Source of the DNA: an uncultured Candidatus Saccharibacteria bacterium
Lineage (GTDB): Bacteria; Patescibacteriota; Minisyncoccia; Phycocordibacterales; DAORIS01
Assembly (NCBI GenBank): GCA_964442365.1
Contig: CAYTZA010000001.1
Location: forward strand, 1-48,904
Reading direction: 5' to 3'
Length of the DNA stretch: 48,904 bases
Below are positions 1 through 48,904 of the stretch, piece by piece. How positions within the stretch are numbered: position 1 is the stretch's first letter; every line of letters begins with the position of its first letter. The notes under the pieces were generated by a model. It made no database searches and was not told the DNA's origin. It saw nothing but the letters and a program-made list of their open reading frames with translations. Both the position numbers and the translations under genes were made by a program.

Positions 1-222
1 TGAGGTCTGCAACTCGACCTCATGAAGCCGGAATTGCTAGTAATCGCAGGTCAGCTATACTGCGGTGAATACGTTCTCAAGTCTTGTACTCACCGCCCGT
101 CAACTCAAGGGAGTTGGGAATACCCGAAATATCACGTATGTGGTCCTAAGGTAAGCTCAATGACAGGGAGTAAGTCGTAACAAGGCACGGGTAGCGGAAG
201 CTGCTCGTGGAATATTTCAAAT
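1..222 (+). rRNA. rrs: 16S rRNA, 3'-terminal ~220 nt (partial; gene continues off the left edge)
   Basis: Conserved 16S 3'-domain strings read directly: GGAATTGCTAGTAATCG, GGTGAATACGTTC, CACCGCCCGTCA, AAGTCGTAACAAGG. Helix 45 is CACGGGTAGC/GGAA/GCTGCTCGTG at 186-209. The 3' end is placed ~13 nt after helix 45 by analogy with E. coli, so it is uncertain by about 10 nt. Confidence 0.93.
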
Positions 223-324
223 GAACAACGTTTTGATTGTGCTTCGGCCTTTCAAAACTTAAAAGGCGATTATCTCTTCTGCGCAAGTAGATAGAGATAA
301 GATCATAGTGTTGTATCTTTACAT

Positions 325-350
325 GACACTCGTTTTGCTAGGTATACGTA
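325..350. repeat. Left copy of an imperfect direct repeat (GACACTCGTTTTGCTAGGTATACGTA)
   Basis: Shares an exact 11-mer GACACTCGTTT plus GGTA..CGTA with 1485-1509. About 22 of 27 aligned columns match, with two small indels. Confidence 0.5.
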
Positions 351-478
351 ACTAGATCTATATAACACAGGATGTTGTATATGAACGGTAAGCCTCTAAT
401 CTTTCGAGATTTTGGCAAGCCTTAAGAACGGAACAAAATAAAGGACAATATACACAAATCCACCCCAAAAGGGTGGAT

Positions 479-507
479 TTGACATTGTACACAGTACATG
501 ATATAGT
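479..507 (+). promoter_or_regulatory. Near-consensus sigma70-type promoter (TTGACA-17 nt-TATAGT)
   Basis: TTGACA at 479-484, a 17-nt spacer, TATAGT at 502-507. The -35 overlaps the 3' arm of a 10-bp hairpin AAATCCACCC/caaaa/GGGTGGATTT (456-480). Confidence 0.6.
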
Positions 508-569
508 CTTGGTTGGTTCTCTTTTTGTTTTTCACACCTTTTTTCCCGCTTAGCGGGAAGGAGAAGAGT

Positions 570-740
570 ATGCCTGAGCAGATTCGGCCGCATGGGGTTT
601 CCGTTGAAGAGGTGCGTGAGGGTGCCGTGTTGCGTGCAAGGCACAAGATTCGCACCGGCGCTTATGACCATCCTGACGCACTCGAGGGCGTGCTGAAAGG
701 GCTCGCGCGGGATCTCGGTGTCGAGATTGTCGGTGACTGA
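570..740 (+). CDS. Small hypothetical protein (56 aa); C-terminal half weakly resembles FlgM-type anti-sigma factors
   Basis: ATG at 570 is preceded by AAGGAG (558-563) with a 6-nt spacer. The region is G+C-rich (hand count 38/60 G+C for 601-660). The string RHKIRTGAYDHPDALEGVL resembles the conserved I..G.Y.vD segment of FlgM. The longer 513..740 ORF-track call is rejected in favour of the SD-led ATG. Confidence 0.5.
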   Translation: MPEQIRPHGVSVEEVREGAVLRARHKIRTGAYDHPDALEGVLKGLARDLGVEIVGD

Positions 741-789
741 ACGGGGCGGTAAGGGAGAGAGAAACGCAATAGGAGAAGGAAAGGGAGTT

Positions 790-825
790 GGGGTCGCTAG
801 ACAACTGTTCTGGCGGCCCCTTTTT
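790..825 (+). terminator. Intrinsic terminator (GGGGTCGC...GCGGCCCC + TTTTT)
   Basis: 8-bp G+C-rich stem with one mismatch (790-797 / 813-820), followed by TTTTT at 821-825, 50 nt after the stop at 738-740. Confidence 0.6.
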
Positions 826-877
826 AATACCTAAATTTATACACAAAATTACCCTCAAGTAGAGTCTTTTGAGGTAC

Positions 878-907
878 TTGACAGATAGGGTGTAAAGGTG
901 ATATAAT
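878..907 (+). promoter_or_regulatory. Consensus sigma70-type promoter (TTGACA-18 nt-TATAAT)
   Basis: TTGACA at 878-883 and TATAAT at 902-907. Confidence 0.6.
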
Positions 908-976
908 ATATAGTGAATGTGCATAGAGCTGGTATGTTCCAGATCTAGAGCATATGTTCTTTCGAAAGGAGATTTG

Positions 977-1486
977 ATGGCACGTTCTCTTCTTATCGTC
1001 GTATGCGTTCTTGTGGTCTGGATGACCACTGCATCACAGGCGATAGCAGAGACGCCAAGGACGGCGCTGATCGAAGCCTTGATTCACGTTGAATCAAAAG
1101 GCAATGACCGTGCTCATGGAGACAAACATCTCCCTGACCATGCGTATGGTTGTCTCCAGATCAGGCAACCCTGTGTCGACGATGTGAATAGTCGATACGG
1201 CACGAATTATCGAGCGCAAGACTGCTTCGGTAATCGTGAGCTCTCGTTGTGGATCTTCCATAGGTATATGGATATCTATGCGACAGAGTCTCGAATAGGT
1301 CGTAAGGTGACCTATCAGGACATGTCCAGGATCTGGAACGGGGGACCGTCTGGATGCTTCGACGATGGGTCTATCGACAAAAACGGTCGAAAGCCCAAAA
1401 GTGCAAAGGCTCGCCGGAAAGTTTCTGAGACTCAGAAACGGGCGAAGATTGAGTATTGGCAGAAGAAAGTAAAACCTCTTCTCTGA
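977..1486 (+). CDS. Secreted lytic transglycosylase / lysozyme-like (SLT-type) protein
   Basis: AAGGAG at 966-971, 5-nt spacer, ATG at 977. The N-terminus MARSLLIVVCVLVVWMTTASQAIA looks like a Sec signal peptide. The catalytic-type motif is LIHVESKGN...AYGCLQI (E-S ... G-L/C-x-Q). The ORF-track start at 917 is rejected. Confidence 0.7.
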   Translation: MARSLLIVVCVLVVWMTTASQAIAETPRTALIEALIHVESKGNDRAHGDKHLPDHAYGCLQIRQPCVDDVNSRYGTNYRAQDCFGNRELSLWIFHRYMDIYATESRIGRKVTYQDMSRIWNGGPSGCFDDGSIDKNGRKPKSAKARRKVSETQKRAKIEYWQKKVKPLL

Positions 1487-1509
1487 CACTCGTTTGTTCT
1501 TGGTACGTA
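1485..1509. repeat. Right copy of the imperfect direct repeat (GACACTCGTTTGTTCTTGGTACGTA)
   Basis: See 325-350. This copy overlaps the stop codon of the 977..1486 CDS and the 5' arm of the first GGAU hairpin. Confidence 0.5.
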
Positions 1510-1584
1510 GGATTACGTACTGTGCAGGTGGATACCTGCTGTCAATATTGGAGTATAAAACCGCTTGGAGGATTCCAGGCGGTT
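1503..1584 (+). other. Three tandem hairpins, each presenting GGAU in the loop
   Basis: GTACGTA-GGAT-TACGTAC (1503-1520); GCAGGT-GGAT-ACCTGC (1524-1539); AACCGCTTGG-AGGATT-CCAGGCGGTT (1559-1584, one G:U pair). None is followed directly by a U-tract. Confidence 0.6.
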
Positions 1585-1647
1585 AAGTGTATATGGATAT
1601 TATTTTTTCTTGTAATTTAGATATTTTTGAGGTAATCTTTGCATATT

Positions 1648-1720
1648 GCGCTTGTAGCTCAGTTGGTAGAGCACATCACTGATACTGATGGGGTCCCAGG
1701 TTCGAATCCTGGCAGGCGCA
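1648..1720 (+). tRNA. tRNA-Ile (anticodon GAU)
   Basis: Cloverleaf folded by hand: acceptor GCGCTTG/CAGGCGC, D arm GCTC-AGTTGGTA-GAGC, anticodon arm CATCA-CTGATAC-TGATG, T arm CCAGG-TTCGAAT-CCTGG, discriminator A. CCA is not encoded. Confidence 0.93.
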
Positions 1721-1865
1721 CAAAAACAACAAGTGAGTCTTCGAGCGAGTATGTTTTTGTAGCGTGGGGTATTTTTATACTACCGCACAAAAGTAAGTTT
1801 CCACTGGCTAAAAAGTCTAAAATACGTTACTATATCTCCTTAAATTATATATTCACGTTTATTTT

Positions 1866-3290
1866 ATGATACCCGAAAAAAAGACAAAGATCGTTGCAAC
1901 TATTGGTCCAGCTACAGAGAAAGAACCTGTTTTTACTAAACTTGTAGAAGCGGGTTTAAATGTTATGCGACTTAACTTCTCCCATGGAGATTTTGCTGAA
2001 CATCAAGCTCGTGTCGATGTATGTCGTAAGGTATCAAAAAAGTTTGGTGTTTCTGTTGCTATTCTTCAAGATCTATCTGGTCCAAAGATTCGTATTGGTG
2101 AGTTTGGTACACCAAACGGTCGTATTACACTTATTCCTGGAAAAGCATTTACGATTACAACTGACAAGATTGTGGGTGATGAAAATCGCGTATCAGTGAA
2201 CTATCCTACTTTGCCAGAAGAGCTTAAGGTTGGAAATATGGTACTTCTCGATGACGGAAAAAAACGTCTTGAAGTTACAGCTATTAAAGGCAATGATATC
2301 GTTTGTAAAGTTATTATAGGTGGTGATACAAAAGGTCGTCGAGGAGTTAATCTTCCTGGCGCATATCTCAAGATTAGTTCTATTACTGAAAAAGATCGTA
2401 AAGACTTAGAATTTGGTATTAAAAACAAAGCTGATTTTATTGCTCTTTCTTTTGTACGACGTCCTGAAGATATTTTGGAACTTCGTGGTTTACTCACTAA
2501 AGCAAAATCAGAAGCAAAGATTATTGCTAAAATTGAGACTGAAGAAGCTATTGAAAATCTCGATGCTATTATCGATCTAACTGACGGTGTTATGGTTGCT
2601 CGTGGAGATCTTGCTATTGAAATACCTGCAGAAAAAGTACCCCTTATACAGAAACGTATTATTGCTCGTTGTAATGAACTCGGTAAACCAGTGATTACTG
2701 CTACACAGATGCTCGAGTCTATGATTAAGAGTCCTGTTCCTACACGTGCTGAAGTATCTGATATTGCTAACGCTATTATCGATGGTACTGATGCGGTCAT
2801 GCTATCAGAAGAAACTACACTTGGTGAATACCCTATAGAGGCAGTAAAAGTTATGACTAGAGTGTCTTTGGAAGTAGAAAAGACATACGATCTTCAGAGA
2901 AGTATTGAAGATATTACTCATGAAAGTCCTCGTCCTGTCGATGCTGTTTCTGGTGCTGTTGTACATGTTGCTGAAGAAATTGGTGCCACATGTATTGTCG
3001 CTCTTACACACTCTGGTACGACAGCTCGTTTGGTATCACGTTTTAAACCTTCGCAGTTGATTATCGGAGCTACACCGTTTGAAAAGACTTATAATCAGTT
3101 GGCACTTACAGGCAACACTATGCCTCTTATGGTAAAAAAGACTACGACACTTATGGCTGCATTTGCTGAAGTTAAAAAGACACTTCTTAAAAAGAAAATT
3201 GTAGAAAAGGGAGATAAAGTGGTGATTATTGCTGGTTTGCCATTTAGTAAACAGGTCAATACCAATATGTTGGTAGTAGAGACTATTTAG
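1866..3290 (+). CDS. pyk: Pyruvate kinase
   Basis: 474-aa ORF with KTKIVATIGPA, MRLNFSHG, MVARGDLAIEIP and DAVMLSEETTLG. Confidence 0.93.
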   Translation: MIPEKKTKIVATIGPATEKEPVFTKLVEAGLNVMRLNFSHGDFAEHQARVDVCRKVSKKFGVSVAILQDLSGPKIRIGEFGTPNGRITLIPGKAFTITTDKIVGDENRVSVNYPTLPEELKVGNMVLLDDGKKRLEVTAIKGNDIVCKVIIGGDTKGRRGVNLPGAYLKISSITEKDRKDLEFGIKNKADFIALSFVRRPEDILELRGLLTKAKSEAKIIAKIETEEAIENLDAIIDLTDGVMVARGDLAIEIPAEKVPLIQKRIIARCNELGKPVITATQMLESMIKSPVPTRAEVSDIANAIIDGTDAVMLSEETTLGEYPIEAVKVMTRVSLEVEKTYDLQRSIEDITHESPRPVDAVSGAVVHVAEEIGATCIVALTHSGTTARLVSRFKPSQLIIGATPFEKTYNQLALTGNTMPLMVKKTTTLMAAFAEVKKTLLKKKIVEKGDKVVIIAGLPFSKQVNTNMLVVETI

Positions 3291-3310
3291 TCTTTATTTA
3301 AATACCCTTT

Positions 3311-4102
3311 ATGGGTACTTTAGGGGCAGTCTGGTATACTATTTTCTATATGAATACATTTGCAAAATCGTATGTCTTAACAGACACAGACCTGCTTATG
3401 GACGTTGATAATAAACGTCAGGCTGGTTACGTTATCAAGGTTCGTGATATGGAAGAATCAGATAAGCCTCGAGAGAAGCTTATTGCCGGTGGTCCAGGAG
3501 CACTTTCTGTAGCAGAACTTATGGCAATTGTACTTGGTACGGGGACTAAAAAAGAGGAAGTATTAGAAATGGCTAATCGAGTAGTTAAAGAATATGGTGA
3601 AAGAATCTTGTCTCGACAAGTAAGCGCAGAACAGTTGGCAACAGATCTTGATATTCCTATAGGAAAAGCTTCTCAAATTGTTGCGGTTGGAGAGCTTGGA
3701 AGACGTTTTTTTGATAAAACAGCTGAAGGTCTTGCAGTGATTCGTACACCGGAGGATGCACACCACTATTTGCGTGATATGCATAATCTTCCTAAGGAAC
3801 ATGTGCGTGGTATTTATCTAAATACTCACTATCAAGTAATACACGATGAAGTGATTTCTATTGGTACTGTAAACTCTAATCTCGTTCATCCACGTGAAGT
3901 ATTTCGTCCTGCTTTACAATACGGCGCAGCGGCAGTGATTATTGCCCACAATCATCCGTCTGGAGTTATGAAGGCATCAGATTCTGATATTGCTACTACT
4001 AAACAAATCGTAGAAGCAGGAAAAATTCTTGGTATTCATGTAATTGATCATATTATTGTAAGTGGTGATAAATTCATTAGTGTGGATGTCAGTTATGAAT
4101 GA
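3311..4102 (+). CDS. radC: RadC-family JAB-domain protein
   Basis: KPREKL...LSVAELMAIVLGTG (HhH region) and the JAMM-like AHNHPSG motif. An alternative start is the ATG at 3350. Confidence 0.85.
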   Translation: MGTLGAVWYTIFYMNTFAKSYVLTDTDLLMDVDNKRQAGYVIKVRDMEESDKPREKLIAGGPGALSVAELMAIVLGTGTKKEEVLEMANRVVKEYGERILSRQVSAEQLATDLDIPIGKASQIVAVGELGRRFFDKTAEGLAVIRTPEDAHHYLRDMHNLPKEHVRGIYLNTHYQVIHDEVISIGTVNSNLVHPREVFRPALQYGAAAVIIAHNHPSGVMKASDSDIATTKQIVEAGKILGIHVIDHIIVSGDKFISVDVSYE

Positions 4103-5414
4103 TTTTCGTGGAAAAAGAATAACAGTTATGGGACTCGGCCTTTTAGGTCGAGGTATTGGTGATGTTCGTTTTTTAGCTTCGCAAGGAGCAATCCTTACTG
4201 TGACTGATTTGAAAACAAAAGAGGCTCTTGCTCCAGCTTTAGCAGAACTTAAAAAACTCAAAGATATTACTTATGTTCTCGGAGAGCATAGACTTGAAGA
4301 TTTTCGTGACAAAGACATGATTATAAAATCAGCTGGTGTTCCACTTGATTCTCCGTATATAGAAGAAGCGCGTAAAGAAGGAATACCAATTGAAATGAGT
4401 ACCTCTCTATTTGCGCGCATCACACCTGCTACGATTATTGGGATTACTGGTACGCGTGGAAAATCTACGGTTACGCATCTATTGTATGAGATTTTAAAAG
4501 AGGCATATAAAGGTAAAAAACAAAAAGTATATCTTGGTGGTAATGTAAAAGGAGTATCCACACTCGAATTATTACCAGTTGCCAAAAAGGGTGACATGGT
4601 GGTGCTTGAATTGGACTCTTGGCAATTACAAGGTTTTGGAGAGGCTAAAATAAGTCCTCATGTATCTATTTTCACAACATTTATGTCTGATCATTTGAAT
4701 TATTATAAAAATGATACGAAACAATATTTTACTGATAAATCATATATATATCGTTTTCAGAAAAAAGGAGATATTTTAGTGGCAGGGAAACAGATGGCTA
4801 GTTTAATACGTAATCGTCCTGATAAAATAATTGTTGATGAAAATACACTTCCTGTTGATTGGAAACTTAAAATGCCCGGTATTCATAATCGTTACAATAC
4901 AGCACTGGCGGTAACTGCTGCTCTGGCTTTGGGTGTAAAAAAAGAAGTTATAAAAAGTGTGGCAGAAAAGTTTAAAGGAGTCCCAGGACGTCTTGAATTG
5001 GTTAGGACAGTAAGTGGGGTATCTTTCTACAATGACACAACCGCTACCACTCCTGAGGCTACTATTGCGGCTTTAGAAGCGCTTGGTATTGATCATGCCA
5101 AACACATCGTACTTATCATGGGTGGGGCAGATAAAGCTCTTGATATGTCAGAATTGCCGGCTGTGATTAAAAAATATGTCAAAGCGGTAGTGTTACTACC
5201 TGGTACAGGAACAGATCGGATTATTTCTGAAAAAGTATTTCAGCGGTTAGATCCTGTATGTGTTGAGTCTCTTCCAGATGCTCTTCATTCTGCGAGAATA
5301 TATGCAGCTCCAGACGATATCGTGCTATTTAGTCCAGCTTTTGCATCTTTTGGACTTTTCAAAAATGAATTTGATCGTGGTGAACAATTTAATACTTTAT
5401 GCAAATCGATTTAA
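4095..5414 (+). CDS. murD: UDP-N-acetylmuramoyl-L-alanine--D-glutamate ligase
   Basis: Mur ligase features: ITVMGLGLLGRG (Rossmann), GITGTRGKSTV (P-loop), NRYN, GVPGRLE. The start is set at ATG 4095 (MNDFRGK) and overlaps the radC stop. Confidence 0.88.
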   Translation: MNDFRGKRITVMGLGLLGRGIGDVRFLASQGAILTVTDLKTKEALAPALAELKKLKDITYVLGEHRLEDFRDKDMIIKSAGVPLDSPYIEEARKEGIPIEMSTSLFARITPATIIGITGTRGKSTVTHLLYEILKEAYKGKKQKVYLGGNVKGVSTLELLPVAKKGDMVVLELDSWQLQGFGEAKISPHVSIFTTFMSDHLNYYKNDTKQYFTDKSYIYRFQKKGDILVAGKQMASLIRNRPDKIIVDENTLPVDWKLKMPGIHNRYNTALAVTAALALGVKKEVIKSVAEKFKGVPGRLELVRTVSGVSFYNDTTATTPEATIAALEALGIDHAKHIVLIMGGADKALDMSELPAVIKKYVKAVVLLPGTGTDRIISEKVFQRLDPVCVESLPDALHSARIYAAPDDIVLFSPAFASFGLFKNEFDRGEQFNTLCKSI

Positions 5415-6709
5415 ATACTGTTAAAAATGTTTACATAATTGGTATCGGTGGTATTGGTATATCTGCTATTGCGAGGTTTCTTTATGGCCGTGGGGTACAA
5501 GTATCTGGATCAGATCGTGATGCTTCTCGTGTAACAGAAGGGCTTGGTATTTTAGGTATAGAAGTTTTTATTGGGTCAGATGTATCACATATTCCGGTAT
5601 CGTGTGATTGTATTCTTTATACAGTTGCTATACCTGAAAACCATCCGGATATTATTGAAGCAAAAAAAAGAGGTATTCCGATGCTTACGTATCCACAAGC
5701 TCTTAAGCAGATATCACAAGACAAAAAAACCATTGCTATTTCAGGGACTCATGGAAAGACAACTACTACTGCCATGCTTGCTACTATTCTTATCGATACA
5801 GGTGTGGACCCCTCAGTTATAGTTGGTAGTCTTATGAAAGATTCTAAGGGTGTAGAAAGTAATTTTATTTCTGGTGCAAGTGATTATTTGGTAGTAGAAG
5901 CTGATGAATATAAAAAATCATTTCATAGTTTGTATCCTAAAATATTAGTAATTACTAATATCGATGAAGATCATCTTGATTTTTATAAAGATCTTACTGA
6001 TATTCAAAATAGTTTTATTGAGCTCGCTAAACGTGTACCTACTGACGGTTATCTTATCTGTAATATATCTGATCCACATCTTGCTCCTGTCATACAGAGT
6101 GTTAACTGTAAGATCGTTGATTATAGTGCCATAGAACATGACGGCTCACTGAAAGTTCCTGGAGAGCACAATCGTAGCAATGCTCGGGCTGCTTTGGCTG
6201 CCGCCCAGGCATTGGGTATTTCTCTTTCTGATTCTGTAAAATCAGTGGTTACTTTTTCTGGTGTATGGAGACGTTTTGAGTATAAGGGAAAAACTGAAAA
6301 AGGTGCACTTGTATATGATGATTATGCGCACAATCCTCACAAAGTACGATCAGTATTGGCTGGAGCTCGTGAATTTTTTGGTAAAGATAAAAAAATTATT
6401 GCAGTATTTCAGCCACATTTGTTTAGTCGCACTAAAACTTTATTCAATGAATTTGTTAAATCTTTTGATGATGCCGATGAAATAGTTTTTGTCCCTATAT
6501 ATCCTGCTCGTGAGGCTTTTGATCCTTCTATATCGTCAGAACAGTTAGCCGAAGAGTTAAAAAAACGGTGTAAAACCGTATCGGTGCAAAGCAACTTTGA
6601 AGATCTTCTCCTGTATCTTAAAGGTATTGATAAAGAGGGTATAGTTTTTATGACAATTGGTGCTGGGGATATCAATACAGTTTCTGATAGATTGCTTCCA
6701 AAAAAATAA
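5399..6709 (+). CDS. murC: UDP-N-acetylmuramate--L-alanine ligase
   Basis: IGIGGIGISAIA, ISGTHGKTTTT, DEDHLDFY, YDDYAHNP and FQPHLFSRT. Overlaps the murD end by 16 nt. Confidence 0.9.
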   Translation: MQIDLNTVKNVYIIGIGGIGISAIARFLYGRGVQVSGSDRDASRVTEGLGILGIEVFIGSDVSHIPVSCDCILYTVAIPENHPDIIEAKKRGIPMLTYPQALKQISQDKKTIAISGTHGKTTTTAMLATILIDTGVDPSVIVGSLMKDSKGVESNFISGASDYLVVEADEYKKSFHSLYPKILVITNIDEDHLDFYKDLTDIQNSFIELAKRVPTDGYLICNISDPHLAPVIQSVNCKIVDYSAIEHDGSLKVPGEHNRSNARAALAAAQALGISLSDSVKSVVTFSGVWRRFEYKGKTEKGALVYDDYAHNPHKVRSVLAGAREFFGKDKKIIAVFQPHLFSRTKTLFNEFVKSFDDADEIVFVPIYPAREAFDPSISSEQLAEELKKRCKTVSVQSNFEDLLLYLKGIDKEGIVFMTIGAGDINTVSDRLLPKK

Positions 6710-6726
6710 TATGAGACAATCGCAGT

Positions 6727-6957
6727 ATGAAGAAGAAAATAATCCTTATACTTGCCTGCATCATAGCCCTTATCCCTTTTACAGGATTTCCTGATTCTTG
6801 GAAAACATTGATTATATCTTTATTGGCTATATCAATAATTGTTATCGTCTATCGTGAAGATATTCGTAACTTTTTTGCAGTACCACAATATCCTCCAGGA
6901 AGAATCGTCGAAGGGGATAGTTTTGTAGAAAGTACTGGTCCAGTACAAGGAGCATGA
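6727..6957 (+). CDS. Small membrane protein (two predicted hydrophobic helices), function unknown
   Basis: 76-aa ORF with hydrophobic stretches ILILACIIALIPF and LIISLLAISIIVIVY. It has a 4-nt overlap with the next gene. Confidence 0.55.
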   Translation: MKKKIILILACIIALIPFTGFPDSWKTLIISLLAISIIVIVYREDIRNFFAVPQYPPGRIVEGDSFVESTGPVQGA

Positions 6958-8138
6958 GAAAAAAGAAATCCCATAAAAAGTATGTTCTGCTTGGTAGTGG
7001 AATAGGTTTTATGGTGTGTTTTTTTGTACTGTCGTATGCGATATTGCCAGATTTTTTTAGAAGTTCATATGAAGCTTTAGCTCAGCCATCTGCTACTACT
7101 ACACAAAAAATAGTACCAAAACGTATTGTTACGCATATTCCTACTCCATCAGCAGTTAAAGCGATATATATGACCAGTTGGGTTGCTGGTACTTCAGATA
7201 TACGTAGACCACTTGTATCACTTATCGATGAAACAGAAATCAATTCTGTAGTTATAGATATTAAAGATTACACAGGAGAGATATCTTTTGAGGTCAATGA
7301 TCCTTTTTTACAATCTGTTGGTTCAGGTTCTCGTCGTATTGTAGATATCGATGATTTTATAGATTTACTTCATAGTAAGGGTATATATGTAATCGGTCGT
7401 ATTAGTGTTTTTCAAGATCAATATTTTGTAAAAAAACATCCTGAATTTGCGGTAAAGAAAAATAGTGATCGCACTGTCCCATGGGCAGATCGTAAAGGTA
7501 TACAGTGGCTTGATGCCGGCTCACATGATGTATGGGATTATATTGTCGCTATTGGTAAAGAGGCGTATGGCCGTGGTTTTGATGAGCTTAATTTTGATTA
7601 TATTAGATTTCCTTCAGATGGAAATATGAACGATGTTTATTATCCGTGGAGTGGAACTACTACAAAATCAGTCGTGCTTAATAGTTTTTTTGAACATATA
7701 AAATCGGTATTTTCTCCTCTTTCTATTCCAATCTCCGCTGATCTTTTTGGGATGACTACAACCAATACTGACGATTTAAATATTGGGCAAGTACTAGAAC
7801 ATGCTCTTGTTAATTTTGATTTTGTAGCGCCTATGGTCTATCCGTCACACTATCCTCCAGGGTGGAATAACTTTAAAGATCCAGAAAGTTATCCTTATGA
7901 AGTAATTAATATTTCCATGAAAGCTGCTGTTGATCGTGCCAATATTATAGGTGTCAGTCCTTTGAAGCTTCGTCCTTGGTTACAGGATTTTGGATTACGA
8001 ATGTCTTATGGTGCAAAAGAGGTAAAAGCCCAAATACAAGCTACTGAAGATGTTGGTCTTACTAGTTGGATGCTGTGGAATGCTTCTAATAAGTATACAA
8101 AAGGTGCTTTATCGCAAGCCTCAACTACGATACAATAG
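6954..8138 (+). CDS. Putative TIM-barrel glycoside-hydrolase-like protein (GHL/DUF4015-type) with an N-terminal membrane anchor
   Basis: 394-aa ORF with an N-terminal TM helix. The strings VKAIYMTSW...INSVVIDIKDYTG...FDELNFDYIRFP are typical of this uncharacterised glycosidase-like family. Assignment is by recollection of the family, not by search. Confidence 0.6.
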   Translation: MRKKKSHKKYVLLGSGIGFMVCFFVLSYAILPDFFRSSYEALAQPSATTTQKIVPKRIVTHIPTPSAVKAIYMTSWVAGTSDIRRPLVSLIDETEINSVVIDIKDYTGEISFEVNDPFLQSVGSGSRRIVDIDDFIDLLHSKGIYVIGRISVFQDQYFVKKHPEFAVKKNSDRTVPWADRKGIQWLDAGSHDVWDYIVAIGKEAYGRGFDELNFDYIRFPSDGNMNDVYYPWSGTTTKSVVLNSFFEHIKSVFSPLSIPISADLFGMTTTNTDDLNIGQVLEHALVNFDFVAPMVYPSHYPPGWNNFKDPESYPYEVINISMKAAVDRANIIGVSPLKLRPWLQDFGLRMSYGAKEVKAQIQATEDVGLTSWMLWNASNKYTKGALSQASTTIQ

Positions 8139-8142
8139 TTAC

Positions 8143-9795
8143 ATGTCTAGTTCTGAAGATAAGGTTAATTATTTTGCTGAGACTGACTCTCGTAATCAGC
8201 ATGTAAAATTTGGTATCAAAGCCTCTGACCGTACTCGTCATGTGTATATTATTGGAAAGACGGGTATGGGTAAGTCTACTCTCCTTGAAAACATGGCTGT
8301 GCAGGATATACAAAACGGAGAGGGTCTAGCCTTTATTGATCCTCACGGTAAGACTGCAGAATTGCTCCTTGATTATGTGCCACAAGAACGTATAAAAGAT
8401 GTAGTATATTTTGCTCCTTTTGATCTCGATTATCCAATTTCTTTCAATGTCATGGAGGATGTTGGTTTTGAACGTAGGCACTTAGTGGCAAACGGGCTTA
8501 TGAGTGCGTTTAAAAAAATCTGGGTTGATGCTTGGTCAGCTCGTATGGAGTATATTTTAAATAATATTCTACTTTCTTTGCTGGAGTATCCAGATTCTAC
8601 ACTGATCGGTGTTAACCGTATGCTAGTTGATAAGGATTATAGAAAAAAGGTGGTAGACAATATTTCAGATCCTTCAGTAAAAGCTTTTTGGACGGATGAA
8701 TTTGCTAAGTACGGTGAAAAATACATGCAAGAAGCTGGTGCTGCGATCCAAAACAAAATCGGACAGTTTATCGCAAATCCAATGGTGCGCAATATTATTG
8801 GTCAGCCACGGTCGTCTTTTGATATGAGAAAGATTATGGATGAGCGTAAAATTCTCATCATTAACCTTTCAAAGGGACGTGTGGGTGAGGGCAATGCAAA
8901 CCTTCTTGGTAGTATGCTTATTACTAAAATATATTTGGCTGCTATGTCTCGAGCAGATTTGTCTCCGACAACGATGAATAAAACGCCAAATTTCTATCTT
9001 TATGTGGATGAGTTCCAGTCTTTCGCCAATGAGTCTTTTGCAGACATTTTGTCAGAAGCGCGTAAATACAAACTTAATCTTACGATTGCTCACCAGTATA
9101 TAGAGCAGATGAGTGAAGAGGTGCGTGCTGCAGTTTTTGGTAACGTCGGTACTATGATTGCTTTTCGTGTTGGAGCTTTTGATGCTGAAATACTTGAAAA
9201 AGAATTTGCTCCATATTTTGAAGCGCAAGATCTTGTTAATCTTGGTTTTGTGCAGATTTATCTCAAACTTATGATCGATGGTATTTCTTCGCATCCTTTT
9301 TCTGCCAATACTCTTCCTCCGATTCCTAAACCTATTGTTTCTGAAAAAGAGGCTATCGTGGAAGCTTCTAGAGCTAGTTTTGCACAGTCGCGTGAAAAAG
9401 TTGAAGAGGAGATTCGTGAGTGGCACAAACCAATTAACGCTTCTGTAAAACCAATTCCTAAAACCAATATTGTTCCACCAGCACCTCGTGAAGAACCAGC
9501 ACCACGTCAGGAATCTCGTCCTGTAGTGCCAAAAGTTGAACATCGCCCAAAAATAACTATTCCTGTTTCAAAAGAACCAAGAGAGACACTTGTAGCAAAA
9601 CCTCCTGTAAAAAAAGATAGTGGGTCACTAAAGGCCGCTTTAGAAGCTGCACTAAAAAACGCTACTCCTACTTCAACTCAACCCAAAAAAACGATAGAGA
9701 AGACTGAAGAGAAAAGAGATATAAAAACAAATACTGATATTTCTACTAGAGAGGTGCCTGCAGACGTATTAAAAAATATTTTGAAGGCGGAATAG
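8143..9795 (+). CDS. VirD4/TraD-like (type IV secretion coupling-protein-like) P-loop ATPase with a disordered Pro/Lys/Glu-rich C-terminal tail
   Basis: Walker A IIGKTGMGKST; Walker B-like FYLYVDEFQSF; LTIAHQYIEQ. The last ~140 aa are low complexity (PAPREEPAPRQESRPVVPKVEHRPK...). The start is set at ATG 8143 (MSSSEDK), just after the preceding stop. Confidence 0.7.
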   Translation: MSSSEDKVNYFAETDSRNQHVKFGIKASDRTRHVYIIGKTGMGKSTLLENMAVQDIQNGEGLAFIDPHGKTAELLLDYVPQERIKDVVYFAPFDLDYPISFNVMEDVGFERRHLVANGLMSAFKKIWVDAWSARMEYILNNILLSLLEYPDSTLIGVNRMLVDKDYRKKVVDNISDPSVKAFWTDEFAKYGEKYMQEAGAAIQNKIGQFIANPMVRNIIGQPRSSFDMRKIMDERKILIINLSKGRVGEGNANLLGSMLITKIYLAAMSRADLSPTTMNKTPNFYLYVDEFQSFANESFADILSEARKYKLNLTIAHQYIEQMSEEVRAAVFGNVGTMIAFRVGAFDAEILEKEFAPYFEAQDLVNLGFVQIYLKLMIDGISSHPFSANTLPPIPKPIVSEKEAIVEASRASFAQSREKVEEEIREWHKPINASVKPIPKTNIVPPAPREEPAPRQESRPVVPKVEHRPKITIPVSKEPRETLVAKPPVKKDSGSLKAALEAALKNATPTSTQPKKTIEKTEEKRDIKTNTDISTREVPADVLKNILKAE

Positions 9796-10533
9796 GGCAA
9801 TACGAAGAGAGCTTTTGAGGACACCTAGCCATGCATGAGGGTATTCTTTTTTGTGAGAAATAATAAGTTTAATATTTGTTCTGTATAGTTCCAATTTTCT
9901 TTGTTTACTAGCACCTCCAGTTCTTTCGGTATAAGCAACTTCAAAACCTTCAATATTAGAAAATTGGCCAAATTGTCCCATACGAAGCCAGAGATCGTAA
10001 TCTTCTGCTAGATATAGTGCTTTGAATCCTCCAGCACGGATGTAAGCTTCTTTTCGAAACATAACCGTACAGTTCATGAAATTATTTTTGATAAGTATAC
10101 TTCTGCGTATATTTTTATCAGAAACTGGATTTGTGTAGTATTTGAGTAATTTTTCTTGTTCATCGACAATACGAGTTTTTGCCCCTCCTATAAGAACAGT
10201 CTTAGTGTGATTATCAAGAAATGTCTTCTGAATAGAGAGTTTATTGTCTGATATCCAGAAATCATCATCATCTATAATCGCTACGTATTCGCCGAGAGAT
10301 TCTCGTATAGCTTTATCACGAGCTAAACCAGGACCAATATTTTTTTCAAGGACGATGACTTTGGTTCGAGAATCTTTTTCTGACCACCTAGTGGCTTTTT
10401 CTACGGTATTGTCTGTACTTCCGTCACTTATTATAATCAATTCAAAATCGGCATCTTTTTGTTTTAAAACACTTTCAATAGCTCGATCTATATATTTGGA
10501 ACCATTTTTGGTAGCAAGGATTACACTGATCAT
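9769..10533 (-). CDS. Family 2 glycosyltransferase
   Basis: ISVILATKNGSKYIDRAIESVLKQ...ELIIISDGSTDNT and a DDDD(F) DxD region. Confidence 0.85.
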   Translation of the reverse strand: MISVILATKNGSKYIDRAIESVLKQKDADFELIIISDGSTDNTVEKATRWSEKDSRTKVIVLEKNIGPGLARDKAIRESLGEYVAIIDDDDFWISDNKLSIQKTFLDNHTKTVLIGGAKTRIVDEQEKLLKYYTNPVSDKNIRRSILIKNNFMNCTVMFRKEAYIRAGGFKALYLAEDYDLWLRMGQFGQFSNIEGFEVAYTERTGGASKQRKLELYRTNIKLIISHKKEYPHAWLGVLKSSLRIALFRLQNIF

Positions 10534-11417
10534 ATTTGTATCCAGTTACTTGGTATAACATCTCTTGTTTTGACTCTTTTGTCGGCAATCCATTGTTTTG
10601 GAGCGATCACTATTTTTTTATTGTTTGGATTAAGCCATGCTCCCCACCAACTAAAACTTGAATTGGCAATAATATGATGATCACAAGAGCTCATGAGAAT
10701 AATTTCCTCGTAGTCAAACTTTCCATAGTCAGCAGGGTCTGGGCGAGACATGTAGTGATCTTGTACACCAAGGGGTAGTATTTGTGGTAGATGTTCTTTT
10801 GCCCATTCTATATCGTCAGAAAATATAAACACAGAATATGTACCAAGTTTTTCTGTTAGTAGAGCAAGGGCTTTTTTATAATATTCTATATCACACATAC
10901 CAAAACGTTTGCTGATACTTGGATTATTTGCATAATCACCACGTCGAACATGAAGAGAAATTGCTGGTGTAGAAGTTTTGATTGTATTGCGTAGTGATGT
11001 TGCTTGTGTTGTAAGAGGAGTTTTGAGGGTTAATTCTTTCCGTATTTCATCGGCTATTGGAGAAAAGTATTTTTCACTTTGCCAGAATCCTTCTAAATAT
11101 GAATCATTTTGTACAGAAAAATATTGAGGATTAAAAATATATGCTTGGTGTGGGAATATCTTTCTTTTTATTTTTCTTAAAAGTCTCTTTTTAAAAGTAT
11201 GCTGAGCGAGTGATTCTGTTTCGGTGATAAGTCGAGCTTTTATATTGAAATGATCTAATTTGAAATTGCGCACGGCGTCATTTGTCTGGAACTGCCAAGT
11301 GGTATACGTAGTATGATCCAATACTAGTTCAGTATTCTGTTTTGTAGCAAGAGCTCTACCAAAAGCGTATTGGAATAGTTGGTTGCCGAGCCCGCCTACA
11401 AGTTTAATCGTTATCAT
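10530..11417 (-). CDS. GT11-family alpha-1,2-fucosyltransferase
   Basis: Hallmark GT11 motifs GGLGNQLFQYAFGRALA and HVRRGDY, plus SSFSWWGAWL near the C-terminus. Confidence 0.85.
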   Translation of the reverse strand: MITIKLVGGLGNQLFQYAFGRALATKQNTELVLDHTTYTTWQFQTNDAVRNFKLDHFNIKARLITETESLAQHTFKKRLLRKIKRKIFPHQAYIFNPQYFSVQNDSYLEGFWQSEKYFSPIADEIRKELTLKTPLTTQATSLRNTIKTSTPAISLHVRRGDYANNPSISKRFGMCDIEYYKKALALLTEKLGTYSVFIFSDDIEWAKEHLPQILPLGVQDHYMSRPDPADYGKFDYEEIILMSSCDHHIIANSSFSWWGAWLNPNNKKIVIAPKQWIADKRVKTRDVIPSNWIQI

Positions 11418-11421
11418 GTGT

Positions 11422-12612
11422 CTATTGTACTAGAGATGCATAAAATGCAAGATATGCATCGGTCATGTGTTTGAGTGTAAATCTGGTATGAACTTTTTGT
11501 ATAGACTGTTCTCCCATGCGACCATATTCTTCTTTTGACAAAGAAAATAGTGTATTTAGATTAGTAATTAGTTCGCTAGTATTTTCTTTGTTTGTTATAT
11601 AGCCGTTTTGTTCATGCTCTACTGCTTCAGCAACACCACCAACATCAAATGCAACAATTGGTAGACCACAAGACATGGCTTCCAAAATAACCAAAGGAAA
11701 GTTTTCAGCGATAGAAGTAAAGAGTAGGGCATCCGATGCGGAATAATAAAGGGCCAAAGTTTTTTTGTCACTGATATGTGTGATATTCAGAATGTTACTC
11801 TGACTTTCTTCTGGTTTGTGATAGCCAACAATTACAAAAAGTGTATTTGAATCTTGTGCATATGATTTTATAACTTTCTCAGCGTGAACCCATCCTTTCC
11901 AGGGATTTTTTTTAGGATCATCGGCAAGAAACAATACAATTTTTTTATCGTGAGGGAGATTTAGAATATTTCGTGCTTCTTGTTTGTCTTTACGTACAAA
12001 AACTGATGTATCTATGCCATTATAAATAAGGCGTACATCTTGCGTGTCCAGAACTGTTTTTTCCAGTCTTTTTTTTAGCCAGAGTGATGGAGCTACAATA
12101 TGAAGCTTTGATTTTTTATATATTTGAGATTTTCTCCAGGTTAGGTAGTAATCATTGTTCCAGAGAGTACGTGGTTGCATATTAATACTCGGACAAGTAT
12201 ATAGACCATTGCATAGTTTGGTATTTTCTAGTGAGTGAGCGCAGTGTGCTGTAAGAGCCCATTCGTCGTGTAGTGTCCAGATTACGGGTTTTAAAAGGGA
12301 CATTTTTTGGAGAGTAGAAAGATTAAAGAATCTTCCGTGGAGGTTATGACAGTGCACTATATCAGCCTCTTTAAATTCTTTAGTTTTGAGTATCCAGTCA
12401 CTTTTTAAAAGATCATCAGTAGCTAAAAGAAAACCAAGATATTTACGCCATTTTTGTCGAGGAATTATTTTGACTTTTGGATCTTGGCTACGCTTATCAG
12501 CTACAAACATAGAAACAGTATGTCCTTGTTTTTCAAGTGCTTGTTTGATATCCCATGATACTTTAGCGGCTCCACCCATTATATCTGTCGTGCCTATGAT
12601 TAGAATATTCAT
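11422..12612 (-). CDS. GT4 (GT-B fold) glycosyltransferase
   Basis: N-terminal GGAAKV and the C-terminal E..AMSCGLPIVAFDVGGVAEAVEH signature. Confidence 0.85.
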   Translation of the reverse strand: MNILIIGTTDIMGGAAKVSWDIKQALEKQGHTVSMFVADKRSQDPKVKIIPRQKWRKYLGFLLATDDLLKSDWILKTKEFKEADIVHCHNLHGRFFNLSTLQKMSLLKPVIWTLHDEWALTAHCAHSLENTKLCNGLYTCPSINMQPRTLWNNDYYLTWRKSQIYKKSKLHIVAPSLWLKKRLEKTVLDTQDVRLIYNGIDTSVFVRKDKQEARNILNLPHDKKIVLFLADDPKKNPWKGWVHAEKVIKSYAQDSNTLFVIVGYHKPEESQSNILNITHISDKKTLALYYSASDALLFTSIAENFPLVILEAMSCGLPIVAFDVGGVAEAVEHEQNGYITNKENTSELITNLNTLFSLSKEEYGRMGEQSIQKVHTRFTLKHMTDAYLAFYASLVQ

Positions 12613-13508
12613 ATTTTTTGTAACAATAAACGTATTTTTGTTTGTATCTTTTTAAAGAGAGAAGTTTTATATACTTTAACAAACAAATATCTATCTGCTT
12701 CAGAAGATTCTTTTATCTCTTTTGGATGAATAATATATTCTAAACTATTTGTTGGTCTTTCTAGGGACGCATCTTTTGTCTTAGTATGAGTAGAGTCTTT
12801 TCCGAAACCTATGTTACTAACTAAGTTCATATTTGGAGTAATTGATAGGGAGTTATTTTGCCATATAGAAAAGAGCCATTTTGCATCCCAAAATGTATAC
12901 TTGCCACTTTTTAATTGGGTGTAAAATTTAGACCAATATTTATGTTCATCTCCGTGTGTAGTTTTTATAGAGGGGGCATTTTTTAGTGTATGGTCATATT
13001 TTTTCCAAGCACGTTTCCATGTAGCCCAACCCCATGTATTTGGATATCTTGAAAAATAGTAGCTACCATTACCGCGAATATTTCCATCTTGGAAATTGTT
13101 TCCAGAAATCATCATAATTTTTTCATTGGAAGAGTATTTTTCTAGTAGTTCTTGGCAGAAATAAAAGAAATCTTTATGTGGAATGCAATCATCTTCAAAA
13201 ATAATACCATTTTCAACTTGTTCAAAAAACCAAGTTATAGCTGAGGGAACACGTTCATCGCAACCGATATTGTGATCAAGAAAATCAGTGTGTATTTCAC
13301 ATGGCCAATCAATATCTTTAATCACTGACCGAGTCTCTTCGCATAAATTATCTTCGCCAGCCTTATAAGAACGCGGTCCATCTGCAGCAATAAAAAGTTT
13401 AGTAGGTTTTATTTCTCGTATTTTGGCAAATAGAGTACGTGCTTTATCCGGACGATTAAATATTATGAGAAGGATTGGAGTGGTAAATTGAGTGTTATTT
13501 ATTTTCAT
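12609..13508 (-). CDS. GNT-I/GT13-like (HlpA-like) glycosyltransferase
   Basis: PILLIIFNRPDKARTLF...LFIAADGPR and IIFEDDCIPHKDFFYF (EDD motif followed by DFF.YF), as in N-acetylglucosaminyltransferase-I-type GT-A enzymes. Confidence 0.6.
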   Translation of the reverse strand: MKINNTQFTTPILLIIFNRPDKARTLFAKIREIKPTKLFIAADGPRSYKAGEDNLCEETRSVIKDIDWPCEIHTDFLDHNIGCDERVPSAITWFFEQVENGIIFEDDCIPHKDFFYFCQELLEKYSSNEKIMMISGNNFQDGNIRGNGSYYFSRYPNTWGWATWKRAWKKYDHTLKNAPSIKTTHGDEHKYWSKFYTQLKSGKYTFWDAKWLFSIWQNNSLSITPNMNLVSNIGFGKDSTHTKTKDASLERPTNSLEYIIHPKEIKESSEADRYLFVKVYKTSLFKKIQTKIRLLLQKI

Positions 13509-15333
13509 ATTCTTGAAATGATACGGTTGTATAGTATTTATTATATTTTTTTACAAGATTATCAAATGAAATAAATTCTTTTTTGTTTAAATTTATATTG
13601 TAAAATGGTTCGTGTATTATATATTTCGAGTATCTTTTTGCCAGCCAATTACTGTAAGTTTCAAACTCAGAAAAACAAGAGTTTTTATCGGTGTCTATTT
13701 TTTTAATAATAATTTCAAACCATGGATTTTTGGTATCTTTGTGTGTATTTTCTATTTCCTTTTTCATTTCATTTAAAAGACTTTTATTAAAAATCATCAT
13801 ATGACATACAGAAGAAAAATAATTTGGATTTTTGTATTTAAAGATTTTTGTAAAAGTATCATAATAATCTTTATTCCATTCTATGCTTTGTCTTATAATA
13901 AATTTATTTTCTCTTATAAAATCTTGGGGAGAGATAAAAATAGTATCATCGTCTAGTGTTATGTACGAATCAGTTGTTACAAATGAATCTGCTCCAAGTT
14001 TAAGTAATTGTTGAAAAATCCAATTACTACGATTCCATGAATTGAATTTTTCTTTTAGGTTTTGTTTCGTATAAGGTGTAACCGTATCCTCATCTATAAA
14101 AATACAGTTATTTTTTTTACAAAAAGCGATATTCTTATCATTTTTGGGACATATTAAAAATATTTTATTTATTTTATGTTTAATAAACTTTGTAGAGTCT
14201 ATTACATTTTTTGTAATAATTTCATCTTTTAAGATCGTTGGTATTACTATGTCTATGTAATTATTATCCTTTGTCCCATCTTTTAAAAAAGCTATTTTTA
14301 GTTTACTTTTTATTTTTATCTTTATTAAATAATATAATAAAATTATATTGTAGTCTCTGTTTTGAACTATGCTTTTATATATTTTAAGTTTGTTTTTTGT
14401 TCTGTAGTAGATACCAACTAAACTATTTCTTTTAATTATTTTTTGTGGATGTACGCTCAGAGGGACACTTTTTCTGTCTATATTTTGTTCAATAAGTTCC
14501 GTTGTATTTGTAACAAAAACTTGTGATATTTTTTTTATTTCATCAAATAAGTTTTGATTATGTTTACAGCCTTCGATAATTAATCTCTGTACTTCTGGAG
14601 TAAATAGAAAAATAAATTCATCTAGAATTATTTGCCAATTTCTATTTATTTTCCCATCGTTGTATTCGCGCACATAATATGATGGTGTGCTAGTAATACG
14701 ATGTAGATAATTGGTATTTGGACATGTATATGCAATCAATCCATGACAAAGGAAGCGCCATGCAAATCCTTGAGTATCAAAACCGTGTTCGATGGGATAA
14801 CCACCTGCTATCTTGAAAGCTTTTTTGGTAAACATGAATACAGAATAAAGAGGGCAATACTGATTATTTTTTTCAAGGAGACTTTCAAATGGTATTTTTT
14901 CTCCAACAAAACTAAATGTGTCGATTCTTTGGATGTTATTGATATTGTTTTCTAAAAATTTTGTCGAATGATGCAAGCCCACTCCATCACAGTTTTTATC
15001 CATAAGCATGGTGAGCATAGGAGCTAGAGTGTTTGGTGGTAACATGTCGTCACTATCTAAACAAAAGATTACTTCAGATTTTGAATACTCTACAGCTTTA
15101 TTTCTTGTATAACCACCACCTTTATTTTCTTGATTAAAATATGCGGATATATTTTTGTATTTTTTAAGAATATTGTCGATAACCTCTTTTGTATTGTCTG
15201 TAGAACAATCTTCAACTAAAACAATTTCAAAATTATCTAATCCTTGTGCGTAACAAGAAGCAACCGCTTCTTCGAGTGTTTTTTCGCAATTGTAGCAGGG
15301 GATTATGATGGATAATTTTAGGTTTGTGGTCAT
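13495..15333 (-). CDS. Two-domain protein: N-terminal GT2 glycosyltransferase plus an uncharacterised C-terminal GT-A-like domain
   Basis: N-terminus: LSIIIPCYNCEKTLEEAV...IVLVEDCSTDNT...LDSDD. C-terminal half: IDIVIPT...WIFQQLLKLG...LDDDTIF (a second DxD-type region). The coding sequence is extremely AT-rich. Confidence 0.7.
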   Translation of the reverse strand: MTTNLKLSIIIPCYNCEKTLEEAVASCYAQGLDNFEIVLVEDCSTDNTKEVIDNILKKYKNISAYFNQENKGGGYTRNKAVEYSKSEVIFCLDSDDMLPPNTLAPMLTMLMDKNCDGVGLHHSTKFLENNINNIQRIDTFSFVGEKIPFESLLEKNNQYCPLYSVFMFTKKAFKIAGGYPIEHGFDTQGFAWRFLCHGLIAYTCPNTNYLHRITSTPSYYVREYNDGKINRNWQIILDEFIFLFTPEVQRLIIEGCKHNQNLFDEIKKISQVFVTNTTELIEQNIDRKSVPLSVHPQKIIKRNSLVGIYYRTKNKLKIYKSIVQNRDYNIILLYYLIKIKIKSKLKIAFLKDGTKDNNYIDIVIPTILKDEIITKNVIDSTKFIKHKINKIFLICPKNDKNIAFCKKNNCIFIDEDTVTPYTKQNLKEKFNSWNRSNWIFQQLLKLGADSFVTTDSYITLDDDTIFISPQDFIRENKFIIRQSIEWNKDYYDTFTKIFKYKNPNYFSSVCHMMIFNKSLLNEMKKEIENTHKDTKNPWFEIIIKKIDTDKNSCFSEFETYSNWLAKRYSKYIIHEPFYNINLNKKEFISFDNLVKKYNKYYTTVSFQEYENK

Positions 15334-15349
15334 ATACCTTTTGTGATTT

Positions 15350-16882
15350 TCATATTCGACGCACTTTCTTTATAAGAATTTGAAAAAAACGTTCAAAATC
15401 ATTCCAATCTTCTGTTTCAAAAAAACCACATAGTTTATACAAAACAATAAATATACAAAAAGAAGTAAAACCAACAAGTAATAGGGTAAACATGTTTGAA
15501 ATAAGATGTGCTAATACAAATGTATTTAGTATATACAAAATACCTCCTATAAGAATTATTTTAAGCCATGTATGTGTATGGTGTTTGTGCCTTACTCCTA
15601 GTGCAAATATATGTTTCTCTGTATAGAAAAAGGCATATGCTATGGGTCCCAGAGAAAGAAGATACGCCCATGCCGCACCCATAATACCCCAGTGAGGAAT
15701 AAGTATTACAAGTAAGATGGTATTAAGAACTGCGGTACATATTGACATGATTGAAAGTACGCGCAGTTTTCCCATGCCAAGTAAAAATTGAGACAAAACT
15801 CCAGAAAGTGCTAAGAAAAAATTAGTAAAGGCAAGAATTATAAGAATATTAGACGCTGTATCTGCAAAATCTTTGTTGAGCCAATACAAAAGAATTTGAT
15901 AAGAAAATGATACAACCAATACTGTCAGAACAGCGGCCATGATCGTAATAAGACGAAGGGAGCGTATGTAGAGTCTCTGTGTCTGTTCTCGATTTCCGGA
16001 TCCTTCAAAATGCGCTGTCATAGGGAAAACAATATTAGTAAGACTGTTAGATATTGCTGGTATACGATTTGAGGCATTGCCGGGGAGACTATAGTACGTA
16101 AGGTTTGTAGGTCCTACATAAAAAGGAATAATAAGTCTATCAAGATAAGTAAGTGATGATGTAGCGAGATTGTTTAGAAAAGTGACTAGACCAAAACTGT
16201 AACATTTTTTGATTTCTTCTTTATCAAAAATAAATCTAAAACTAATATCAGGCATTAGTTTTTTGGCTATACGTATACCTATCACCATGGATATCAGCAT
16301 AAAAATAAATTGAATAACAAAAAGATCTGTAACTGAGTAGTCATTTATCACCGCAATTACTGTGGTTATGTTTGTGGCAGTTAGTATGCATATGCCAACT
16401 TTTGTTGTGATATCAAATCTCTGTATAGCTGGTGGAATAATCGTATAGACTGAAGAAATAGCATTAATAAAGAATATACCCCCAGCAAGTATGATGGCTG
16501 TTTTATATTCTAAATAATCAATAAAAAAATTTGGAAATATGTATATACCAAGTTCCATGGAGCCAATAACTCCAATTAATCCAATCACACCCATAATCAA
16601 AAAAATAGTTTGTGTTGAACCTATGAGATTTTGTAGTTTTTGTCTGTTATTTTGAGAATTATATTCAGCAATATATTTTGTAACCGCAGTCGAAACACCA
16701 AGGTCTAATAAACCAAGAAGACTAACGATTGTTGTTATGAACACATATATACCAAATTCTTTAGTTCCAAGAGAGAATACAATAATAGGTGTAAAGAAAA
16801 GCGAGAATATGAGTGGCCATATGAAGCCTATAATGCTGTACGAAGCGTTACGGAGGGCCTTTAGTGAATTACTCTGTTCCAC
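15350..16882 (-). CDS. Wzx-type (MOP superfamily) polysaccharide/oligosaccharide flippase
   Basis: 510-aa polytopic membrane ORF with many hydrophobic segments, positioned at the head of the GT cluster. Apparent GTG start. Confidence 0.7.
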   Translation of the reverse strand: MEQSNSLKALRNASYSIIGFIWPLIFSLFFTPIIVFSLGTKEFGIYVFITTIVSLLGLLDLGVSTAVTKYIAEYNSQNNRQKLQNLIGSTQTIFLIMGVIGLIGVIGSMELGIYIFPNFFIDYLEYKTAIILAGGIFFINAISSVYTIIPPAIQRFDITTKVGICILTATNITTVIAVINDYSVTDLFVIQFIFMLISMVIGIRIAKKLMPDISFRFIFDKEEIKKCYSFGLVTFLNNLATSSLTYLDRLIIPFYVGPTNLTYYSLPGNASNRIPAISNSLTNIVFPMTAHFEGSGNREQTQRLYIRSLRLITIMAAVLTVLVVSFSYQILLYWLNKDFADTASNILIILAFTNFFLALSGVLSQFLLGMGKLRVLSIMSICTAVLNTILLVILIPHWGIMGAAWAYLLSLGPIAYAFFYTEKHIFALGVRHKHHTHTWLKIILIGGILYILNTFVLAHLISNMFTLLLVGFTSFCIFIVLYKLCGFFETEDWNDFERFFQILIKKVRRI

Positions 16883-16909
16883 AAAATATATGTTAGCATA
16901 TAAAGGCTT

Positions 16910-19135
16910 ATGAAAAAAAATACCCTAATAATACAAATTATCACAGTAGCGCTTTTTTCAGTATTGTTTGTACCACTTATTGTATCTAATAGTCTATTTT
17001 TTCCTTTTATCACAGGAAAAGGATTCTTTTTTAGAACAATAGTACTTATTGTTTGTGCTTTATATGTATGGCTTGTAATAAACGATCGTGCATATCTTCC
17101 TAAAAAGTCTTTTATACTTTGGGCAATTGTCGCCTTTTTGGCACTGATGGGTCTATCAACTTTTTTAAGTGAGAATCCTTATAAAAGTTTCTGGAGTAAC
17201 TTTGAGCGTATGGAGGGATATATTACGCTTTTGTGTCTTTTTGCGTATTTTATAGTTGCAAGTACAGTTTTTAATACTCATAAACTGTGGCTATGGTTTT
17301 TCAATTCGTCACTTATCGTGAGTGTAGTTGTTGGAATACGGGGTTTGGCCGATTTATCAAAAGGAGTAGACCGAGTATTTGGTTCCCTTGGTAATTCATC
17401 GTATCTTGCGGTGTATGCTCTTATCCATGTTTTTCTAGCTATCTTTTTTCTCATTCGTACTCTTGAGCAGAGTAAAAAACATGCGACACCTGCTTTTGAA
17501 AAAATATTGTGGTATGGATTTTTGATTGTTGGTAATAGTGTAGTGTTGTATTTTACTGGTACACGAGGAGCTCTTCTTGGATTGTTTGGCGGTGGCATGG
17601 TACTTGCCATAATACTGGCTTTATTTGAGAGACAAAAAACATATTTACGTGTACTTGGGGGTGTTGGTATTGGACTTGCTGTTGTGATAATCGTGACACT
17701 TGGTTTGCTTCGAGGTACAGAGTTTGCTCAGTCTAGTCCTCTTATCGGACGTTACAGTAATCTTGTTACTTTTGATGTGAAGGGTGTTTTTGAAAGTCAG
17801 GGATACAGTAGAACACTTTTATGGCCTATGGCTTGGGAAGGTATTAAAGAGCGACCGCTGTTTGGTTGGGGTCAAGAAAGTTTTAATTACGTATTTGCAA
17901 AATACTATAATCCAAATATGTATGGTCAGGAGCAGTGGTTTGATCGTGCTCACAATGTGTTTCTTGATTGGCTTATAGCAGGAGGAGTATTCGGTTTATT
18001 GTCCTATTTGTCTCTATTTGTAGTATTCCTCTGGTATCTCACAATTGCACCAGCAACACTACTTAGTCGTGCTGAGAAAGCGGTACTGGCTAGTCTTGTG
18101 GTTGCATATTCTATACACAATTTATTCGTATTCGATCATTTGGTGAGTTATGTATTTTTCTTCTCTTTGCTTGCATACATGCAGTATATCTACAGTACAT
18201 CTACAGACAGATCTGATACAGGAATTCCTTTGATAAGGAATCGAAATACTGGGTATGTTTTAGGAACAGTTTCAAGTGTTCTTTTTGTGGGTCTTTTGTG
18301 GTTAGTGGTAGTGCGTCCCTTGCAAGCAAATACAACACTTATATCTGCTTTCATATATCAAGCCGAATATGCAGAAGGAAATGTTGGACGTAAAGGTGAA
18401 ACACAAACTTTAAGAGATATGCTCGATGCGTATAAAAAAGCTTTGAGTTATAACACTTTTGGTACGACTGAGATTCGTGAACAACTTGTTACTTCAGGCC
18501 AAAATGCATTACGTGCTGATCCTACTTTGGCAAACGAAACAGTTATGCTTGTAGCAAGCGAAATGACAAAACAAGTTCAAAATAATCTCAACGATCCAAG
18601 GTATCATTTCTTTTTGAGTACATTTTTATCAGGTATTCGTATGTACCCAGAAGCTTTACAAGGGGCAGAAGCTGCAGAGAAACTTTCTCCGTCTAAACAA
18701 TCTTTTAAGTTTGTAAAAGGAGAGATTCTTATTAATCAAAAGAAATATTCAGAAGCATTTGAAGTGTTTAAACAGGCATATGATTTAGCCCCTGAATATG
18801 AACAAGCAAGAGCTTTGTATCTAATCTCAGCTGTTTATGCTGGCAAACAAAAAGAAATTAACGACATATTGGTACAATATCCGTCAGTGATTGCAGACGT
18901 TAGAGTAATTAAAGCTTTTATCACCACAGGAAACATATCGAAAGGGGTCGATCTTTTAGAGAAATATTCTATCCAAAATCCTACGGATACAAATAGTAAA
19001 ATTCTACTTGCTGCAGGGTATTTAGAAATGGGTAATAAAACGAAGGCTCTGAATATACTCTCTGGTGCTGGCACTCAAGCTGCGCAATATATTCAGGCAA
19101 TTAACAGTGGTACTAGGTCATTGTTTAGTCAGTAG
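16910..19135 (+). CDS. Wzy_C (O-antigen ligase/polymerase-like) polytopic membrane protein with a C-terminal TPR domain
   Basis: LFGWGQESF...FDRAHNVFLDWLIAGGVFG is the Wzy_C periplasmic-loop signature. The C-terminal ~250 aa are TPR-like (YSEAFEVFKQAYDLAPEYEQA...). Confidence 0.75.
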   Translation: MKKNTLIIQIITVALFSVLFVPLIVSNSLFFPFITGKGFFFRTIVLIVCALYVWLVINDRAYLPKKSFILWAIVAFLALMGLSTFLSENPYKSFWSNFERMEGYITLLCLFAYFIVASTVFNTHKLWLWFFNSSLIVSVVVGIRGLADLSKGVDRVFGSLGNSSYLAVYALIHVFLAIFFLIRTLEQSKKHATPAFEKILWYGFLIVGNSVVLYFTGTRGALLGLFGGGMVLAIILALFERQKTYLRVLGGVGIGLAVVIIVTLGLLRGTEFAQSSPLIGRYSNLVTFDVKGVFESQGYSRTLLWPMAWEGIKERPLFGWGQESFNYVFAKYYNPNMYGQEQWFDRAHNVFLDWLIAGGVFGLLSYLSLFVVFLWYLTIAPATLLSRAEKAVLASLVVAYSIHNLFVFDHLVSYVFFFSLLAYMQYIYSTSTDRSDTGIPLIRNRNTGYVLGTVSSVLFVGLLWLVVVRPLQANTTLISAFIYQAEYAEGNVGRKGETQTLRDMLDAYKKALSYNTFGTTEIREQLVTSGQNALRADPTLANETVMLVASEMTKQVQNNLNDPRYHFFLSTFLSGIRMYPEALQGAEAAEKLSPSKQSFKFVKGEILINQKKYSEAFEVFKQAYDLAPEYEQARALYLISAVYAGKQKEINDILVQYPSVIADVRVIKAFITTGNISKGVDLLEKYSIQNPTDTNSKILLAAGYLEMGNKTKALNILSGAGTQAAQYIQAINSGTRSLFSQ

Positions 19136-19138
19136 TAC

Positions 19139-19168
19139 TTGATTAGAATTTTATCATTGTGATATAAT
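19139..19168 (+). promoter_or_regulatory. Extended -10 promoter (TTGATT-18 nt-TGaTATAAT)
   Basis: TTGATT at 19139-19144, TG at 19160-19161, TATAAT at 19163-19168. Confidence 0.55.
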
Positions 19169-19174
19169 AGTAAG

Positions 19175-19250
19175 GTGAGTGCTTTCAGAAGTGTTAGCAC
19201 TGGCAAACAAATGTAACACATAGCTCTCGCAAGAGAGCTTTTGTGTTGTT
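19175..19250 (+). ncRNA. Candidate ~75-nt small RNA (promoter-to-terminator unit)
   Basis: Begins just downstream of the 19139-19168 promoter. Contains hairpin GTGCT/AGCAC (19178-19200) and ends in AGCTCTC-GCAA-GAGAGCT (19222-19239) followed by TTTTGTGTTGTT. No ORF. Ends are approximate. Confidence 0.4.
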
Positions 19251-19253
19251 CGG

Positions 19254-19283
19254 GTGACAAAATAATCACTTACGGGTTATAAT
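19254..19283 (+). promoter_or_regulatory. Candidate murB promoter (GTGACA-18 nt-TATAAT)
   Basis: GTGACA at 19254-19259 and TATAAT at 19278-19283. It would give a ~95-nt structured leader. Confidence 0.45.
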
Positions 19284-19384
19284 AAAAATCTGGTGTTTCT
19301 AGCACCGGTCGCCGGTCGCACTCACATTACATTTGTTTAAGGAGCTAGCCCCGACGACCGATACTGGACGCACTTTTTTTGTAT

Positions 19385-20404
19385 ATGAGAATTGAGCACG
19401 ACATACCACTTGGTCCACTCACCACTTTTAAGATTGGTGGCAATGCTCGTTTATATACCCGTGTTTCAACGCTTGATGATTTAAAAGCTGCTGTTGGTTA
19501 TGCTCATGCCCTAGATATTCCTATTTTTATACTTGGCGGTGGTTCAAATGTACTTATTTCAGATAAAGGTTTTTCCGGTTTAGTAATACAACCTGTATTT
19601 ACTGGTATTAGTTGTGACAGTATTGTTGATCGAGGTGAGTGTGTTGCGCATGCTGGTGATATTTGGGACGATGTTGTTAAAGCGAGTGTTCAATATGGTT
19701 TATCCGGATTAGAGAATCTGTCTTTAATACCAGGAACACTTGGTGGGGCTGTAGTTCAAAATATTGGTGCTTACGGGACTGAACTTGAACGTGTTTTTGT
19801 TTGGGCTGACGTATTTGATATGCGAACAGGAGAAATTATACGTTTACATAAAATAGATTGTGATTTTGGTTATCGTTCGAGTATTTTTAAAACTCCAGAA
19901 GGAAGAAATTATATTGTTATCAAAGCAGCGTTTAAATTGATAAAAAATATTCCTCCCGATATTTCATATAAAGATTTACAGATATATTTTACTGAACAAA
20001 AGAACTCGCATCCAGGTATTCAAGGAGTCCGTGATGCTGTGATTGCTATTCGCACCGAGAAATTACCAGATCTTTCTCGTTTGGGTAGTGCTGGATCTTT
20101 TTTTAAAAATCCTGTTATAGAAAAAGTTCACGCTGATCAGTTGTCAAAAAAATATCCAAACATGCCAGTATTTCCAATTTCTGATGAAATGGTAAAAGTT
20201 TCTGCTGCATGGATTATCGATAATATTTGTAAATTAAGAGGTTATCGCGAAGGTGATGCTGGTATTTCTCCAGTGCAAGCTTTAGTGCTTGTAAACTATG
20301 GAAAGGCTACAGCAAGTGATATTTCTTCTTTGGCAAAAAAAATTATTGAAGCAGTATACTCGGCTACATCTATACGTTTAGAACCAGAAGTGGAAAGTGT
20401 TTGA
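19385..20404 (+). CDS. murB: UDP-N-acetylenolpyruvoylglucosamine reductase
   Basis: LGPLTTFKIGG, ILGGGSNVLISD (FAD-binding), GAVVQNIGAYG, FGYRSS and GSFFKNP. Start set at ATG 19385. Confidence 0.9.
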   Translation: MRIEHDIPLGPLTTFKIGGNARLYTRVSTLDDLKAAVGYAHALDIPIFILGGGSNVLISDKGFSGLVIQPVFTGISCDSIVDRGECVAHAGDIWDDVVKASVQYGLSGLENLSLIPGTLGGAVVQNIGAYGTELERVFVWADVFDMRTGEIIRLHKIDCDFGYRSSIFKTPEGRNYIVIKAAFKLIKNIPPDISYKDLQIYFTEQKNSHPGIQGVRDAVIAIRTEKLPDLSRLGSAGSFFKNPVIEKVHADQLSKKYPNMPVFPISDEMVKVSAAWIIDNICKLRGYREGDAGISPVQALVLVNYGKATASDISSLAKKIIEAVYSATSIRLEPEVESV

Positions 20405-20440
20405 CTAAAACAAGTTTGATGGTCTATAATTGTATTTGTG

Positions 20441-20480
20441 GTAAAGCTAGAGAGTGCGGGTTCGATCCCCGTCATGTCCA
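20441..20480 (+). pseudogene. Orphan tRNA 3'-fragment-like sequence (T arm plus 3' acceptor strand)
   Basis: GCGGG-TTCGATC-CCCGT T arm (20456-20472), followed by CATGTCC-A. No complementary 5' acceptor strand (GGACATG), D arm or anticodon arm lies in the 75 nt upstream. Confidence 0.45.
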
Positions 20481-20490
20481 AGGGATTTAT

Positions 20491-20760
20491 TTAACCAAGT
20501 TTGATATGGAAGGGGATATCTAGAACAAGAGCTAGTCTTCGTATAAAAGAAAGAGACGGAGTAGTTTGTGCGTTTTCAACACGAGAAATAACTGATTGTT
20601 TTGTTTTTAATTTTCGAGCAAGTTTTTCTTGGGTGTAGCCCTTTTTGATTCGTGCTTCTATGAGAGCACAAGCGATTTGGAATTCTAATTCAGATTCAGC
20701 ATATGCTTTTCTGAAGGCGGGATTCTTCATAAGTTCTTTTTTATGTTCCAAGAAATTCAT
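20491..20760 (-). CDS. XRE-family HTH antitoxin (HigA-like)
   Basis: 89-aa ORF. KGYTQEKLARKLKTKQSVISRVEN is a classic XRE helix-turn-helix. It lies immediately downstream of the toxin gene. Confidence 0.8.
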   Translation of the reverse strand: MNFLEHKKELMKNPAFRKAYAESELEFQIACALIEARIKKGYTQEKLARKLKTKQSVISRVENAQTTPSLSFIRRLALVLDIPFHIKLG

Positions 20761-20783
20761 ATAGTTATATTATCACAATTTTG

Positions 20784-21137
20784 TTATATTACAAATTTGT
20801 AGTTATTTAGTCTTTTGATTGCTGTATTAATCTCTTGTATCTCGGTTTTTTGGGTTTTCTTTTTGAATATATGAAGAATAAGAAATGTTCGTTCTATTTG
20901 TGTTACATAAAAAACACGAATATTATCTGATCCAAGTATTCTGATTTCCCATAAAGATGTATTTCTAATTTTTTTAATATGCGGCGGACCAAGACGTATT
21001 CCGTATTTTTTTAATAATTCTATAGAGCGAATGACTTTTATTTGTGTCTTTTCTTGCAAAGTATTAATAAACTCTTCAATTAGTTTGTCTCCTCTTGCAG
21101 ATTCATAATAAACAATATTCCAAGGTTCTTCATTCAT
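20784..21137 (-). CDS. RelE/ParE-superfamily toxin (Gp49/HigB-like)
   Basis: 117-aa ORF with IEEFINTL..K....I...I.LL...G..L..PH.K......LWEIR....IRVFY, the pattern of phage Gp49-like HigB toxins. Toxin-first gene order. Confidence 0.75.
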   Translation of the reverse strand: MNEEPWNIVYYESARGDKLIEEFINTLQEKTQIKVIRSIELLKKYGIRLGPPHIKKIRNTSLWEIRILGSDNIRVFYVTQIERTFLILHIFKKKTQKTEIQEINTAIKRLNNYKFVI

Positions 21138-21242
21138 GAGACTACGATTACACAGTGACCATAAAGAATCTTATAGAAGAAGATAAAAAGATCATAAAAA
21201 CCACACTTTTCGATTGGGGATAAATATGATACGATTGCCCGT

Positions 21243-23771
21243 ATGTTTTCACTCGCAGGACTATTTAAAGGTGGTAGTAATACATCTATAATAAAGAAAT
21301 ATAAGCCTCGTATTGAGGCTATAAACGCTTTAGAAGAGGTATATACAAAGCTTTCGACAGAAGAGTTAAAGGGGCGTACTGTAGCGTTTCGTGAGCGCTT
21401 AGAGAAGGGTGAATATCTTGATGATCTATTGCCAGATGCATTTGCTGCTGTTCGTGAGGCTGCAAAACGCACACTCAATCAGAGGCATTTTGATGTGCAG
21501 CTTGTTGGAGGCATGATACTCCACTCTGGAGCGATAGCTGAAATGAAGACAGGAGAAGGAAAGACACTTGTTGCTACGCTTCCAACATATCTCAATGCTC
21601 TTATGGGGCAGGGTGCACACGTGGTTACTGTAAACGATTATCTTTCTCGCCGTGATGCTGTATGGATGGGTCAAATATATGACGCTCTTGGTATGACTGT
21701 TGGTGTTATAAACAGTGATCTTTCTTTTAGATATGATCCGAGTCATAAAGAAGAAGACAAAGAACGTGATGAGGTCGCTTCTTTTAAAGTTATGTACGAT
21801 TTTCTTCGTCCGTGTAGTCGTACTGAAGCATATGCTGCTGATATTACTTATGGTACCAACAATGAATACGGCTTTGATTATCTTCGTGACAACATAGAAT
21901 ATCAAGTATCTTCACTTCGTCAGCGTGGACATTATTTTGCTATTGTCGACGAAGTAGACTCTATACTTATCGATGAAGCACGTACTCCTCTTATTATCTC
22001 TGCGCCTACGGTTGAATCAGAAAATCTTTATGCGGTATTTTCAAAAATTGCTGATAAACTTTCAGAGGGTGAGCACTATACGATTGATGAGAAACTTAGA
22101 CAGATACAACTTACTGACAAAGGTATAGAACAAGCTGAAAAAGCTCTTGGTGTTGATAATATTTACACTGAGAAAGGTATTAAATACGTACATCATTTGG
22201 AAACAGCCGTACGCGCAAAGGCTTTATTTAAAAGAGAAAAAGAATATGTTGTACGCAACGGTGAAGTAATTATTGTTGATGAATTTACTGGGCGCATGCA
22301 ACCAGGGCGTCGTTGGTCTGATGGTTTGCATCAAGCGGTTGAATCAAAAGAAGGTGTCAATGTCCAGAAAGAAACACGTACTTACGCTTCTATTACATTT
22401 CAAAATTATTTTCGTCTATACAAAAAACTTGCAGGTATGACTGGTACGGCTGTAACTTCAAAAGAAGAGTTTTATAAAGTATACGGTTTAGATACGATGG
22501 TTGTGCCTACACATCGTCCTATTGCCAGACTCGATCTTAACGATCGTATATATCAAAGTGAACATGGTAAATTTTTGGCTGTAGCGCAACAAGTAAAAGC
22601 GTTGCATGAAAAAGGACAACCTGTACTTATTGGTACGGTCTCTATAGAAAAAAATGAAACCTTTTCTTCATATTTGGATAAAATTTCTGTACCGTATCAA
22701 GTACTCAATGCTAAGAATCATGAAAAAGAAGGAGAGATAATTGCTCAGGCAGGAAAGAAGGGTGGTGTTACGATTGCTACAAACATGGCAGGCCGAGGAG
22801 TGGATATTAGACTTGGCGGAGCAGGATCTAGTCCTGAAGAATATGATGCTATTAAAAATCTTGGTGGATTGTTTGTAATAGGTACAGAAAGACATGAGGC
22901 ACGACGTATTGATAATCAGCTTCGAGGTCGTTCTGGAAGACAGGGTGATCCTGGTAGTACACAGTTTTTTGTATCACTCGAAGATCCTATTATGCGCGTG
23001 TTTGCTTCAGATTTGGTAAAACGCATGATGGGTAAGCTTGGCATGAAAGAAGATGAACCTATTGAAAATAGATTATTAACCAGGGGACTTGAATCAGCAC
23101 AGACTAAAATAGAAGGATTACATTTTGATTCTCGTAAACATACACTACAGTATGATGATGTACTTAACTATCAAAGAAAAATTGTATATGAAAGACGTCG
23201 ATCTGTTTTGCTTGGGCAAGAACCAGAACTGAAAAAAGTACTCGAAGATATATTACTTAGCGAAAATATTGCTGATGATGTCAAAAAGAGTATTGAAGAA
23301 AAAAAGAAGACTCTTGGTGACGAAGAGTTTTACAAAACATTTAGACGTATCATGTTACAAACAATTGATATGTTTTGGATAGATCATCTTGAACAGATGG
23401 ATTATCTTAGAAGTTCAGTTAATCTTCGTGCCTATGGACAACGTGATCCGCTTGTTGAGTATAAAAAAGATGGACTAAGACTCTTTAAAGAAATGCAAGG
23501 ATCTATCAACGCTCACGCTCTGTCACTTATAGGATCTATTGCAGAAAGTGCTCCTACTGATATCGAACGTGTTATGCAAAAAGTTCAGGCACAAGCGAGT
23601 CTTATTGGTGGATCAGATACTGCTTCATCACCCATAATATTGAAAGGACAGAAAGAAGAAAAGAAAGGAAGAAATGACAAAGTATCTGTGGAAAAAGATG
23701 GAGTCAAAAAAGAGATAAAATATAAACACCTTGACCAGCATATCCAAGAAGGCTGGAAAGAAGTTGTATGA
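21243..23771 (+). CDS. secA: Preprotein translocase ATPase SecA
   Basis: 842 aa with RHFDVQLVGGMILH, AEMKTGEGKTLVA, VVTVNDYL, VDEVDSILIDEARTPLIIS, GMTGTA, TNMAGRGVDI and LRGRSGRQGDPG. Confidence 0.95.
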   Translation: MFSLAGLFKGGSNTSIIKKYKPRIEAINALEEVYTKLSTEELKGRTVAFRERLEKGEYLDDLLPDAFAAVREAAKRTLNQRHFDVQLVGGMILHSGAIAEMKTGEGKTLVATLPTYLNALMGQGAHVVTVNDYLSRRDAVWMGQIYDALGMTVGVINSDLSFRYDPSHKEEDKERDEVASFKVMYDFLRPCSRTEAYAADITYGTNNEYGFDYLRDNIEYQVSSLRQRGHYFAIVDEVDSILIDEARTPLIISAPTVESENLYAVFSKIADKLSEGEHYTIDEKLRQIQLTDKGIEQAEKALGVDNIYTEKGIKYVHHLETAVRAKALFKREKEYVVRNGEVIIVDEFTGRMQPGRRWSDGLHQAVESKEGVNVQKETRTYASITFQNYFRLYKKLAGMTGTAVTSKEEFYKVYGLDTMVVPTHRPIARLDLNDRIYQSEHGKFLAVAQQVKALHEKGQPVLIGTVSIEKNETFSSYLDKISVPYQVLNAKNHEKEGEIIAQAGKKGGVTIATNMAGRGVDIRLGGAGSSPEEYDAIKNLGGLFVIGTERHEARRIDNQLRGRSGRQGDPGSTQFFVSLEDPIMRVFASDLVKRMMGKLGMKEDEPIENRLLTRGLESAQTKIEGLHFDSRKHTLQYDDVLNYQRKIVYERRRSVLLGQEPELKKVLEDILLSENIADDVKKSIEEKKKTLGDEEFYKTFRRIMLQTIDMFWIDHLEQMDYLRSSVNLRAYGQRDPLVEYKKDGLRLFKEMQGSINAHALSLIGSIAESAPTDIERVMQKVQAQASLIGGSDTASSPIILKGQKEEKKGRNDKVSVEKDGVKKEIKYKHLDQHIQEGWKEVV

Positions 23772-24850
23772 TATTAGCCAATAAACCTATTGTACATTTT
23801 CATACGAGTACTGAAAGCTCGTGGAAAGCTATGCTCGATGCTTGTCGTGGCGCCACAAAAAGCATATGTCTTGAACAGTATATTTTTAGTCAGGATCATA
23901 TTGGAACTCAATTTATTGAAGTTCTTGTAGAGAAAGCGCGCTCTGGTGTTAAAGTTAGAGTATTGCTTGATATGGTAGGAAGTCTCGCTTTCTATCTTTC
24001 TGGTCTTGATCACCATCTTCGTGCAAAAGGTGTAGAAGTAGTCTTTTTTAATCCGATATCTCTATGGCGTGTTGGTAACATAACATCACATTTTTTCCGT
24101 GATCATCGTAAAGTGTTGGTTGTTGATGATTCGATAGGTTTTATCGGTGGAGTTGGTATAGAAGATGGAATGAGATCGTGGAGAGATACTATGGTTGAGG
24201 TTCGAGGGGATCTTTGTCGTAACATGACTCATATTTTTGATCTTATGTGGAAACGAGTAGTAAGGGGTCGTTATCGTCGCTTCACGAAACCGCCTGTGTA
24301 CCATAAGCATCATGAGATTTCTATAAATTCTCCACACTTTGGACAACGTTTTGTTTACTATGATCATATTGCTCATGTACGCAATGCGCAACAGCGTATA
24401 TATATGGCTACGCCGTATTTTGCTCCAGACGGTAGGTTTTTTAGAGTATTGCGTATGGCTGCTCATCGAGGTGTTGATGTTCGTCTTCTTGTCCCAGAAG
24501 TTTCAGATATTTATATGATTAACTATATACAGGGTTGGTATATTACGCATGCTTTACAGGCTGGTATAAGAGTATTTATGTATAAAGGAAGTTTTTATCA
24601 TACTAAAATGGCCATGGTAGATGAAAGTTGGGCAACGGTTGGTTCTTTTAATCTTGATAATCTAAGTTTTATTTTTAATCACGAAGCAAATATTAGTTCC
24701 ACTGATGATGCTTTTGTTTCTCATATCGAGGAACATTTTAAAAAAGATTTCTCTCTTTCTCGAGAAATTCGTTGGAAAGAATGGTCTAAACGTTCCACCT
24801 TTCAAAAAGTTATGGAGTATATTTCTCGTCCTTTTCATAAGTTGTTTTAG
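23768..24850 (+). CDS. Phospholipase D-family protein with two HKD motifs (ClsB-like cardiolipin synthase / PLD)
   Basis: HKD1 is FRDHRKVLVVDD and HKD2 is FYHTKMAMVDESWATVGSFNLD. No N-terminal TM helices. The ATG overlaps the secA stop (ATGA). Confidence 0.8.
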   Translation: MILANKPIVHFHTSTESSWKAMLDACRGATKSICLEQYIFSQDHIGTQFIEVLVEKARSGVKVRVLLDMVGSLAFYLSGLDHHLRAKGVEVVFFNPISLWRVGNITSHFFRDHRKVLVVDDSIGFIGGVGIEDGMRSWRDTMVEVRGDLCRNMTHIFDLMWKRVVRGRYRRFTKPPVYHKHHEISINSPHFGQRFVYYDHIAHVRNAQQRIYMATPYFAPDGRFFRVLRMAAHRGVDVRLLVPEVSDIYMINYIQGWYITHALQAGIRVFMYKGSFYHTKMAMVDESWATVGSFNLDNLSFIFNHEANISSTDDAFVSHIEEHFKKDFSLSREIRWKEWSKRSTFQKVMEYISRPFHKLF

Positions 24851-26150
<1,300 letters not shown>

Positions 26151-26152
<2 letters not shown>

Positions 26153-26173
26153 AAACCACCTCGAGTGAAGTGG
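26151..26173 (-). terminator. Intrinsic terminator for the minus-strand ACP-like ORF, lying between convergent genes
   Basis: Hairpin CCACCTC/gagt/GAAGTGG (26156-26173, one mismatch). On the minus strand it is followed by TTTTT (complement of 26151-26155). Confidence 0.5.
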
Positions 26174-26192
26174 TGTGTGAATATGGTTGTGT

Positions 26193-26597
26193 CTACTTAG
26201 TGAGCTTGCTTTTTACAAAACGACACAAGTTCTCAACGGTAAACAAGTCTTGAAGTTCTTCGACCTTGCGATGTGTTTCGAAAGCATCTAGACCCTTAAT
26301 GTGCCGAAATTTCTTCCTCATTTTTTTCATACCAAGGTCAGTGACTAGACCGTTTTTAACGCAGTCCGGCTCATCAATTATGCTCTCAGCAGTCATTTCG
26401 CCTGGGTTGATTTTGATCCTCCACATTCTTTCGGCGCGGAAGGTGATGTCGAGTCGGTCGATAGATTCTGCTCCAAGATCAGCATAGATTCTGGATGTGT
26501 AAGTGACTTCCTCTTCATCAACACCGAGAGCTTCGGCGAGAAGTTTCTGAACCTTTTGGAAGATTTCTTGATCAGACGGACAGTTTTTTACGAGCAT
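26193..26597 (-). CDS. Acyl/peptidyl carrier protein-like domain protein with a ~65-aa C-terminal extension
   Basis: ATG at 26597, preceded by AAGGAGG (26608-26602) and a 4-nt spacer. ...LLAEALGVDEEEVTYTSRIYADLGAESIDRLDITF matches the ACP helix II region (DLGxDSLD), with Ser in GAES. The 26193..26759 N-terminal extension reads through the SD (..QQGG..) and is rejected. Confidence 0.6.
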   Translation of the reverse strand: MLVKNCPSDQEIFQKVQKLLAEALGVDEEEVTYTSRIYADLGAESIDRLDITFRAERMWRIKINPGEMTAESIIDEPDCVKNGLVTDLGMKKMRKKFRHIKGLDAFETHRKVEELQDLFTVENLCRFVKSKLTK

Positions 26598-26687
26598 GAG
26601 TCCTCCTTGTTGGTGGTGAAAGAGACAAGAAACAACTGTAGGATATGTAACCATACTTTTAAGAAATATGCTATGATTCTTTCGTTC

Positions 26688-28211
26688 ATGAAAAAAATGA
26701 AGCAACAAACAGTACTTATTGTCCTTGATGGCTGGGGATATCGAGAAGATACTCTTCACAATGCTATTGCTTCAGCCCATACACCTGTATTTAAGAAATT
26801 ATGGTCTCAATATCCGCACACTCTACTTGAAGCTTCTGGTTTGGCTGTTGGTTTGCCAGATGGTCAAATGGGTAATAGTGAGATTGGGCATACTACTATA
26901 GGAGCTGGAAAAGCGATCGATACTGACCTTGTGCGAATTAAAAAAGCTATTGATTCAGGAACTTTCGGAAAGAATCCAGCTTTTGTAGCACTATTTGAGA
27001 ATGTTAAAAAATACGATTCTACTTTACATGTTGTAGGTCTTCTTGGTGATGGTGGAGTTCATGCTCATAGTGAGCATCTATTTGCTTTTATTCGATCAGC
27101 TAAAGATTATGGTATTGAGCGTGTTGCTTTGCATATATTTACTGATGGTCGGGACACACCGCCACAAAGTGCCGGTCAATATCTAGAAGAACTTGAACAA
27201 GTTTTACAGAATATTGGTATAGGTTTTATCGCTACAATATCCGGGCGATTTTATGCTATGGATCGTGATAATAATTGGGATCGGTTAGAAAAAGTTGAGC
27301 AAGCTCTTTTTGAGTGCAAGGGGCATGTATGTCATCTTAAAGAAAATACACCATCAGAAAAAATTAATAAATTATATACGGAAGGTAAACAAGACGAACA
27401 TCTTGAACCTCATGTATTTTTAAATAAAGAAGGCAAAGGATCTTATATTGCAGACAATGATTCTGTGTTCTTTTTTAATTTTCGAGCAGACAGAGCCAGA
27501 ATGCTTTCTCGAAAATTTATGGAAAAAAGAGAAAGTAAAAATATATGTTTTACAACAATGACATCGTACGGGACAGAATTTCCTTGCCTTATTGCTTTTC
27601 CTCAGGTTTCGATAGAAACAACGATTGCAAAAGAAGTATCAGATGCAAATCTTACACAAGCTCATATTGCTGAAACAGAAAAATTTCCTCATGCCACATA
27701 TTTTTTAAATGGAGGTGTTGAAAACCCTTATAAAGGGGAAGAACATGTTTTACTTCCATCAAGAAAAGATGTTGACACTCATGATCTTGCTCCTCGTATG
27801 CGTGCTGAAGCAATCGCCGATGAAGCAATTAAGCGTATTCAAAGTGGAGTTGATTTTATTTTTATAAATTTTGCCAATCCAGACATGGTAGGACATACGG
27901 CTAACGTACCCGCAATAATCGAAGCGGTTGAAGAAGTTGATAAACAACTTGGTCGGGTACTAGATGTTTTACATAAAAAAAGCGGAGTAGCTTTTGTGAC
28001 TGCGGACCATGGCAATGCTGAGACTAATATAGATCTCATAACGGGAGATAAACATACTGCTCATACTTTAAATCAAGTACCGGCCATAGTAACTAAAGGT
28101 GGTATATCTTTGAAACAATGGGGCACACTCGCTGATATTGCTCCAACAGTACTTAGCTTGCTTGATATTCGTGTACCAGATTCTATGACGGGGAAAAGTT
28201 TGATACAATAA
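26688..28211 (+). CDS. gpmI: 2,3-bisphosphoglycerate-independent phosphoglycerate mutase
   Basis: LIVLDGWGY, MGNSEIGHTTIGAG, GGVHAH, HIFTDGRDT, NFANPDMVGHT and TADHGN. Start set at ATG 26688 (MKKMKQQ). Confidence 0.92.
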   Translation: MKKMKQQTVLIVLDGWGYREDTLHNAIASAHTPVFKKLWSQYPHTLLEASGLAVGLPDGQMGNSEIGHTTIGAGKAIDTDLVRIKKAIDSGTFGKNPAFVALFENVKKYDSTLHVVGLLGDGGVHAHSEHLFAFIRSAKDYGIERVALHIFTDGRDTPPQSAGQYLEELEQVLQNIGIGFIATISGRFYAMDRDNNWDRLEKVEQALFECKGHVCHLKENTPSEKINKLYTEGKQDEHLEPHVFLNKEGKGSYIADNDSVFFFNFRADRARMLSRKFMEKRESKNICFTTMTSYGTEFPCLIAFPQVSIETTIAKEVSDANLTQAHIAETEKFPHATYFLNGGVENPYKGEEHVLLPSRKDVDTHDLAPRMRAEAIADEAIKRIQSGVDFIFINFANPDMVGHTANVPAIIEAVEEVDKQLGRVLDVLHKKSGVAFVTADHGNAETNIDLITGDKHTAHTLNQVPAIVTKGGISLKQWGTLADIAPTVLSLLDIRVPDSMTGKSLIQ

Positions 28212-28216
28212 ACAAT

Positions 28217-29248
28217 ATGATATCAGAACGATTTCAACATGTTTATTTCTTTACACTTCTTCTTGGTGTAGGGGTTATTATCTATTTTATATTTCAGCCT
28301 TTTATCACTGCTCTTTTTCTTGCGGCTATGTGTGCCGTGGCATGTGAAGAGATTCATATATGGTTTAAAAAGCGCATGCCAACAAGAAAAAACATGGCAG
28401 CTTTTTTGGCAGTTATCGGAGTATTGATTGTGGTATTTGTGCCACTTAGTATTTTAGGTGTTTTAGTATTTAATGAAGCGCGTGATTTTTATACAACCCT
28501 TGCTGACGCTTCATCTTCTGCGGGCATTATTGATCAAACTCTGTCACGCTTCGAAGAACAGATTCAAGTATACGTCCCTCAGTTTAATATTGATCTTCGT
28601 TTGTATATAGAATCTGGACTACAGTGGATTTTGAATCATGCCACTCAGTTTTTTGCTAGTTTCCTAACAGTTTTACTCAACTTGTTTATTATGGTGATTA
28701 CTCTTTTTTATCTATTTCGTGATGGAAAAGAGTTCAGAAATTATTTGATAAAGCTCAGCCCCTTTGATGAAAAGGATGATGAAGATATTATCAAGCGTAT
28801 AGAACTTACGATAAGTTCTGTTATTAAAGGAACTTTAATTATCGGTATCATACAAGGTGTGTGTACTGCTGCTGGATTTATGCTATTTGGTATCAGTCAA
28901 CCGATCTTGTGGGGTACTGTTGCTGCTGTAGCTTCGCTTATTCCTGGAGTTGGTACAGCTCTTGTAAGTGTGCCAGCAATACTTATACTGTTTGCAAGTG
29001 GTAACATATTTGGTGCTATTGGTTATGCAGTATGGGCAGGATTTTTGATTGGATCTGTAGATAACGTACTTGGTCCAATACTTATGGAACGTCGTATTCA
29101 ATTACATCCTCTTTTGATTCTTATTTCAGTTCTTGGTGGATTAGTATTTTTTGGACCAATTGGTTTTCTTGCTGGGCCTGTAGTGCTTGCTCTTGCTACC
29201 GAACTTATTAAACTCTATCCAAAATTTGTAAACAATCCTCATGCCTAA
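28217..29248 (+). CDS. AI-2E family transporter (PerM/UPF0118-type permease)
   Basis: 343-aa polytopic membrane ORF with the family's C-terminal pattern IPGVGTALV...GP.L....I.LHPL..L.....GG..FG..G....P. Confidence 0.75.
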   Translation: MISERFQHVYFFTLLLGVGVIIYFIFQPFITALFLAAMCAVACEEIHIWFKKRMPTRKNMAAFLAVIGVLIVVFVPLSILGVLVFNEARDFYTTLADASSSAGIIDQTLSRFEEQIQVYVPQFNIDLRLYIESGLQWILNHATQFFASFLTVLLNLFIMVITLFYLFRDGKEFRNYLIKLSPFDEKDDEDIIKRIELTISSVIKGTLIIGIIQGVCTAAGFMLFGISQPILWGTVAAVASLIPGVGTALVSVPAILILFASGNIFGAIGYAVWAGFLIGSVDNVLGPILMERRIQLHPLLILISVLGGLVFFGPIGFLAGPVVLALATELIKLYPKFVNNPHA

Positions 29249-30122
29249 GACTTTAGTTACACATAATTCTCGTTTTCACGCGGATGATGTTTTTGCAGCG
29301 GCGACACTGACTATTCTTTTTCCGGATGCTCGGATCTTACGCTCGCGCGAGCGATCGGTCTTAGATTCAGGAGATATTGTTTTTGACGTTGGAGATGTAT
29401 ATGATCCTACAACACTACGTTTTGACCATCATCAGGAAGGTGGGGCAGGAAAAAGAGATAACAATATACCTTATGCAGCTTTTGGTTTGGTGTGGAAAGA
29501 GTTTGGAGAAAAGATTTGTGGGTCTAAAGATATTGCCGAAGCGATAGACAAGAAAGTTGTGCAGGCGATCGATGCTATGGACAACGGTTTAGATCTTTAT
29601 GATCCACGAATTCCTGGATTGTTTCCCTATACATTTCAAACAATTACGTTTTCTTGTGGTCCAACATGGAAAGAGGATCCGGCAGAAACTGATCAAAACT
29701 TTTTAAAACTTGTAGAATTTGCTCGTATGATACTACAGAGAGAGATTGTACAAGCTCGAGATGGGTTGGAGGCTGTTACTTATGTGGAGAAGGCTTATGA
29801 AGATGCAAGTGATAAACGTATTATTGTTCTCGATGATAATTATCCATGGCAAACATACTTATTGACTAAAATTGAACCTTTGTATGTTTTACGAAAAGAT
29901 ATTCAATCTACAAACTGGAAAGTGGAAGCAGTTCCCGCAAAGACTATGAGTTATGAGCTTCGTAAGGAGATGCCTAAATCATGGGCTGGTAAAAGAGACG
30001 GTGAATTTGTAAAGGTTTCTGGTGTTCCGGATGCCGTTTTCTGTCATAATAATCTTTTCTTGGCTGTGGCTAAAAGTAAGGAGGGGGCTTTGCGCTTGGC
30101 ACAAATTGCTGTAGAGTCATAG
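29241..30122 (+). CDS. MYG1/UPF0160-family metal-dependent hydrolase
   Basis: N-terminal THNSRFHADDVFA and FDHHQ motifs typical of MYG1. Confidence 0.75.
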   Translation: MPKTLVTHNSRFHADDVFAAATLTILFPDARILRSRERSVLDSGDIVFDVGDVYDPTTLRFDHHQEGGAGKRDNNIPYAAFGLVWKEFGEKICGSKDIAEAIDKKVVQAIDAMDNGLDLYDPRIPGLFPYTFQTITFSCGPTWKEDPAETDQNFLKLVEFARMILQREIVQARDGLEAVTYVEKAYEDASDKRIIVLDDNYPWQTYLLTKIEPLYVLRKDIQSTNWKVEAVPAKTMSYELRKEMPKSWAGKRDGEFVKVSGVPDAVFCHNNLFLAVAKSKEGALRLAQIAVES

Positions 30123-30125
30123 ATT

Positions 30126-31097
30126 ATGGCACTTATTGATGAATTAACACTTAGTTTGAAAGCAGGTCGCGGAGGCGATGGTGTGGTTCGCTGGAGACAT
30201 GAAAAGGGTAGAGATCTGGCTGGGGCTTCGGGTGGTAACGGAGGTCGTGGTGGTGATGTGTATATTCACGCTGTTCGTGATATTGGTTTGCTTGCTCGTT
30301 ATCGTCATAAAAAAGACTTTGAAGCAGATAAGGGCGATGATGGTATGCGCGATAGTAAACAAGGTAAAGATGGTAAAGATATCGTTATAGATTTACCAAT
30401 AGGATCTGTTGTTACAAATCTTAAAACAGGCAAACAGTATTCTCTTGAAAAAGATGAAGAAAGAATCTGTGTGCTTACTGGTGGTACTGGCGGTCTCGGC
30501 AATGAACATTTTAAAGCATCGACAAATACTAGTCCAAAAGAATCTACTCCAGGAAAAGATGGTGAAGAAGCAGATTTTTCTATCGAACTTCAACTTTTTG
30601 CTGATGCTGGACTTATTGGTTTTCCAAATGCTGGAAAATCTAGTTTACTAAATGCTCTGTCTCGTGCTCAAGCAAAAGTTGCTAGTTATGAATTTACTAC
30701 ACTTGAACCAAACCTTGGTGATATGGAGGGTTTCATTCTCGCTGATATTCCGGGGTTGATAGAAGGTGCTTCTGAAGGTAAAGGTTTGGGCCACCAATTT
30801 TTACGTCATATAAAAAGAACTAAAGTACTGTTTCATTGTATTTCTCTTGAAAACAGTGATATTACTGATGCTCATCGAACTATTAGAAATGAGCTCTCTT
30901 TGTATAGTAAAGATTTGGCGGAGAAAAGAGAAGTGATTATACTTACTAAGACCGATACAGTAGATGAACAAGATCTTGCCCATAAGATTAAAGCGGCTAA
31001 AGATCTTAATCCAGATGTTTTTACTGTATGTATTATAGATGATAAATCGATTAAAGAACTTAAAGATAATCTTGTTAAACTTTTGAGAACAGCATGA
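30126..31097 (+). CDS. obg: GTPase Obg/CgtA
   Basis: Glycine-rich Obg fold (KAGRGGDGVV..., GGNGGRGGDVY), G1 GFPNAGKSSL, G3 DIPGLIEGAS and TKTD. Confidence 0.92.
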   Translation: MALIDELTLSLKAGRGGDGVVRWRHEKGRDLAGASGGNGGRGGDVYIHAVRDIGLLARYRHKKDFEADKGDDGMRDSKQGKDGKDIVIDLPIGSVVTNLKTGKQYSLEKDEERICVLTGGTGGLGNEHFKASTNTSPKESTPGKDGEEADFSIELQLFADAGLIGFPNAGKSSLLNALSRAQAKVASYEFTTLEPNLGDMEGFILADIPGLIEGASEGKGLGHQFLRHIKRTKVLFHCISLENSDITDAHRTIRNELSLYSKDLAEKREVIILTKTDTVDEQDLAHKIKAAKDLNPDVFTVCIIDDKSIKELKDNLVKLLRTA

Positions 31098-32503
31098 AAA
31101 CATATTTTCCTACTATTGGTCTTGAAATACACGCTGAATTAAAAACCAATACAAAAATGTTTTGTGGTTGTAAAAATGATTCTGAAGAATCTCGCCCCAA
31201 TCACAATGTTTGCCCTGTTTGTATGGGTCACCCGGGTACATTGCCAGTGATTAATAAACAGGCAGTCAAAAATGTTCTCAAAGTGGGCATAGCTCTTGGT
31301 GCAAAATTAGCTGATTTTACAGAATTTGATCGAAAAAATTATTTTTATCCGGATATTCCAAAAGGTTATCAGATTAGTCAGTACAAATATCCTTTGGTAC
31401 AAGGAGGGACTCTTGCCGGGGTAGATATTACTCGTATTCATCTTGAAGAAGATACGGCAAGTTCAGAACATACTGATGGTGGTAGCCTCGTGAATTTTAA
31501 TCGTTCGGGTGTGCCACTTATGGAGCTTGTTACCGAACCAGTTATAAAAAGTGGTGAGCAGGCTTCTGCTTTTGCTCGCGAGCTTCAGCTTACGCTTCAG
31601 TATCTTGGTGTTGCTCATGCGAACATGGAAAAAGGAGAAATGCGAGTAGAAGCAAATATTTCTATTAGTGATGATCCAAAGAAGTTTGGTACTAAAGTAG
31701 AGGTAAAGAATTTGAATTCATTTAGAGCTGTAGAAAAAGCGATTGCTTATGAAATTCAAAGACACACGGCTCTTTTAGAAAGTGGTGGCGTTGTAGTGCA
31801 AGAAACGCGAGGTTTTGATGAAAATAAAGAAACTACTTTTAGTCAGCGAAAAAAAGAAGATTCGCATGATTATAGATATTTTCCCGATCCTGATCTGCCA
31901 AAGATTAATATTTCAGAAATACCAGAATTTTCTATTGAGCTCCTTAAAAAAGAAATACCGGAACTTCCTTCACAAAGACGAGAGCGATATAAGAATACAT
32001 TTGGACTTAAAGATTCTGATGTAGAATTTTTTGTAAATAATTATACTTGGGCGCAGTTTTTTGAAAAAGTTATAGGTGATAATAGAGATGCTGAACTTGT
32101 AAAACTTGCCGTAAACTATGTCGTTTCTGATTTGATGGGTCTTGTAAAAAGTTCTGGAAAAGAAAATACGATAGATAGTTCTAGTTTTAGAAAACTAATT
32201 GAAATGGTAAGTAAAAATATTTTATCTTCTCGTGGAGCAAAAGATACTCTTAAAATAATGTTTGAACAGGGTGGTGATCCACAAGAAATTGCAGAAAAGA
32301 ATGGTCTTATACAGAAAAGCAATGAAGAAGAGCTTATAAAAATTATTGATTCTATAATCACTCAAAATCAAAAAGTAGTAGAAGAATACAAAGCTGGTAA
32401 GCAGGCTTCTTTGCAGTTTTTGATTGGGCAGGGTATGAAATTGACCAAAGGCTCTGCCAATCCACAGATGTTAAAAACACTTTTTGAAAAAAGGCTTGTG
32501 TAG
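31094..32503 (+). CDS. gatB: Asp/Glu-tRNA amidotransferase subunit B
   Basis: IGLEIHAEL.T.TKMFCGC, CPVCMGHPGTLP, YFYPDIPKGYQISQ, HLEEDT and NLNSFRAVEKAI. Confidence 0.93.
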   Translation: MKTYFPTIGLEIHAELKTNTKMFCGCKNDSEESRPNHNVCPVCMGHPGTLPVINKQAVKNVLKVGIALGAKLADFTEFDRKNYFYPDIPKGYQISQYKYPLVQGGTLAGVDITRIHLEEDTASSEHTDGGSLVNFNRSGVPLMELVTEPVIKSGEQASAFARELQLTLQYLGVAHANMEKGEMRVEANISISDDPKKFGTKVEVKNLNSFRAVEKAIAYEIQRHTALLESGGVVVQETRGFDENKETTFSQRKKEDSHDYRYFPDPDLPKINISEIPEFSIELLKKEIPELPSQRRERYKNTFGLKDSDVEFFVNNYTWAQFFEKVIGDNRDAELVKLAVNYVVSDLMGLVKSSGKENTIDSSSFRKLIEMVSKNILSSRGAKDTLKIMFEQGGDPQEIAEKNGLIQKSNEEELIKIIDSIITQNQKVVEEYKAGKQASLQFLIGQGMKLTKGSANPQMLKTLFEKRLV

Positions 32504-32504
32504 T

Positions 32505-32533
32505 TTGTTTTTATAATAAAAATATGGTATAAT
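32505..32533 (+). promoter_or_regulatory. Promoter for RNase P RNA (TTGTTT-17 nt-TATAAT)
   Basis: TTGTTT at 32505-32510 and TATAAT at 32528-32533, immediately upstream of the rnpB 5' end. Confidence 0.55.
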
Positions 32534-32537
32534 ATAT

Positions 32538-32821
32538 AGACGTCGGATAACTGCTGGTTTTACTTCGGTAAGACTAGAGGAAAGTCCGAACACTCCCTTG
32601 GCTTGCCAAGGAGAAGGGTAGCGGGTAACGCCCGCCATGCGAAAGCAAGAGATGCGAACAGAGACGAGTCCATCGTAAGATGGGGTGAAACGGCAAAATT
32701 CTTACCTGAGTGCAAGGCCGTGCTTCGTGAGTAATCATGAAGAGAGCCGCTTGAGGTGCGTAGCAATACACATCCCAGATATATAGTTGTCTAAAACAGA
32801 ATTCGGCTTATAGACGTCGAC
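32538..32821 (+). ncRNA. rnpB: RNase P RNA (bacterial type, compact)
   Basis: Universal motifs GAGGAAAGTCCGAAC (P4 5' strand region), GGGTGAAACGGC, and ACAGAATTCGGCTTATAG near the 3' end. Ends are inferred from the promoter and the downstream hairpin (about +/-10 nt). Confidence 0.88.
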
Positions 32822-32866
32822 ATCCCCGTCAAACAATAAAATGTTAGACGGGGATTGTTCGTTTGG
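32822..32866 (+). terminator. Hairpin/terminator after rnpB
   Basis: 9-bp stem ATCCCCGTC/GACGGGGAT (32822-32830 / 32847-32855), followed by TGTTCGTTTGG (a weak U-tract). Confidence 0.5.
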
Positions 32867-32890
32867 TAAATAGGTTATAATACAGAGCAT

Positions 32891-35242
32891 ATGAACACTG
32901 AACATACAATAGAAACAGCTTCACGTTTTGAAAAAATAGTCGTAGGCGTGTTATACGTATTAATATTTTTATTACCTTTTTTAATATTACCGTCTGAATC
33001 TTTTTTTGGTGTAAGTAAAATTATACTTATTTCTATTTCAATATTTGCATGTGCTATTGGTTTAATATTGCACAGTCTTTTCAAGGGAAAAATTGAAATA
33101 CCTCAATCAAAACTATTAGGATCTTTCGGGGTATTATTTTTGGTTTATCTTATAGCGGGATTTGCTTCATCAAATTACGGAGTATCATTTATTGGTTTCG
33201 TCTCTCACGATACAGTCTTTTTTATTGGTTTAATGACAGTGTTTGTTTATATAGTTTCTAGTGTATTTGTATCGCGTACTCGTTCAGTGTTACTTTTTTG
33301 GTTGATGTTGATTGGAGGTCTAGTGCTTGGTGTTTTAGAACTTTGTAGTCTATTTTTCCCTTCTTTTGTTCCTATTGCAATTTTACGTGATCCAGCAGTT
33401 ACTCTCTTTGGTTCAATGAGTGATACTGCAATTTATTTTGGTCTCATGTTGGTATTAACCTTGGGTGCACTTGAATTTGTAAAATCTAGCGGAATAAGTC
33501 GTTACATACTTTGGTGTTTGTTTGTGATTTCTCTAGTATTTCTTACTATTATCAATGTTCCTTTGGTGTGGTATGTAATAGGCTCCTTTGCTTTGATTGT
33601 TTTTATTTATAGTTTTTCAACTAAAATTTCTTTAAAAGATTCATCTCGTACCCCCGTACTCCCTTTAGTTATTCTTGTTATTGCTGTATTTTCTATTTTA
33701 TTTGCTGGTAAAAATATATATAGTGTTTTGGCGGAAGTACCAGGGCTATCCTGGGTGGCACCACTTAATATCTCTACTATTGAAGCGAGGCCTTCTTTTA
33801 TGACAACTATTGGTATTGGAAAACAAGTTTTTTTAGACAAATATATTTTAGGATATGGTCCAAATCGTTTTCGTGAAGCTTGGAATCGCTACCATCCAGC
33901 TGAAGTAAATTACACTCAATTTTGGGACACTGATTTTTTTGTTGGATTTAGTATTGTTATTAGTTCAATAGTTACTATTGGTATTGTTGGGTTACTTTCG
34001 TGGTTTGCATGTATAGGATTTTTCTTATATACAGGCTACAAAGCTTTGTTTAGACGTATGGAGAACATATCTCATAAATTTTCTCTCGGAGTTTCTTTTT
34101 TGGGTGGATTATATTTATGGATTTTTGTGATCATATACTCTCCAAATACAAGTATTGTTACGCTCGCTTTCTTTTTTACAGGACTTTTTATAGCCGCTTG
34201 TATTCACGAGAAAATTATACCTGTGCGTACTATATCTATCACTGAAGATCCTAGGGTTGCTTTTGCTGGTGTATCAGGTTTGGTTGTGTCTCTAATTATT
34301 GTTATCGTTGTCTCGTATTATGTGGGTGTTACTTTTGCTTCGGTTGTTTATGCTAATTATGCTTCTTATGAATATGAAACAGGTAATATCGCCAGCGCCG
34401 AGGTTTCTATTAATAAAGCGCTTAGTTTAAAAGAGGACGATGGATATTATCGTTTTTATACAATCCTTTCTCTCGCAAAGTTAAACGCACTTTTGGCTGA
34501 AACTTCTGGTAAGAGTGCTCAAAGTGATGTGGAGGGAGTATTACAAAATACATTGCAGATTGCTTCTCGATCTGTAGCTCTCGATGATAAGGATTATTTA
34601 AACTGGATGAATCTTGGTCGTGTATATCAAACAATTACCACTCCAGATAATCCAAACGCTTACGAACAGGCTCTAAAAGCTTATTCTGAAGCTGAAATAC
34701 TTAACCCACAAAATCCATCAATCGTATTAACAAAAGCACAGCTAGAAAGAGCCTACGGTGATATTAAAAAGGCTAAAGAATATATTGCTTCTGCTCTGAC
34801 AAAGAAAAATGATTACACAGACGCTTATTTCTTACTCTCTCAGATTTTGATTGGAGAGGGATCGATTAAGGACGCTATAACTTCAGCTGAAGCTGCTACA
34901 CTAACAGCGCCTCTTAACTACGGTGTCTTTTTCCAGCTTGGATTGCTTCGATATAACAATAAAGATTACGATGGTGCTATAAGAGCATTTGAAAGAGCAG
35001 TAACACTTAACCCTCAGTATGCCAACGCTCAGTATTTTCTAGGACTTTCATATGACAAAGTAAATCGAGATAAAGATGCTATTGCTTTATTTGAGATTTT
35101 ATTAAAAAATAATCCTGACAATAAAGAGGTTGATGGTATTCTTTCAAATTTGAAAGCTGGAAAAGGAGCCTTTCCGTCAGTAACTTCTACTGCTAGTTCT
35201 TCTCCAGAGAAACGTACAACACTACCAATTAAAGATAATTAG
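32891..35242 (+). CDS. Wzy_C-like polytopic membrane protein with a C-terminal TPR domain (divergent paralogue of 16910..19135)
   Basis: Same architecture as 16910..19135, and alignable around ILGYGPNRF...QFWDTDFFVGF versus LFGWGQESF...QWFDRAHNVFLDW. C-terminal TPRs (AIRAFERAVTLNPQYANAQYFLGLSY). Confidence 0.7.
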   Translation: MNTEHTIETASRFEKIVVGVLYVLIFLLPFLILPSESFFGVSKIILISISIFACAIGLILHSLFKGKIEIPQSKLLGSFGVLFLVYLIAGFASSNYGVSFIGFVSHDTVFFIGLMTVFVYIVSSVFVSRTRSVLLFWLMLIGGLVLGVLELCSLFFPSFVPIAILRDPAVTLFGSMSDTAIYFGLMLVLTLGALEFVKSSGISRYILWCLFVISLVFLTIINVPLVWYVIGSFALIVFIYSFSTKISLKDSSRTPVLPLVILVIAVFSILFAGKNIYSVLAEVPGLSWVAPLNISTIEARPSFMTTIGIGKQVFLDKYILGYGPNRFREAWNRYHPAEVNYTQFWDTDFFVGFSIVISSIVTIGIVGLLSWFACIGFFLYTGYKALFRRMENISHKFSLGVSFLGGLYLWIFVIIYSPNTSIVTLAFFFTGLFIAACIHEKIIPVRTISITEDPRVAFAGVSGLVVSLIIVIVVSYYVGVTFASVVYANYASYEYETGNIASAEVSINKALSLKEDDGYYRFYTILSLAKLNALLAETSGKSAQSDVEGVLQNTLQIASRSVALDDKDYLNWMNLGRVYQTITTPDNPNAYEQALKAYSEAEILNPQNPSIVLTKAQLERAYGDIKKAKEYIASALTKKNDYTDAYFLLSQILIGEGSIKDAITSAEAATLTAPLNYGVFFQLGLLRYNNKDYDGAIRAFERAVTLNPQYANAQYFLGLSYDKVNRDKDAIALFEILLKNNPDNKEVDGILSNLKAGKGAFPSVTSTASSSPEKRTTLPIKDN

Positions 35243-35244
35243 GT

Positions 35245-36915
35245 ATGGTAAAAAGAACCTTAGCACTTTTCCATAAAGAAATAAGGGGTGTAAGTCATGC
35301 TGCTTATTTTCTTGCAGGATTCTCTTTGGTATCTCAAATTTTGGCTATTTTCCGTGATCGTTTGTTCGCATCTTTTTTTGGTGCAGATAGAACCTTGGAT
35401 ATGTATTATGCAGCTTTTCGTATACCGGATTTTATTTTTGTTATAGTTTCATCACTTGTATCTATTTCTGTTTTGATTCCTCTTATTCATGAAGCAGAAA
35501 ATCGTGGTACTGCAGAAGTAAAAAGAGTGGTTTCTGTTATATTTACGGCCTTTTTTACGGTTATGTTTGTGATTGCTGTAGGTGTGTTTATTTTTATCCC
35601 TTACGTTATCCCTTTTATATTTCCAGAATTTATTGAAGAGCAAGATACTTTGATAAATATTACACGCCTTCTTTTACTTTCACCTATTTTACTCGGAGTA
35701 TCAAATCTTTTGGCGAGTCTTACGCAAGTTAAACAGCGTTTCGTTCTTTATGGTAGTGCGCCGGTACTATACAATATTGGAATTATTTTTGGTGTTATTG
35801 TTCTATATCCACTTTTTGGTGTTATGGGACTTGCTTTGGGGGTTGTATGCGGGGCTTTTTTGCATGTTTCTGTACAAATACCATATTTATGGAAAGAGGG
35901 AATTTTGCCTGTATTTACAAGAGTTATGGATCGGGCTTTGTTGTTAAAAGTGATGATGTTGTCTTTACCAAGAACTCTTTCTCTTTCGGTAAGTGAAATT
36001 GTTGAATTTATGTTGGTTATTATTGCGGGTACACTATCATTTGGTTCGATTTCGGTATTTACCCTTGCTTGGAATCTTCAGTCAGTACCTTTATCACTCA
36101 TTGGTGTAAGTTATGCTGTTGCTTTATTTCCAATCCTTTCAAAACTTTCTCAAGAAAAAGATAGGGAACTTTTCCTGGAAAAAATAACCCATACACTCAG
36201 ACAGGTTATATTTTTAGGTTTTATTACTGTCGCAGTATTTATTGTGGTGCGTGCCCAAATTGTACGTACTGTGTATGGAGCGGGTTTATTTGATTGGGAA
36301 GATACTCGTTTAACAGCAGCCGCTTTGGCATTGTTTACATTATCTTTAGTTCCTCAATGTGCCATACTTATTGTTACCAGAGCGTATTACGCTCTTCGTG
36401 ATACAAAATCGCCTTTTATTATAAATATCATATCGGGTGTGTGTACGATTATTGGAGTGTATGGTTTGTTGTGGTATTTTAGTGAAAATCCAGCTTTTTC
36501 AAATTTTGTAAGTATGTTGTTGCGTGTAGAAGATATACCTCAACATACAAAAGTGCTTATGTTACCTCTCGCTTTTTCTATTGGATCATGGGTAAATATT
36601 TCTATTCTTGCTTTTTATTTTAACAAAAAGATTCCTGGGTTTATTAGATCTCTAAGGGGAGTTTTTGTGATCCATGTCGGGTCAGCTTTGGCGGTAGGAA
36701 TTATTGCTTATACACTACTAAATGTATTTGTATCCATGTTTAATACTGGACGTCTTCTTGGAATTTTTGGCCAAGGATTTTTAGCTGGGGGATTATCTTT
36801 GGCGATTGTGATGATAATTCTTTATGTTTTCGATAATCGTGAAGTTCATGAGCTTGTTGAAAGTATCACTAAATCAAAACGTAAGCCTATTGCAGTGCCC
36901 GATACAAGCATGTAG
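35245..36915 (+). CDS. murJ: Lipid II flippase MurJ (MviN)
   Basis: 556-aa polytopic ORF. N-terminal SQILAIFRDRLFASFFGA matches the MurJ signature (R-D-..-A..FG). Confidence 0.85.
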   Translation: MVKRTLALFHKEIRGVSHAAYFLAGFSLVSQILAIFRDRLFASFFGADRTLDMYYAAFRIPDFIFVIVSSLVSISVLIPLIHEAENRGTAEVKRVVSVIFTAFFTVMFVIAVGVFIFIPYVIPFIFPEFIEEQDTLINITRLLLLSPILLGVSNLLASLTQVKQRFVLYGSAPVLYNIGIIFGVIVLYPLFGVMGLALGVVCGAFLHVSVQIPYLWKEGILPVFTRVMDRALLLKVMMLSLPRTLSLSVSEIVEFMLVIIAGTLSFGSISVFTLAWNLQSVPLSLIGVSYAVALFPILSKLSQEKDRELFLEKITHTLRQVIFLGFITVAVFIVVRAQIVRTVYGAGLFDWEDTRLTAAALALFTLSLVPQCAILIVTRAYYALRDTKSPFIINIISGVCTIIGVYGLLWYFSENPAFSNFVSMLLRVEDIPQHTKVLMLPLAFSIGSWVNISILAFYFNKKIPGFIRSLRGVFVIHVGSALAVGIIAYTLLNVFVSMFNTGRLLGIFGQGFLAGGLSLAIVMIILYVFDNREVHELVESITKSKRKPIAVPDTSM

Positions 36916-36926
36916 TATATCGCTCT

Positions 36927-38726
36927 ATGGATACTAGTCACATACGTAATTTTACGATTATAGCTCATATAGACCACGGCAAGTCTACTCTTGCTGATCG
37001 TATGCTTGAAATTACTAAAACAGTAGAAGCACGCAAAATGCGTGAGCAAGTACTCGATTCTATGGAGCTTGAACGTGAAAGGGGTATTACGATTAAGATG
37101 CAACCAGTACGTATGAAGTATGTATCTGCTGGTGTTGATCATACTTTAAATCTCATAGACACTCCAGGACATATAGACTTCTATTATGAAGTATCACGTG
37201 CTCTAAAGGCCGTAGAAGGCTCTGTATTGCTTGTAGATGCTACACAGGGCGTACAGGCTCAAACCTTGACCACCCTTCATATGGCAGAAGCGGCAGGGCT
37301 CGTAATTATACCGGTACTTAGTAAGATTGATTCACCAGCCGCTCGTGTTGCAGAGGTTAAAAAAGAAGTATCTGAACTTCTTGGTTGTATGGAGGAAGAG
37401 ATTTTAGAGACCTCTGGAAAAACCGGAGAAGGTGTAGAAAAACTTTTAGAAGAGATTATCAAACGTATACCTCCTCCTAAAAAGGAAATTGTTGATAGTA
37501 AGAAAAGTAGATCTCTTATTTTTGATTTTCAATATTCTGATCATCGTGGGGTGATTGTTTATGTCCGTGTATTTGATGGCACACTTCGAGCTGGAGATGA
37601 TGTTGTATTCGTTGTTGCGGGTAGAACATTTCGTGCTCTTGAGGTTGGTGTTTTTGCTCCACAAGAGACTCCTGTGCAAGAGCTTTCTACGGGTATGATT
37701 GGATATATTGTAACTGGTATAAAAGAGCCAGGAGTTGCTTCTGTTGGAGATACAATTACAGGGGCTAAAGACGCACTTCCTGCGCTTCCTGGATATTTAG
37801 TGCCACAACCAGTAGTTTGGGCTTCACTGTATCCAGAGAGTCAAGATGATTTACATGCTTTGCGTCTTGCTCTGGGACGTTTACGTCTGTCTGATTCATC
37901 AGTTTCTTTTGAAGAAGAATCTTCAGGAACACTTGGACGAGGTTTTAGATGCGGTTTCCTTGGAATGCTACATCTTGAAATTATTACCGAACGTTTAAAA
38001 AGAGAATTTAATCTTGAATTAGTTGTTACTACGCCCTCGATTACATATGAAGTAACAGATAAACAGGGTGTTATTACTACGATTTACGCCCCGGTCTTTT
38101 TTCCTGAAGATGGCACGATATCTTCAGTGCGTGAACCCTGGGTTAATATGAAAATTATTACACCACCAGATTATGTCGGGGTGGTTTTACAACTTTTATA
38201 TGAACATGAAGCAGAAGTTGGCGAGACTGAAACATTTGGAGTATCAAGAACTTCTATACGTGCCATGATGCCTCTTCGTGAAATGATGCGAGATTTTTTT
38301 GATCAAATAAAAAGTGTGACTTCTGGATATGCTTCTGTTTCTTATGAAATCGGAGAATTGCGTCCTGCTGATGTCGTTCGTATGGATTTACTTGTTGCAG
38401 ATGAAATCGTGCCGGCTTTTACGCGTATAGTTTCTCGTAGGAGAGTTCAAGAGGATGCTGAAAAAGCAGTAAAAAAACTACACGCTATTTTACCTCGTCA
38501 GATGTTTACATTGAAAATTCAGGCTAAAGCTATGGGGCGAATTGTTTCTTCGGAAACTATTTCTGGTATGAAAAAAGATGTCACTCAGCATATGTATGGT
38601 GGAGATATTACTCGAAAGATGAAATTACGTGAAAAGCAGAAAAAAGGGAAAAAGAAAATGAAAGAGCGTGGAGAAGTTAATATTCCGCAAGAAGTCTTTG
38701 TTAAAATGATGAAAAGCGGACAGTAG
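36927..38726 (+). CDS. lepA: Elongation factor 4 (LepA)
   Basis: IRNFTIIAHIDHGKSTLADR, LIDTPGHIDF, SKID, and the C-terminal LepA-specific region with the basic tail KLREKQKKGKKKMK. Confidence 0.95.
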   Translation: MDTSHIRNFTIIAHIDHGKSTLADRMLEITKTVEARKMREQVLDSMELERERGITIKMQPVRMKYVSAGVDHTLNLIDTPGHIDFYYEVSRALKAVEGSVLLVDATQGVQAQTLTTLHMAEAAGLVIIPVLSKIDSPAARVAEVKKEVSELLGCMEEEILETSGKTGEGVEKLLEEIIKRIPPPKKEIVDSKKSRSLIFDFQYSDHRGVIVYVRVFDGTLRAGDDVVFVVAGRTFRALEVGVFAPQETPVQELSTGMIGYIVTGIKEPGVASVGDTITGAKDALPALPGYLVPQPVVWASLYPESQDDLHALRLALGRLRLSDSSVSFEEESSGTLGRGFRCGFLGMLHLEIITERLKREFNLELVVTTPSITYEVTDKQGVITTIYAPVFFPEDGTISSVREPWVNMKIITPPDYVGVVLQLLYEHEAEVGETETFGVSRTSIRAMMPLREMMRDFFDQIKSVTSGYASVSYEIGELRPADVVRMDLLVADEIVPAFTRIVSRRRVQEDAEKAVKKLHAILPRQMFTLKIQAKAMGRIVSSETISGMKKDVTQHMYGGDITRKMKLREKQKKGKKKMKERGEVNIPQEVFVKMMKSGQ

Positions 38727-38865
38727 GGTCTCTTTTATGAGTGTAAAGAAGGGATATATAGAAGTACCATACTTACGATAATAAGTACGCAGAGAACGAT
38801 CCAGGCTTGCTTAATACGGCGATTAAAGTTTTTATTGAATATCATATCGAGATATACTAGCATAT

Positions 38866-39243
38866 ATGAGGTTATTTGTGCGAATATCAAAAAAGCTGTC
38901 ACCTAAGCAATTGGTTTGGATAATTATTTTGCTTATTGTTTTTACAGTAACTCTTAAGGCTCTTTACACTCTGTACGCTCGATACACAGAAAGTACTGAA
39001 GATTTAGCCCGATCTGAGCAAACACTTGAAAAGTTAACAATACGCGAGGCTGTATTAGAAAAAACCCTAACCAATCTCAATACTGACCGTGGTAGGGAAT
39101 ATGAGATACGTACACGTTTTGATGTGGCTAAACCAGGAGAGTCTGTGGTGATTATTGTGGACGAACCGGCAACTACAACACCGCCTGTTCCCGTAAAGAA
39201 AACATGGTGGCAATCTGTCAGGGATTTCTTTTTATTAGAATAA
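38866..39243 (+). CDS. FtsB/DivIC-like septum formation initiator (small bitopic coiled-coil protein)
   Basis: One TM helix (LVWIIILLIVFTV), a coiled-coil stretch, then ...YEIRTRFDVAKPGESVVIIV, typical of the family's C-terminus. Confidence 0.55.
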   Translation: MRLFVRISKKLSPKQLVWIIILLIVFTVTLKALYTLYARYTESTEDLARSEQTLEKLTIREAVLEKTLTNLNTDRGREYEIRTRFDVAKPGESVVIIVDEPATTTPPVPVKKTWWQSVRDFFLLE

Positions 39244-39264
39244 ATAATGTTATAATACATATCT

Positions 39265-39501
39265 ATGAAAAATATAACCATATATTCAACCCCTTCATGT
39301 ATTCATTGTCGCCATGCTAAAGACTTTTTCAAACAGCATAATATTGCATATACAGAATATGATGTATTGAATAATCTAGACAAAAGAAAAGAGATGGTAG
39401 AAAAAAGTAATCAAATGGGTGTGCCTGTAATTACTATTGATAATGATGTGATTGTTGGTTTTGATGAAGAACATATTAAAGAGCTTGTTGGCATAAAATA
39501 G
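39265..39501 (+). CDS. Glutaredoxin-like (NrdH/YruB-type) thioredoxin-fold protein
   Basis: 78 aa with ITIYSTPSCIHCRHAKDFF (CxxC) and GVPVITID..VIVGFD. Confidence 0.8.
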   Translation: MKNITIYSTPSCIHCRHAKDFFKQHNIAYTEYDVLNNLDKRKEMVEKSNQMGVPVITIDNDVIVGFDEEHIKELVGIK

Positions 39502-39545
39502 GACGCTCTTGTAGTTCAATGGATAAGAACAGTCCCGTCCTTTTT
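39501..39545 (+). pseudogene. tRNA-like 5' half (D arm nearly identical to the downstream tRNA-Arg) that also forms a terminator-like hairpin plus T5
   Basis: GCTCTTG-TA-GTTC-AATGGATAA-GAAC-A-GTCCC-GTCCT (39505-39541) follows tRNA numbering through the anticodon position, with CCT in register. No 3' half follows. GGACG (39501-39505) pairs with CGTCC (39536-39540), and TTTTT follows at 39541-39545. Confidence 0.45.
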
Positions 39546-39575
39546 ATGTTTGGTTATTTTTAATATAATTATTTA

Positions 39576-40247
39576 ATGCGTGGTAAACCCATATCTCAAA
39601 ATGAGATAAAAAGAATAAAGTATCTGAGAGAACGTGGTTGGAGTTTACCTGAAATTATCAAAGTCACAAAAAGAGGTTCTTCAACAGTTTTTAAGTATGC
39701 AAAAGATGTTTCTGTTCTGGCGAAGTACCGAAATACTTTAAAGGAAAAGTAAGGTGGCAGTAAACGAAAAGCGATAGCTGACTGGGACCGTGCTACTCAG
39801 TGTGCAAAAAATATCTTACCGTCGGTCTTGTCCCGTGAACAGAGATTGCTGTTGTTACTGGGTATTTATTGGGGTGAAGGTAATAAAAGAGAATTAAATC
39901 TTATCAATTCTGATCCGGCTCTCATAAAAACCTTTCTTTCTTGTCTTTATGATATGGGTATGAAAAAAGAAGAATTAAGGATAACTTTAAGATTATACGA
40001 CGGGATTGATAAGGAAAAATCTAGAAGATTTTGGGCAAAACTTTTATCAATACGTATTAAAGATATACGTAATATTAATACGATACAAGGTAACAAAATA
40101 GGGAAGTTAAAGTATGGAATGTGCAGGGTGAGGGTTGCAAAAAGTGCGCCTTACTTTAAACTGATTATGAGTTTATTAAGTGAAATAAAGGAGCGATTCA
40201 ATGCTGCCGTAGTTCAACGGATAGAACAAGGGACTCCTAAGCCCTAG
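39576..40247 (+). pseudogene. HTH plus LAGLIDADG-like endonuclease-type ORF, interrupted by an in-frame TAA
   Basis: ATG at 39576 opens a frame encoding an HTH (RGWSLPEIIKVTKRGSSTVFKY). TAA at 39750-39752 interrupts it. The same frame continues through LLLLGIYWGEGNK...LINSDPALIKTF...GMCRVRV to TAG at 40245-40247. The last 45 nt are the 5' two-thirds of tRNA-Arg. The endonuclease assignment comes from motif resemblance only. Confidence 0.5.
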
Positions 40248-40274
40248 ATGCAGGTTCAATTCCTGCCGGTGGCA
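40203..40274 (+). tRNA. tRNA-Arg (anticodon CCU)
   Basis: Acceptor GCTGCCG/CGGTGGC (two G:U pairs), D arm GTTC-AACGGATA-GAAC, anticodon arm AGGGA-CTCCTAA-GCCCT (an A:G mismatch at 31:39), T arm GCAGG-TTCAATT-CCTGC, discriminator A. Confidence 0.85.
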
Positions 40275-40411
40275 CTATTATAAAATCAAAACCACCTTTT
40301 CTGGAGGCGGAATCTCGGAGCCCAAAGACAACAGTATATTTTAAAAAGAAAAATAGTAGTGTAATAAAAACGATATCCTCTCCGTACTGAAGTACTGGAT
40401 TTTTTGGTAAT

Positions 40412-40431
40412 AAAAAACCCGCATGTGCGGG
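40412..40431 (-). terminator. Intrinsic terminator of the 40457..40693 ORF
   Basis: Minus strand reads CCCGC-acat-GCGGG followed by TTTTTT (complement of 40412-40417), 26 nt after the stop codon. Confidence 0.7.
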
Positions 40432-40456
40432 ATGTTGTTTGGGTGGATCGGTATTT

Positions 40457-40693
40457 TTACCAAGGCACAGCCTCCTCTTCAACTCGATGCGCCAGCATGC
40501 GCCCTTGAAGAATCTGTTCGGCGTATATCCTCCTTTGTTCCGGATCCATGCTTGCCAGTTGCACGAGATCAAGATTGAGATTTGGGTAAAATTCAGGACC
40601 GTGTCCCGAAAGATGCTGATCCCGATCTCTCCAAAGAGTATGCATGTCCAAGCCGAAACACGTTTTCAACAAGTTTAAGACTTTGATGAGCAT
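40457..40693 (-). CDS. Hypothetical 78-aa protein, no recognisable family
   Basis: ATG at 40693, preceded by AAGGAG (40707-40702) and an 8-nt spacer. G+C-rich (hand count 31/60 for 40481-40540). It has its own terminator and a candidate extended -10 promoter. Confidence 0.55.
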   Translation of the reverse strand: MLIKVLNLLKTCFGLDMHTLWRDRDQHLSGHGPEFYPNLNLDLVQLASMDPEQRRIYAEQILQGRMLAHRVEEEAVPW

Positions 40694-40727
40694 CTGCGAT
40701 TCTCCTTTATGTTCGAGTTCTTTTAAC

Positions 40728-40755
40728 AGAATATCACTAATAAAAAAATATTCAA
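40728..40755 (-). promoter_or_regulatory. Candidate promoter (TTGAAT-16 nt-TGaTATTCT) for the 40457..40693 ORF
   Basis: Read on the minus strand: TTGAAT (40755-40750) and TATTCT (40733-40728) with an upstream TG. Confidence 0.4.
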
Positions 40756-40774
40756 CATATGATATGATTTACAG

Positions 40775-41047
40775 ATGGACGATAAAGAAAAGCTCGATAA
40801 GATTTTGGAACTTGCAGAAGATACCAATAAATTAGTACATAAGATGCGTCGAGTTCAGGTGTTTTCTGGATTGTGGACGATTTTTTATTGGGTAATCGTG
40901 ATCGGTATTGGTATCGGAGCTTTTTACTATATTCAGATATATATAGATTCTATTAAAGAGGCTGTAGGTATTGTAAGTGAAAAAAATGCCTCTTCTTCGC
41001 CTTTACTAAACTTTAGTTTTAGCGCCTTAAAAGACCTTGTAAAATAG
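40775..41047 (+). CDS. Small membrane protein (90 aa), unknown function
   Basis: AT-rich ORF in host style, with one clear TM segment (LWTIFYWVIVIGIGIGAFYYI). No SD. Confidence 0.5.
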   Translation: MDDKEKLDKILELAEDTNKLVHKMRRVQVFSGLWTIFYWVIVIGIGIGAFYYIQIYIDSIKEAVGIVSEKNASSSPLLNFSFSALKDLVK

Positions 41048-41106
41048 TAAAATTCCAGTAGAATGGCTTAGTCAGTGATTGTGTGACTGCTGATAAATGT
41101 CGGTAT

Positions 41107-41179
41107 GCCGAGGTAGCTCAGTTGGTAGAGCATATCCCTGAAGAGGATGGGGTCGCCGGTTCGAATCCGGCCCTCGGCA
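41107..41179 (+). tRNA. tRNA-Phe (anticodon GAA)
   Basis: Acceptor GCCGAGG/CCTCGGC, D arm GCTC-AGTTGGTA-GAGC, anticodon arm TATCC-CTGAAGA-GGATG, T arm GCCGG-TTCGAAT-CCGGC, discriminator A. Confidence 0.93.
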
Positions 41180-41282
41180 CAAAAAAACGAACATATAGAC
41201 TATTTGTGTGAATTGTGGTAAAAAAATGACAGAATCTGATTATTTTGTTTAGGTGTGTTTTTTTAAAAAAGGAGTGTGATCA

Positions 41283-41996
41283 ATGTCAAAAGAAAGAAAG
41301 AGGCGCGGGGTTTCTGTTGGTGCTGGTATGGTGCCTACAAGCACAGAAATTGGGCGTATTGTTCGAGAACGTCGAATTGAGCTCGGTCTGAGTCAGACAG
41401 AATTGAATTCCAAGATTCCGCGTTCTGGTATTAAAAATCAATTAGTTAGTAAATTAGAGGTTGGTAGTTTGAAATCTTTGAGACCAGATCAACTCAAGAT
41501 ACTGACAAAAATTCTGAATTTAGATGCTAGTTCTTTGAGTAAGTGTATAAAGATTAGAACACCACGACAAAGAACAAGGCTTGGGAAGTTGATTAGATCT
41601 CTCTGTGCTAAGCAAGGTCTGTCTACTGAACAGTTTGCATTGCAATTGGGTCTTACAACTAAACAAGTAAGAGCTATTGAGTTTCGTAATAACTTGAGTA
41701 CTTGTTACCGCAGTTTATTGCCAATTTTTGCTCGCATTCTTTCTGTTGATGAGGCAGTCTTTGCACCATTTTTGGGATTAAGAAAAAAAGAAAGTGGTCT
41801 GAGCAAATTTGGTAAATCCGTTCGCTCTCATAGAATACGTATTGGCATGAGTGCTAGAAGACTCGCAAGAGAACTTCATGTTACTCATCAAGCTGTAAGT
41901 AGTATGGAGCGCAGAGGCACTCCATATCCAAAAAGATTTACCATAGAAAAGCTTGCTGGCGTGTTGCAGACGAGCGTTGAAGAATTGACTTCTTAG
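41283..41996 (+). CDS. Protein with three tandem XRE-type helix-turn-helix modules
   Basis: AAGGAG at 41269-41274, 8-nt spacer, ATG at 41283. The repeats are IGRIVRERRIELGLSQTELNSKI, LGKLIRSLCAKQGLSTEQFALQLGLTTKQVRAIE and FGKSVRSHRIRIGMSARRLARELHVTHQAVSSME. Confidence 0.65.
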   Translation: MSKERKRRGVSVGAGMVPTSTEIGRIVRERRIELGLSQTELNSKIPRSGIKNQLVSKLEVGSLKSLRPDQLKILTKILNLDASSLSKCIKIRTPRQRTRLGKLIRSLCAKQGLSTEQFALQLGLTTKQVRAIEFRNNLSTCYRSLLPIFARILSVDEAVFAPFLGLRKKESGLSKFGKSVRSHRIRIGMSARRLARELHVTHQAVSSMERRGTPYPKRFTIEKLAGVLQTSVEELTS

Positions 41997-42003
41997 TATG
42001 CAT

Positions 42004-42033
42004 GTCCCGATCTGAAAAGGTTGGGACTTTTTT
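42004..42033 (+). terminator. Intrinsic terminator after the triple-HTH ORF
   Basis: GTCCCGA/TTGGGAC stem (42004-42010 / 42021-42027, one G:U pair), followed by TTTTTT. Confidence 0.65.
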
Positions 42034-42037
42034 ATTT

Positions 42038-42511
42038 TTAAGAATTAGTTCGAACACGAAGACGAGTTTGACGGTGTTTATCTATTTTAGGAAGTCTGAT
42101 TGTAAGAAGGCCGTATTTTTCATTGGCCTCAGATTCTTCAACATCGACTTCTTCTGGCAACATAATAGTTCTTGAAAATGATCCCCAATAGAGTTCTTGG
42201 TGAAAATATTCTCCTTCTTCTGTTTCGCGAGAACTTTGACGAGTGCCTTTAATAGTTACCATATCTCTGGTGATTGAAATATCAAGGTCTTCTGGTTTAA
42301 CACCAGCAACCATTGTTTTTATAACAATTTCATCACTATTTTGATATACATCTACTGTAAGTTCTCCTTCGTCTTCGCTTGATTGAGAAGCGTCTTCTGT
42401 GTCTTCTATTTCAGTACCTGGATAGTGGTGGTGTAATACTTCATCACTGTCATGATTAGCTTTTACTGTTCCTGTTAATCTTTCAAAAAATGATTTTTTA
42501 TCTTTGTTCAT
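42038..42511 (-). CDS. Hsp20/alpha-crystallin family small heat-shock protein
   Basis: LTVDVYQNSDEIVIKTMVAGVKPEDLDISI....V.I.G.R..........Y...E...G.F.R...LP..VD........GLLTI.LPK is the classic alpha-crystallin domain pattern. Confidence 0.88.
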   Translation of the reverse strand: MNKDKKSFFERLTGTVKANHDSDEVLHHHYPGTEIEDTEDASQSSEDEGELTVDVYQNSDEIVIKTMVAGVKPEDLDISITRDMVTIKGTRQSSRETEEGEYFHQELYWGSFSRTIMLPEEVDVEESEANEKYGLLTIRLPKIDKHRQTRLRVRTNS

Positions 42512-43190
42512 AGGTAAAATGTTTCTTTATATGATTGAGTACAAGCACTAAGATAATACAGATAACCCAGAGACCAATGAATATATTGAGTACAGAAGTA
42601 ATGCTAGGGTTCATTATAAAGAAATTATAGATACTGTGCAAACCGATAGCAAAGATAAGTCCGAGTCCAATAGCTTCCCATTTGTTTTTTTTATTATAAA
42701 AATATTTTGCCATATACATACCAATAATACTTGAACAGGTAACATGTATAAGAGTTGAACCAAGGAAACGTGCGTGTGCAATAGCGAGAGCGTGACTAAT
42801 ATCACCCTCAATAAATGGTCTTGCTAGAAATAAACAATTTTCAAGAGCTGCAAAACCGAGAGCTGCTGTTGCCATGTATATAACTTCGTCCATGGGCTCA
42901 TCGGCGTCTTTACTACGAAGTGCGCCTAAATAGGCAAATAAGAATTTGAATAATTCTTCAAATCCAGCAAATAAAATTATAACAAATACCGCTGATATTC
43001 CTCTGTTTTGGAAAAAGGCCTGTAAAGGTAGTACTGCTACAACTGCCAACATACCAGAAATAAAAGCCATTGTTAGGCGTAGGCGTGGTTCTGGATGTGG
43101 ACGATCTTCTTTGAGGATAAACCACAACCAAATAAAAGCAGGTAAAAATCCTGCAGTAATAATAAAACTAAAAGTTAAAAGGCCTTCCAT
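42498..43190 (-). CDS. prsW: PrsW-family intramembrane protease
   Basis: Polytopic membrane ORF with the EE..K motif (GFEELFKF), AALGFAALEN, and the later H...N (GLHSIYNF). Confidence 0.75.
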   Translation of the reverse strand: MEGLLTFSFIITAGFLPAFIWLWFILKEDRPHPEPRLRLTMAFISGMLAVVAVLPLQAFFQNRGISAVFVIILFAGFEELFKFLFAYLGALRSKDADEPMDEVIYMATAALGFAALENCLFLARPFIEGDISHALAIAHARFLGSTLIHVTCSSIIGMYMAKYFYNKKNKWEAIGLGLIFAIGLHSIYNFFIMNPSITSVLNIFIGLWVICIILVLVLNHIKKHFTYEQR

Positions 43191-45373
43191 GGATGTATGA
43201 TAAGTAGCTCTGACTTTTCTTTATGTGCGGGCATCATACTCCACAGTTCTTCGGTAATAAAGGGCATAAAAGGGTGAAGGATGATAAGCACTTGTTCTAG
43301 TATAGCAAGGAGTGTTTGACGACGAGAGAGAGCATTGTCCACATTGTTGGTATCAGTAAGTATTATTTTACTTTCTTCTAGTATAACGTCAGCAAATCGG
43401 TGCCATGCATAGTGATATATTTTTTCTGAAGCAAGGTGAAAACGGTAATTTTCAAGATCATTAGTGATATCCTCAGAAATTTCCTGCAATTCAGTTATTA
43501 GGGCTTTGTCAGTATCTGAAGTTATTTTTGTTTTATCAGGCGATATGCCTTCGGTATTTGAGAGTACAAAACGAGCTATATTCCAAAGTTTATTACCAAA
43601 GTTTTTGTAGCCCTTTATTTTATTTTCGTCTATTTTACTATCAGTTCCTGGAGCAGTACCAACAATAAGTGCCATACGCCCAGCATCAGCGCCAAATTTA
43701 TTTGCTACATCAATAGGATCGATACCGTTTCCTAGGGATTTAGACATTTTTTGTCCTTTGCCGTCACGTACTGTTCCGTGAAGGTATATTGTTTTAAAGG
43801 GTATAGTTCCAATAGCATATTTTGTCATGATAATCATACGAGCAATCCAGAAGAATAAGATTTCATAACCAGTTTCAATAATATTTGTTGGGTGATATGT
43901 GGCAAGATCTTTTGTTTGTTCTGGCCAGCCAAGAGTTGAAAACGTCCACAGTCCAGAAGAGAACCACGTATCAAGGGTGTCTTCATCTTGTATCCAATCT
44001 GAACCTGTTGGTGCGTCTATGCCTGTATAGATTTCTTCATGACCACTAGAATATTTTTTATACCATACTGGTATACGGTGTCCGTACCAAATCTGACGTG
44101 AAATACACCAATCTCGTAAATTATCTATCCAATTAAAATATGTTTTAGAAAAATAATCAGGAATTATTGATATTGATTCTGGAGATATAGCTTCACGAGC
44201 AAGATCTTTAAAAGTTTTATTTTCTCTGGAAGGTATTGGTTTATTGACGTTTATAAACCATTGTAGTTTTGGAAGTGGCTCAACAATACCTCCTGTACGC
44301 TCTGCTGTTGCGATGCGTTGTGTCGTAGGTTCTTCTTTTTCTAAGAGCTTTTCTGTTTTGAGCCATTCTACTATAGCAGTGCGTGCCTCTGTTGTTTTTT
44401 TGTTTAGTATATTTTCACCGCCTACTGTCATACGAGCATATTCGTTGATAACTTGTACGACTGGCAATTTATGACGTTCAGCTATTTCCCAGTCAGTTGT
44501 ACTATGTGCTGGAGTAACACCTAAAGCTCCAGTTCCGAAATCTTTTTCTACACTTTGATCAGCGATAATTTTAATATGAATAGGCACTCCACAAAAAACA
44601 ATATCGTATTCTTTTCCTATGTAATCTGTATAGCGAGTATCGTCTGGATGTACTGCTACAGCAGTGTCACCAACTTTTGTTTCTGGACGTGTTGTGGAAA
44701 TGCTAATAGGGAAGTCTTTTGAATATTTAAATGTATATAAAGTAGATTGTCTTTCTTCGTAAACAATTTCATCGTCAGAAATAGTAGTTTGTCCTTTTGG
44801 ATCCCAGTTAACAATACGATTCCCTCTGTAGATCAAACCTTCGTCATACATACTTTTAAATATAGTACGTACAGCTTTCGTACGAGTAGTATCGAGTGTA
44901 AATGCTTCTCTTGACCAATCACATGAAGCACCGATACGTTTTATTTGAGAAACAATCGTATCGTGACTTTCTTGGGCAAATTGTTCTACACGTTTGAGAA
45001 ATACTTCACGACCAAGATCGTGTCGACTTTTGTCTTCTTTTTTTAAAATATCCTTTTCAACTTTTGATTGTGTTGCGATAGCGGCGTGATCTGTCCCAGG
45101 AATCCAAAGTGTACGATATCCTCGCATGCGATGAAAACGCACCATGATATCTTCTATTGTAACCATGAGACCGTGTCCCATGTGTAGTACACCAGTAACG
45201 TTTGGTGGTGGCATAACTATAGAAAATACCGGAGCATCTTTTTTTGCTATTCCGGCCTCTATACACTTGTCAGGGTTAAAATACCCTGACTTTTCCCAGA
45301 GTTCGTATATGCGTGTTTCGGTCTCTTGCGGGTCGTATGGTTTGAGTAATTTATCGTTCATAATCGTATCCAA
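43175..45373 (-). CDS. valS: Valine--tRNA ligase (short form, without a long C-terminal coiled coil)
   Basis: PPPNVTGVLHMGHG (HIGH), TTRPETKVGDTAVAVHP, WCISRQIWYGHRIP and KMSKSLGN. Confidence 0.93.
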   Translation of the reverse strand: MDTIMNDKLLKPYDPQETETRIYELWEKSGYFNPDKCIEAGIAKKDAPVFSIVMPPPNVTGVLHMGHGLMVTIEDIMVRFHRMRGYRTLWIPGTDHAAIATQSKVEKDILKKEDKSRHDLGREVFLKRVEQFAQESHDTIVSQIKRIGASCDWSREAFTLDTTRTKAVRTIFKSMYDEGLIYRGNRIVNWDPKGQTTISDDEIVYEERQSTLYTFKYSKDFPISISTTRPETKVGDTAVAVHPDDTRYTDYIGKEYDIVFCGVPIHIKIIADQSVEKDFGTGALGVTPAHSTTDWEIAERHKLPVVQVINEYARMTVGGENILNKKTTEARTAIVEWLKTEKLLEKEEPTTQRIATAERTGGIVEPLPKLQWFINVNKPIPSRENKTFKDLAREAISPESISIIPDYFSKTYFNWIDNLRDWCISRQIWYGHRIPVWYKKYSSGHEEIYTGIDAPTGSDWIQDEDTLDTWFSSGLWTFSTLGWPEQTKDLATYHPTNIIETGYEILFFWIARMIIMTKYAIGTIPFKTIYLHGTVRDGKGQKMSKSLGNGIDPIDVANKFGADAGRMALIVGTAPGTDSKIDENKIKGYKNFGNKLWNIARFVLSNTEGISPDKTKITSDTDKALITELQEISEDITNDLENYRFHLASEKIYHYAWHRFADVILEESKIILTDTNNVDNALSRRQTLLAILEQVLIILHPFMPFITEELWSMMPAHKEKSELLIIHPWKAF

Positions 45374-46522
45374 TCATACCATAGAGGCATTGCCAGAGGC
45401 TCTAATATCGCTATTGTCGATAGTTTTATCGTTTTTGAGCCATGTAATATACCCAGCCATAGCAATCATGGTGGCATTGTCCGTAGAAAGGTTCTTTGTT
45501 GGTATATGGAGGTGTAAATACATTTTCTCTGAGAGAATAGTAAACGCTTGTGTGATGTAATTATTTGCAATAACCCCGCCTCCTATAATAAGTGACTGTG
45601 CATAGTACTCCTCGAGAGCTTTTTTGGTTTTGGTAAGTAATACTTCTGTTACAGCATCTTCAAATTCTCTAGCAAGATCAGCTTTAAGTTCGTCTGTTAT
45701 TGCAGGTTTGTCTTTGAGAGTATAGAGCACTGCTGTTTTTATTCCTGAAAAAGAAAAATCATAATCCTGACTTTTAAGCATGGGTCTCGGAAGTGTATAA
45801 ACACGAGGGTAATTTTTTAAGCGTGCAATTTCAGCTAATTTTGATATCTCAGGTCCTCCTGGATATGGTAGTCCTATTAAGCGTGCCACTTTATCAAAAG
45901 CCTCTCCAACAGCGTCATCTCTAGTTGCTCCGATCATTTTATATTGTCCCCAACTCTGTACGAGTACTAGTTCAGTGTGTCCGCCACTTATAAGCAGTGC
46001 TAAAGCTGGAAATACTACAGGAGTTTTTGTTTCAGAAAGAAGTGGGGAAATAACATGACCTTCCATATGGTTAGTTGCTATGACTGGTATGTCCCAGACT
46101 TTTCCAAGTGCTTTGGCAAAATTGATCCCTACCCAAAGTGCGGGTTCTAATCCTGGTCCATAAGTAACTGCTATAGCGTCAATATTTGGTTTTTTAATAT
46201 TTGAGATATATTCGATAAAATCTTTATGTAAATCATATTCTCTTTCTAGAAGAGAAGATACTTCTTGGGTATTAATTTCGGTATAGCCTCCGTGTTCGGT
46301 CTTTGTTTTTTGTAGTAATTCTTTAAGAAGAGGTACGAGACGTTTGGCGTGTTCTCTTTTTGCTATAGCAGGGAATACTCCTCCAAAAGCTTTGTGTATA
46401 TCGATCTGTGAAAAAAGTACTGAATCTACAAGGTTAAAAGAGGGATTTTCTATGTCCCCGCCAGCTTCTACTATTGATAAAGCTGTTTCGTCACAACTTG
46501 TTTCTATACCGAGTATTCGCAT
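45374..46522 (-). CDS. tsaD: tRNA N6-adenosine threonylcarbamoyltransferase TsaD (Kae1/Gcp)
   Basis: ILGIETSCDETA, NHMEGH, SGGHT and GLPYPGGP. Confidence 0.92.
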   Translation of the reverse strand: MRILGIETSCDETALSIVEAGGDIENPSFNLVDSVLFSQIDIHKAFGGVFPAIAKREHAKRLVPLLKELLQKTKTEHGGYTEINTQEVSSLLEREYDLHKDFIEYISNIKKPNIDAIAVTYGPGLEPALWVGINFAKALGKVWDIPVIATNHMEGHVISPLLSETKTPVVFPALALLISGGHTELVLVQSWGQYKMIGATRDDAVGEAFDKVARLIGLPYPGGPEISKLAEIARLKNYPRVYTLPRPMLKSQDYDFSFSGIKTAVLYTLKDKPAITDELKADLAREFEDAVTEVLLTKTKKALEEYYAQSLIIGGGVIANNYITQAFTILSEKMYLHLHIPTKNLSTDNATMIAMAGYITWLKNDKTIDNSDIRASGNASMV

Positions 46523-46572
46523 TTTAATAATCTACATGAAAACACTTCTTTTAGCTAACAGTATTTTTTTAT

Positions 46573-46608
46573 AAAAAAGCCCCTAGGTACCTGGTGGTAT
46601 CTAGGGGC
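46573..46608 (-). terminator. Intrinsic terminator of the 46617..47132 ORF
   Basis: Perfect 8-bp stem GCCCCTAG/CTAGGGGC (46579-46586 / 46601-46608). The minus strand is followed by TTTTTT (complement of 46573-46578). Confidence 0.7.
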
Positions 46609-46616
46609 GGTGTTCT

Positions 46617-47132
46617 TTAACAGTGTGCAACAGAGTTGTGTTCGCGCTCTTGCTTACGCTTATCACGCCTTTTTTTTATAAGACTTTCTCGGTTTTGAAC
46701 CCAGTGATGATACCGAGCACTCTTCTTTTTGTTATCAGGTTCTAATCCATAGGCATTTCTACATCTACGGATAACAATTCCTGTCGTGGGATCTTTTTCT
46801 ACCCACTCTTTTACTCCGCGTCGCATCATAGCTAGAATCTCATGAGAAACTTGCTTTATGCGTTCCGGGAAAGAAAAGATTTTCGGATTGATTCTGATAA
46901 GGTAACAATCGGAAAGCTCAACATAACGGGTAGAGAATAGTTTGTTACCTGAATCAATTCCTAGCTCAACACAGACTCCGGTCCTCTCGCCAATAATTGT
47001 CGTTAAGCAAGGGACCTGTTTACTTGTACCAACTCTTTCTCTGTTGATATCGCGCATTATTTTTAGAATTACGTGACACGAGAGATCTGTTGTGCTTACT
47101 GTGGACGGAAAAGCGCGTGGCAAAGTATCCAT
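46617..47132 (-). CDS. Hypothetical 171-aa protein with a basic C-terminal tail, no recognisable family
   Basis: ATG at 47132, preceded by AAGGAG (47144-47139) and a 6-nt spacer. Composition is G+C-richer than its neighbours (26/60 for 46621-46680). It has its own terminator. Confidence 0.6.
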   Translation of the reverse strand: MDTLPRAFPSTVSTTDLSCHVILKIMRDINRERVGTSKQVPCLTTIIGERTGVCVELGIDSGNKLFSTRYVELSDCYLIRINPKIFSFPERIKQVSHEILAMMRRGVKEWVEKDPTTGIVIRRCRNAYGLEPDNKKKSARYHHWVQNRESLIKKRRDKRKQEREHNSVAHC

Positions 47133-47183
47133 AGCACACTCCTTTGTGAAAAGAACAATTTTCCAAAAAACACGTTGTTTTCT

Positions 47184-47248
47184 GGTCTTAGAGTAGTTAC
47201 TTGATTACCGCTCTAAGACCAAAACAAAACCCCCGCTTGTGGCGGAGG
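47184..47248 (-). promoter_or_regulatory. Structured leader: terminator-like hairpin plus U-tract, immediately followed by a perfect 10-bp hairpin
   Basis: The minus strand reads CCTCCGCC-acaa-GCGGGGG TTTTGTTTT (47248-47221), then GGTCTTAGAG-17 nt-CTCTAAGACC (47220-47184). This lies ~40 nt upstream of the SD at 47144. Confidence 0.5.
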
Positions 47249-47409
47249 TTTTGAGGTGGTGTGAGTTATATATACACGTCAATACTATCTCCGCTTAGGT
47301 AAGTCAAAAGTAATCTTAATAGTATTAAGCACAAATGTTGCGAGATGGAATTGGTGTGTCTTTGATGACATAAAGAATAGTGTAATATAGCTTATAAAAA
47401 AAGTAAATG

Positions 47410-47482
47410 TGCGCGGTGAGGGACTCGAACCCCCGGCATCAACAACGTCAATGTTGCGCTCTACCAGCTGAGCTAACCGCGC
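47410..47482 (-). tRNA. tRNA-Val (anticodon GAC)
   Basis: The reverse complement folds as acceptor GCGCGGT/ACCGCGC, D arm GCTC-AGCTGGTA-GAGC, anticodon arm CAACA-TTGACGT-TGTTG, T arm GGGGG-TTCGAGT-CCCTC, discriminator A. Confidence 0.92.
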
Positions 47483-47601
47483 ATAAACATACAAGTAGTA
47501 ATCTATCAAAAAATAGAGATATCCACAATTTTCCGAATATATTATGCAGTAGTAGTGATAACTATAGTAAAATATAGTTATTATTATACTAATATTTTTA
47601 T

Positions 47602-48904
47602 ATGCGTAAGGTACATTTGTATTTGAAGAAAAAGAGCGCTCTATATACTGACTGGCATAAGCATTCTGCGCATACTATGATGCATCTTCTGATTTTTACT
47701 GTAGTTGCAACCCTCCTTTATGGACAGATTTTTTCTGTATCTATGGAGATTATTAGAAATCAAACAGCTGCCGCTGTATCAGCTTCTGGTATTTTTGGAA
47801 CTAATTCTAATTCCCGTGAAGAGGTGGTGAAAGGATATAATAAGAGATTGCTAGATCTTGCAAGTCAATATGAAAAAGCGGATTCTCTTGAAAAGAAACA
47901 AAAAATTAACAAAGACCTCCGTGCTTTGATAGATATTCGTAAAAAAGAAATTATAAAAACAGCAAAAGAGGATCCACAAGCTTTTTATCGATTGGCTTTG
48001 ACGAGAGATATTAGAAATAAGATGCCTATCGATATTCAAAATTTACTTGAAAAGGATGTAAATATAGAAGGAGAATTAACTGTATTGATAGGGGACGATA
48101 TCGACGGAAAACGACACGAAGTTGCGTACGATGTAAAAAATAGTATTGATAATAAACATTATCGAGTGCGCATAGGTTCAGAATTAGAAAACTCACGTCT
48201 TAAGACAGAGCAGAAGGTCAAGATAAAAGGTATAAGTATTGATCAAGAGATTGTGCCAGAGTTTGGTGCTGGAGCAGGTGATACATCGTCTTTGCCAACG
48301 GGTGTAGAGATTGTTGGAGCTACGACTGATGTTTCTGCGATCAATGCTAAAAAAGTATTGGTGATTCTTACAAATTTTACTAACGACACACGTCAAACAG
48401 CAACTAAAGAGCAGGTGGCGGCTAGTATGTTCGGTCAGACTGATTCAGCCGCAGCATATTATGCCACTGTCTCAAATGGAGCTACTACCTTAACAGGAAA
48501 TGTTGTTGGATGGTTCACTGTTCCTTATCCAAATACAGGCTGTGATCAAACATCTACGCTTTATTCATGGGCATATGCCGCAGATGCTGCAGCCAAAGCT
48601 GCTGGATACGATCCTGCTTTATATGATCGTGTTATGTATATGTTGCCTGATAAAGCTGTTAGCTCGTATTGTTCTTGGGGTGGTTGGGGTACGTATGGTG
48701 GCAAACCTGGACGTACGTGGATTATGGGTCGGGTTGATTATACTTTGTATACTCATGAACAAGGACACAATTATGGTATGAATCATGCTCAGACACTTGA
48801 TTGTGGCACCAGTCAGATTTCTACAAGCTGTACTGCTTCTGAATATGGGGATAATCATGATCCTATGGGTAATAGTTGGATGAAATTATATTGGAATTAT
48901 TTCT
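47602..48904 (+). CDS. Membrane-anchored metzincin-type zinc metalloprotease (gametolysin/M11-like), partial; continues off the right edge
   Basis: Not in the supplied ORF track. I translated the frame from ATG 47602 by hand and found no stop through 48903. It has an N-terminal TM helix (LLIFTVVATLLYG) and an HExxHxxGxxH motif (THEQGHNYGMNHA). Confidence 0.75.
   Translation, partial: MRKVHLYLKKKSALYTDWHKHSAHTMMHLLIFTVVATLLYGQIFSVSMEIIRNQTAAAVSASGIFGTNSNSREEVVKGYNKRLLDLASQYEKADSLEKKQKINKDLRALIDIRKKEIIKTAKEDPQAFYRLALTRDIRNKMPIDIQNLLEKDVNIEGELTVLIGDDIDGKRHEVAYDVKNSIDNKHYRVRIGSELENSRLKTEQKVKIKGISIDQEIVPEFGAGAGDTSSLPTGVEIVGATTDVSAINAKKVLVILTNFTNDTRQTATKEQVAASMFGQTDSAAAYYATVSNGATTLTGNVVGWFTVPYPNTGCDQTSTLYSWAYAADAAAKAAGYDPALYDRVMYMLPDKAVSSYCSWGGWGTYGGKPGRTWIMGRVDYTLYTHEQGHNYGMNHAQTLDCGTSQISTSCTASEYGDNHDPMGNSWMKLYWNYF

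Follow-up and report, generated by a model that had tools for sequence, protein, structure and literature searches.

A 16S rRNA 3′ tail without the anti-Shine–Dalgarno core in Paceibacteria, and candidate signatures of translation initiation without it

INTRODUCTION

How does a bacterium choose its start codons when the tail of its 16S rRNA no longer carries the sequence that would pair with the mRNA? The question is raised by the first few hundred nucleotides of a 48,904-nt stretch of DNA from wastewater metagenomes (assembly GCA_964442365.1, contig CAYTZA010000001.1), which is called the window here. In textbooks, bacteria select their start sites through a helix between a Shine–Dalgarno (SD) motif and the anti-SD. 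An initial annotation of the window, made from the sequence alone, claimed that the anti-SD itself has been lost in this organism, rather than that SD motifs merely go unused. Outright loss is rare: Amin et al. 2018 found 128 of 20,648 taxids without CCUCCU, and SD motifs were missing there too (PMC6107228).

MATERIALS AND METHODS

Locus scan. One genome per GTDB species was scanned with a pattern that is independent of the tail, consisting of TTGTACTCACCGCCCGTCA (the A1396U decoding-centre variant), a gap and AAGTCGTAACAAGG. The scan yielded at least 120 loci, and those listed were sorted by helix 45 into four groups. Single loci are cited by number (e.g. L034).

Gene starts. Gene calls were crude, taking the longest ORF of at least 120 aa with ATG starts only. 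SD 4-mers were counted if they started at −16 to −8. A −10-like box was defined as a hexamer with A at position 2, T at position 6 and at least four of six matches to TATAAT.

Hairpin scoring. Tail/trailer pairs were scored by scripts that tolerate shifts in register, and the scores were controlled by permutations and shuffles. The MAFFT alignment, which is ungapped and has the 3′ arm out of register where loop length varies, was not used for pair counts.

RESULTS

The 16S rRNA 3′ end

Positions 1–222 (plus strand) are the last 222 nt of a bacterial 16S rRNA gene whose 5′ part is cut off by the window start (Rfam RF00177, SSU_rRNA_bacteria: 178.8 bits, E = 8.5e-53), and the alignment spans model positions 1299–1533, reaching the final model position. 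In this 16S h44 is shortened, and the A1396U variant is present (GTACTCACC). Helix 45, the KsgA/RsmA dimethyl-A site, lies at 186–209 (plus strand) and reads CACGGGUAGC-GGAA-GCUGCUCGUG, a fully paired 10-bp stem capped by a GGAA loop (MFE −16 kcal/mol, z = −5.6). Covariance-model alignment and folding thus bear out the annotation of this helix as intact.

The tail that follows (210–223, plus strand; GAATATTTCAAATG / GAAUAUUUCAAAUG) reads GAAUAUUUCAAAU over its 13 nt, then G, where the canonical tail reads GAUCACCUCCUUU. By covariance-model alignment it is homologous to GAUCACCUCCUUA, with G1530, A1531, A1534, U1537 and C1538 retained and UUUCA standing opposite the CCUCC anti-SD core. The core expected in the 13-nt tail of a bacterial SSU rRNA is therefore absent, as the initial annotation had it, and the window tail cannot form an SD:anti-SD helix. 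Under a simple tail model the 16S would be expected to end at about 220–223, in the stretch ...UUUCAAAU.

We considered an interrupted tail, with CCUCC displaced downstream, and rejected it. The plus strand of window positions 1–1700 contains no CCTCC, which agrees with the earlier statement that none occurs between 210 and the tRNA-Ile gene, and relatives with other spacers are also without it. The tRNA-Ile(GAT) gene occupies 1648–1721 (plus strand) and is followed by pyk instead of 23S.

Authenticity of the tail

Metagenome assemblies are prone to chimeras at rRNA regions, and the spacer between 16S and tRNA-Ile holds DNA of foreign composition, a GC-rich insert at 400–1500 (plus strand; about 50% GC, with 61% in ORF1). 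On these grounds a Paceibacteria 16S body might have been fused to unrelated sequence past helix 45, and an artefact at about 205–230 had been named in the initial annotation as what could undo its claim. We rejected this reading and give it practically no chance, since contigs of independent runs bridge the junction. A contig from run X1 matches 193–572 and one from run X3, which belongs to another study, matches 191–507, both with 0 mismatches, and an exact chain of unitigs (162–199, 174–211, 186–221 and 193–572) crosses the same junction. Depth in X1 is uniform at 8–12x from the tail across the spacer and its insert into pyk, and the insert is also present in runs X2–X4.

Relatives argue in the same direction. 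Their contigs, many of them and more abundant, are identical up to 219–225 and then diverge or jump to 426 or to tRNA-Ile; the tail is thus conserved while the spacers differ, the reverse of the pattern expected from a chimera. The tail is identical or nearly so in L090, L095 (Zambryskiibacteriota) and L112, where the window's exact GAAUAUUUCAA is found again, and in dozens of other relatives. Downstream, the native 16S trailer (224–300, plus strand) has a hairpin at 230–258 and a GGCGAT box at 265–270 whose positions are conserved among Paceibacteria, which puts the tail in its native context.

Spread of the loss among CPR bacteria

Among the matches listed, CCTCC occurs in 0/50 loci with Paceibacteria-type helix 45 (CACGG[G/C]UAGCGGAAGCUG..CGUG), which is the window's type, in 24 of the 26 ABY1-type CPR loci (Magasanik-, Falkow-, Uhr- and Moranbacteria), in 22 of the 23 Campylobacterota, the remaining one having Ns, and in 8/21 Peri-/Gracilibacteria, the other 13 having variants (CUUCC, UCUCC, UCGCC). 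The deposited labels in the Paceibacteria-type group include Nomura-, Taylor-, Zambryski-, Ryan- and Adlerbacteria, ‘Paceibacterota’ and Parcubacteria, along with some that are evidently generic, and the usual tails in this group are GAAUAAUUCAAUUUGAAA, GAUUAACUCAAAUUGAG, GAACAUAUCCAAUUUGGAA and GAUUAUGUCAAGUGAC.

The closest 16S ends among the matches listed have 90–93% identity to the window (Taylor-, Zambryski-, Adlerbacteria and similar). Across Taylor-, Zambryski-, Adler- and Nomurabacteria and ‘Paceibacterota’ MAGs the 16S 3′ end is 87–93% identical to that of the window, with which they have helix 45 CACGGGTAGCGGAAGCTGCTCGTG in common, and the gene order 16S–tRNA-Ile–pyk is common to the window, L112, L097 and L034. 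The window organism is a low-GC (37%) wastewater member of the class Paceibacteria (Parcubacteria/OD1, CPR), and anti-SD loss is a class-level trait of Paceibacteria, not a peculiarity of this organism. AT drift alone is an insufficient explanation for it, because L034, a Paceibacteria locus of ~50–66% GC, still has an AU-rich tail.

The core finding, loss of the anti-SD, is a correct re-discovery. Tsurumaki, Saito, Tomita and Kanai (2022, RNA 28:1041) detected CCTCCT at the 16S 3′ end in just 48% of Parcubacteria; their anti-SD-less subgroup overlaps the group lacking uL1, and SD helices are presumably not formed in it (PMC9297842). That subgroup is the same lineage with the same feature, absence of CCTCCT, as in the window; the rplKAJL region, which would hold the uL1 gene rplA, lies outside the 49 kb covered. 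Their report offers a detection rate and the uL1 link, but says neither what replaced the motif nor how translation starts, and contains no tail/trailer covariation and no SD statistics of genes.

SD use at gene starts

SD 4-mers precede 8% of starts in the window, 4% in the Paceibacteria loci (136 starts) and 8% in ABY1, compared with 26% in the Campylobacterota control. When the canonical anti-SD was slid along the upstream regions, the hybridisation profile had no dip at window, Paceibacteria or ABY1 starts; in the Campylobacterota control it dipped to −3.26 kcal/mol at −8, from a baseline of −1.12. With the observed tail the profile over −45 to +15 was flat upstream of starts in the window and in the 136 Paceibacteria genes. 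Both profiles, which had been proposed along with the original claim, are thus flat upstream of window starts, and native genes have neither an SD nor a motif complementary to the new tail.

The initial annotation had reported no SD upstream of a set of named genes. For native genes the flat profile upholds this, while six window ORFs do have AAGGAG-type motifs, which are described below. Pfam agrees with the names given to pyk, murD, murC, secA, eno, gpmI, obg, gatB, murB, tsaD and hsp20, and with the toxin–antitoxin pair and the glycosyltransferases. The tail sequence and the SD-free native genes together support the claim that the anti-SD itself is lost and not just that SD motifs are unused.

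Tail and mRNAs might instead have co-evolved an alternative pairing, the new tail binding a new upstream mRNA motif, and the conservation of the tail in the clade (G1530, A1531 and U1537 at least 90%) would fit such a system. We rejected an alternative SD of this kind on account of the flat observed-tail profile. In addition, tails differ by sublineage (UUCA, CUCA, UCCA, UUAA) and track their own trailer, not the mRNAs, and no such case is found among the 128 anti-SD-less organisms in Amin et al. (PMC6107228). We regard a replacement SD system as extremely improbable.

ORFs led by SD motifs

Six window ORFs have strong AAGGAG-type motifs 5–9 nt before the ATG, roughly 10 times the chance expectation by a rough estimate. 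Two lie in the spacer on the plus strand, at 570–740 and 977–1486, the second with a signal peptide and a lysozyme/destabilase-like domain. An ORF at 26193–26597 (minus strand; 26193–26612 with its AAGGAGG motif) has a PP-binding/ACP-like domain and a GC3 of 0.47, and another lies at 40457–40693 (minus strand). The last two are both led by AAAGGAGTGTG: 41283–41996 (plus strand; 41268–41996 with the motif), a multi-HTH XRE-type regulator by tRNA-Phe with a GC3 of 0.29, and 46617–47132 (minus strand; 46617–47145 with the motif), by tRNA-Val, with a GC3 of 0.36. Searches of the spacer ORFs and 46617–47132 against PHROGs and Pfam gave no match or merely a sub-threshold Destabilase hit.

The GC3 of these ORFs is 0.29–0.61, compared with 0.235 ± 0.034 in 31 native genes. 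Their z-scores are at least 7 in four cases, 3.7 in one and 1.5 in one; the ORF at 41283 is just mildly deviant and the other five of the six are clear outliers. The simplest reading of this composition suggests recently imported genes that retain the SD of their donor. That SD motifs are confined to ORFs of mostly foreign appearance had no match in the literature searched and is an addition to the known loss.

The same six motifs could be taken as a sign that a second rrs copy, or a mixed ribosome pool, provides a canonical CCUCC tail for the SD-led genes. A 49-kb window does not fix the rrs copy number, and an Alteromonas with two tail types has been described by Amin et al. (PMC6107228). 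We nevertheless consider a second tail very improbable, given the absence of CCTCC from all 50 Paceibacteria-type 16S genes among the matches listed and the outlying composition of the ORFs that it would serve. In runs X1–X4 no contig joins the window's helix 45 to a canonical tail, and the loose ends with canonical tails in these runs diverge already within helix 45, so they belong to other taxa. One rrn copy is, moreover, usual in CPR genomes.

Promoter-like boxes at gene starts

If native genes do not use an SD, what marks their starts? A −10-like box stands 6–9 nt before the ATG at 42% of starts in the window and 36% in the Paceibacteria loci, with 14–15% at control spacing. Over 162 starts the figure is 37%, versus 9% of 1327 internal in-frame ATGs (p = 5e-18). 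The same comparison gives 57% versus 27% for T at −1 (p = 6e-14) and 49% versus 29% for A at −11 (p = 1e-6). The box is enriched at the discrete spacings of 6, 8 and 9 nt (p = 2e-8 for 6 nt alone) and not at neighbouring spacings. A TGn extension of the boxes is a trend only (p ~0.09–0.1), and we dropped it as independent promoter evidence.

Examples on the plus strand are TGg-TACAAT 7 nt before the ATG of eno (24856–24871), for which a leaderless mRNA is inferred; TGa-TACGAT 7 nt before the ATG of secA (21230–21245); TACAAT 7 nt before the ATG (28217) of an AI-2E transporter gene (28204–28219), whose upstream gene is 5 nt away; and TATAAT 9 nt before the ATG (32891) of a TPR protein gene (32876–32893). 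On the minus strand, TACAAT stands 6 nt before the ATG (11417) of a glycosyltransferase-11 gene (11415–11429), and here the putative promoter falls within the preceding gene, at its 3′ end. In 8 of the 12 window examples no more than 18 nt separate the gene from its predecessor, a layout that would put the promoter inside the predecessor's 3′ end, and the presence of boxes even at gaps below 20 nt implies per-gene promoters. About 45% of the genes in the window either overlap their upstream neighbour or start within 5 nt of it, with 4-nt ATGA overlaps being frequent; the many overlaps (4–16 nt) are consistent with termination–reinitiation coupling.

If transcription began at the A of the ATG, one would expect this combination: A at −11, and a pyrimidine at −1 followed by A(+1). 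From this geometry and the gene layout we infer that initiation proceeds mainly through leaderless, largely per-gene mRNAs together with translational coupling. The contigs assembled from RNA runs covered no native gene of the window organism. Since the box is found at only 37–42% of starts, further SD-independent routes must exist.

One such route would be SD-independent but leadered initiation like that of Bacteroidia, in which ribosomes load on unstructured A/U-rich 5′ UTRs, aided by bS1 or by Kozak-like A-rich contexts. Taken as the general mode, it would make the −10-like boxes a by-product of AT-richness. Upstream regions are indeed AT-rich (~31–35% GC), with an excess of A between −7 and −2, and just ~40% of starts have a properly spaced box. 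A by-product should not, however, be enriched selectively at spacings of 6, 8 and 9 nt, nor be four times commoner at starts than at internal ATGs of the same AT-rich genes. The T(−1)/A(+1) pair with A(−11) is promoter and transcription-start geometry, unlike the A(−3)/A(−6) pattern of a Kozak-like context. We therefore find the leadered account of the boxes rather doubtful and prefer leaderless initiation for the genes that have them; for box-less genes a leadered, A/U-rich S1-type route is a live rival.

In the literature searched, the terms leaderless or Shine–Dalgarno with Parcubacteria, Paceibacteria or Patescibacteria gave no relevant paper other than Tsurumaki et al. The promoter-at-start signature had no match there, and it too is an addition to the known loss.

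A hairpin between tail and trailer

The initial annotation called the tail single-stranded, which it is not necessarily, to judge from pairing with the trailer in the sequences of relatives. Across the CPR, the stretch that occupies the anti-SD position forms base pairs with the trailer, 3–7 nt further downstream. In ABY1 the arms are CUCC/GGAG in 21 of 24 unique tails. In Peri-/Gracilibacteria they are CUCC/GGAG, UUCC/GGAA, UCUC/GAGA, GCCU/AGGC or CUCU/AGAG in 17/21. In Paceibacteria they are UUCA/UGAA, CUCA/UGAG, UCCA/UGGA, UUCC/GGAA or UCCU/AGGA, with GUC/GAC also in relatives. At least 4 bp are formed by 24 of the 48 Paceibacteria tails (shuffles: mean 9.3, maximum 20) and at least 3 bp by 44/48 (shuffles: mean 24.6, maximum 34), and a permutation test on arm identity gave p < 1e-4. 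Changes in the two arms compensate each other, which shows the structure to be under selection. In the window itself the hairpin, recognised from covariation in relatives, is weak (216–225, plus strand): UUC at 216–218, an AAAU loop and GAA at 223–225 make a stem of just 3 bp, which folding of the window sequence alone does not predict.

The canonical mature end would sit in the hairpin loop, so we read the hairpin, as the simplest interpretation of its sequence, as a probable pre-16S 3′-processing structure. RNA contigs of relatives continue past 222 into their own spacers, which makes them precursor RNA or DNA. A covarying, CPR-wide tail/trailer hairpin had no match in the literature searched and is a further addition to the known loss.

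The hairpin could also mean that the mature 16S end is non-canonical, either trimmed near helix 45, so that a functional tail is missing, or extended through the hairpin as a structured 3′ mini-helix. Its conservation with compensatory changes would suit this, as would the fact that conservation among close relatives stops in the hairpin loop or the 3′ arm. The CUCC/GGAG hairpin of ABY1 and other CPR, with the canonical end in its loop, points instead to a precursor structure, and we think a shifted end unlikely. More specifically, the hairpin might be kept in mature 16S as a mini-helix in the 30S platform pocket near h26, where the SD:anti-SD duplex otherwise sits, acting in cis as a mimic of the SD helix. 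This idea is improbable in our estimation; if true, such a mini-helix would keep the ribosome locked in a conformation competent to initiate on leaderless mRNAs and would explain the high h26 conservation in Parcubacteria despite the lack of an SD helix. The preferred reading is still a hairpin of pre-16S processing.

DISCUSSION

The account that we favour, and hold with good though not complete confidence, is that Paceibacteria have lost the anti-SD, that their native genes are SD-less and start by leaderless and coupled initiation, and that the tail decayed after SD use had ceased. Two routes would share the work of initiation. In the first, leaderless or near-leaderless mRNAs would arise from a −10-type box, often TGn-extended, 6–9 nt before the ATG, with A(−11) and T(−1). 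In the second, ribosomes terminating on one gene would reinitiate on the next at 4–16 nt overlaps. AAGGAG motifs would survive almost solely before ORFs of foreign composition, probably from SD-using donors.

The proposed order of events draws on ABY1-type CPR, which keep CCUCC yet have A(−11) and T(−1) at their starts and a hybridisation profile without an SD dip; SD disuse therefore probably preceded the loss. In Paceibacteria, SD use would have been abandoned first, with decay of the anti-SD later. Constraints other than initiation may have held the sequence in place. The assembly GTPase Era binds and reads GAUCACCUCC (PMC10582724), and in Flavobacterium the unused anti-SD is retained for the autoregulation of rpsU and, probably via Era or YbeY contacts, for 16S maturation (PMC13000453). 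The era gene is mostly missing from Paceibacteria (PMC12641178). Loss of Era- or rpsU-type constraints would free the anti-SD sequence to drift, while the replaced nucleotides would still co-vary with the trailer as a precursor-processing hairpin.

Several known systems work in a similar way. CCUCCU is absent from some Flavobacteriia (Chryseobacterium, Elizabethkingia, Riemerella and Blattabacterium), from Mycoplasma and from Candidatus Carsonella (Lim et al. 2012; PMC6107228). These resemble the window in their intact helix 45, SD-less genes and absence of a compensating variant SD, but they belong to other phyla and represent independent losses, and CPR are not among the lineages named (PMC6107228). 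Paceibacteria also differ from the 128 cases in that survey in that a whole class of thousands of species has become fixed for the loss.

The ‘SD-blind’ ribosomes of Bacteroidia retain an anti-SD that is sequestered by bS21/bS18/bS6 (F. johnsoniae, PMC13000453). Native genes are SD-less genome-wide there and in the 49 kb sampled here, so that the window organism works similarly, independently of the SD, but is not a member of that class, as it has no anti-SD to sequester. Any rpsU or maturation constraints must thus be lifted or replaced in it. The ABY1-type CPR sampled are closer to Bacteroidia, with the anti-SD kept and the SD unused.

Bacteria rich in leaderless mRNAs, such as Actinobacteria and Deinococcus, have a promoter box ~6–8 nt before the start codon, a criterion on which GeneMarkS-2 and Zheng et al. 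2011 reportedly relied. The window and other Paceibacteria show the corresponding organisation, with a box at ~6–9 nt, putative 5′ ends at the start codon and no SD, and the fixed short distance to the ATG, pyrimidine(−1) and A(+1) are as in those bacteria. Actinobacteria and Deinococcus, however, keep a canonical anti-SD and use the SD for leadered genes, whereas the window has no anti-SD and has boxes inside the 3′ ends of upstream genes. In mammalian mitochondria, mRNAs are leaderless or nearly so and the dimethyl-A loop of helix 45 is retained. The mitochondrial 12S rRNA has no anti-SD (PMC10582724), which makes it, like that of the window, a small-subunit rRNA with helix 45 and without the anti-SD. 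Unlike Paceibacteria, mitochondria are organellar, have their own factors and retain the Era homologue ERAL1, whereas era is mostly absent from Paceibacteria (PMC12641178).

The consequences are both practical and general. Gene callers and start prediction based on ribosome-binding sites will misplace Paceibacteria starts, and SD-based expression tools will fail in these organisms; conversely, SD-like motifs in Paceibacteria can be used as flags of recently imported genes. The comparison with ABY1 suggests a testable order of events, SD disuse, then Era loss, then anti-SD decay. Paceibacteria are among the most species-rich CPR classes, and a class-wide loss means that a large share of bacterial diversity initiates translation without any SD helix.

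Decoding region and 3′ trailer of the 16S rRNA

The decoding-centre region (window 84-102) reads GUACUCACCGCCCGUCA, carrying A1396U, and is immediately preceded by CAAGUC in place of CGGGCC. A1396U is common to many CPR classes and to Campylobacterota among the matches listed, although the scan pattern that retrieved these loci itself required it. Helix 44 is ~14 nt shorter than the Rfam consensus.

A hairpin pairing the position normally occupied by the anti-SD with the trailer was looked for at window 216-225, where its stem is weak (3 bp), and at the 16S 3′ ends of the loci from other genomes (L002-L121). Among the loci listed, this hairpin is conserved across CPR with compensatory changes, its arm pairs being CUCC/GGAG, UUCC/GGAA, GCCU/AGGC, UUCA/UGAA, CUCA/UGAG and UCCA/UGGA; when tested in the Campylobacterota loci it was not significant. 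Downstream, 3′ of a second trailer hairpin, lies a conserved (G/T)CGAT box (window 265-270; 40-60 nt past helix 45 in Paceibacteria loci). It was found in 32 of 47 Paceibacteria loci among the matches listed, as against 19% in shuffles, and may serve in processing or antitermination.

Gene order and spacer insert

Within window 1-1869 the gene following 16S is not 23S. Several relatives (loci compared: L112, L097, L034, L012, L093, L113, L110 and L031) likewise have 16S followed by a long spacer of 0.7-2 kb, then tRNA(-Ile) and pyk, a conserved order, so the rRNA genes are unlinked.

The spacer between 16S and tRNA-Ile in the window is 1.4 kb long and holds an insert (400-1500) whose GC content is 50-61%, compared with 37% for the genome. 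It contains two SD-led ORFs, at 570-740 and 977-1486; the latter encodes a signal peptide and has a weak lysozyme/destabilase-like match. A homologue, at 38% identity, is found between tRNA-Ile and pyk (~3077-3361) in L034, a GC-rich Paceibacteria locus. One segment of the insert (778-1065) was found at 19x in the wastewater RNA-type runs X5 and X8, with its flanks missing.

Other genes

At 32535-32826 lies a bacterial type A RNase P RNA of only 292 nt. It scores 123.9 bits against a 367-position model, relative to which several helices are shortened or missing. On the minus strand at 20491-21137, a Gp49/HigB-like toxin ORF (117 aa) followed by an HTH_3 antitoxin-like ORF (89 aa) looks like a HigBA-type toxin-antitoxin pair; both have native composition and no SD. 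Calling gpmI as the longest ORF puts its start at a TTG (26556), probably farther upstream than it should be, since the Pfam domains are first reached at residue 51. The true start likely lies near 26690, which would leave space for the ACP-like ORF on the opposite strand.

SD motifs and anti-SD retention

Strong AAGGAG-type SD motifs precede the ORFs at 570, 977, 26597(-), 40693(-), 41283 and 47132(-). GC3 of these ORFs is 0.29-0.61, compared with 0.235 ± 0.034 for native genes; five of the six are clear outliers and 41283 is mildly deviant. Two, adjoining tRNA-Phe and tRNA-Val, share the identical motif AAAGGAGTGTG. In this genome lacking an anti-SD, SD motifs seem to be marks of imported DNA.

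Beyond tRNA-Val (47851-48781) are three short ORFs (62-93 aa; GC3 ~0.5, z ~7-8), which may be a further compositionally foreign patch, or non-coding DNA.

The canonical CCUCC tail is kept in ABY1-type CPR (L003, L011, L020, L026, L029, L052 and others). No SD signal was found in these CCUCC-keeping loci, and ABY1-type loci have the same start signature as Paceibacteria, namely A(-11)/T(-1) and a -10 box at the start. The anti-SD of ABY1-type CPR therefore appears to be retained but unused.

Follow-up and report, generated by a model that had tools for sequence, protein, structure and literature searches.

A lysozyme-like gene and a small ORF between 16S rRNA and tRNA-Ile: a probable inherited rRNA-region layout in an order of CPR bacteria

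The interval between the 16S rRNA gene (rrs) and tRNA-Ile(GAU) described here probably belongs to an inherited rRNA-region layout that is normal for one large CPR (Parcubacteria/Paceibacteria-type) order, in which small autonomous genes occupy a slot between the two RNA genes. We put the probability of this reading at roughly three in four. The window, by which we mean the whole 48.9-kb stretch of DNA that was analysed (48,904 nt), opens inside rrs: the 3' end of the gene occupies positions 1-222 (+) (Rfam RF00177, 178.8 bits, model positions 1299-1533), and the contig start truncates the gene, which begins before position 1. tRNA-Ile(GAU), identified by both ARAGORN and Rfam at 1648-1721 (+), is present in a single copy in the assembly. 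The gap between rrs and tRNA-Ile is therefore 223-1647, or 1425 nt, and it contains two ORFs on the same strand, ORF1 (570-740, 56 aa) and ORF2 (977-1486, 169 aa). The first ordinary host gene after the tRNA is pyk, encoding pyruvate kinase (1866-3290 (+); PK and PK_C domains, 3e-122), which has a GC content of about 0.38 and no SD-like motif and is syntenic in a genome of the same genus at 58-61% identity. A preliminary description of this DNA placed 16S, the ORFs, tRNA-Ile, and pyk correctly, as judged against Rfam, ARAGORN, and the ORF listing. It also stated that pyk rather than tRNA-Ala or 23S follows tRNA-Ile, and indeed neither LSU rRNA (Rfam) nor tRNA-Ala (ARAGORN, Rfam) is found in the window.

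In the canonical bacterial 16S-23S spacer, tRNA-Ile(GAU), usually accompanied by tRNA-Ala(UGC), lies between rrs and rrl within a few hundred nucleotides. In contrast, tRNA-Ile here lies 1425 nt past rrs, pyk comes next, and tRNA-Ala is found on another contig (C4). The missing rRNA genes are located on contig C19, which carries the 3' part of 23S at 1-2042, 5S at 2148-2256, and the 5' end of 16S at 10714-10773. The 23S-5S pair, transcribed in the same direction as rrs, thus precedes it by approximately 8.4-8.5 kb, with ORFs on both strands in between. We call rRNA genes unlinked when 16S and 23S are more than 1.5-2 kb apart with opposite-strand genes between them; with 23S-5S at C19:1-2256 and the 16S start at C19:10714, the genes of this organism are unlinked, as had been proposed from the window. 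Separation of 16S from 23S-5S and scattered tRNAs are described for CPR/Patescibacteria in the available portions of two reports (Brewer et al. 2019/2020, bioRxiv 10.1101/705046; Lui et al. 2021, PMC8172020), the latter of which finds unlinked rRNA genes in 27 of 34 circularised CPR genomes and mentions protein-coding genes in rRNA spacers. Homing endonucleases are the usual spacer proteins named in these portions (bioRxiv 10.1101/705046; PMC8172020). The present locus shares the separation of 16S from 23S-5S; it differs in that 23S-5S lies on the same strand about 8.5 kb before rrs, and in its conserved rrs-lysozyme-tRNA-Ile unit, which those portions do not describe.

The DNA immediately downstream of rrs has the features of a pre-16S 3' trailer (223-455 (+)) containing several hairpins, as indicated by folding and by complementarity to the leader. 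Positions 422-455 are complementary to C19:10676-10709 (91% over 34 nt), a leader segment that just precedes the 16S 5' end at C19:10714, and a leader/trailer stem occurs in 11/11 relatives with a full 16S. On this local 34-nt complementarity and the scan of relatives, we assign 422-455 as the predicted 3' strand of the pre-16S processing stem; folding of the long-range leader-trailer duplex is no better than that of shuffled sequences (-64.5 versus -65.2 +/- 5.9), its length making that comparison uninformative. The region 223-569 folds with z = -6.4, and none of 100 shuffles folds as well. The hairpin cited in the preliminary description is present in the fold at about 270-300, and the same-genus genome has a hairpin of different sequence at that position. 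The first 140 nt or so of the trailer and the block 424-450 are conserved in the same-genus genome. These observations bear out the suggestion that the first 230 nt or so after rrs form a structured processing trailer. The accompanying idea that protein genes are embedded in the pre-16S structure does not hold, because the trailer strand at 422-455 precedes both ORF1 and ORF2, placing both outside the stem. A 12-bp hairpin directly 3' of the stem (455-481), which lacks a T-run on the + strand, may act in processing or cause partial termination.

The same arrangement recurs in relatives. Of 24 loci from order-level relatives, 17 have tRNA-Ile on the rrs strand at a distance of 0.3-2.4 kb downstream, and no 23S gene follows rrs in the 20 relatives' loci scanned for LSU rRNA. 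A long gap without 23S is thus the rule in the order and not, as the preliminary description had implied, a peculiarity of this genome. The gene order in the same-genus genome is rrs, lysozyme (the ORF2 counterpart), FlgM-like ORF, tRNA-Ile, and pyk; the two protein genes are therefore in reverse order relative to the window, where ORF1 precedes ORF2. The preliminary description took the presence of the same genes in relatives' spacers as the mark of an ancient arrangement, and the locus reads as ancient by that measure, yet the lysozyme itself is found in about 10% of the order's genomes.

ORF2 (977-1486 (+), GC 0.50) begins with a signal-peptide-like segment, judged by eye, and had been described as a secreted lytic transglycosylase. 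The signal-peptide-like segment stands; the enzyme class does not. Sequence profiles and the predicted model place ORF2 closest to i-type lysozyme/destabilase, not to classical SLT. ORF2 alone scores 15.3 bits against PF01464 (SLT; gathering cut-off 21.3) and 16.6 bits against PF05497 (i-type lysozyme; cut-off 26.2), and some of its homologues carry a precomputed PF05497 match. The profile of its family (A1) matches i-type lysozymes of the PDB (8bbu, 1.5e-18; 2dqa, 1.4e-11), and in the profile search the SLT match is 15 orders of magnitude weaker. No match to ORF2 was found in PHROGs or NCBIfam. The AF2 model (pLDDT 88.6) gives the same ranking with Foldseek: leech destabilase and Tapes lysozyme come first (8bbu and 2dqa, probability 1.00, target TM-score 0.63-0.73), followed by MltE (E of about 1.5e-3). 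Family-1 lytic transglycosylases (PF01464; MltE, Slt70) have the same lysozyme-like fold, with a Glu-Ser motif ending the first helix.

Among 119 ORF2 homologues, E39-S40, D49, a YG.LQIRQ block, and NGGP are invariant. The model adopts a lysozyme fold and retains the catalytic Glu, the invariant E39 aligning with the E-S motif Glu of 2dqa. In i-type lysozymes, the second catalytic carboxylate is an Asp approximately 12 residues after this Glu. The column aligned to it is H51 in ORF2 and is variable, whereas D49 is invariant. Compared with i-type lysozymes (PF05497; 8bbu, 2dqa, 3ab6, 4pj2), which provide the best profile and fold match, the ORF2 family shares the aligned catalytic Glu and the C-terminal NGGP...YW block; it differs in being bacterial, in carrying a signal peptide, in a protein length of 140-170 aa, and in having the invariant D49 two residues before the position of the animal Asp, which is not kept. 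The copy in the window has an additional Lys/Arg-rich insert of about 25 aa near its C-terminus. In a variant contig, 13 of the 17 listed differences in ORF2 fall at third codon positions.

The suggestion that both ORFs are independently signalled on the rRNA strand is supported by several elements. Two promoter-like sites are close to the sigma-70-type consensus. P1 (479-507 (+)) consists of TTGACA, a 17-nt spacer, TATAGT, and an extended TG (11/12 matches), and P2 (878-907 (+)) consists of TTGACA, an 18-nt spacer, TATAAT, and an extended TG (12/12), ending 69 nt upstream of ORF2. The scan found 5 promoter-like sites in total, as compared to 3.3 +/- 1.8 in shuffles. A site with at least 10/12 matches ends 33-78 nt before the orthologous lysozyme gene at 13 of 16 loci, versus 20 of 500 random 200-nt windows. 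After ORF1, an intrinsic-terminator-like hairpin (790-820 (+)) has 12 pairs, 8 of them G-C, followed by TTTTT. Each ORF is preceded by AAGGAG. Neither a terminator-like nor a promoter-like site was found in 1487-1647, and folding of this segment with ViennaRNA gives three consecutive GGAU-loop hairpins (1502-1584 (+)), which may stabilise the mRNA 3' end. At 10 of 16 orthologous loci, our own loose scan places a terminator-like hairpin after the lysozyme gene and before tRNA-Ile, so that co-transcription of the two is not a general feature. CsrA-type control was considered for the GGAU hairpins and GGA-rich starts and was set aside, the only trace being a sub-threshold PF02599 match of 19.9 bits inside a 375-aa ORF. 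A 5'-UTR structure shared by the lysozyme genes was also rejected, the similarity being confined to subgroups. One sequencing run labelled RNA-Seq cDNA, but probably DNA, yields contigs over 778-1065 and 1386-1532; we do not count it as expression evidence.

The AAGGAG motifs lie 6 nt before the ORF1 ATG (558-563) and 5 nt before the ORF2 ATG (966-971). They are real, as had been claimed, but the term Shine-Dalgarno fits them poorly: the 16S tail after helix 45 lacks the CCUCC core in the window and in 40/40 relatives. If an SD-led gene is one with a purine-rich motif 4-10 nt before its start and a complementary CCUCC in its own 16S tail, the spacer ORFs have the first feature and lack the second. 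Words such as CCTCC, CTCCTT, or TCCTTTC occur in only 4 of 41 16S trailers, at scattered positions, and a relocated anti-SD was rejected. The available portion of Tsurumaki et al. 2022 (PMC9297842) reports that the anti-SD was lost in a Parcubacteria subgroup and infers that SD helices do not form. The present genome is alike in lacking CCUCC and in that most host genes have no SD-like motif; unlike what that portion describes, a minority of genes here retains a canonical AAGGAG at SD spacing. This minority includes both spacer ORFs and most ORF2 orthologues, an SD-like motif preceding the lysozyme gene in approximately 20 of 26 genomes. In motif and GC content, the two ORFs resemble a minority class of the genome's accessory genes, most of them unannotated.

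The ORF2 family occurs in 20 of 201 genomes of the order, one copy each, and in 2 of 401 genomes of a phylum sample; in the samples searched, it is order-restricted. Of the 20 carriers, 15, among them the same-genus genome, have their copy in the interval from the rrs 3' end to tRNA-Ile; 4 have it at other sites, and in 1 it is cut by a contig end. In a set of 17 loci from species representatives, which overlaps the 20 genomes, tRNA-Ile(GAU) lies 83-545 nt downstream of the lysozyme in every case, on the same strand in 16. This combination of patchy carriage and fixed position is also what would be expected if genes moved horizontally within the order by homologous recombination, with the ultra-conserved 16S 3' end plus trailer and the tRNA-Ile as arms, and if the pair in the window were a relatively recent import. 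The GC content of the ORFs (0.50 for ORF2, about 0.6 for ORF1) against that of the genome (0.375) speaks for such movement, as does the fact that in 14 of 17 loci the lysozyme gene is richer in GC than the 3 kb downstream of it. So do the differing gene order inside the genus, the likeness of motif and GC to the accessory class, and an identity of ORF2 with copies from other families (57-58%) that exceeds its identity with the copy of the same genus (49%). However, the same-genus copy is a long branch and pyk itself is only 58-61% identical, so that 49% is compatible with rapid evolution under vertical descent. The GC content of the lysozyme genes also follows host GC across loci, as expected after long residence, and no integrase, repeats, or other mobility signs are seen within 223-1647.

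The lysozyme tree (18 proteins, the fragmentary rows G149 and G059 being omitted) has no well-supported inner branch among 15 and leaves same-family pairs ungrouped; it favours neither direction and was discarded as a test of transfer versus descent. As a divergence yardstick, pyk was found in the same-genus genome alone among 5 relatives. Because the lysozyme is present in about 10% of the order's genomes, vertical descent needs many losses. Several features sit uneasily with an inherited layout: the elevated GC and AAGGAG of the ORFs fit a foreign origin equally well, and the gene order unlike that of the same-genus genome, the unsupported tree, and the patchy carriage belong to the same list. 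On balance, we consider this exchange reading unlikely. A bolder proposal, to which we give a small but real chance, is that the interval is a dedicated expression and exchange site for accessory, mostly secreted or membrane, proteins, a GC-richer, consensus-promoter class led by the GAAAGGAG motif, which would be kept under selection. The bacterial i-type lysozyme would, at the same slender odds, be its flagship. Selection of the motif despite the lost anti-SD would imply either CCUCC-independent recognition or continual import from SD-using donors.

ORF1 (570-740 (+)) lacks a signal peptide, and its AAGGAG lies partly inside a hairpin. It could be read not as a gene but as GC-rich, structured spacer RNA (513-740) that is open by chance. 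Consistent with that reading, the spacer is strongly structured, and ORF1 has no homologues among 1.84 billion representatives except itself and a repeat protein, no match to Pfam families at E up to 1, and none to PHROGs or NCBIfam. We nevertheless regard it as quite unlikely, given the 11/12 promoter, the AAGGAG 6 nt upstream of the ATG, and the terminator 50 nt past the stop. Detectable homologues are limited to three or four spacer ORFs. A profile made with three spacer ORFs retrieves others (1.3e-6, 1.7e-5, and 1.4e-3 among 5622 ORFs), all in the same spacer of other genomes. Of the 7 differences that a strain-variant contig shows in ORF1, 5 fall at third codon positions, 4 of these being synonymous (p of about 0.045, hand calculation).

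The sequence comparisons weakly suggest that ORF1 is a small, FlgM-like protein of a sparse family recurring in the rrs-tRNA-Ile spacer. The FlgM-like label, applied earlier, draws on indirect and weak signals: the same-genus counterpart matches FlgM (PF04316) with E 8.4e-5 and 23.1 bits, under the cut-off of 25, and an Atlas cluster named FlgM ranks 11 for ORF1 with a score of 0.86. ORF1 itself has no such match, and a PDB profile search gave no FlgM match. ORF1 resembles the anti-sigma-28 factor FlgM in its small size, and its counterpart does so in a C-terminal helical motif. Two Sigma70_r2 genes were found in the genome, encoding proteins of 398 and 168 aa, the latter, of ECF size, being the only alternative sigma factor found. 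A FlgM would go with a sigma-28 (FliA) partner and flagellar genes. The small sigma gene has its own partner downstream, a gene for a 366-aa membrane protein, and the idea of ORF1 as its anti-sigma factor was set aside.

The preliminary description implied that the two genes are a fresh insertion. Deviant GC, consensus promoters, and SD-like motifs would suit the arrival, in a single recent event, of two foreign cassettes in a once-short 16S-tRNA-Ile spacer, yet this is very improbable: long spacers are present in 17 of the 24 relatives' loci, and 15 of the 20 carriers of the ORF2 family, the same genus included, have it in this slot. In the samples searched, the family is confined to the order. 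An assembly chimera joining the 16S of one organism to the spacer of another is barely credible, even though the contig starts within 16S, metagenome assemblies often break or mis-join at rRNA genes, and depth over 1-260 in the sequencing runs comes mostly from the 16S of other organisms, since 191-507 is matched without difference by contigs from an independent study, 193-572 is covered in a source-like run, an alignment at 89% with the same-genus genome runs from 16S over the boundary up to position 359, and the trailer at 422-455 pairs with the 16S leader of the same genome on C19. The check for a misjoin in 223-1647, which the preliminary description had called for, revealed none; contigs of another study also match 1414-1669 exactly, bridging the tRNA-Ile boundary. 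Joints that skip, for example, from 222 to 1647 do not represent variation at the locus: their sides are just 20-29 nt and derive from conserved 16S and tRNA ends of other organisms.

These results allow us to propose how the inherited layout might operate. The rRNA genes are unlinked, with 23S-5S about 8.5 kb upstream; rrs would have its own promoter and leader, and tRNA-Ile(GAU) would be a relic of the ancestral spacer, kept 0.3-2.4 kb downstream of rrs. Pre-16S would terminate at the leader/trailer stem, whose 3' strand is 422-455, and the interval from this stem to tRNA-Ile would serve as a slot for small autonomous genes. ORF1, a putative 56-aa cytoplasmic protein and maybe a regulator, would be transcribed by read-through from rrs and/or from P1, with transcription stopping at the 790-820 terminator. 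P2 would transcribe ORF2 and probably continue into tRNA-Ile; RNase P would then release the tRNA, and the three hairpins would remain as the mRNA 3' end. ORF2 is a predicted secreted i-type-lysozyme/destabilase-like peptidoglycan hydrolase and may cleave peptidoglycan, whether in the wall of its own cell or in that of a host.

That CPR bacteria can have unlinked rRNA genes has been described before; a lysozyme conserved at this site seems to be unreported. Among the titles and abstracts listed in a literature search, none connects destabilase or i-type lysozyme with CPR bacteria, and none describes a lysozyme gene in an rrs-tRNA-Ile spacer. If the proposed layout is correct, the break-up of the rRNA operon in a large uncultured lineage left tRNA-Ile attached to rrs, and the interval came to house a conserved secreted cell-wall hydrolase adjoining the cell's strongest promoter. 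Such a hydrolase would be a candidate for use in an episymbiotic or parasitic lifestyle. The i-type lysozyme/destabilase family, mostly invertebrate in the titles and abstracts searched, would gain a bacterial branch with a definable catalytic core. The locus would also pose a testable paradox bearing on translation start in CPR bacteria, a motif being kept although the available portion of PMC9297842 infers that the SD helix is impossible. For annotation pipelines, it would mean that ORFs adjoining 16S in CPR genomes are real genes rather than spacer noise.

The G000 assembly comprises 669 kb in 52 contigs (99% completeness); the window corresponds to the initial 48.9 kb of its contig C1. Judged by how homologues and related records are named, the organism belongs to the CPR bacteria of the Parcubacteria/Paceibacteria type. 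This contig begins within the 16S gene (rrs), whose 3' end occupies positions 1-222 of the + strand. Downstream on the same strand are ORF1 (570-740, 56 aa), ORF2 (977-1486, 169 aa), the sole copy of tRNA-Ile(GAU) in the assembly (1648-1721), and pyk (1866-3290), which is the next gene after the tRNA. Each ORF is preceded by a + strand, sigma-70-type promoter-like site with an extended TG: P1 (479-507, 11/12) lies ahead of ORF1 and P2 (878-907, 12/12) ahead of ORF2. Downstream of ORF1, at 790-820 of the + strand, a strong hairpin followed by a T-run resembles a terminator, and AAGGAG is found 6 nt and 5 nt upstream of the ATGs of ORF1 and ORF2, respectively. The preliminary description gave this layout correctly to the base, and its assignment of separate promoters to both ORFs is borne out. 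Immediately 5' of the ORF1 start codon (540-569), part of the AAGGAG pairs within a hairpin (TTCCCGC...GCGGGAA), which may control translation.

Contigs from public runs were compared with positions 1-2600 to examine the junctions. Contigs from a possible source run cover 193-1599 and 1696-2600 with zero differences. A run from a different study contains an exact contig over 191-507, of which 32 nt lie in the 16S gene and the rest in the spacer; an exact contig from a third study (1414-1669) reaches from the 3' end of ORF2 into the tRNA. Alignment with the same-genus genome G001 shows 89% identity from the 16S gene across the boundary to position 359, and G001 also aligns over 1619-1726 and pyk. 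The independent contigs spanning 191-507 and 1414-1669 indicate that the arrangement is no assembly artifact.

The two ORFs had been read as cassettes inserted into the 16S-tRNA-Ile spacer. This reading was examined in order-level relatives, using 24 loci with an identified 16S 3' end. The tRNA-Ile(GAU) lies 336-2445 nt downstream of the 16S gene on the same strand in 17 of these loci and on the opposite strand in one; it is absent from the fetched flank in the other six. A scan of 20 relatives' loci detected no LSU rRNA. In a sample of 201 genomes from the order, the ORF2 family profile detects the gene in 20, always as a single copy; among 401 genomes of a phylum-wide sample, it detects only the window's own genome and one weak match. 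Of the 20 order genomes that have the gene, 15 carry it in the interval from the rrs 3' end to tRNA-Ile, in the same orientation; four have it elsewhere, and in one it is cut by a contig end. Among species representatives, a set overlapping these 20, tRNA-Ile(GAU) is 83-545 nt downstream of the lysozyme gene in 17/17 loci, with both on the same strand in 16, and every contig that extends far enough upstream shows the 16S end. G001 has the order rrs, a 72-aa ORF, the lysozyme gene, a 93-aa ORF, tRNA-Ile, and pyk. Because relatives share both the long spacer and the ORF2 family in the same slot, the sequence comparison points to an inherited, order-wide arrangement rather than an insertion; the preliminary description had named such an outcome as a sign of an ancient layout. 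There are two qualifications. Approximately 90% of the order genomes keep the long spacer without the lysozyme gene. Many of these relatives carry other small ORFs in the spacer, several with a hydrophobic segment. In addition, the lysozyme protein tree is too weak to distinguish loss from transfer.

The 119 homologues of ORF2 are 104-195 aa long. Residues E39-S40, G48-D49, A56-Y57-G58, Q61, R63-Q64, D68-D69, N121-G122-G123-P124, and Y160-W161 are invariant in the family, and the N-terminus resembles a signal peptide as judged by eye. Although ORF2 alone gives sub-threshold matches to both Destabilase and SLT, the family profile searched against the PDB returns leech destabilase (8bbu, 1.5e-18) and Tapes lysozyme (2dqa, 1.4e-11), whereas MltE reaches only about 0.02. 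Foldseek with the AlphaFold model (pLDDT 88.6) likewise ranks 8bbu and 2dqa first, followed by MltE and Slt. On the basis of these profile matches and this ranking, we call ORF2 a predicted secreted i-type-lysozyme/destabilase-like peptidoglycan hydrolase; sequence cannot separate hydrolysis from lytic transglycosylase action. The family differs from animal i-type lysozymes in that the column of their second acidic residue falls two residues past its invariant D49. The initial reading was a secreted lytic transglycosylase; i-type lysozymes are the far closer match.

The remaining rRNA genes are unlinked from the window. The 3' part of the 23S gene (C19:1-2042) and the 5S gene (C19:2148-2256) are located on contig C19, and tRNA-Ala(UGC) is on C4. 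On C19, the 5S gene is separated from a 16S leader by approximately 8.4 kb in which both strands carry large ORFs, seven in total. The contig ends with the opening 60 nt of a 16S gene (C19:10714-10773), preceded by the leader and a promoter-like site. The 34 nt just 5' of this 16S start (C19:10676-10709) are 91% complementary to window positions 422-455; this pairing implies that C19 and C1 are the two sides of one rrs, with its body unassembled. The leader and trailer form a classical processing stem. All 11 relatives with a complete 16S gene and flanks have a stem of 16-29 nt as their best leader/trailer complementarity; its trailer strand lies 112-197 nt past the 16S gene, and several stems are quite different in sequence. 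The region 223-569 folds far better than shuffled sequences (z = -6.4), and the hairpin at ~270-300 is retained in G001 with changed letters. ORF1 and ORF2 are therefore embedded in the rrs-to-tRNA interval, as originally proposed, but lie 3' of the processing stem and outside the pre-16S structure. Separately, the 23S match spans ~2040 nt for 1122 model positions, implying one or more insertions in its 3' half.

ORF1 would be transcribed from P1, perhaps also by read-through from rrs, with its transcript ending at 820. P2 would serve both ORF2 and tRNA-Ile; no terminator-like or promoter-like site was found between them (1487-1647). Of 16 loci, 13 have a promoter-like site of at least 10/12 that ends 33-78 nt ahead of the lysozyme start, versus 20 of 500 random 200-nt windows. 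A loose scan detects a terminator-like hairpin ahead of the tRNA in 10 of 16 orthologous loci, so promoter sharing between the lysozyme gene and the tRNA is not general. The tRNA would be freed by RNase P, whose RNA is encoded within the window. Three successive hairpins between ORF2 and tRNA-Ile (1502-1584), each with a GGAU tetraloop, would remain as the 3' end of the ORF2 mRNA. CsrA control through these loops was considered and rejected, as no CsrA gene was found in G000. The RNase P RNA (class A, 32535-32826, 123.9 bits) is a shortened form of 292 nt against a 367-position model; shortened RNase P RNA is reported for CPR (PMC8172020).

ORF1 gives no family match in Pfam, PHROGs, or NCBIfam, and its only homologues among 1.84 billion representatives are itself and a repeat protein. 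Small ORFs sharing its C-terminal motif are present in the same spacer of other genomes. A profile of 3-4 of these, searched against 5622 six-frame ORFs from all fetched loci, recovers three more (1.3e-6, 1.7e-5, and 1.4e-3), all in the spacer; the family profile finds no new members in a large protein database. The proposed resemblance to FlgM draws on the G001 counterpart, which matches Pfam FlgM slightly below the cut-off (8.4e-5), and on an Atlas cluster named FlgM (rank 11, score 0.86), but ORF1 itself has no such match and a PDB profile search with the family does not find FlgM. We treat FlgM-like as a lead rather than a classification. In a variant contig, hand counts place 5 of the 7 natural differences in ORF1, and 13 of the 17 listed for ORF2, at third codon positions, supporting coding in both frames. 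Two relatives (L043:749-1285 and L045:633-1205) carry a GC-rich 178-190-aa ORF upstream of the lysozyme gene that combines an ORF1-like motif with a Cys-rich, zinc-finger-like tail and may be a longer version of the ORF1 family.

The AAGGAG motifs were described as Shine-Dalgarno (SD) sequences, and they are present in the sequence, but the 16S tail lacks the partner. CCUCC after helix 45 (186-222) is absent from the window and from 40/40 distinct 16S sequences of relatives (L006-L073), in which the replacement tail is itself conserved; such loss of the anti-SD is known from a Parcubacteria subgroup (PMC9297842). In line with this loss, AGGAG/GGAGG precedes the first ATG in only 17 of 525 long ORFs of G000, versus 1.6% of random windows, and 4-nt SD cores are not enriched (8.0% vs 8.8%). 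Among 20 A3G3 words counted 4-9 nt 5' of the first ATG of ORFs with 60 aa or more, AAGGAG leads by a wide margin (23 of 409 occurrences), followed by GAAAGG (13) and AGGAGA (11), with 0-5 for the rest. The AAGGAG-led genes are a minority, about 23 or more, and their mean GC is 0.45 compared with 0.375 genome-wide. They tend to lie in clusters, a signal-peptide-like start is present in several, and 8 of 10 scanned have no Pfam match. Examples are 41283-41996 (+) and 46617-47132 (-) in the window and C5:24578-25060, C9:3130-4320, C21:952-1443, and C14:5786-6427 on other contigs. Of 26 genomes, about 20 have an SD-type core ahead of the lysozyme gene and 9 have AGGAG there, with starts taken as codons preceding the hydrophobic segment, a choice that leaves some freedom. 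The extended word GAAAGGAG is complementary to CTCCTTTC in the 16S tails of other organisms in the same samples (loose contig ends). A relocated anti-SD was rejected as an explanation, none being found in the 16S trailers of the window and relatives, and the search for CsrA likewise gave no gene. SD-led genes in a lineage without an anti-SD are a genuinely odd side issue. Separately, T occupies position -1 of the first ATG in 58% of the 525 long ORFs, which may reflect overlapping stop/start codons or start context.

Several relatives show intron-type matches or interrupted 16S genes. L040 (858-1378) and L048 (837-1364) carry a 144-aa LAGLIDADG-type ORF directly past the 16S end, upstream of the lysozyme gene, with a weak group-II-intron D1-D4 Rfam match on its 5' side. 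In L036 (G005), L029 (G019), L058 (G015), and L041, interruptions split the 16S gene near E. coli-model position ~1390 and at other places; L036 has a group I intron match, and in L041 the 16S match is spread over 3.3 kb. For CPR, published work already covers unlinked rRNA genes as well as proteins encoded in rRNA spacers (bioRxiv 10.1101/705046 and PMC8172020). The conserved unit of rrs, lysozyme gene, and tRNA-Ile, the bacterial branch of i-type lysozymes, and the class of SD-led genes did not appear among the titles and abstracts searched, and each is possibly new.

Follow-up and report, generated by a model that had tools for sequence, protein, structure and literature searches.

Six AAGGAG-led, leadered genes in a Parcubacteria genome whose 16S rRNA lacks the anti-SD core

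The question raised by this locus is how six genes come to carry an AAGGAG box ahead of their start codons in a genome whose 16S rRNA offers the box no obvious pairing partner. The window, meaning the whole stretch of 48,904 nt that was analysed, belongs to an ultra-small Paceibacteria (Parcubacteria, candidate phyla radiation, CPR) genome. All six ORFs were recovered exactly where the original prediction had placed them, as were the AAGGAG boxes and the spacings between box and start. An AAGGAG-led ORF was defined by an ATG 4-9 nt after the box and a length of at least 50 codons. AAGGAG occurred 36 times on the two strands, and six of these occurrences led such an ORF; the both-strand scan of the window revealed no seventh. 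The six boxes lay 5-8 nt before the ATG, and the ORFs were 56-237 codons long. Each of the 19 other A3G3 hexamers led 0-3 such ORFs (Fisher p = 0.001-0.003), and the hexamers with two or three cases (AGGAGA, GGAGAA) corresponded to the same sites in overlapping register. The pairing of boxes with ORFs is non-random, and the six ORFs are real genes.

The 16S tail and the ordinary genes

The window begins with the end of a single 16S gene:

1..222, plus strand: 3' end of the 16S rRNA gene (Rfam SSU match, model positions 1299-1533, 178.8 bits)

In this one gene, of which the last 222 nt lie in the window, helix 45 (h45) is normal and is followed by GGAAUAUUUCAAAU without CCUCC; in the gene itself the tail at 208-222 reads GGAATATTTCAAAT, from which the CCTCC anti-SD core is absent. 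Canonical CCUCC was found in none of the 47 clade 16S 3' ends recovered (23 + 24 relatives), the tails of which were GGAWTWTTTCAA-like. The lack of an anti-SD in the resident 16S was thus confirmed, with the 47 relatives alike, and the CCUCC core is lost across the whole clade. No conserved CUCCUU, CCUCC or CCUUUC was present elsewhere in the 16S among 14 full-length clade genes, nor was a conserved CCUCC found downstream of the 16S in the clade relatives. Predicted duplexes between the six 5'UTRs and the resident tail ranged from -1.9 to -5.4 kcal/mol, no different from those of other genes (mean -3.3), whereas duplexes with a canonical tail would reach -8.7 to -18.3 kcal/mol. With resident-tail duplexes no better than those of other genes and no conserved alternative site in the 16S, the statement that these SDs have no obvious pairing partner held.

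The ordinary genes were examined for other start signals. First-in-operon genes of the window carried a -10-like hexamer 6-9 nt before the ATG, and in 300 clade genes the -10 positions peaked sharply at a distance of exactly 6 nt (23 genes), a peak that Firmicutes-type control loci did not show. From this signature, the ordinary genes are predicted to be leaderless or coupled inside operons, and would lack an SD for that reason. The neighbours had been described as SD-less, which was correct as far as the SD is concerned but is better put as leaderless or coupled.

Structure and setting of the six cassettes

Cassettes 1 and 2 occupy the 16S-tRNA spacer:

455..481, plus strand: hairpin with a CCACCC-CAAAA-GGGTGG core, downstream of the 16S and ahead of the cassette 1 promoter
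479..826, plus strand: cassette 1 (promoter, leader hairpin, SD, ORF1, terminator)
479-507, plus strand: cassette 1 promoter TTGACA-17-TATAGT, 11/12
541-568, plus strand: cassette 1 leader hairpin TTTTTTCCCGC-TTA-GCGGGAAGGAG, which pairs with the SD
570-740, plus strand: ORF1, 56 aa, GC 0.61, SD 558-563
790-820, plus strand: cassette 1 terminator with T-run
878..1486, plus strand: cassette 2 (promoter, leader, SD, ORF2)
878-907, plus strand: cassette 2 promoter TTGACA-18-TATAAT, 12/12, with TG
955-971, plus strand: GTTCTTT-CG-AAAGGAG of the cassette 2 leader (about 65 nt)
977-1486, plus strand: ORF2, 169 aa, SD 966-971, signal peptide, i-type lysozyme/destabilase-like domain
1648..1721, plus strand: tRNA-Ile(GAT), downstream edge of the spacer

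The position of the hairpin at 455..481 was kept in the relatives L025, L082 and L083; the terminator scan listed only the minus-strand reading of this palindrome. ORF1 matched nothing but itself in protein libraries of 5.8e9 and 1.8e9, and its proposed FlgM likeness was without HMM support. ORF2 matched PDB 8bbu (E = 2.6e-19) and, judged by this match, is a secreted i-type-lysozyme/destabilase homologue rather than specifically the lytic transglycosylase that had been named.

The other four cassettes are dispersed:

26155..26608, minus strand: cassette 3, between eno and the iPGM gene
26597-26193, minus strand: ORF3, 134 aa, SD AAGGAGG 26608-26602, acyl-carrier-protein-like PP-binding domain plus C-terminal extension
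26174-26155, minus strand: cassette 3 terminator
40203-40275: tRNA-Arg
40418..40707, minus strand: cassette 4, convergent with tRNA-Arg; the gene at 40775 (90 aa, leaderless) is divergent from it
40693-40457, minus strand: ORF4, 78 aa, orphan, SD 40707-40702
40431-40418, minus strand: cassette 4 terminator
41107-41180, plus strand: tRNA-Phe
41269..42027, plus strand: cassette 5, 103 nt downstream of tRNA-Phe and co-oriented
41269-41274, plus strand: cassette 5 SD, inside AAGGAGTGTGATCA, complementary to nearly the entire canonical 16S tail
41283-41996, plus strand: ORF5, 237 aa, three HTH_3 domains, GC3 0.29
42004-42027, plus strand: cassette 5 terminator
47482-47409, minus strand: tRNA-Val
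46579..47262, minus strand: cassette 6, downstream of tRNA-Val and co-oriented, upstream of tsaD
47262-47133, minus strand: cassette 6 structured leader (P1, P2, P3, then GTTCTTT-TCAC-AAAGGAG)
47253-47225, minus strand: P1 of this leader, a terminator-like hairpin
47132-46617, minus strand: ORF6, 171 aa, fold unknown, basic C-terminus, SD 47144-47139
46608-46579, minus strand: cassette 6 terminator hairpin

The domains found in ORF3 and ORF5 bore out their description as carrier-protein-like and triple-HTH, respectively. An alignment with ten homologues, all starting at the same residue, confirmed the ORF3 start. Its relatives, with a top identity of 47%, occur only outside CPR, which makes horizontal transfer of this gene plausible; they include a planctomycete MAG protein (P0067, Isosphaeraceae) and another whose contig also carries an OprB porin gene. 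No homologues of ORF4 were detected in the same two protein libraries, and none were found for ORF5, also an orphan.

Hairpin and T-run terminators followed ORF1, 3, 4, 5 and 6, in agreement with the five predicted, and none was clear after ORF2. The promoter scan returned both near-consensus promoters that had been noted, those of cassettes 1 and 2. The interval from tRNA-Phe to ORF5 contained no promoter-like site, nor did the stretch from the leader hairpin to ORF6. Five of the six ORFs lay 100-350 nt from the 16S or a tRNA gene, as had been observed originally, and four of the cassettes were directly downstream of a stable-RNA gene and co-oriented with it. As transcription units, the six are leadered, self-contained and for the most part monocistronic, and they constitute the leadered genes of the window. 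A chimeric assembly join is opposed at two places, 40221-41133 (the ORF4 cassette with both flanks, 100% identity) and 1696-3852 (99.9% identity), which an independent Logan assembly reproduced.

The base composition was less uniform than had been proposed. Whole-ORF GC for ORF1 to ORF6 was 0.61, 0.50, 0.44, 0.48, 0.40 and 0.42, and GC3 was 0.61, 0.52, 0.47, 0.51, 0.29 and 0.36, compared to 0.236 +/- 0.037 for 29 housekeeping genes. A greater GC richness than the neighbours therefore applied strongly to ORF1-4 (z = 5.7-8.8, with G3 and C3 both elevated) and moderately to ORF6 (z = 3.9), but not to ORF5, whose GC3 was host-like (z = 1.8).

Conservation of box, leader and position in relatives

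The gene order 16S, ORF2, tRNA-Ile, pyk was shared with many relatives, and ORF2 orthologues were found in the same position in L025, L082, L083 and a further 21 metagenome loci. Wherever the 16S tail was visible in these relatives, the anti-SD was absent too. Across the 21 loci counted for the box, namely those with a 16S verified as anti-SD-less, an SD-like 5-mer was present at -17..-4 in 18, compared to 55 of 300 control genes (18%; p = 3e-10). The leader was also kept, and several of the orthologues' leaders displayed tAGAAAGg in a hairpin loop after GTTCCTC. GC3 of the ORF2 orthologues was higher than that of the neighbours in every genome checked (0.52/0.21, 0.59/0.21-0.28, 0.63/0.40-0.43 and 0.48/0.31). 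The identity of ORF2 to its relatives was 46-62%, never above the Pyk identity of 57-64% in an underpowered comparison of seven genomes.

Homologues of ORF6 (27-64% identity) exhibited tRNA-Val/tsaD/aaRS synteny, with the order tRNA-Val, ORF6, tsaD kept. The family leader of about 135 nt was conserved, with compensatory changes in 9 of 27 predicted pairs and a GTTCTTT-N-ACAAAGGAG pairing, and the box was kept in 5/5 loci. Since the box is retained across related genomes in at least two of the six genes (the ORF2 and ORF6 families), it is probably still functional. Conserved synteny together with host-like codon usage had been held to contradict the predicted pattern; the synteny was indeed conserved, but the codon usage was not host-like.

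In a wider scan of 45 clade loci (412 genes), SD-like hexamers peaked at 4-11 nt spacing, with 32 there compared to 20 at 12-30 nt (p = 2e-6). GC3 in the genes carrying these hexamers exceeded the locus median by 0.14 (p = 2e-5). AAGGAG-led ORFs were about 7x denser in the window (6 per 49 kb) than in the relatives' loci (14 per 832 kb), and this genome may hold extra, possibly acquired, members.

Explanations for the retained box

To our assessment, the chances are about even that the six belong to a native class of leadered genes in which the SD-like box is under selection, with transfer not the unifying cause. The proposal of a gene class that is translated or controlled differently fits best, as the six carry leaders where the other genes are leaderless or coupled, and SD-like boxes at canonical spacing are enriched, and tied to high GC3, in an anti-SD-less clade. 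On the comparative evidence, the best reading of the box is as a selected feature of the gene class and not mere baggage of recent transfer. mRNAs unable to be leaderless, owing to a far-upstream promoter, a regulatory leader or, for some cassettes, read-through or processing from an upstream rRNA or tRNA transcript, would need de novo ribosome recruitment at an internal site, and the purine box would be the recruiting element. The box appears often to be masked in a small hairpin by an upstream U/C-rich stretch (TTTTTT, GTTCTTT or GTTCCTC), which could provide translational control. As the box has no canonical pairing to the resident 16S tail, its putative reader would lie elsewhere: in a protein, whether ribosomal or accessory, at a different RNA site or in a minor population of ribosomes. 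Horizontal transfer may feed membership of the class, through ORF3 and possibly the orphans. The GC3 excess is persistent and lies outside what the native-class model accounts for.

Recent import, in which all six came complete with promoter, SD and terminator from a donor that uses SDs and is richer in GC (either a host bacterium or a different CPR lineage) and the SD persists as a functionless, undecayed relic, is unlikely. It would explain the GC3 of 0.47-0.61 in ORF1-4 with both G3 and C3 high, the missing relatives of ORF1, ORF4 and ORF5, the ORF3 family outside CPR, and the consensus -35/-10 promoters in place of the -10-only housekeeping type. The extension of the ORF5 and ORF6 SDs to AAGGAGTGTG(ATC), which makes them match the canonical tail in full, the higher density of AAGGAG-led ORFs and the 10-nt direct repeats flanking cassettes 1 and 2 also agree with it. 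However, diverged relatives have ORF2 and ORF6 in the same gene neighbourhood and keep the box, the leader and the GC3 excess, and ORF2 is never more alike between genomes than Pyk. The clade's anti-SD loss is ancient, such that a neutral relic should be gone by now, and the clade-wide boxes peak at canonical spacing. ORF5 is host-like in GC3, and a best match of only 47% for ORF3 implies either that its transfer was not recent or that the donor is unsampled. The original suggestion of recent acquisition is contradicted for ORF2 and ORF6; transfer stays plausible for ORF3. The same flanking repeats, the proximity of five cassettes to stable-RNA genes, matches of the multi-HTH ORF5 to phage-repressor PHROGs and distant phage-lysozyme matches of ORF2 could instead point to scattered cassettes of mobile or phage origin, such as miniature elements or morons, that insert beside tRNA and rRNA genes. 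This is highly improbable: the cassettes have no end sequences or inverted repeats in common, no integrase or transposase was found nearby, ORF1, 2, 4 and 6 lack PHROG matches, and the positions of ORF2 and ORF6 are stable across the clade. A 10-nt flank repeat arises by chance in 6.6% of cassettes, making two in six marginal (p = 0.054).

Two further alternatives concern how the box is read. It could be conserved because it forms the 3' arm of a hairpin in the leader or is bound by an RNA-binding regulator, with initiation via unstructured A-rich sequence and no contact between box and ribosome. The pairing of the box with an upstream U/C-rich stretch in ORF1, ORF2 and the ORF6 family, the loop-borne tAGAAAGg of the ORF2 orthologues and the failure to find an rRNA partner are consistent with this, and E. 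coli ribosomes with a mutated anti-SD reportedly still choose correct start sites. The ACA-N-GGA context of ORF3, ORF4 and ORF6 may resemble CsrA-type sites. We consider this reading quite unlikely, as unrelated genes share the hexamer at the canonical 5-8 nt spacing, which is predicted by ribosome positioning and not by a generic hairpin requirement; Pfam scans revealed no CsrA-like gene among the called ORFs of the window. Alternatively, a second 16S gene, or a separate or processed 3' fragment, may supply CCUCC to specialised minority ribosomes. The canonical tail would pair perfectly with the boxes, the window shows just one 16S gene, and that only in part, and the 16S of one relative (L148) measured 2429 nt, compared to 1473-1591 nt in the other 13, by end-to-end motif-match extraction; CPR rRNA genes are known for insertions. 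Against this, not one of the 47 clade 3' ends was canonical, the scans found neither a conserved CCUCC beyond the 16S nor a conserved substitute site within it, and CPR genomes usually have one rRNA operon. A hidden anti-SD is therefore very unlikely.

The native-class reading can be compared with known systems. Anti-SD loss has already been published for a Parcubacteria subgroup, with Campbellbacteria and Wolfebacteria placed in the anti-SD-lacking category with 2-5% 'SD' genes (PMC9297842; PMC10783764). The absence of CCUCC here represents the same lineage-level phenomenon, and SD genes are almost lacking in both cases. The relevant passages of these papers report the loss without discussing the residual SD-bearing genes, which here, unlike in those accounts, form a discrete class that is leadered, mostly self-terminated, GC3-rich and beside stable-RNA genes, with the box conserved clade-wide in two families. 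In Bacteroidota, as the pertinent part of PMC10783764 describes, the anti-SD is present but sequestered and most genes are SD-less, while a strong SD is retained for autoregulation by a few genes, rpsU/bS21 among them; CCUCC is exposed there on bS21-lacking ribosomes, whereas here it is missing from the 16S gene. The likeness lies in a few strong-SD genes in a genome otherwise without SD pairing, the SD presumably serving as a regulatory handle and not as the default start signal. The genes here are, however, not ribosomal proteins, and the housekeeping genes are leaderless, not A-rich leadered.

Actinobacteria, Deinococcus and many archaea combine leaderless mRNAs with SD-led internal or leadered genes. 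The same two modes are seen here, with leaderless first genes, whose -10 precedes the ATG by about 6-7 nt, alongside a leadered minority with an SD; for the SD-led mode, though, most of those leaderless-dominated organisms still have a canonical anti-SD, which the window's clade lacks. The leader hairpins, in which an upstream U or U/C run pairs with AGGA/AAGGAG, recall FourU/ROSE-type RNA thermometers and similar hairpins that mask an SD, but gave no Rfam match; they are short and weak, and masking matters only if the ribosome reads the box. A likeness to tRNA-adjacent, horizontally acquired islets is seen in the atypical composition, the orphan or patchy genes and the location near tRNA and rRNA genes. 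The units here differ in being single genes without an integrase or att-like repeats, and two of the six have long been resident in synteny, with their atypical composition itself conserved.

AAGGAG boxes, composition and the resident 16S tail

The six short ORFs for which the original prediction had claimed a canonical AAGGAG box (SD) were all located, each with the exact box 5-8 nt before its ATG (6/6):

570..740 (+), ORF1, small ORF behind the 16S rRNA gene, GC3 0.61
977..1486 (+), ORF2, predicted i-type lysozyme, GC3 0.52
26193..26597 (-), ORF3, predicted acyl carrier protein, GC3 0.47
40457..40693 (-), ORF4, short ORF, GC3 0.51
41283..41996 (+), ORF5, protein with three HTH_3 domains and host-like GC3, 0.29
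46617..47132 (-), ORF6, ORF with a structured leader, GC3 0.36

AAGGAG occurs 36 times in the window, and six of these occurrences have an ATG 4-9 nt further on that opens a frame of at least 50 codons. Other permutations of A3G3 gave 0-3 such ORFs, the cases with 2-3 being shifted registers of the same sites, and the enrichment of AAGGAG over the permuted hexamers was estimated at p ~0.001-0.003.

The 29 other genes of the window, with a GC3 of 0.236 +/- 0.037, served for comparison; intergenic GC was 0.35. The claim that all six are atypical in composition held for ORF1-4 (GC3 z = 5.7-8.8) and ORF6 (z = 3.9) but not for ORF5 (z = 1.8). The GC3 excess comes from both G3 and C3. Translational selection for C-ending codons was considered as its cause; since G3 is also raised, simple codon optimisation was ruled out.

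The predicted expression signals were likewise present, namely two near-consensus sigma-70 promoters (11/12 and 12/12 matches) and five terminators consisting of a hairpin and a T-run. None of the six ORFs had a -10-like hexamer within 20 nt of its ATG, and none therefore qualified as leaderless; their promoters or leaders lie 30-130 nt upstream of the ATG. Four of the six directly follow a stable-RNA gene in the same orientation (16S for ORF1 and ORF2, tRNA-Phe for ORF5 and tRNA-Val for ORF6). The stretches between tRNA-Phe and ORF5 and between the leader hairpin and ORF6 showed no promoter-like site. In ORF1, ORF2 and ORF6 the box pairs with a U/C-rich stretch upstream and would thus be masked, which suggests regulated translation. 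Chimeric assembly, raised beforehand as a possible source of the pattern, was contradicted at ORF4, where one of two short, independent Logan contigs from the same organism is identical to the window, and at ORF2 and ORF6, whose synteny recurs in other assemblies. The alternative that the cassettes (each an ORF and its box with promoter, leader or terminator) are RNA genes was rejected, as none matched Rfam at the gathering threshold or at E <= 5; the ORF1 transcript folded no better than its shuffles (z = -1.6).

The expected absence of an anti-SD (the CCUCC core of the 16S 3' tail) was borne out in the window, where a normal helix 45 is followed by the tail GGAAUAUUUCAAAU, a CCUCC-less form also written GGAAUAUUUCAA. 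Tails of the form GGAWTWTTTCAA or close variants, without CCUCC, were found in 23/23 Pyk-anchored and 24/24 lysozyme-anchored loci. An SD of canonical form is therefore present before 6/6 ORFs, and the complementary CCUCC(U) is absent from the resident tail. Duplex energies of the six leaders with the resident tail were -1.9 to -5.4 kcal/mol, no better than the mean of -3.3 for other genes, and with a canonical tail they were -8.7 to -18.3 kcal/mol.

Other pairing partners were sought but found no support. A relocated anti-SD would show as a conserved CCUCC behind the 16S, and none was seen in 47 relatives; the interior of 14 full-length clade 16S genes likewise contained no conserved CUCCUU, CCUCC or CCUUUC, and pairing of GAAA with the UUUC of the tail provided only 4-5 weak pairs. 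One window covers only part of the genome, so a canonical 16S may be hidden elsewhere, but this found no support in the 47 relatives.

The boxes of ORF5 (41266-41282) and ORF6 (47129-47146, -) have the extended form AAGGAGTGTG in common, which in ORF5 reads AAGGAGTGTGATCA. Bar one extra U, this extended box complements nearly the whole canonical tail GAUCACCUCCUU, a tail that the resident 16S does not have. Two further 16S peculiarities were observed in related loci. In L138 (2567 bp), two oppositely oriented 16S 3' ends with unlike tails occur within 2.6 kb. The 16S of L148 has 2429 nt between the conserved end motifs versus ~1500 nt elsewhere, implying an insertion of ~900 nt, consistent with the CPR rRNA gene insertions reported in PMC9297842.

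Clade-wide pattern and the families of the six ORFs

Close relatives found in a Pyk-anchored scan with one genome per species were all Patescibacteria/Paceibacteria MAGs at an identity of 63% or less, including Taylor-, Vogel-, Nomura-, Adler-, Wolfe-, Campbellbacteria and similar groups. This places the organism in the same group, as a so far unsampled member. First-in-operon housekeeping genes of the window have a TAnnnT box (often TGnTAnAAT) ending 6-9 nt before the ATG, examples being eno, the AI-2E transporter gene, grx, DivIC, GT11 and the TPR protein gene. In clade loci whose 16S was verified to lack CCUCC, 300 genes showed a sharp peak of -10-like hexamers at exactly 6 nt (23 genes); Firmicutes-type control loci had no peak. 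Because of this position of the -10-like box, first-in-operon genes are taken to be leaderless. Operon-internal genes overlap or abut their predecessor, which indicates coupling. The lack of SDs among the neighbours is thus accounted for by housekeeping genes being leaderless or coupled.

The association of SD boxes with composition was examined in 412 genes from 45 independent clade loci outside the window, 448 kb in all, whose 16S lacks CCUCC. SD-like hexamers peaked 4-11 nt before the start, with 32 there versus 20 over the 19 positions 12-30 nt upstream (p = 2e-6). The 15 genes with such a box had a GC3 0.14 over their locus median (p = 2e-5). The link between SD box and higher GC3, originally noticed in the window alone, is therefore a property of the clade. 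Strict AAGGAG-led ORFs numbered 6 per 49 kb in the window versus 14 per 832 kb in the relatives' loci. Several of the genes with SD-like boxes are small ORFs just 3' of the 16S (L004, L024, L029, L064, L113).

The 16S is not followed by a 23S gene in the window (222-1648) or in the 16S-to-pyk spacers of L002-L064. This spacer ranges from ~0.4 to 9.6 kb among relatives and repeatedly contains small SD-led ORFs, encoding membrane peptides in L029 and L064, a 'MHRSSR' pair in L004 and L024, and an acidic 52-aa product in L113. The spacer looks like a hotspot for the SD-led gene class.

ORF2 carries a signal peptide, and its family is a well-populated one. The profile of the family alignment matched the PDB i-type lysozymes 8bbu (E = 2.6e-19), 2dqa, 3ab6 and 4pj2; with the single sequence, Pfam hits to Destabilase and SLT were both under the cut-off. 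Invariant residues in the alignment are E39-S40 (the catalytic Glu in a (V)ES motif), G58, Q61 and D68-D69. By this profile match, ORF2 is a predicted member of the i-type lysozyme/destabilase family. The order 16S, ORF2 homologue, tRNA-Ile, pyk is kept in L025, L082 and L083, and in 21 further metagenome loci the homologue directly follows a 16S without CCUCC. Its GC3 was above that of its neighbours in every genome examined and is ~0.45-0.65 across the family, even in hosts with a GC of 0.35-0.45. Nearly all family members have AAGGAG, AGAAAGG or GGAGG 5-10 nt before the start. Under the same scoring, an SD-like box preceded the homologue in 18/21 loci with a verified CCUCC-less 16S, compared to 55/300 control genes (p = 3e-10). 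In seven non-redundant genomes, identity between ORF2 homologues was never above that of Pyk; the divergences of the two correlated with a Pearson r of 0.59 and a Spearman coefficient of ~0, an underpowered comparison with only seven genomes. These comparisons point to ORF2 as an old resident rather than a recent import.

In a sub-family of the ORF2 homologues (L094, L095, L101, L115, L116, L118), GTTCCTC is found ~30 nt before the start, followed by a hairpin with the loop tAGAAAGg, for example CCAAC-TAGAAAG-GTTGG; the stem sequences vary by locus. It is possible that this hairpin is a conserved RBS-presenting or regulatory element.

Relatives of ORF6 were found at identities of 64%, 61% and 27-32%, and the order tRNA-Val, ORF6 homologue, tsaD, aaRS is kept in L164 and L170. 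GC3 of ORF6-family genes versus tsaD was 0.36 vs 0.25, 0.36 vs 0.22 and 0.55 vs 0.33. The AlphaFold model of ORF6 (pLDDT 74.7) had no PDB match at E <= 0.001. The family has a conserved leader of ~135 nt with three hairpins, in which 9/27 predicted pairs show compensatory changes:

Leaders of the ORF6 family
47133-47262 (-), window
895-1032, related locus L164
85-226, related locus L167
2868-3003, related locus L170
2862-3003, related locus L168

The first hairpin (P1) is terminator-like with a U-run, the second (P2) has compensatory changes in 6/8 pairs, and the third (P3) is formed by CCAGAAAACA/TGTTTTTTGG. In 5/5 loci the 3' end of the leader reads GTTCTTT-N-ACAAAGGAG(G)-N6-8-ATG. The leader, which is without an Rfam match, is a candidate new cis-regulatory RNA or attenuator.

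For ORF3, a PP-binding domain was found above the Pfam cut-off (E = 5.1e-6), and the motif DLGAESID is invariant across the family, in agreement with the DSxD/E phosphopantetheine-attachment motif. ORF3 is accordingly predicted to be an acyl carrier protein, an atypical one with an extra C-terminal domain of ~70 aa. A longer form starting at 26759, in which the SD would be internal, was rejected because ten homologues start at the Met at 26597 and the extension is not conserved. Relatives of ORF3 were found only outside CPR, at 47% identity or less, one in an Isosphaeraceae MAG and another on a contig with an OprB porin gene. Judged by these relatives, transfer from outside CPR is plausible.

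No homologues of ORF1, ORF4 or ORF5 were found in two very large protein libraries. The assignment of ORF1 as FlgM was not upheld, as it also lacked any Pfam hit at E <= 1. ORF1 is missing from the equivalent spacer of L025, L082 and L083 and is thus a presence/absence polymorphism. The L113 ORF, SD-led and in the same slot, was considered as a homologue; it looked alike by eye (VS.EEV...IRT..Y), gave no BLASTP hit, and a two-sequence HMM built from the pair recovered nothing else. It is treated as a positional analogue of ORF1 only.

Origin of the SD-led genes and possible reading of the box

Three explanations had been offered at the outset: recent single-gene acquisition, mobile or phage cassettes, and a gene class that is translated differently. 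Recent acquisition accounts for the composition of some members (GC3 is atypical in ORF1-4 and ORF6), for ORF1, ORF4 and ORF5 being without relatives and for the ORF3 relatives outside CPR. It fails for ORF2 and ORF6, which are syntenic in related loci with their raised GC3 kept, and the relatives of ORF2 lie within the clade at an identity no higher than that of Pyk. Neither does it explain the clade-wide positional peak of the boxes. It can apply at most to part of the set, with ORF3 the plausible case. A mobile or phage origin was unsupported. The cassettes have no shared ends or repeats and no integrases, PHROG hits were obtained only for the HTH protein and the ACP, and a phage-database search with five of the proteins (ORF5 excluded) returned only distant Cellulophaga-phage lysozymes, for ORF2. 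Direct repeats of 10 nt flank cassette 1 (449-458 / 838-847, TATACACAAA) and cassette 2 (867-876 / 1625-1634, TTTTGAGGTA); the chance expectation is ~6.6% per cassette (p ~0.05, marginal), and the repeats may be target-site duplications or a coincidence.

The best fit of the three is a differently handled gene class, with SD boxes and GC3 excess that are clade-wide. The six ORFs are best described as leadered, self-contained genes of a leaderless genome without an anti-SD, and members of the leadered class also share a conserved surplus of codons ending in G or C. The position of ORF1, ORF2, ORF5 and ORF6 behind RNA genes precludes coupling to an upstream ORF as well as a leaderless mRNA arising from read-through or processing. 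The mRNAs 3' of stable-RNA genes would need de novo internal initiation, for which a conserved purine box at canonical spacing would be the obvious candidate element. Its reader would be something besides pairing with the 16S tail; a 30S platform protein, an accessory factor, another RNA or a minor specialised ribosome are candidates. A box that serves as a regulator-binding site or as a purely structural element is compatible with the masking hairpins, but would not predict the fixed spacing to the ATG. In a clade that has lost CCUCC and made its core genes leaderless or coupled, a dedicated leadered class may still depend on AAGGAG through a reader other than the anti-SD, a tentative and still rather doubtful scenario.

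Textbooks give the SD:anti-SD helix as the mechanism by which bacteria select start sites, and for lineages lacking the anti-SD the general assumption has been that SDs were simply abandoned. Here, a clade without an anti-SD has retained, over deep divergence, SD-like boxes at canonical spacing before a small and recognisable class of genes. Should the boxes prove functional, they would offer a natural system for finding SD readers that do not pair through the 16S, and could show a split in ultra-small symbionts between leaderless core genes and leadered accessory or regulated genes. Reading of the SD by such a reader would mean that recognition of the SD can, in nature, be separated from pairing with the anti-SD. 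The interest for translation biology is moderate to high, dependent on experimental proof of box function. In practical terms, gene finders tuned to 'no RBS' will mis-start or miss the SD-led class in such genomes, and conserved residents such as the 16S-linked lysozyme will be mistaken for acquired genes where HGT is called from composition.

Anti-SD loss and SD scarcity are already known. In the relevant passages of the published surveys, the anti-SD motif was detected in only 48% of Parcubacteria, overlapping the group that lacks uL1 (Tsurumaki et al., RNA 2022, PMC9297842), and Campbellbacteria and Wolfebacteria were listed as 'SD-scarce, lacking CCUCC' with 2-5% SD genes (2024 survey, PMC10783764); those passages of the two papers contain no discussion of the residual SD genes. 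Within the literature searched, it is new that the residual SD genes form a coherent class, that the box is conserved in two traceable families and that the composition of the class is conserved as atypical.

Other features of the window

The window begins with the last 222 nt of a 16S rRNA gene (Rfam) and further contains four tRNAs, an RNase P RNA and ~45 protein genes at an overall GC of 0.369. The protein genes include pyk, radC, murD/murC-like genes, murB, murJ, a glycosyltransferase/flippase/Wzy cluster, secA, eno, iPGM, obg, gatB, lepA, tsaD, a class-I aaRS, HSP20 and a HigB/HTH pair. This last pair lies on the minus strand between murB and secA and consists of a Gp49/HigB-like toxin gene at 20784-21137 and, at 20491-20760, an HTH_3 antitoxin-like gene that is leaderless in appearance (GATAAT, 9 nt, ATG). 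A TrwB/VirD4/HerA-like coupling ATPase gene (8050-9795, +) is located amid the cell-wall genes and could bear on how the lineage takes up or transfers DNA.

The region 39504-40275 contains a tRNA-like fragment, GGACGCTCTTGTAGTTCAATGGATAAGAACAGTCCCGTCC, followed by ORFs at 39576-39752 and 39828-40247. The second of these has the sequence YWGEGNK, LAGLIDADG-like by eye and without a Pfam hit, and extends into tRNA-Arg(CCT). The region may be the remnant of a homing-endonuclease insertion at a tRNA gene. Just upstream of the same tRNA-Arg, an AAGGAG at 40188 precedes an ATG at 40201 that opens an ORF of only ~15 codons.
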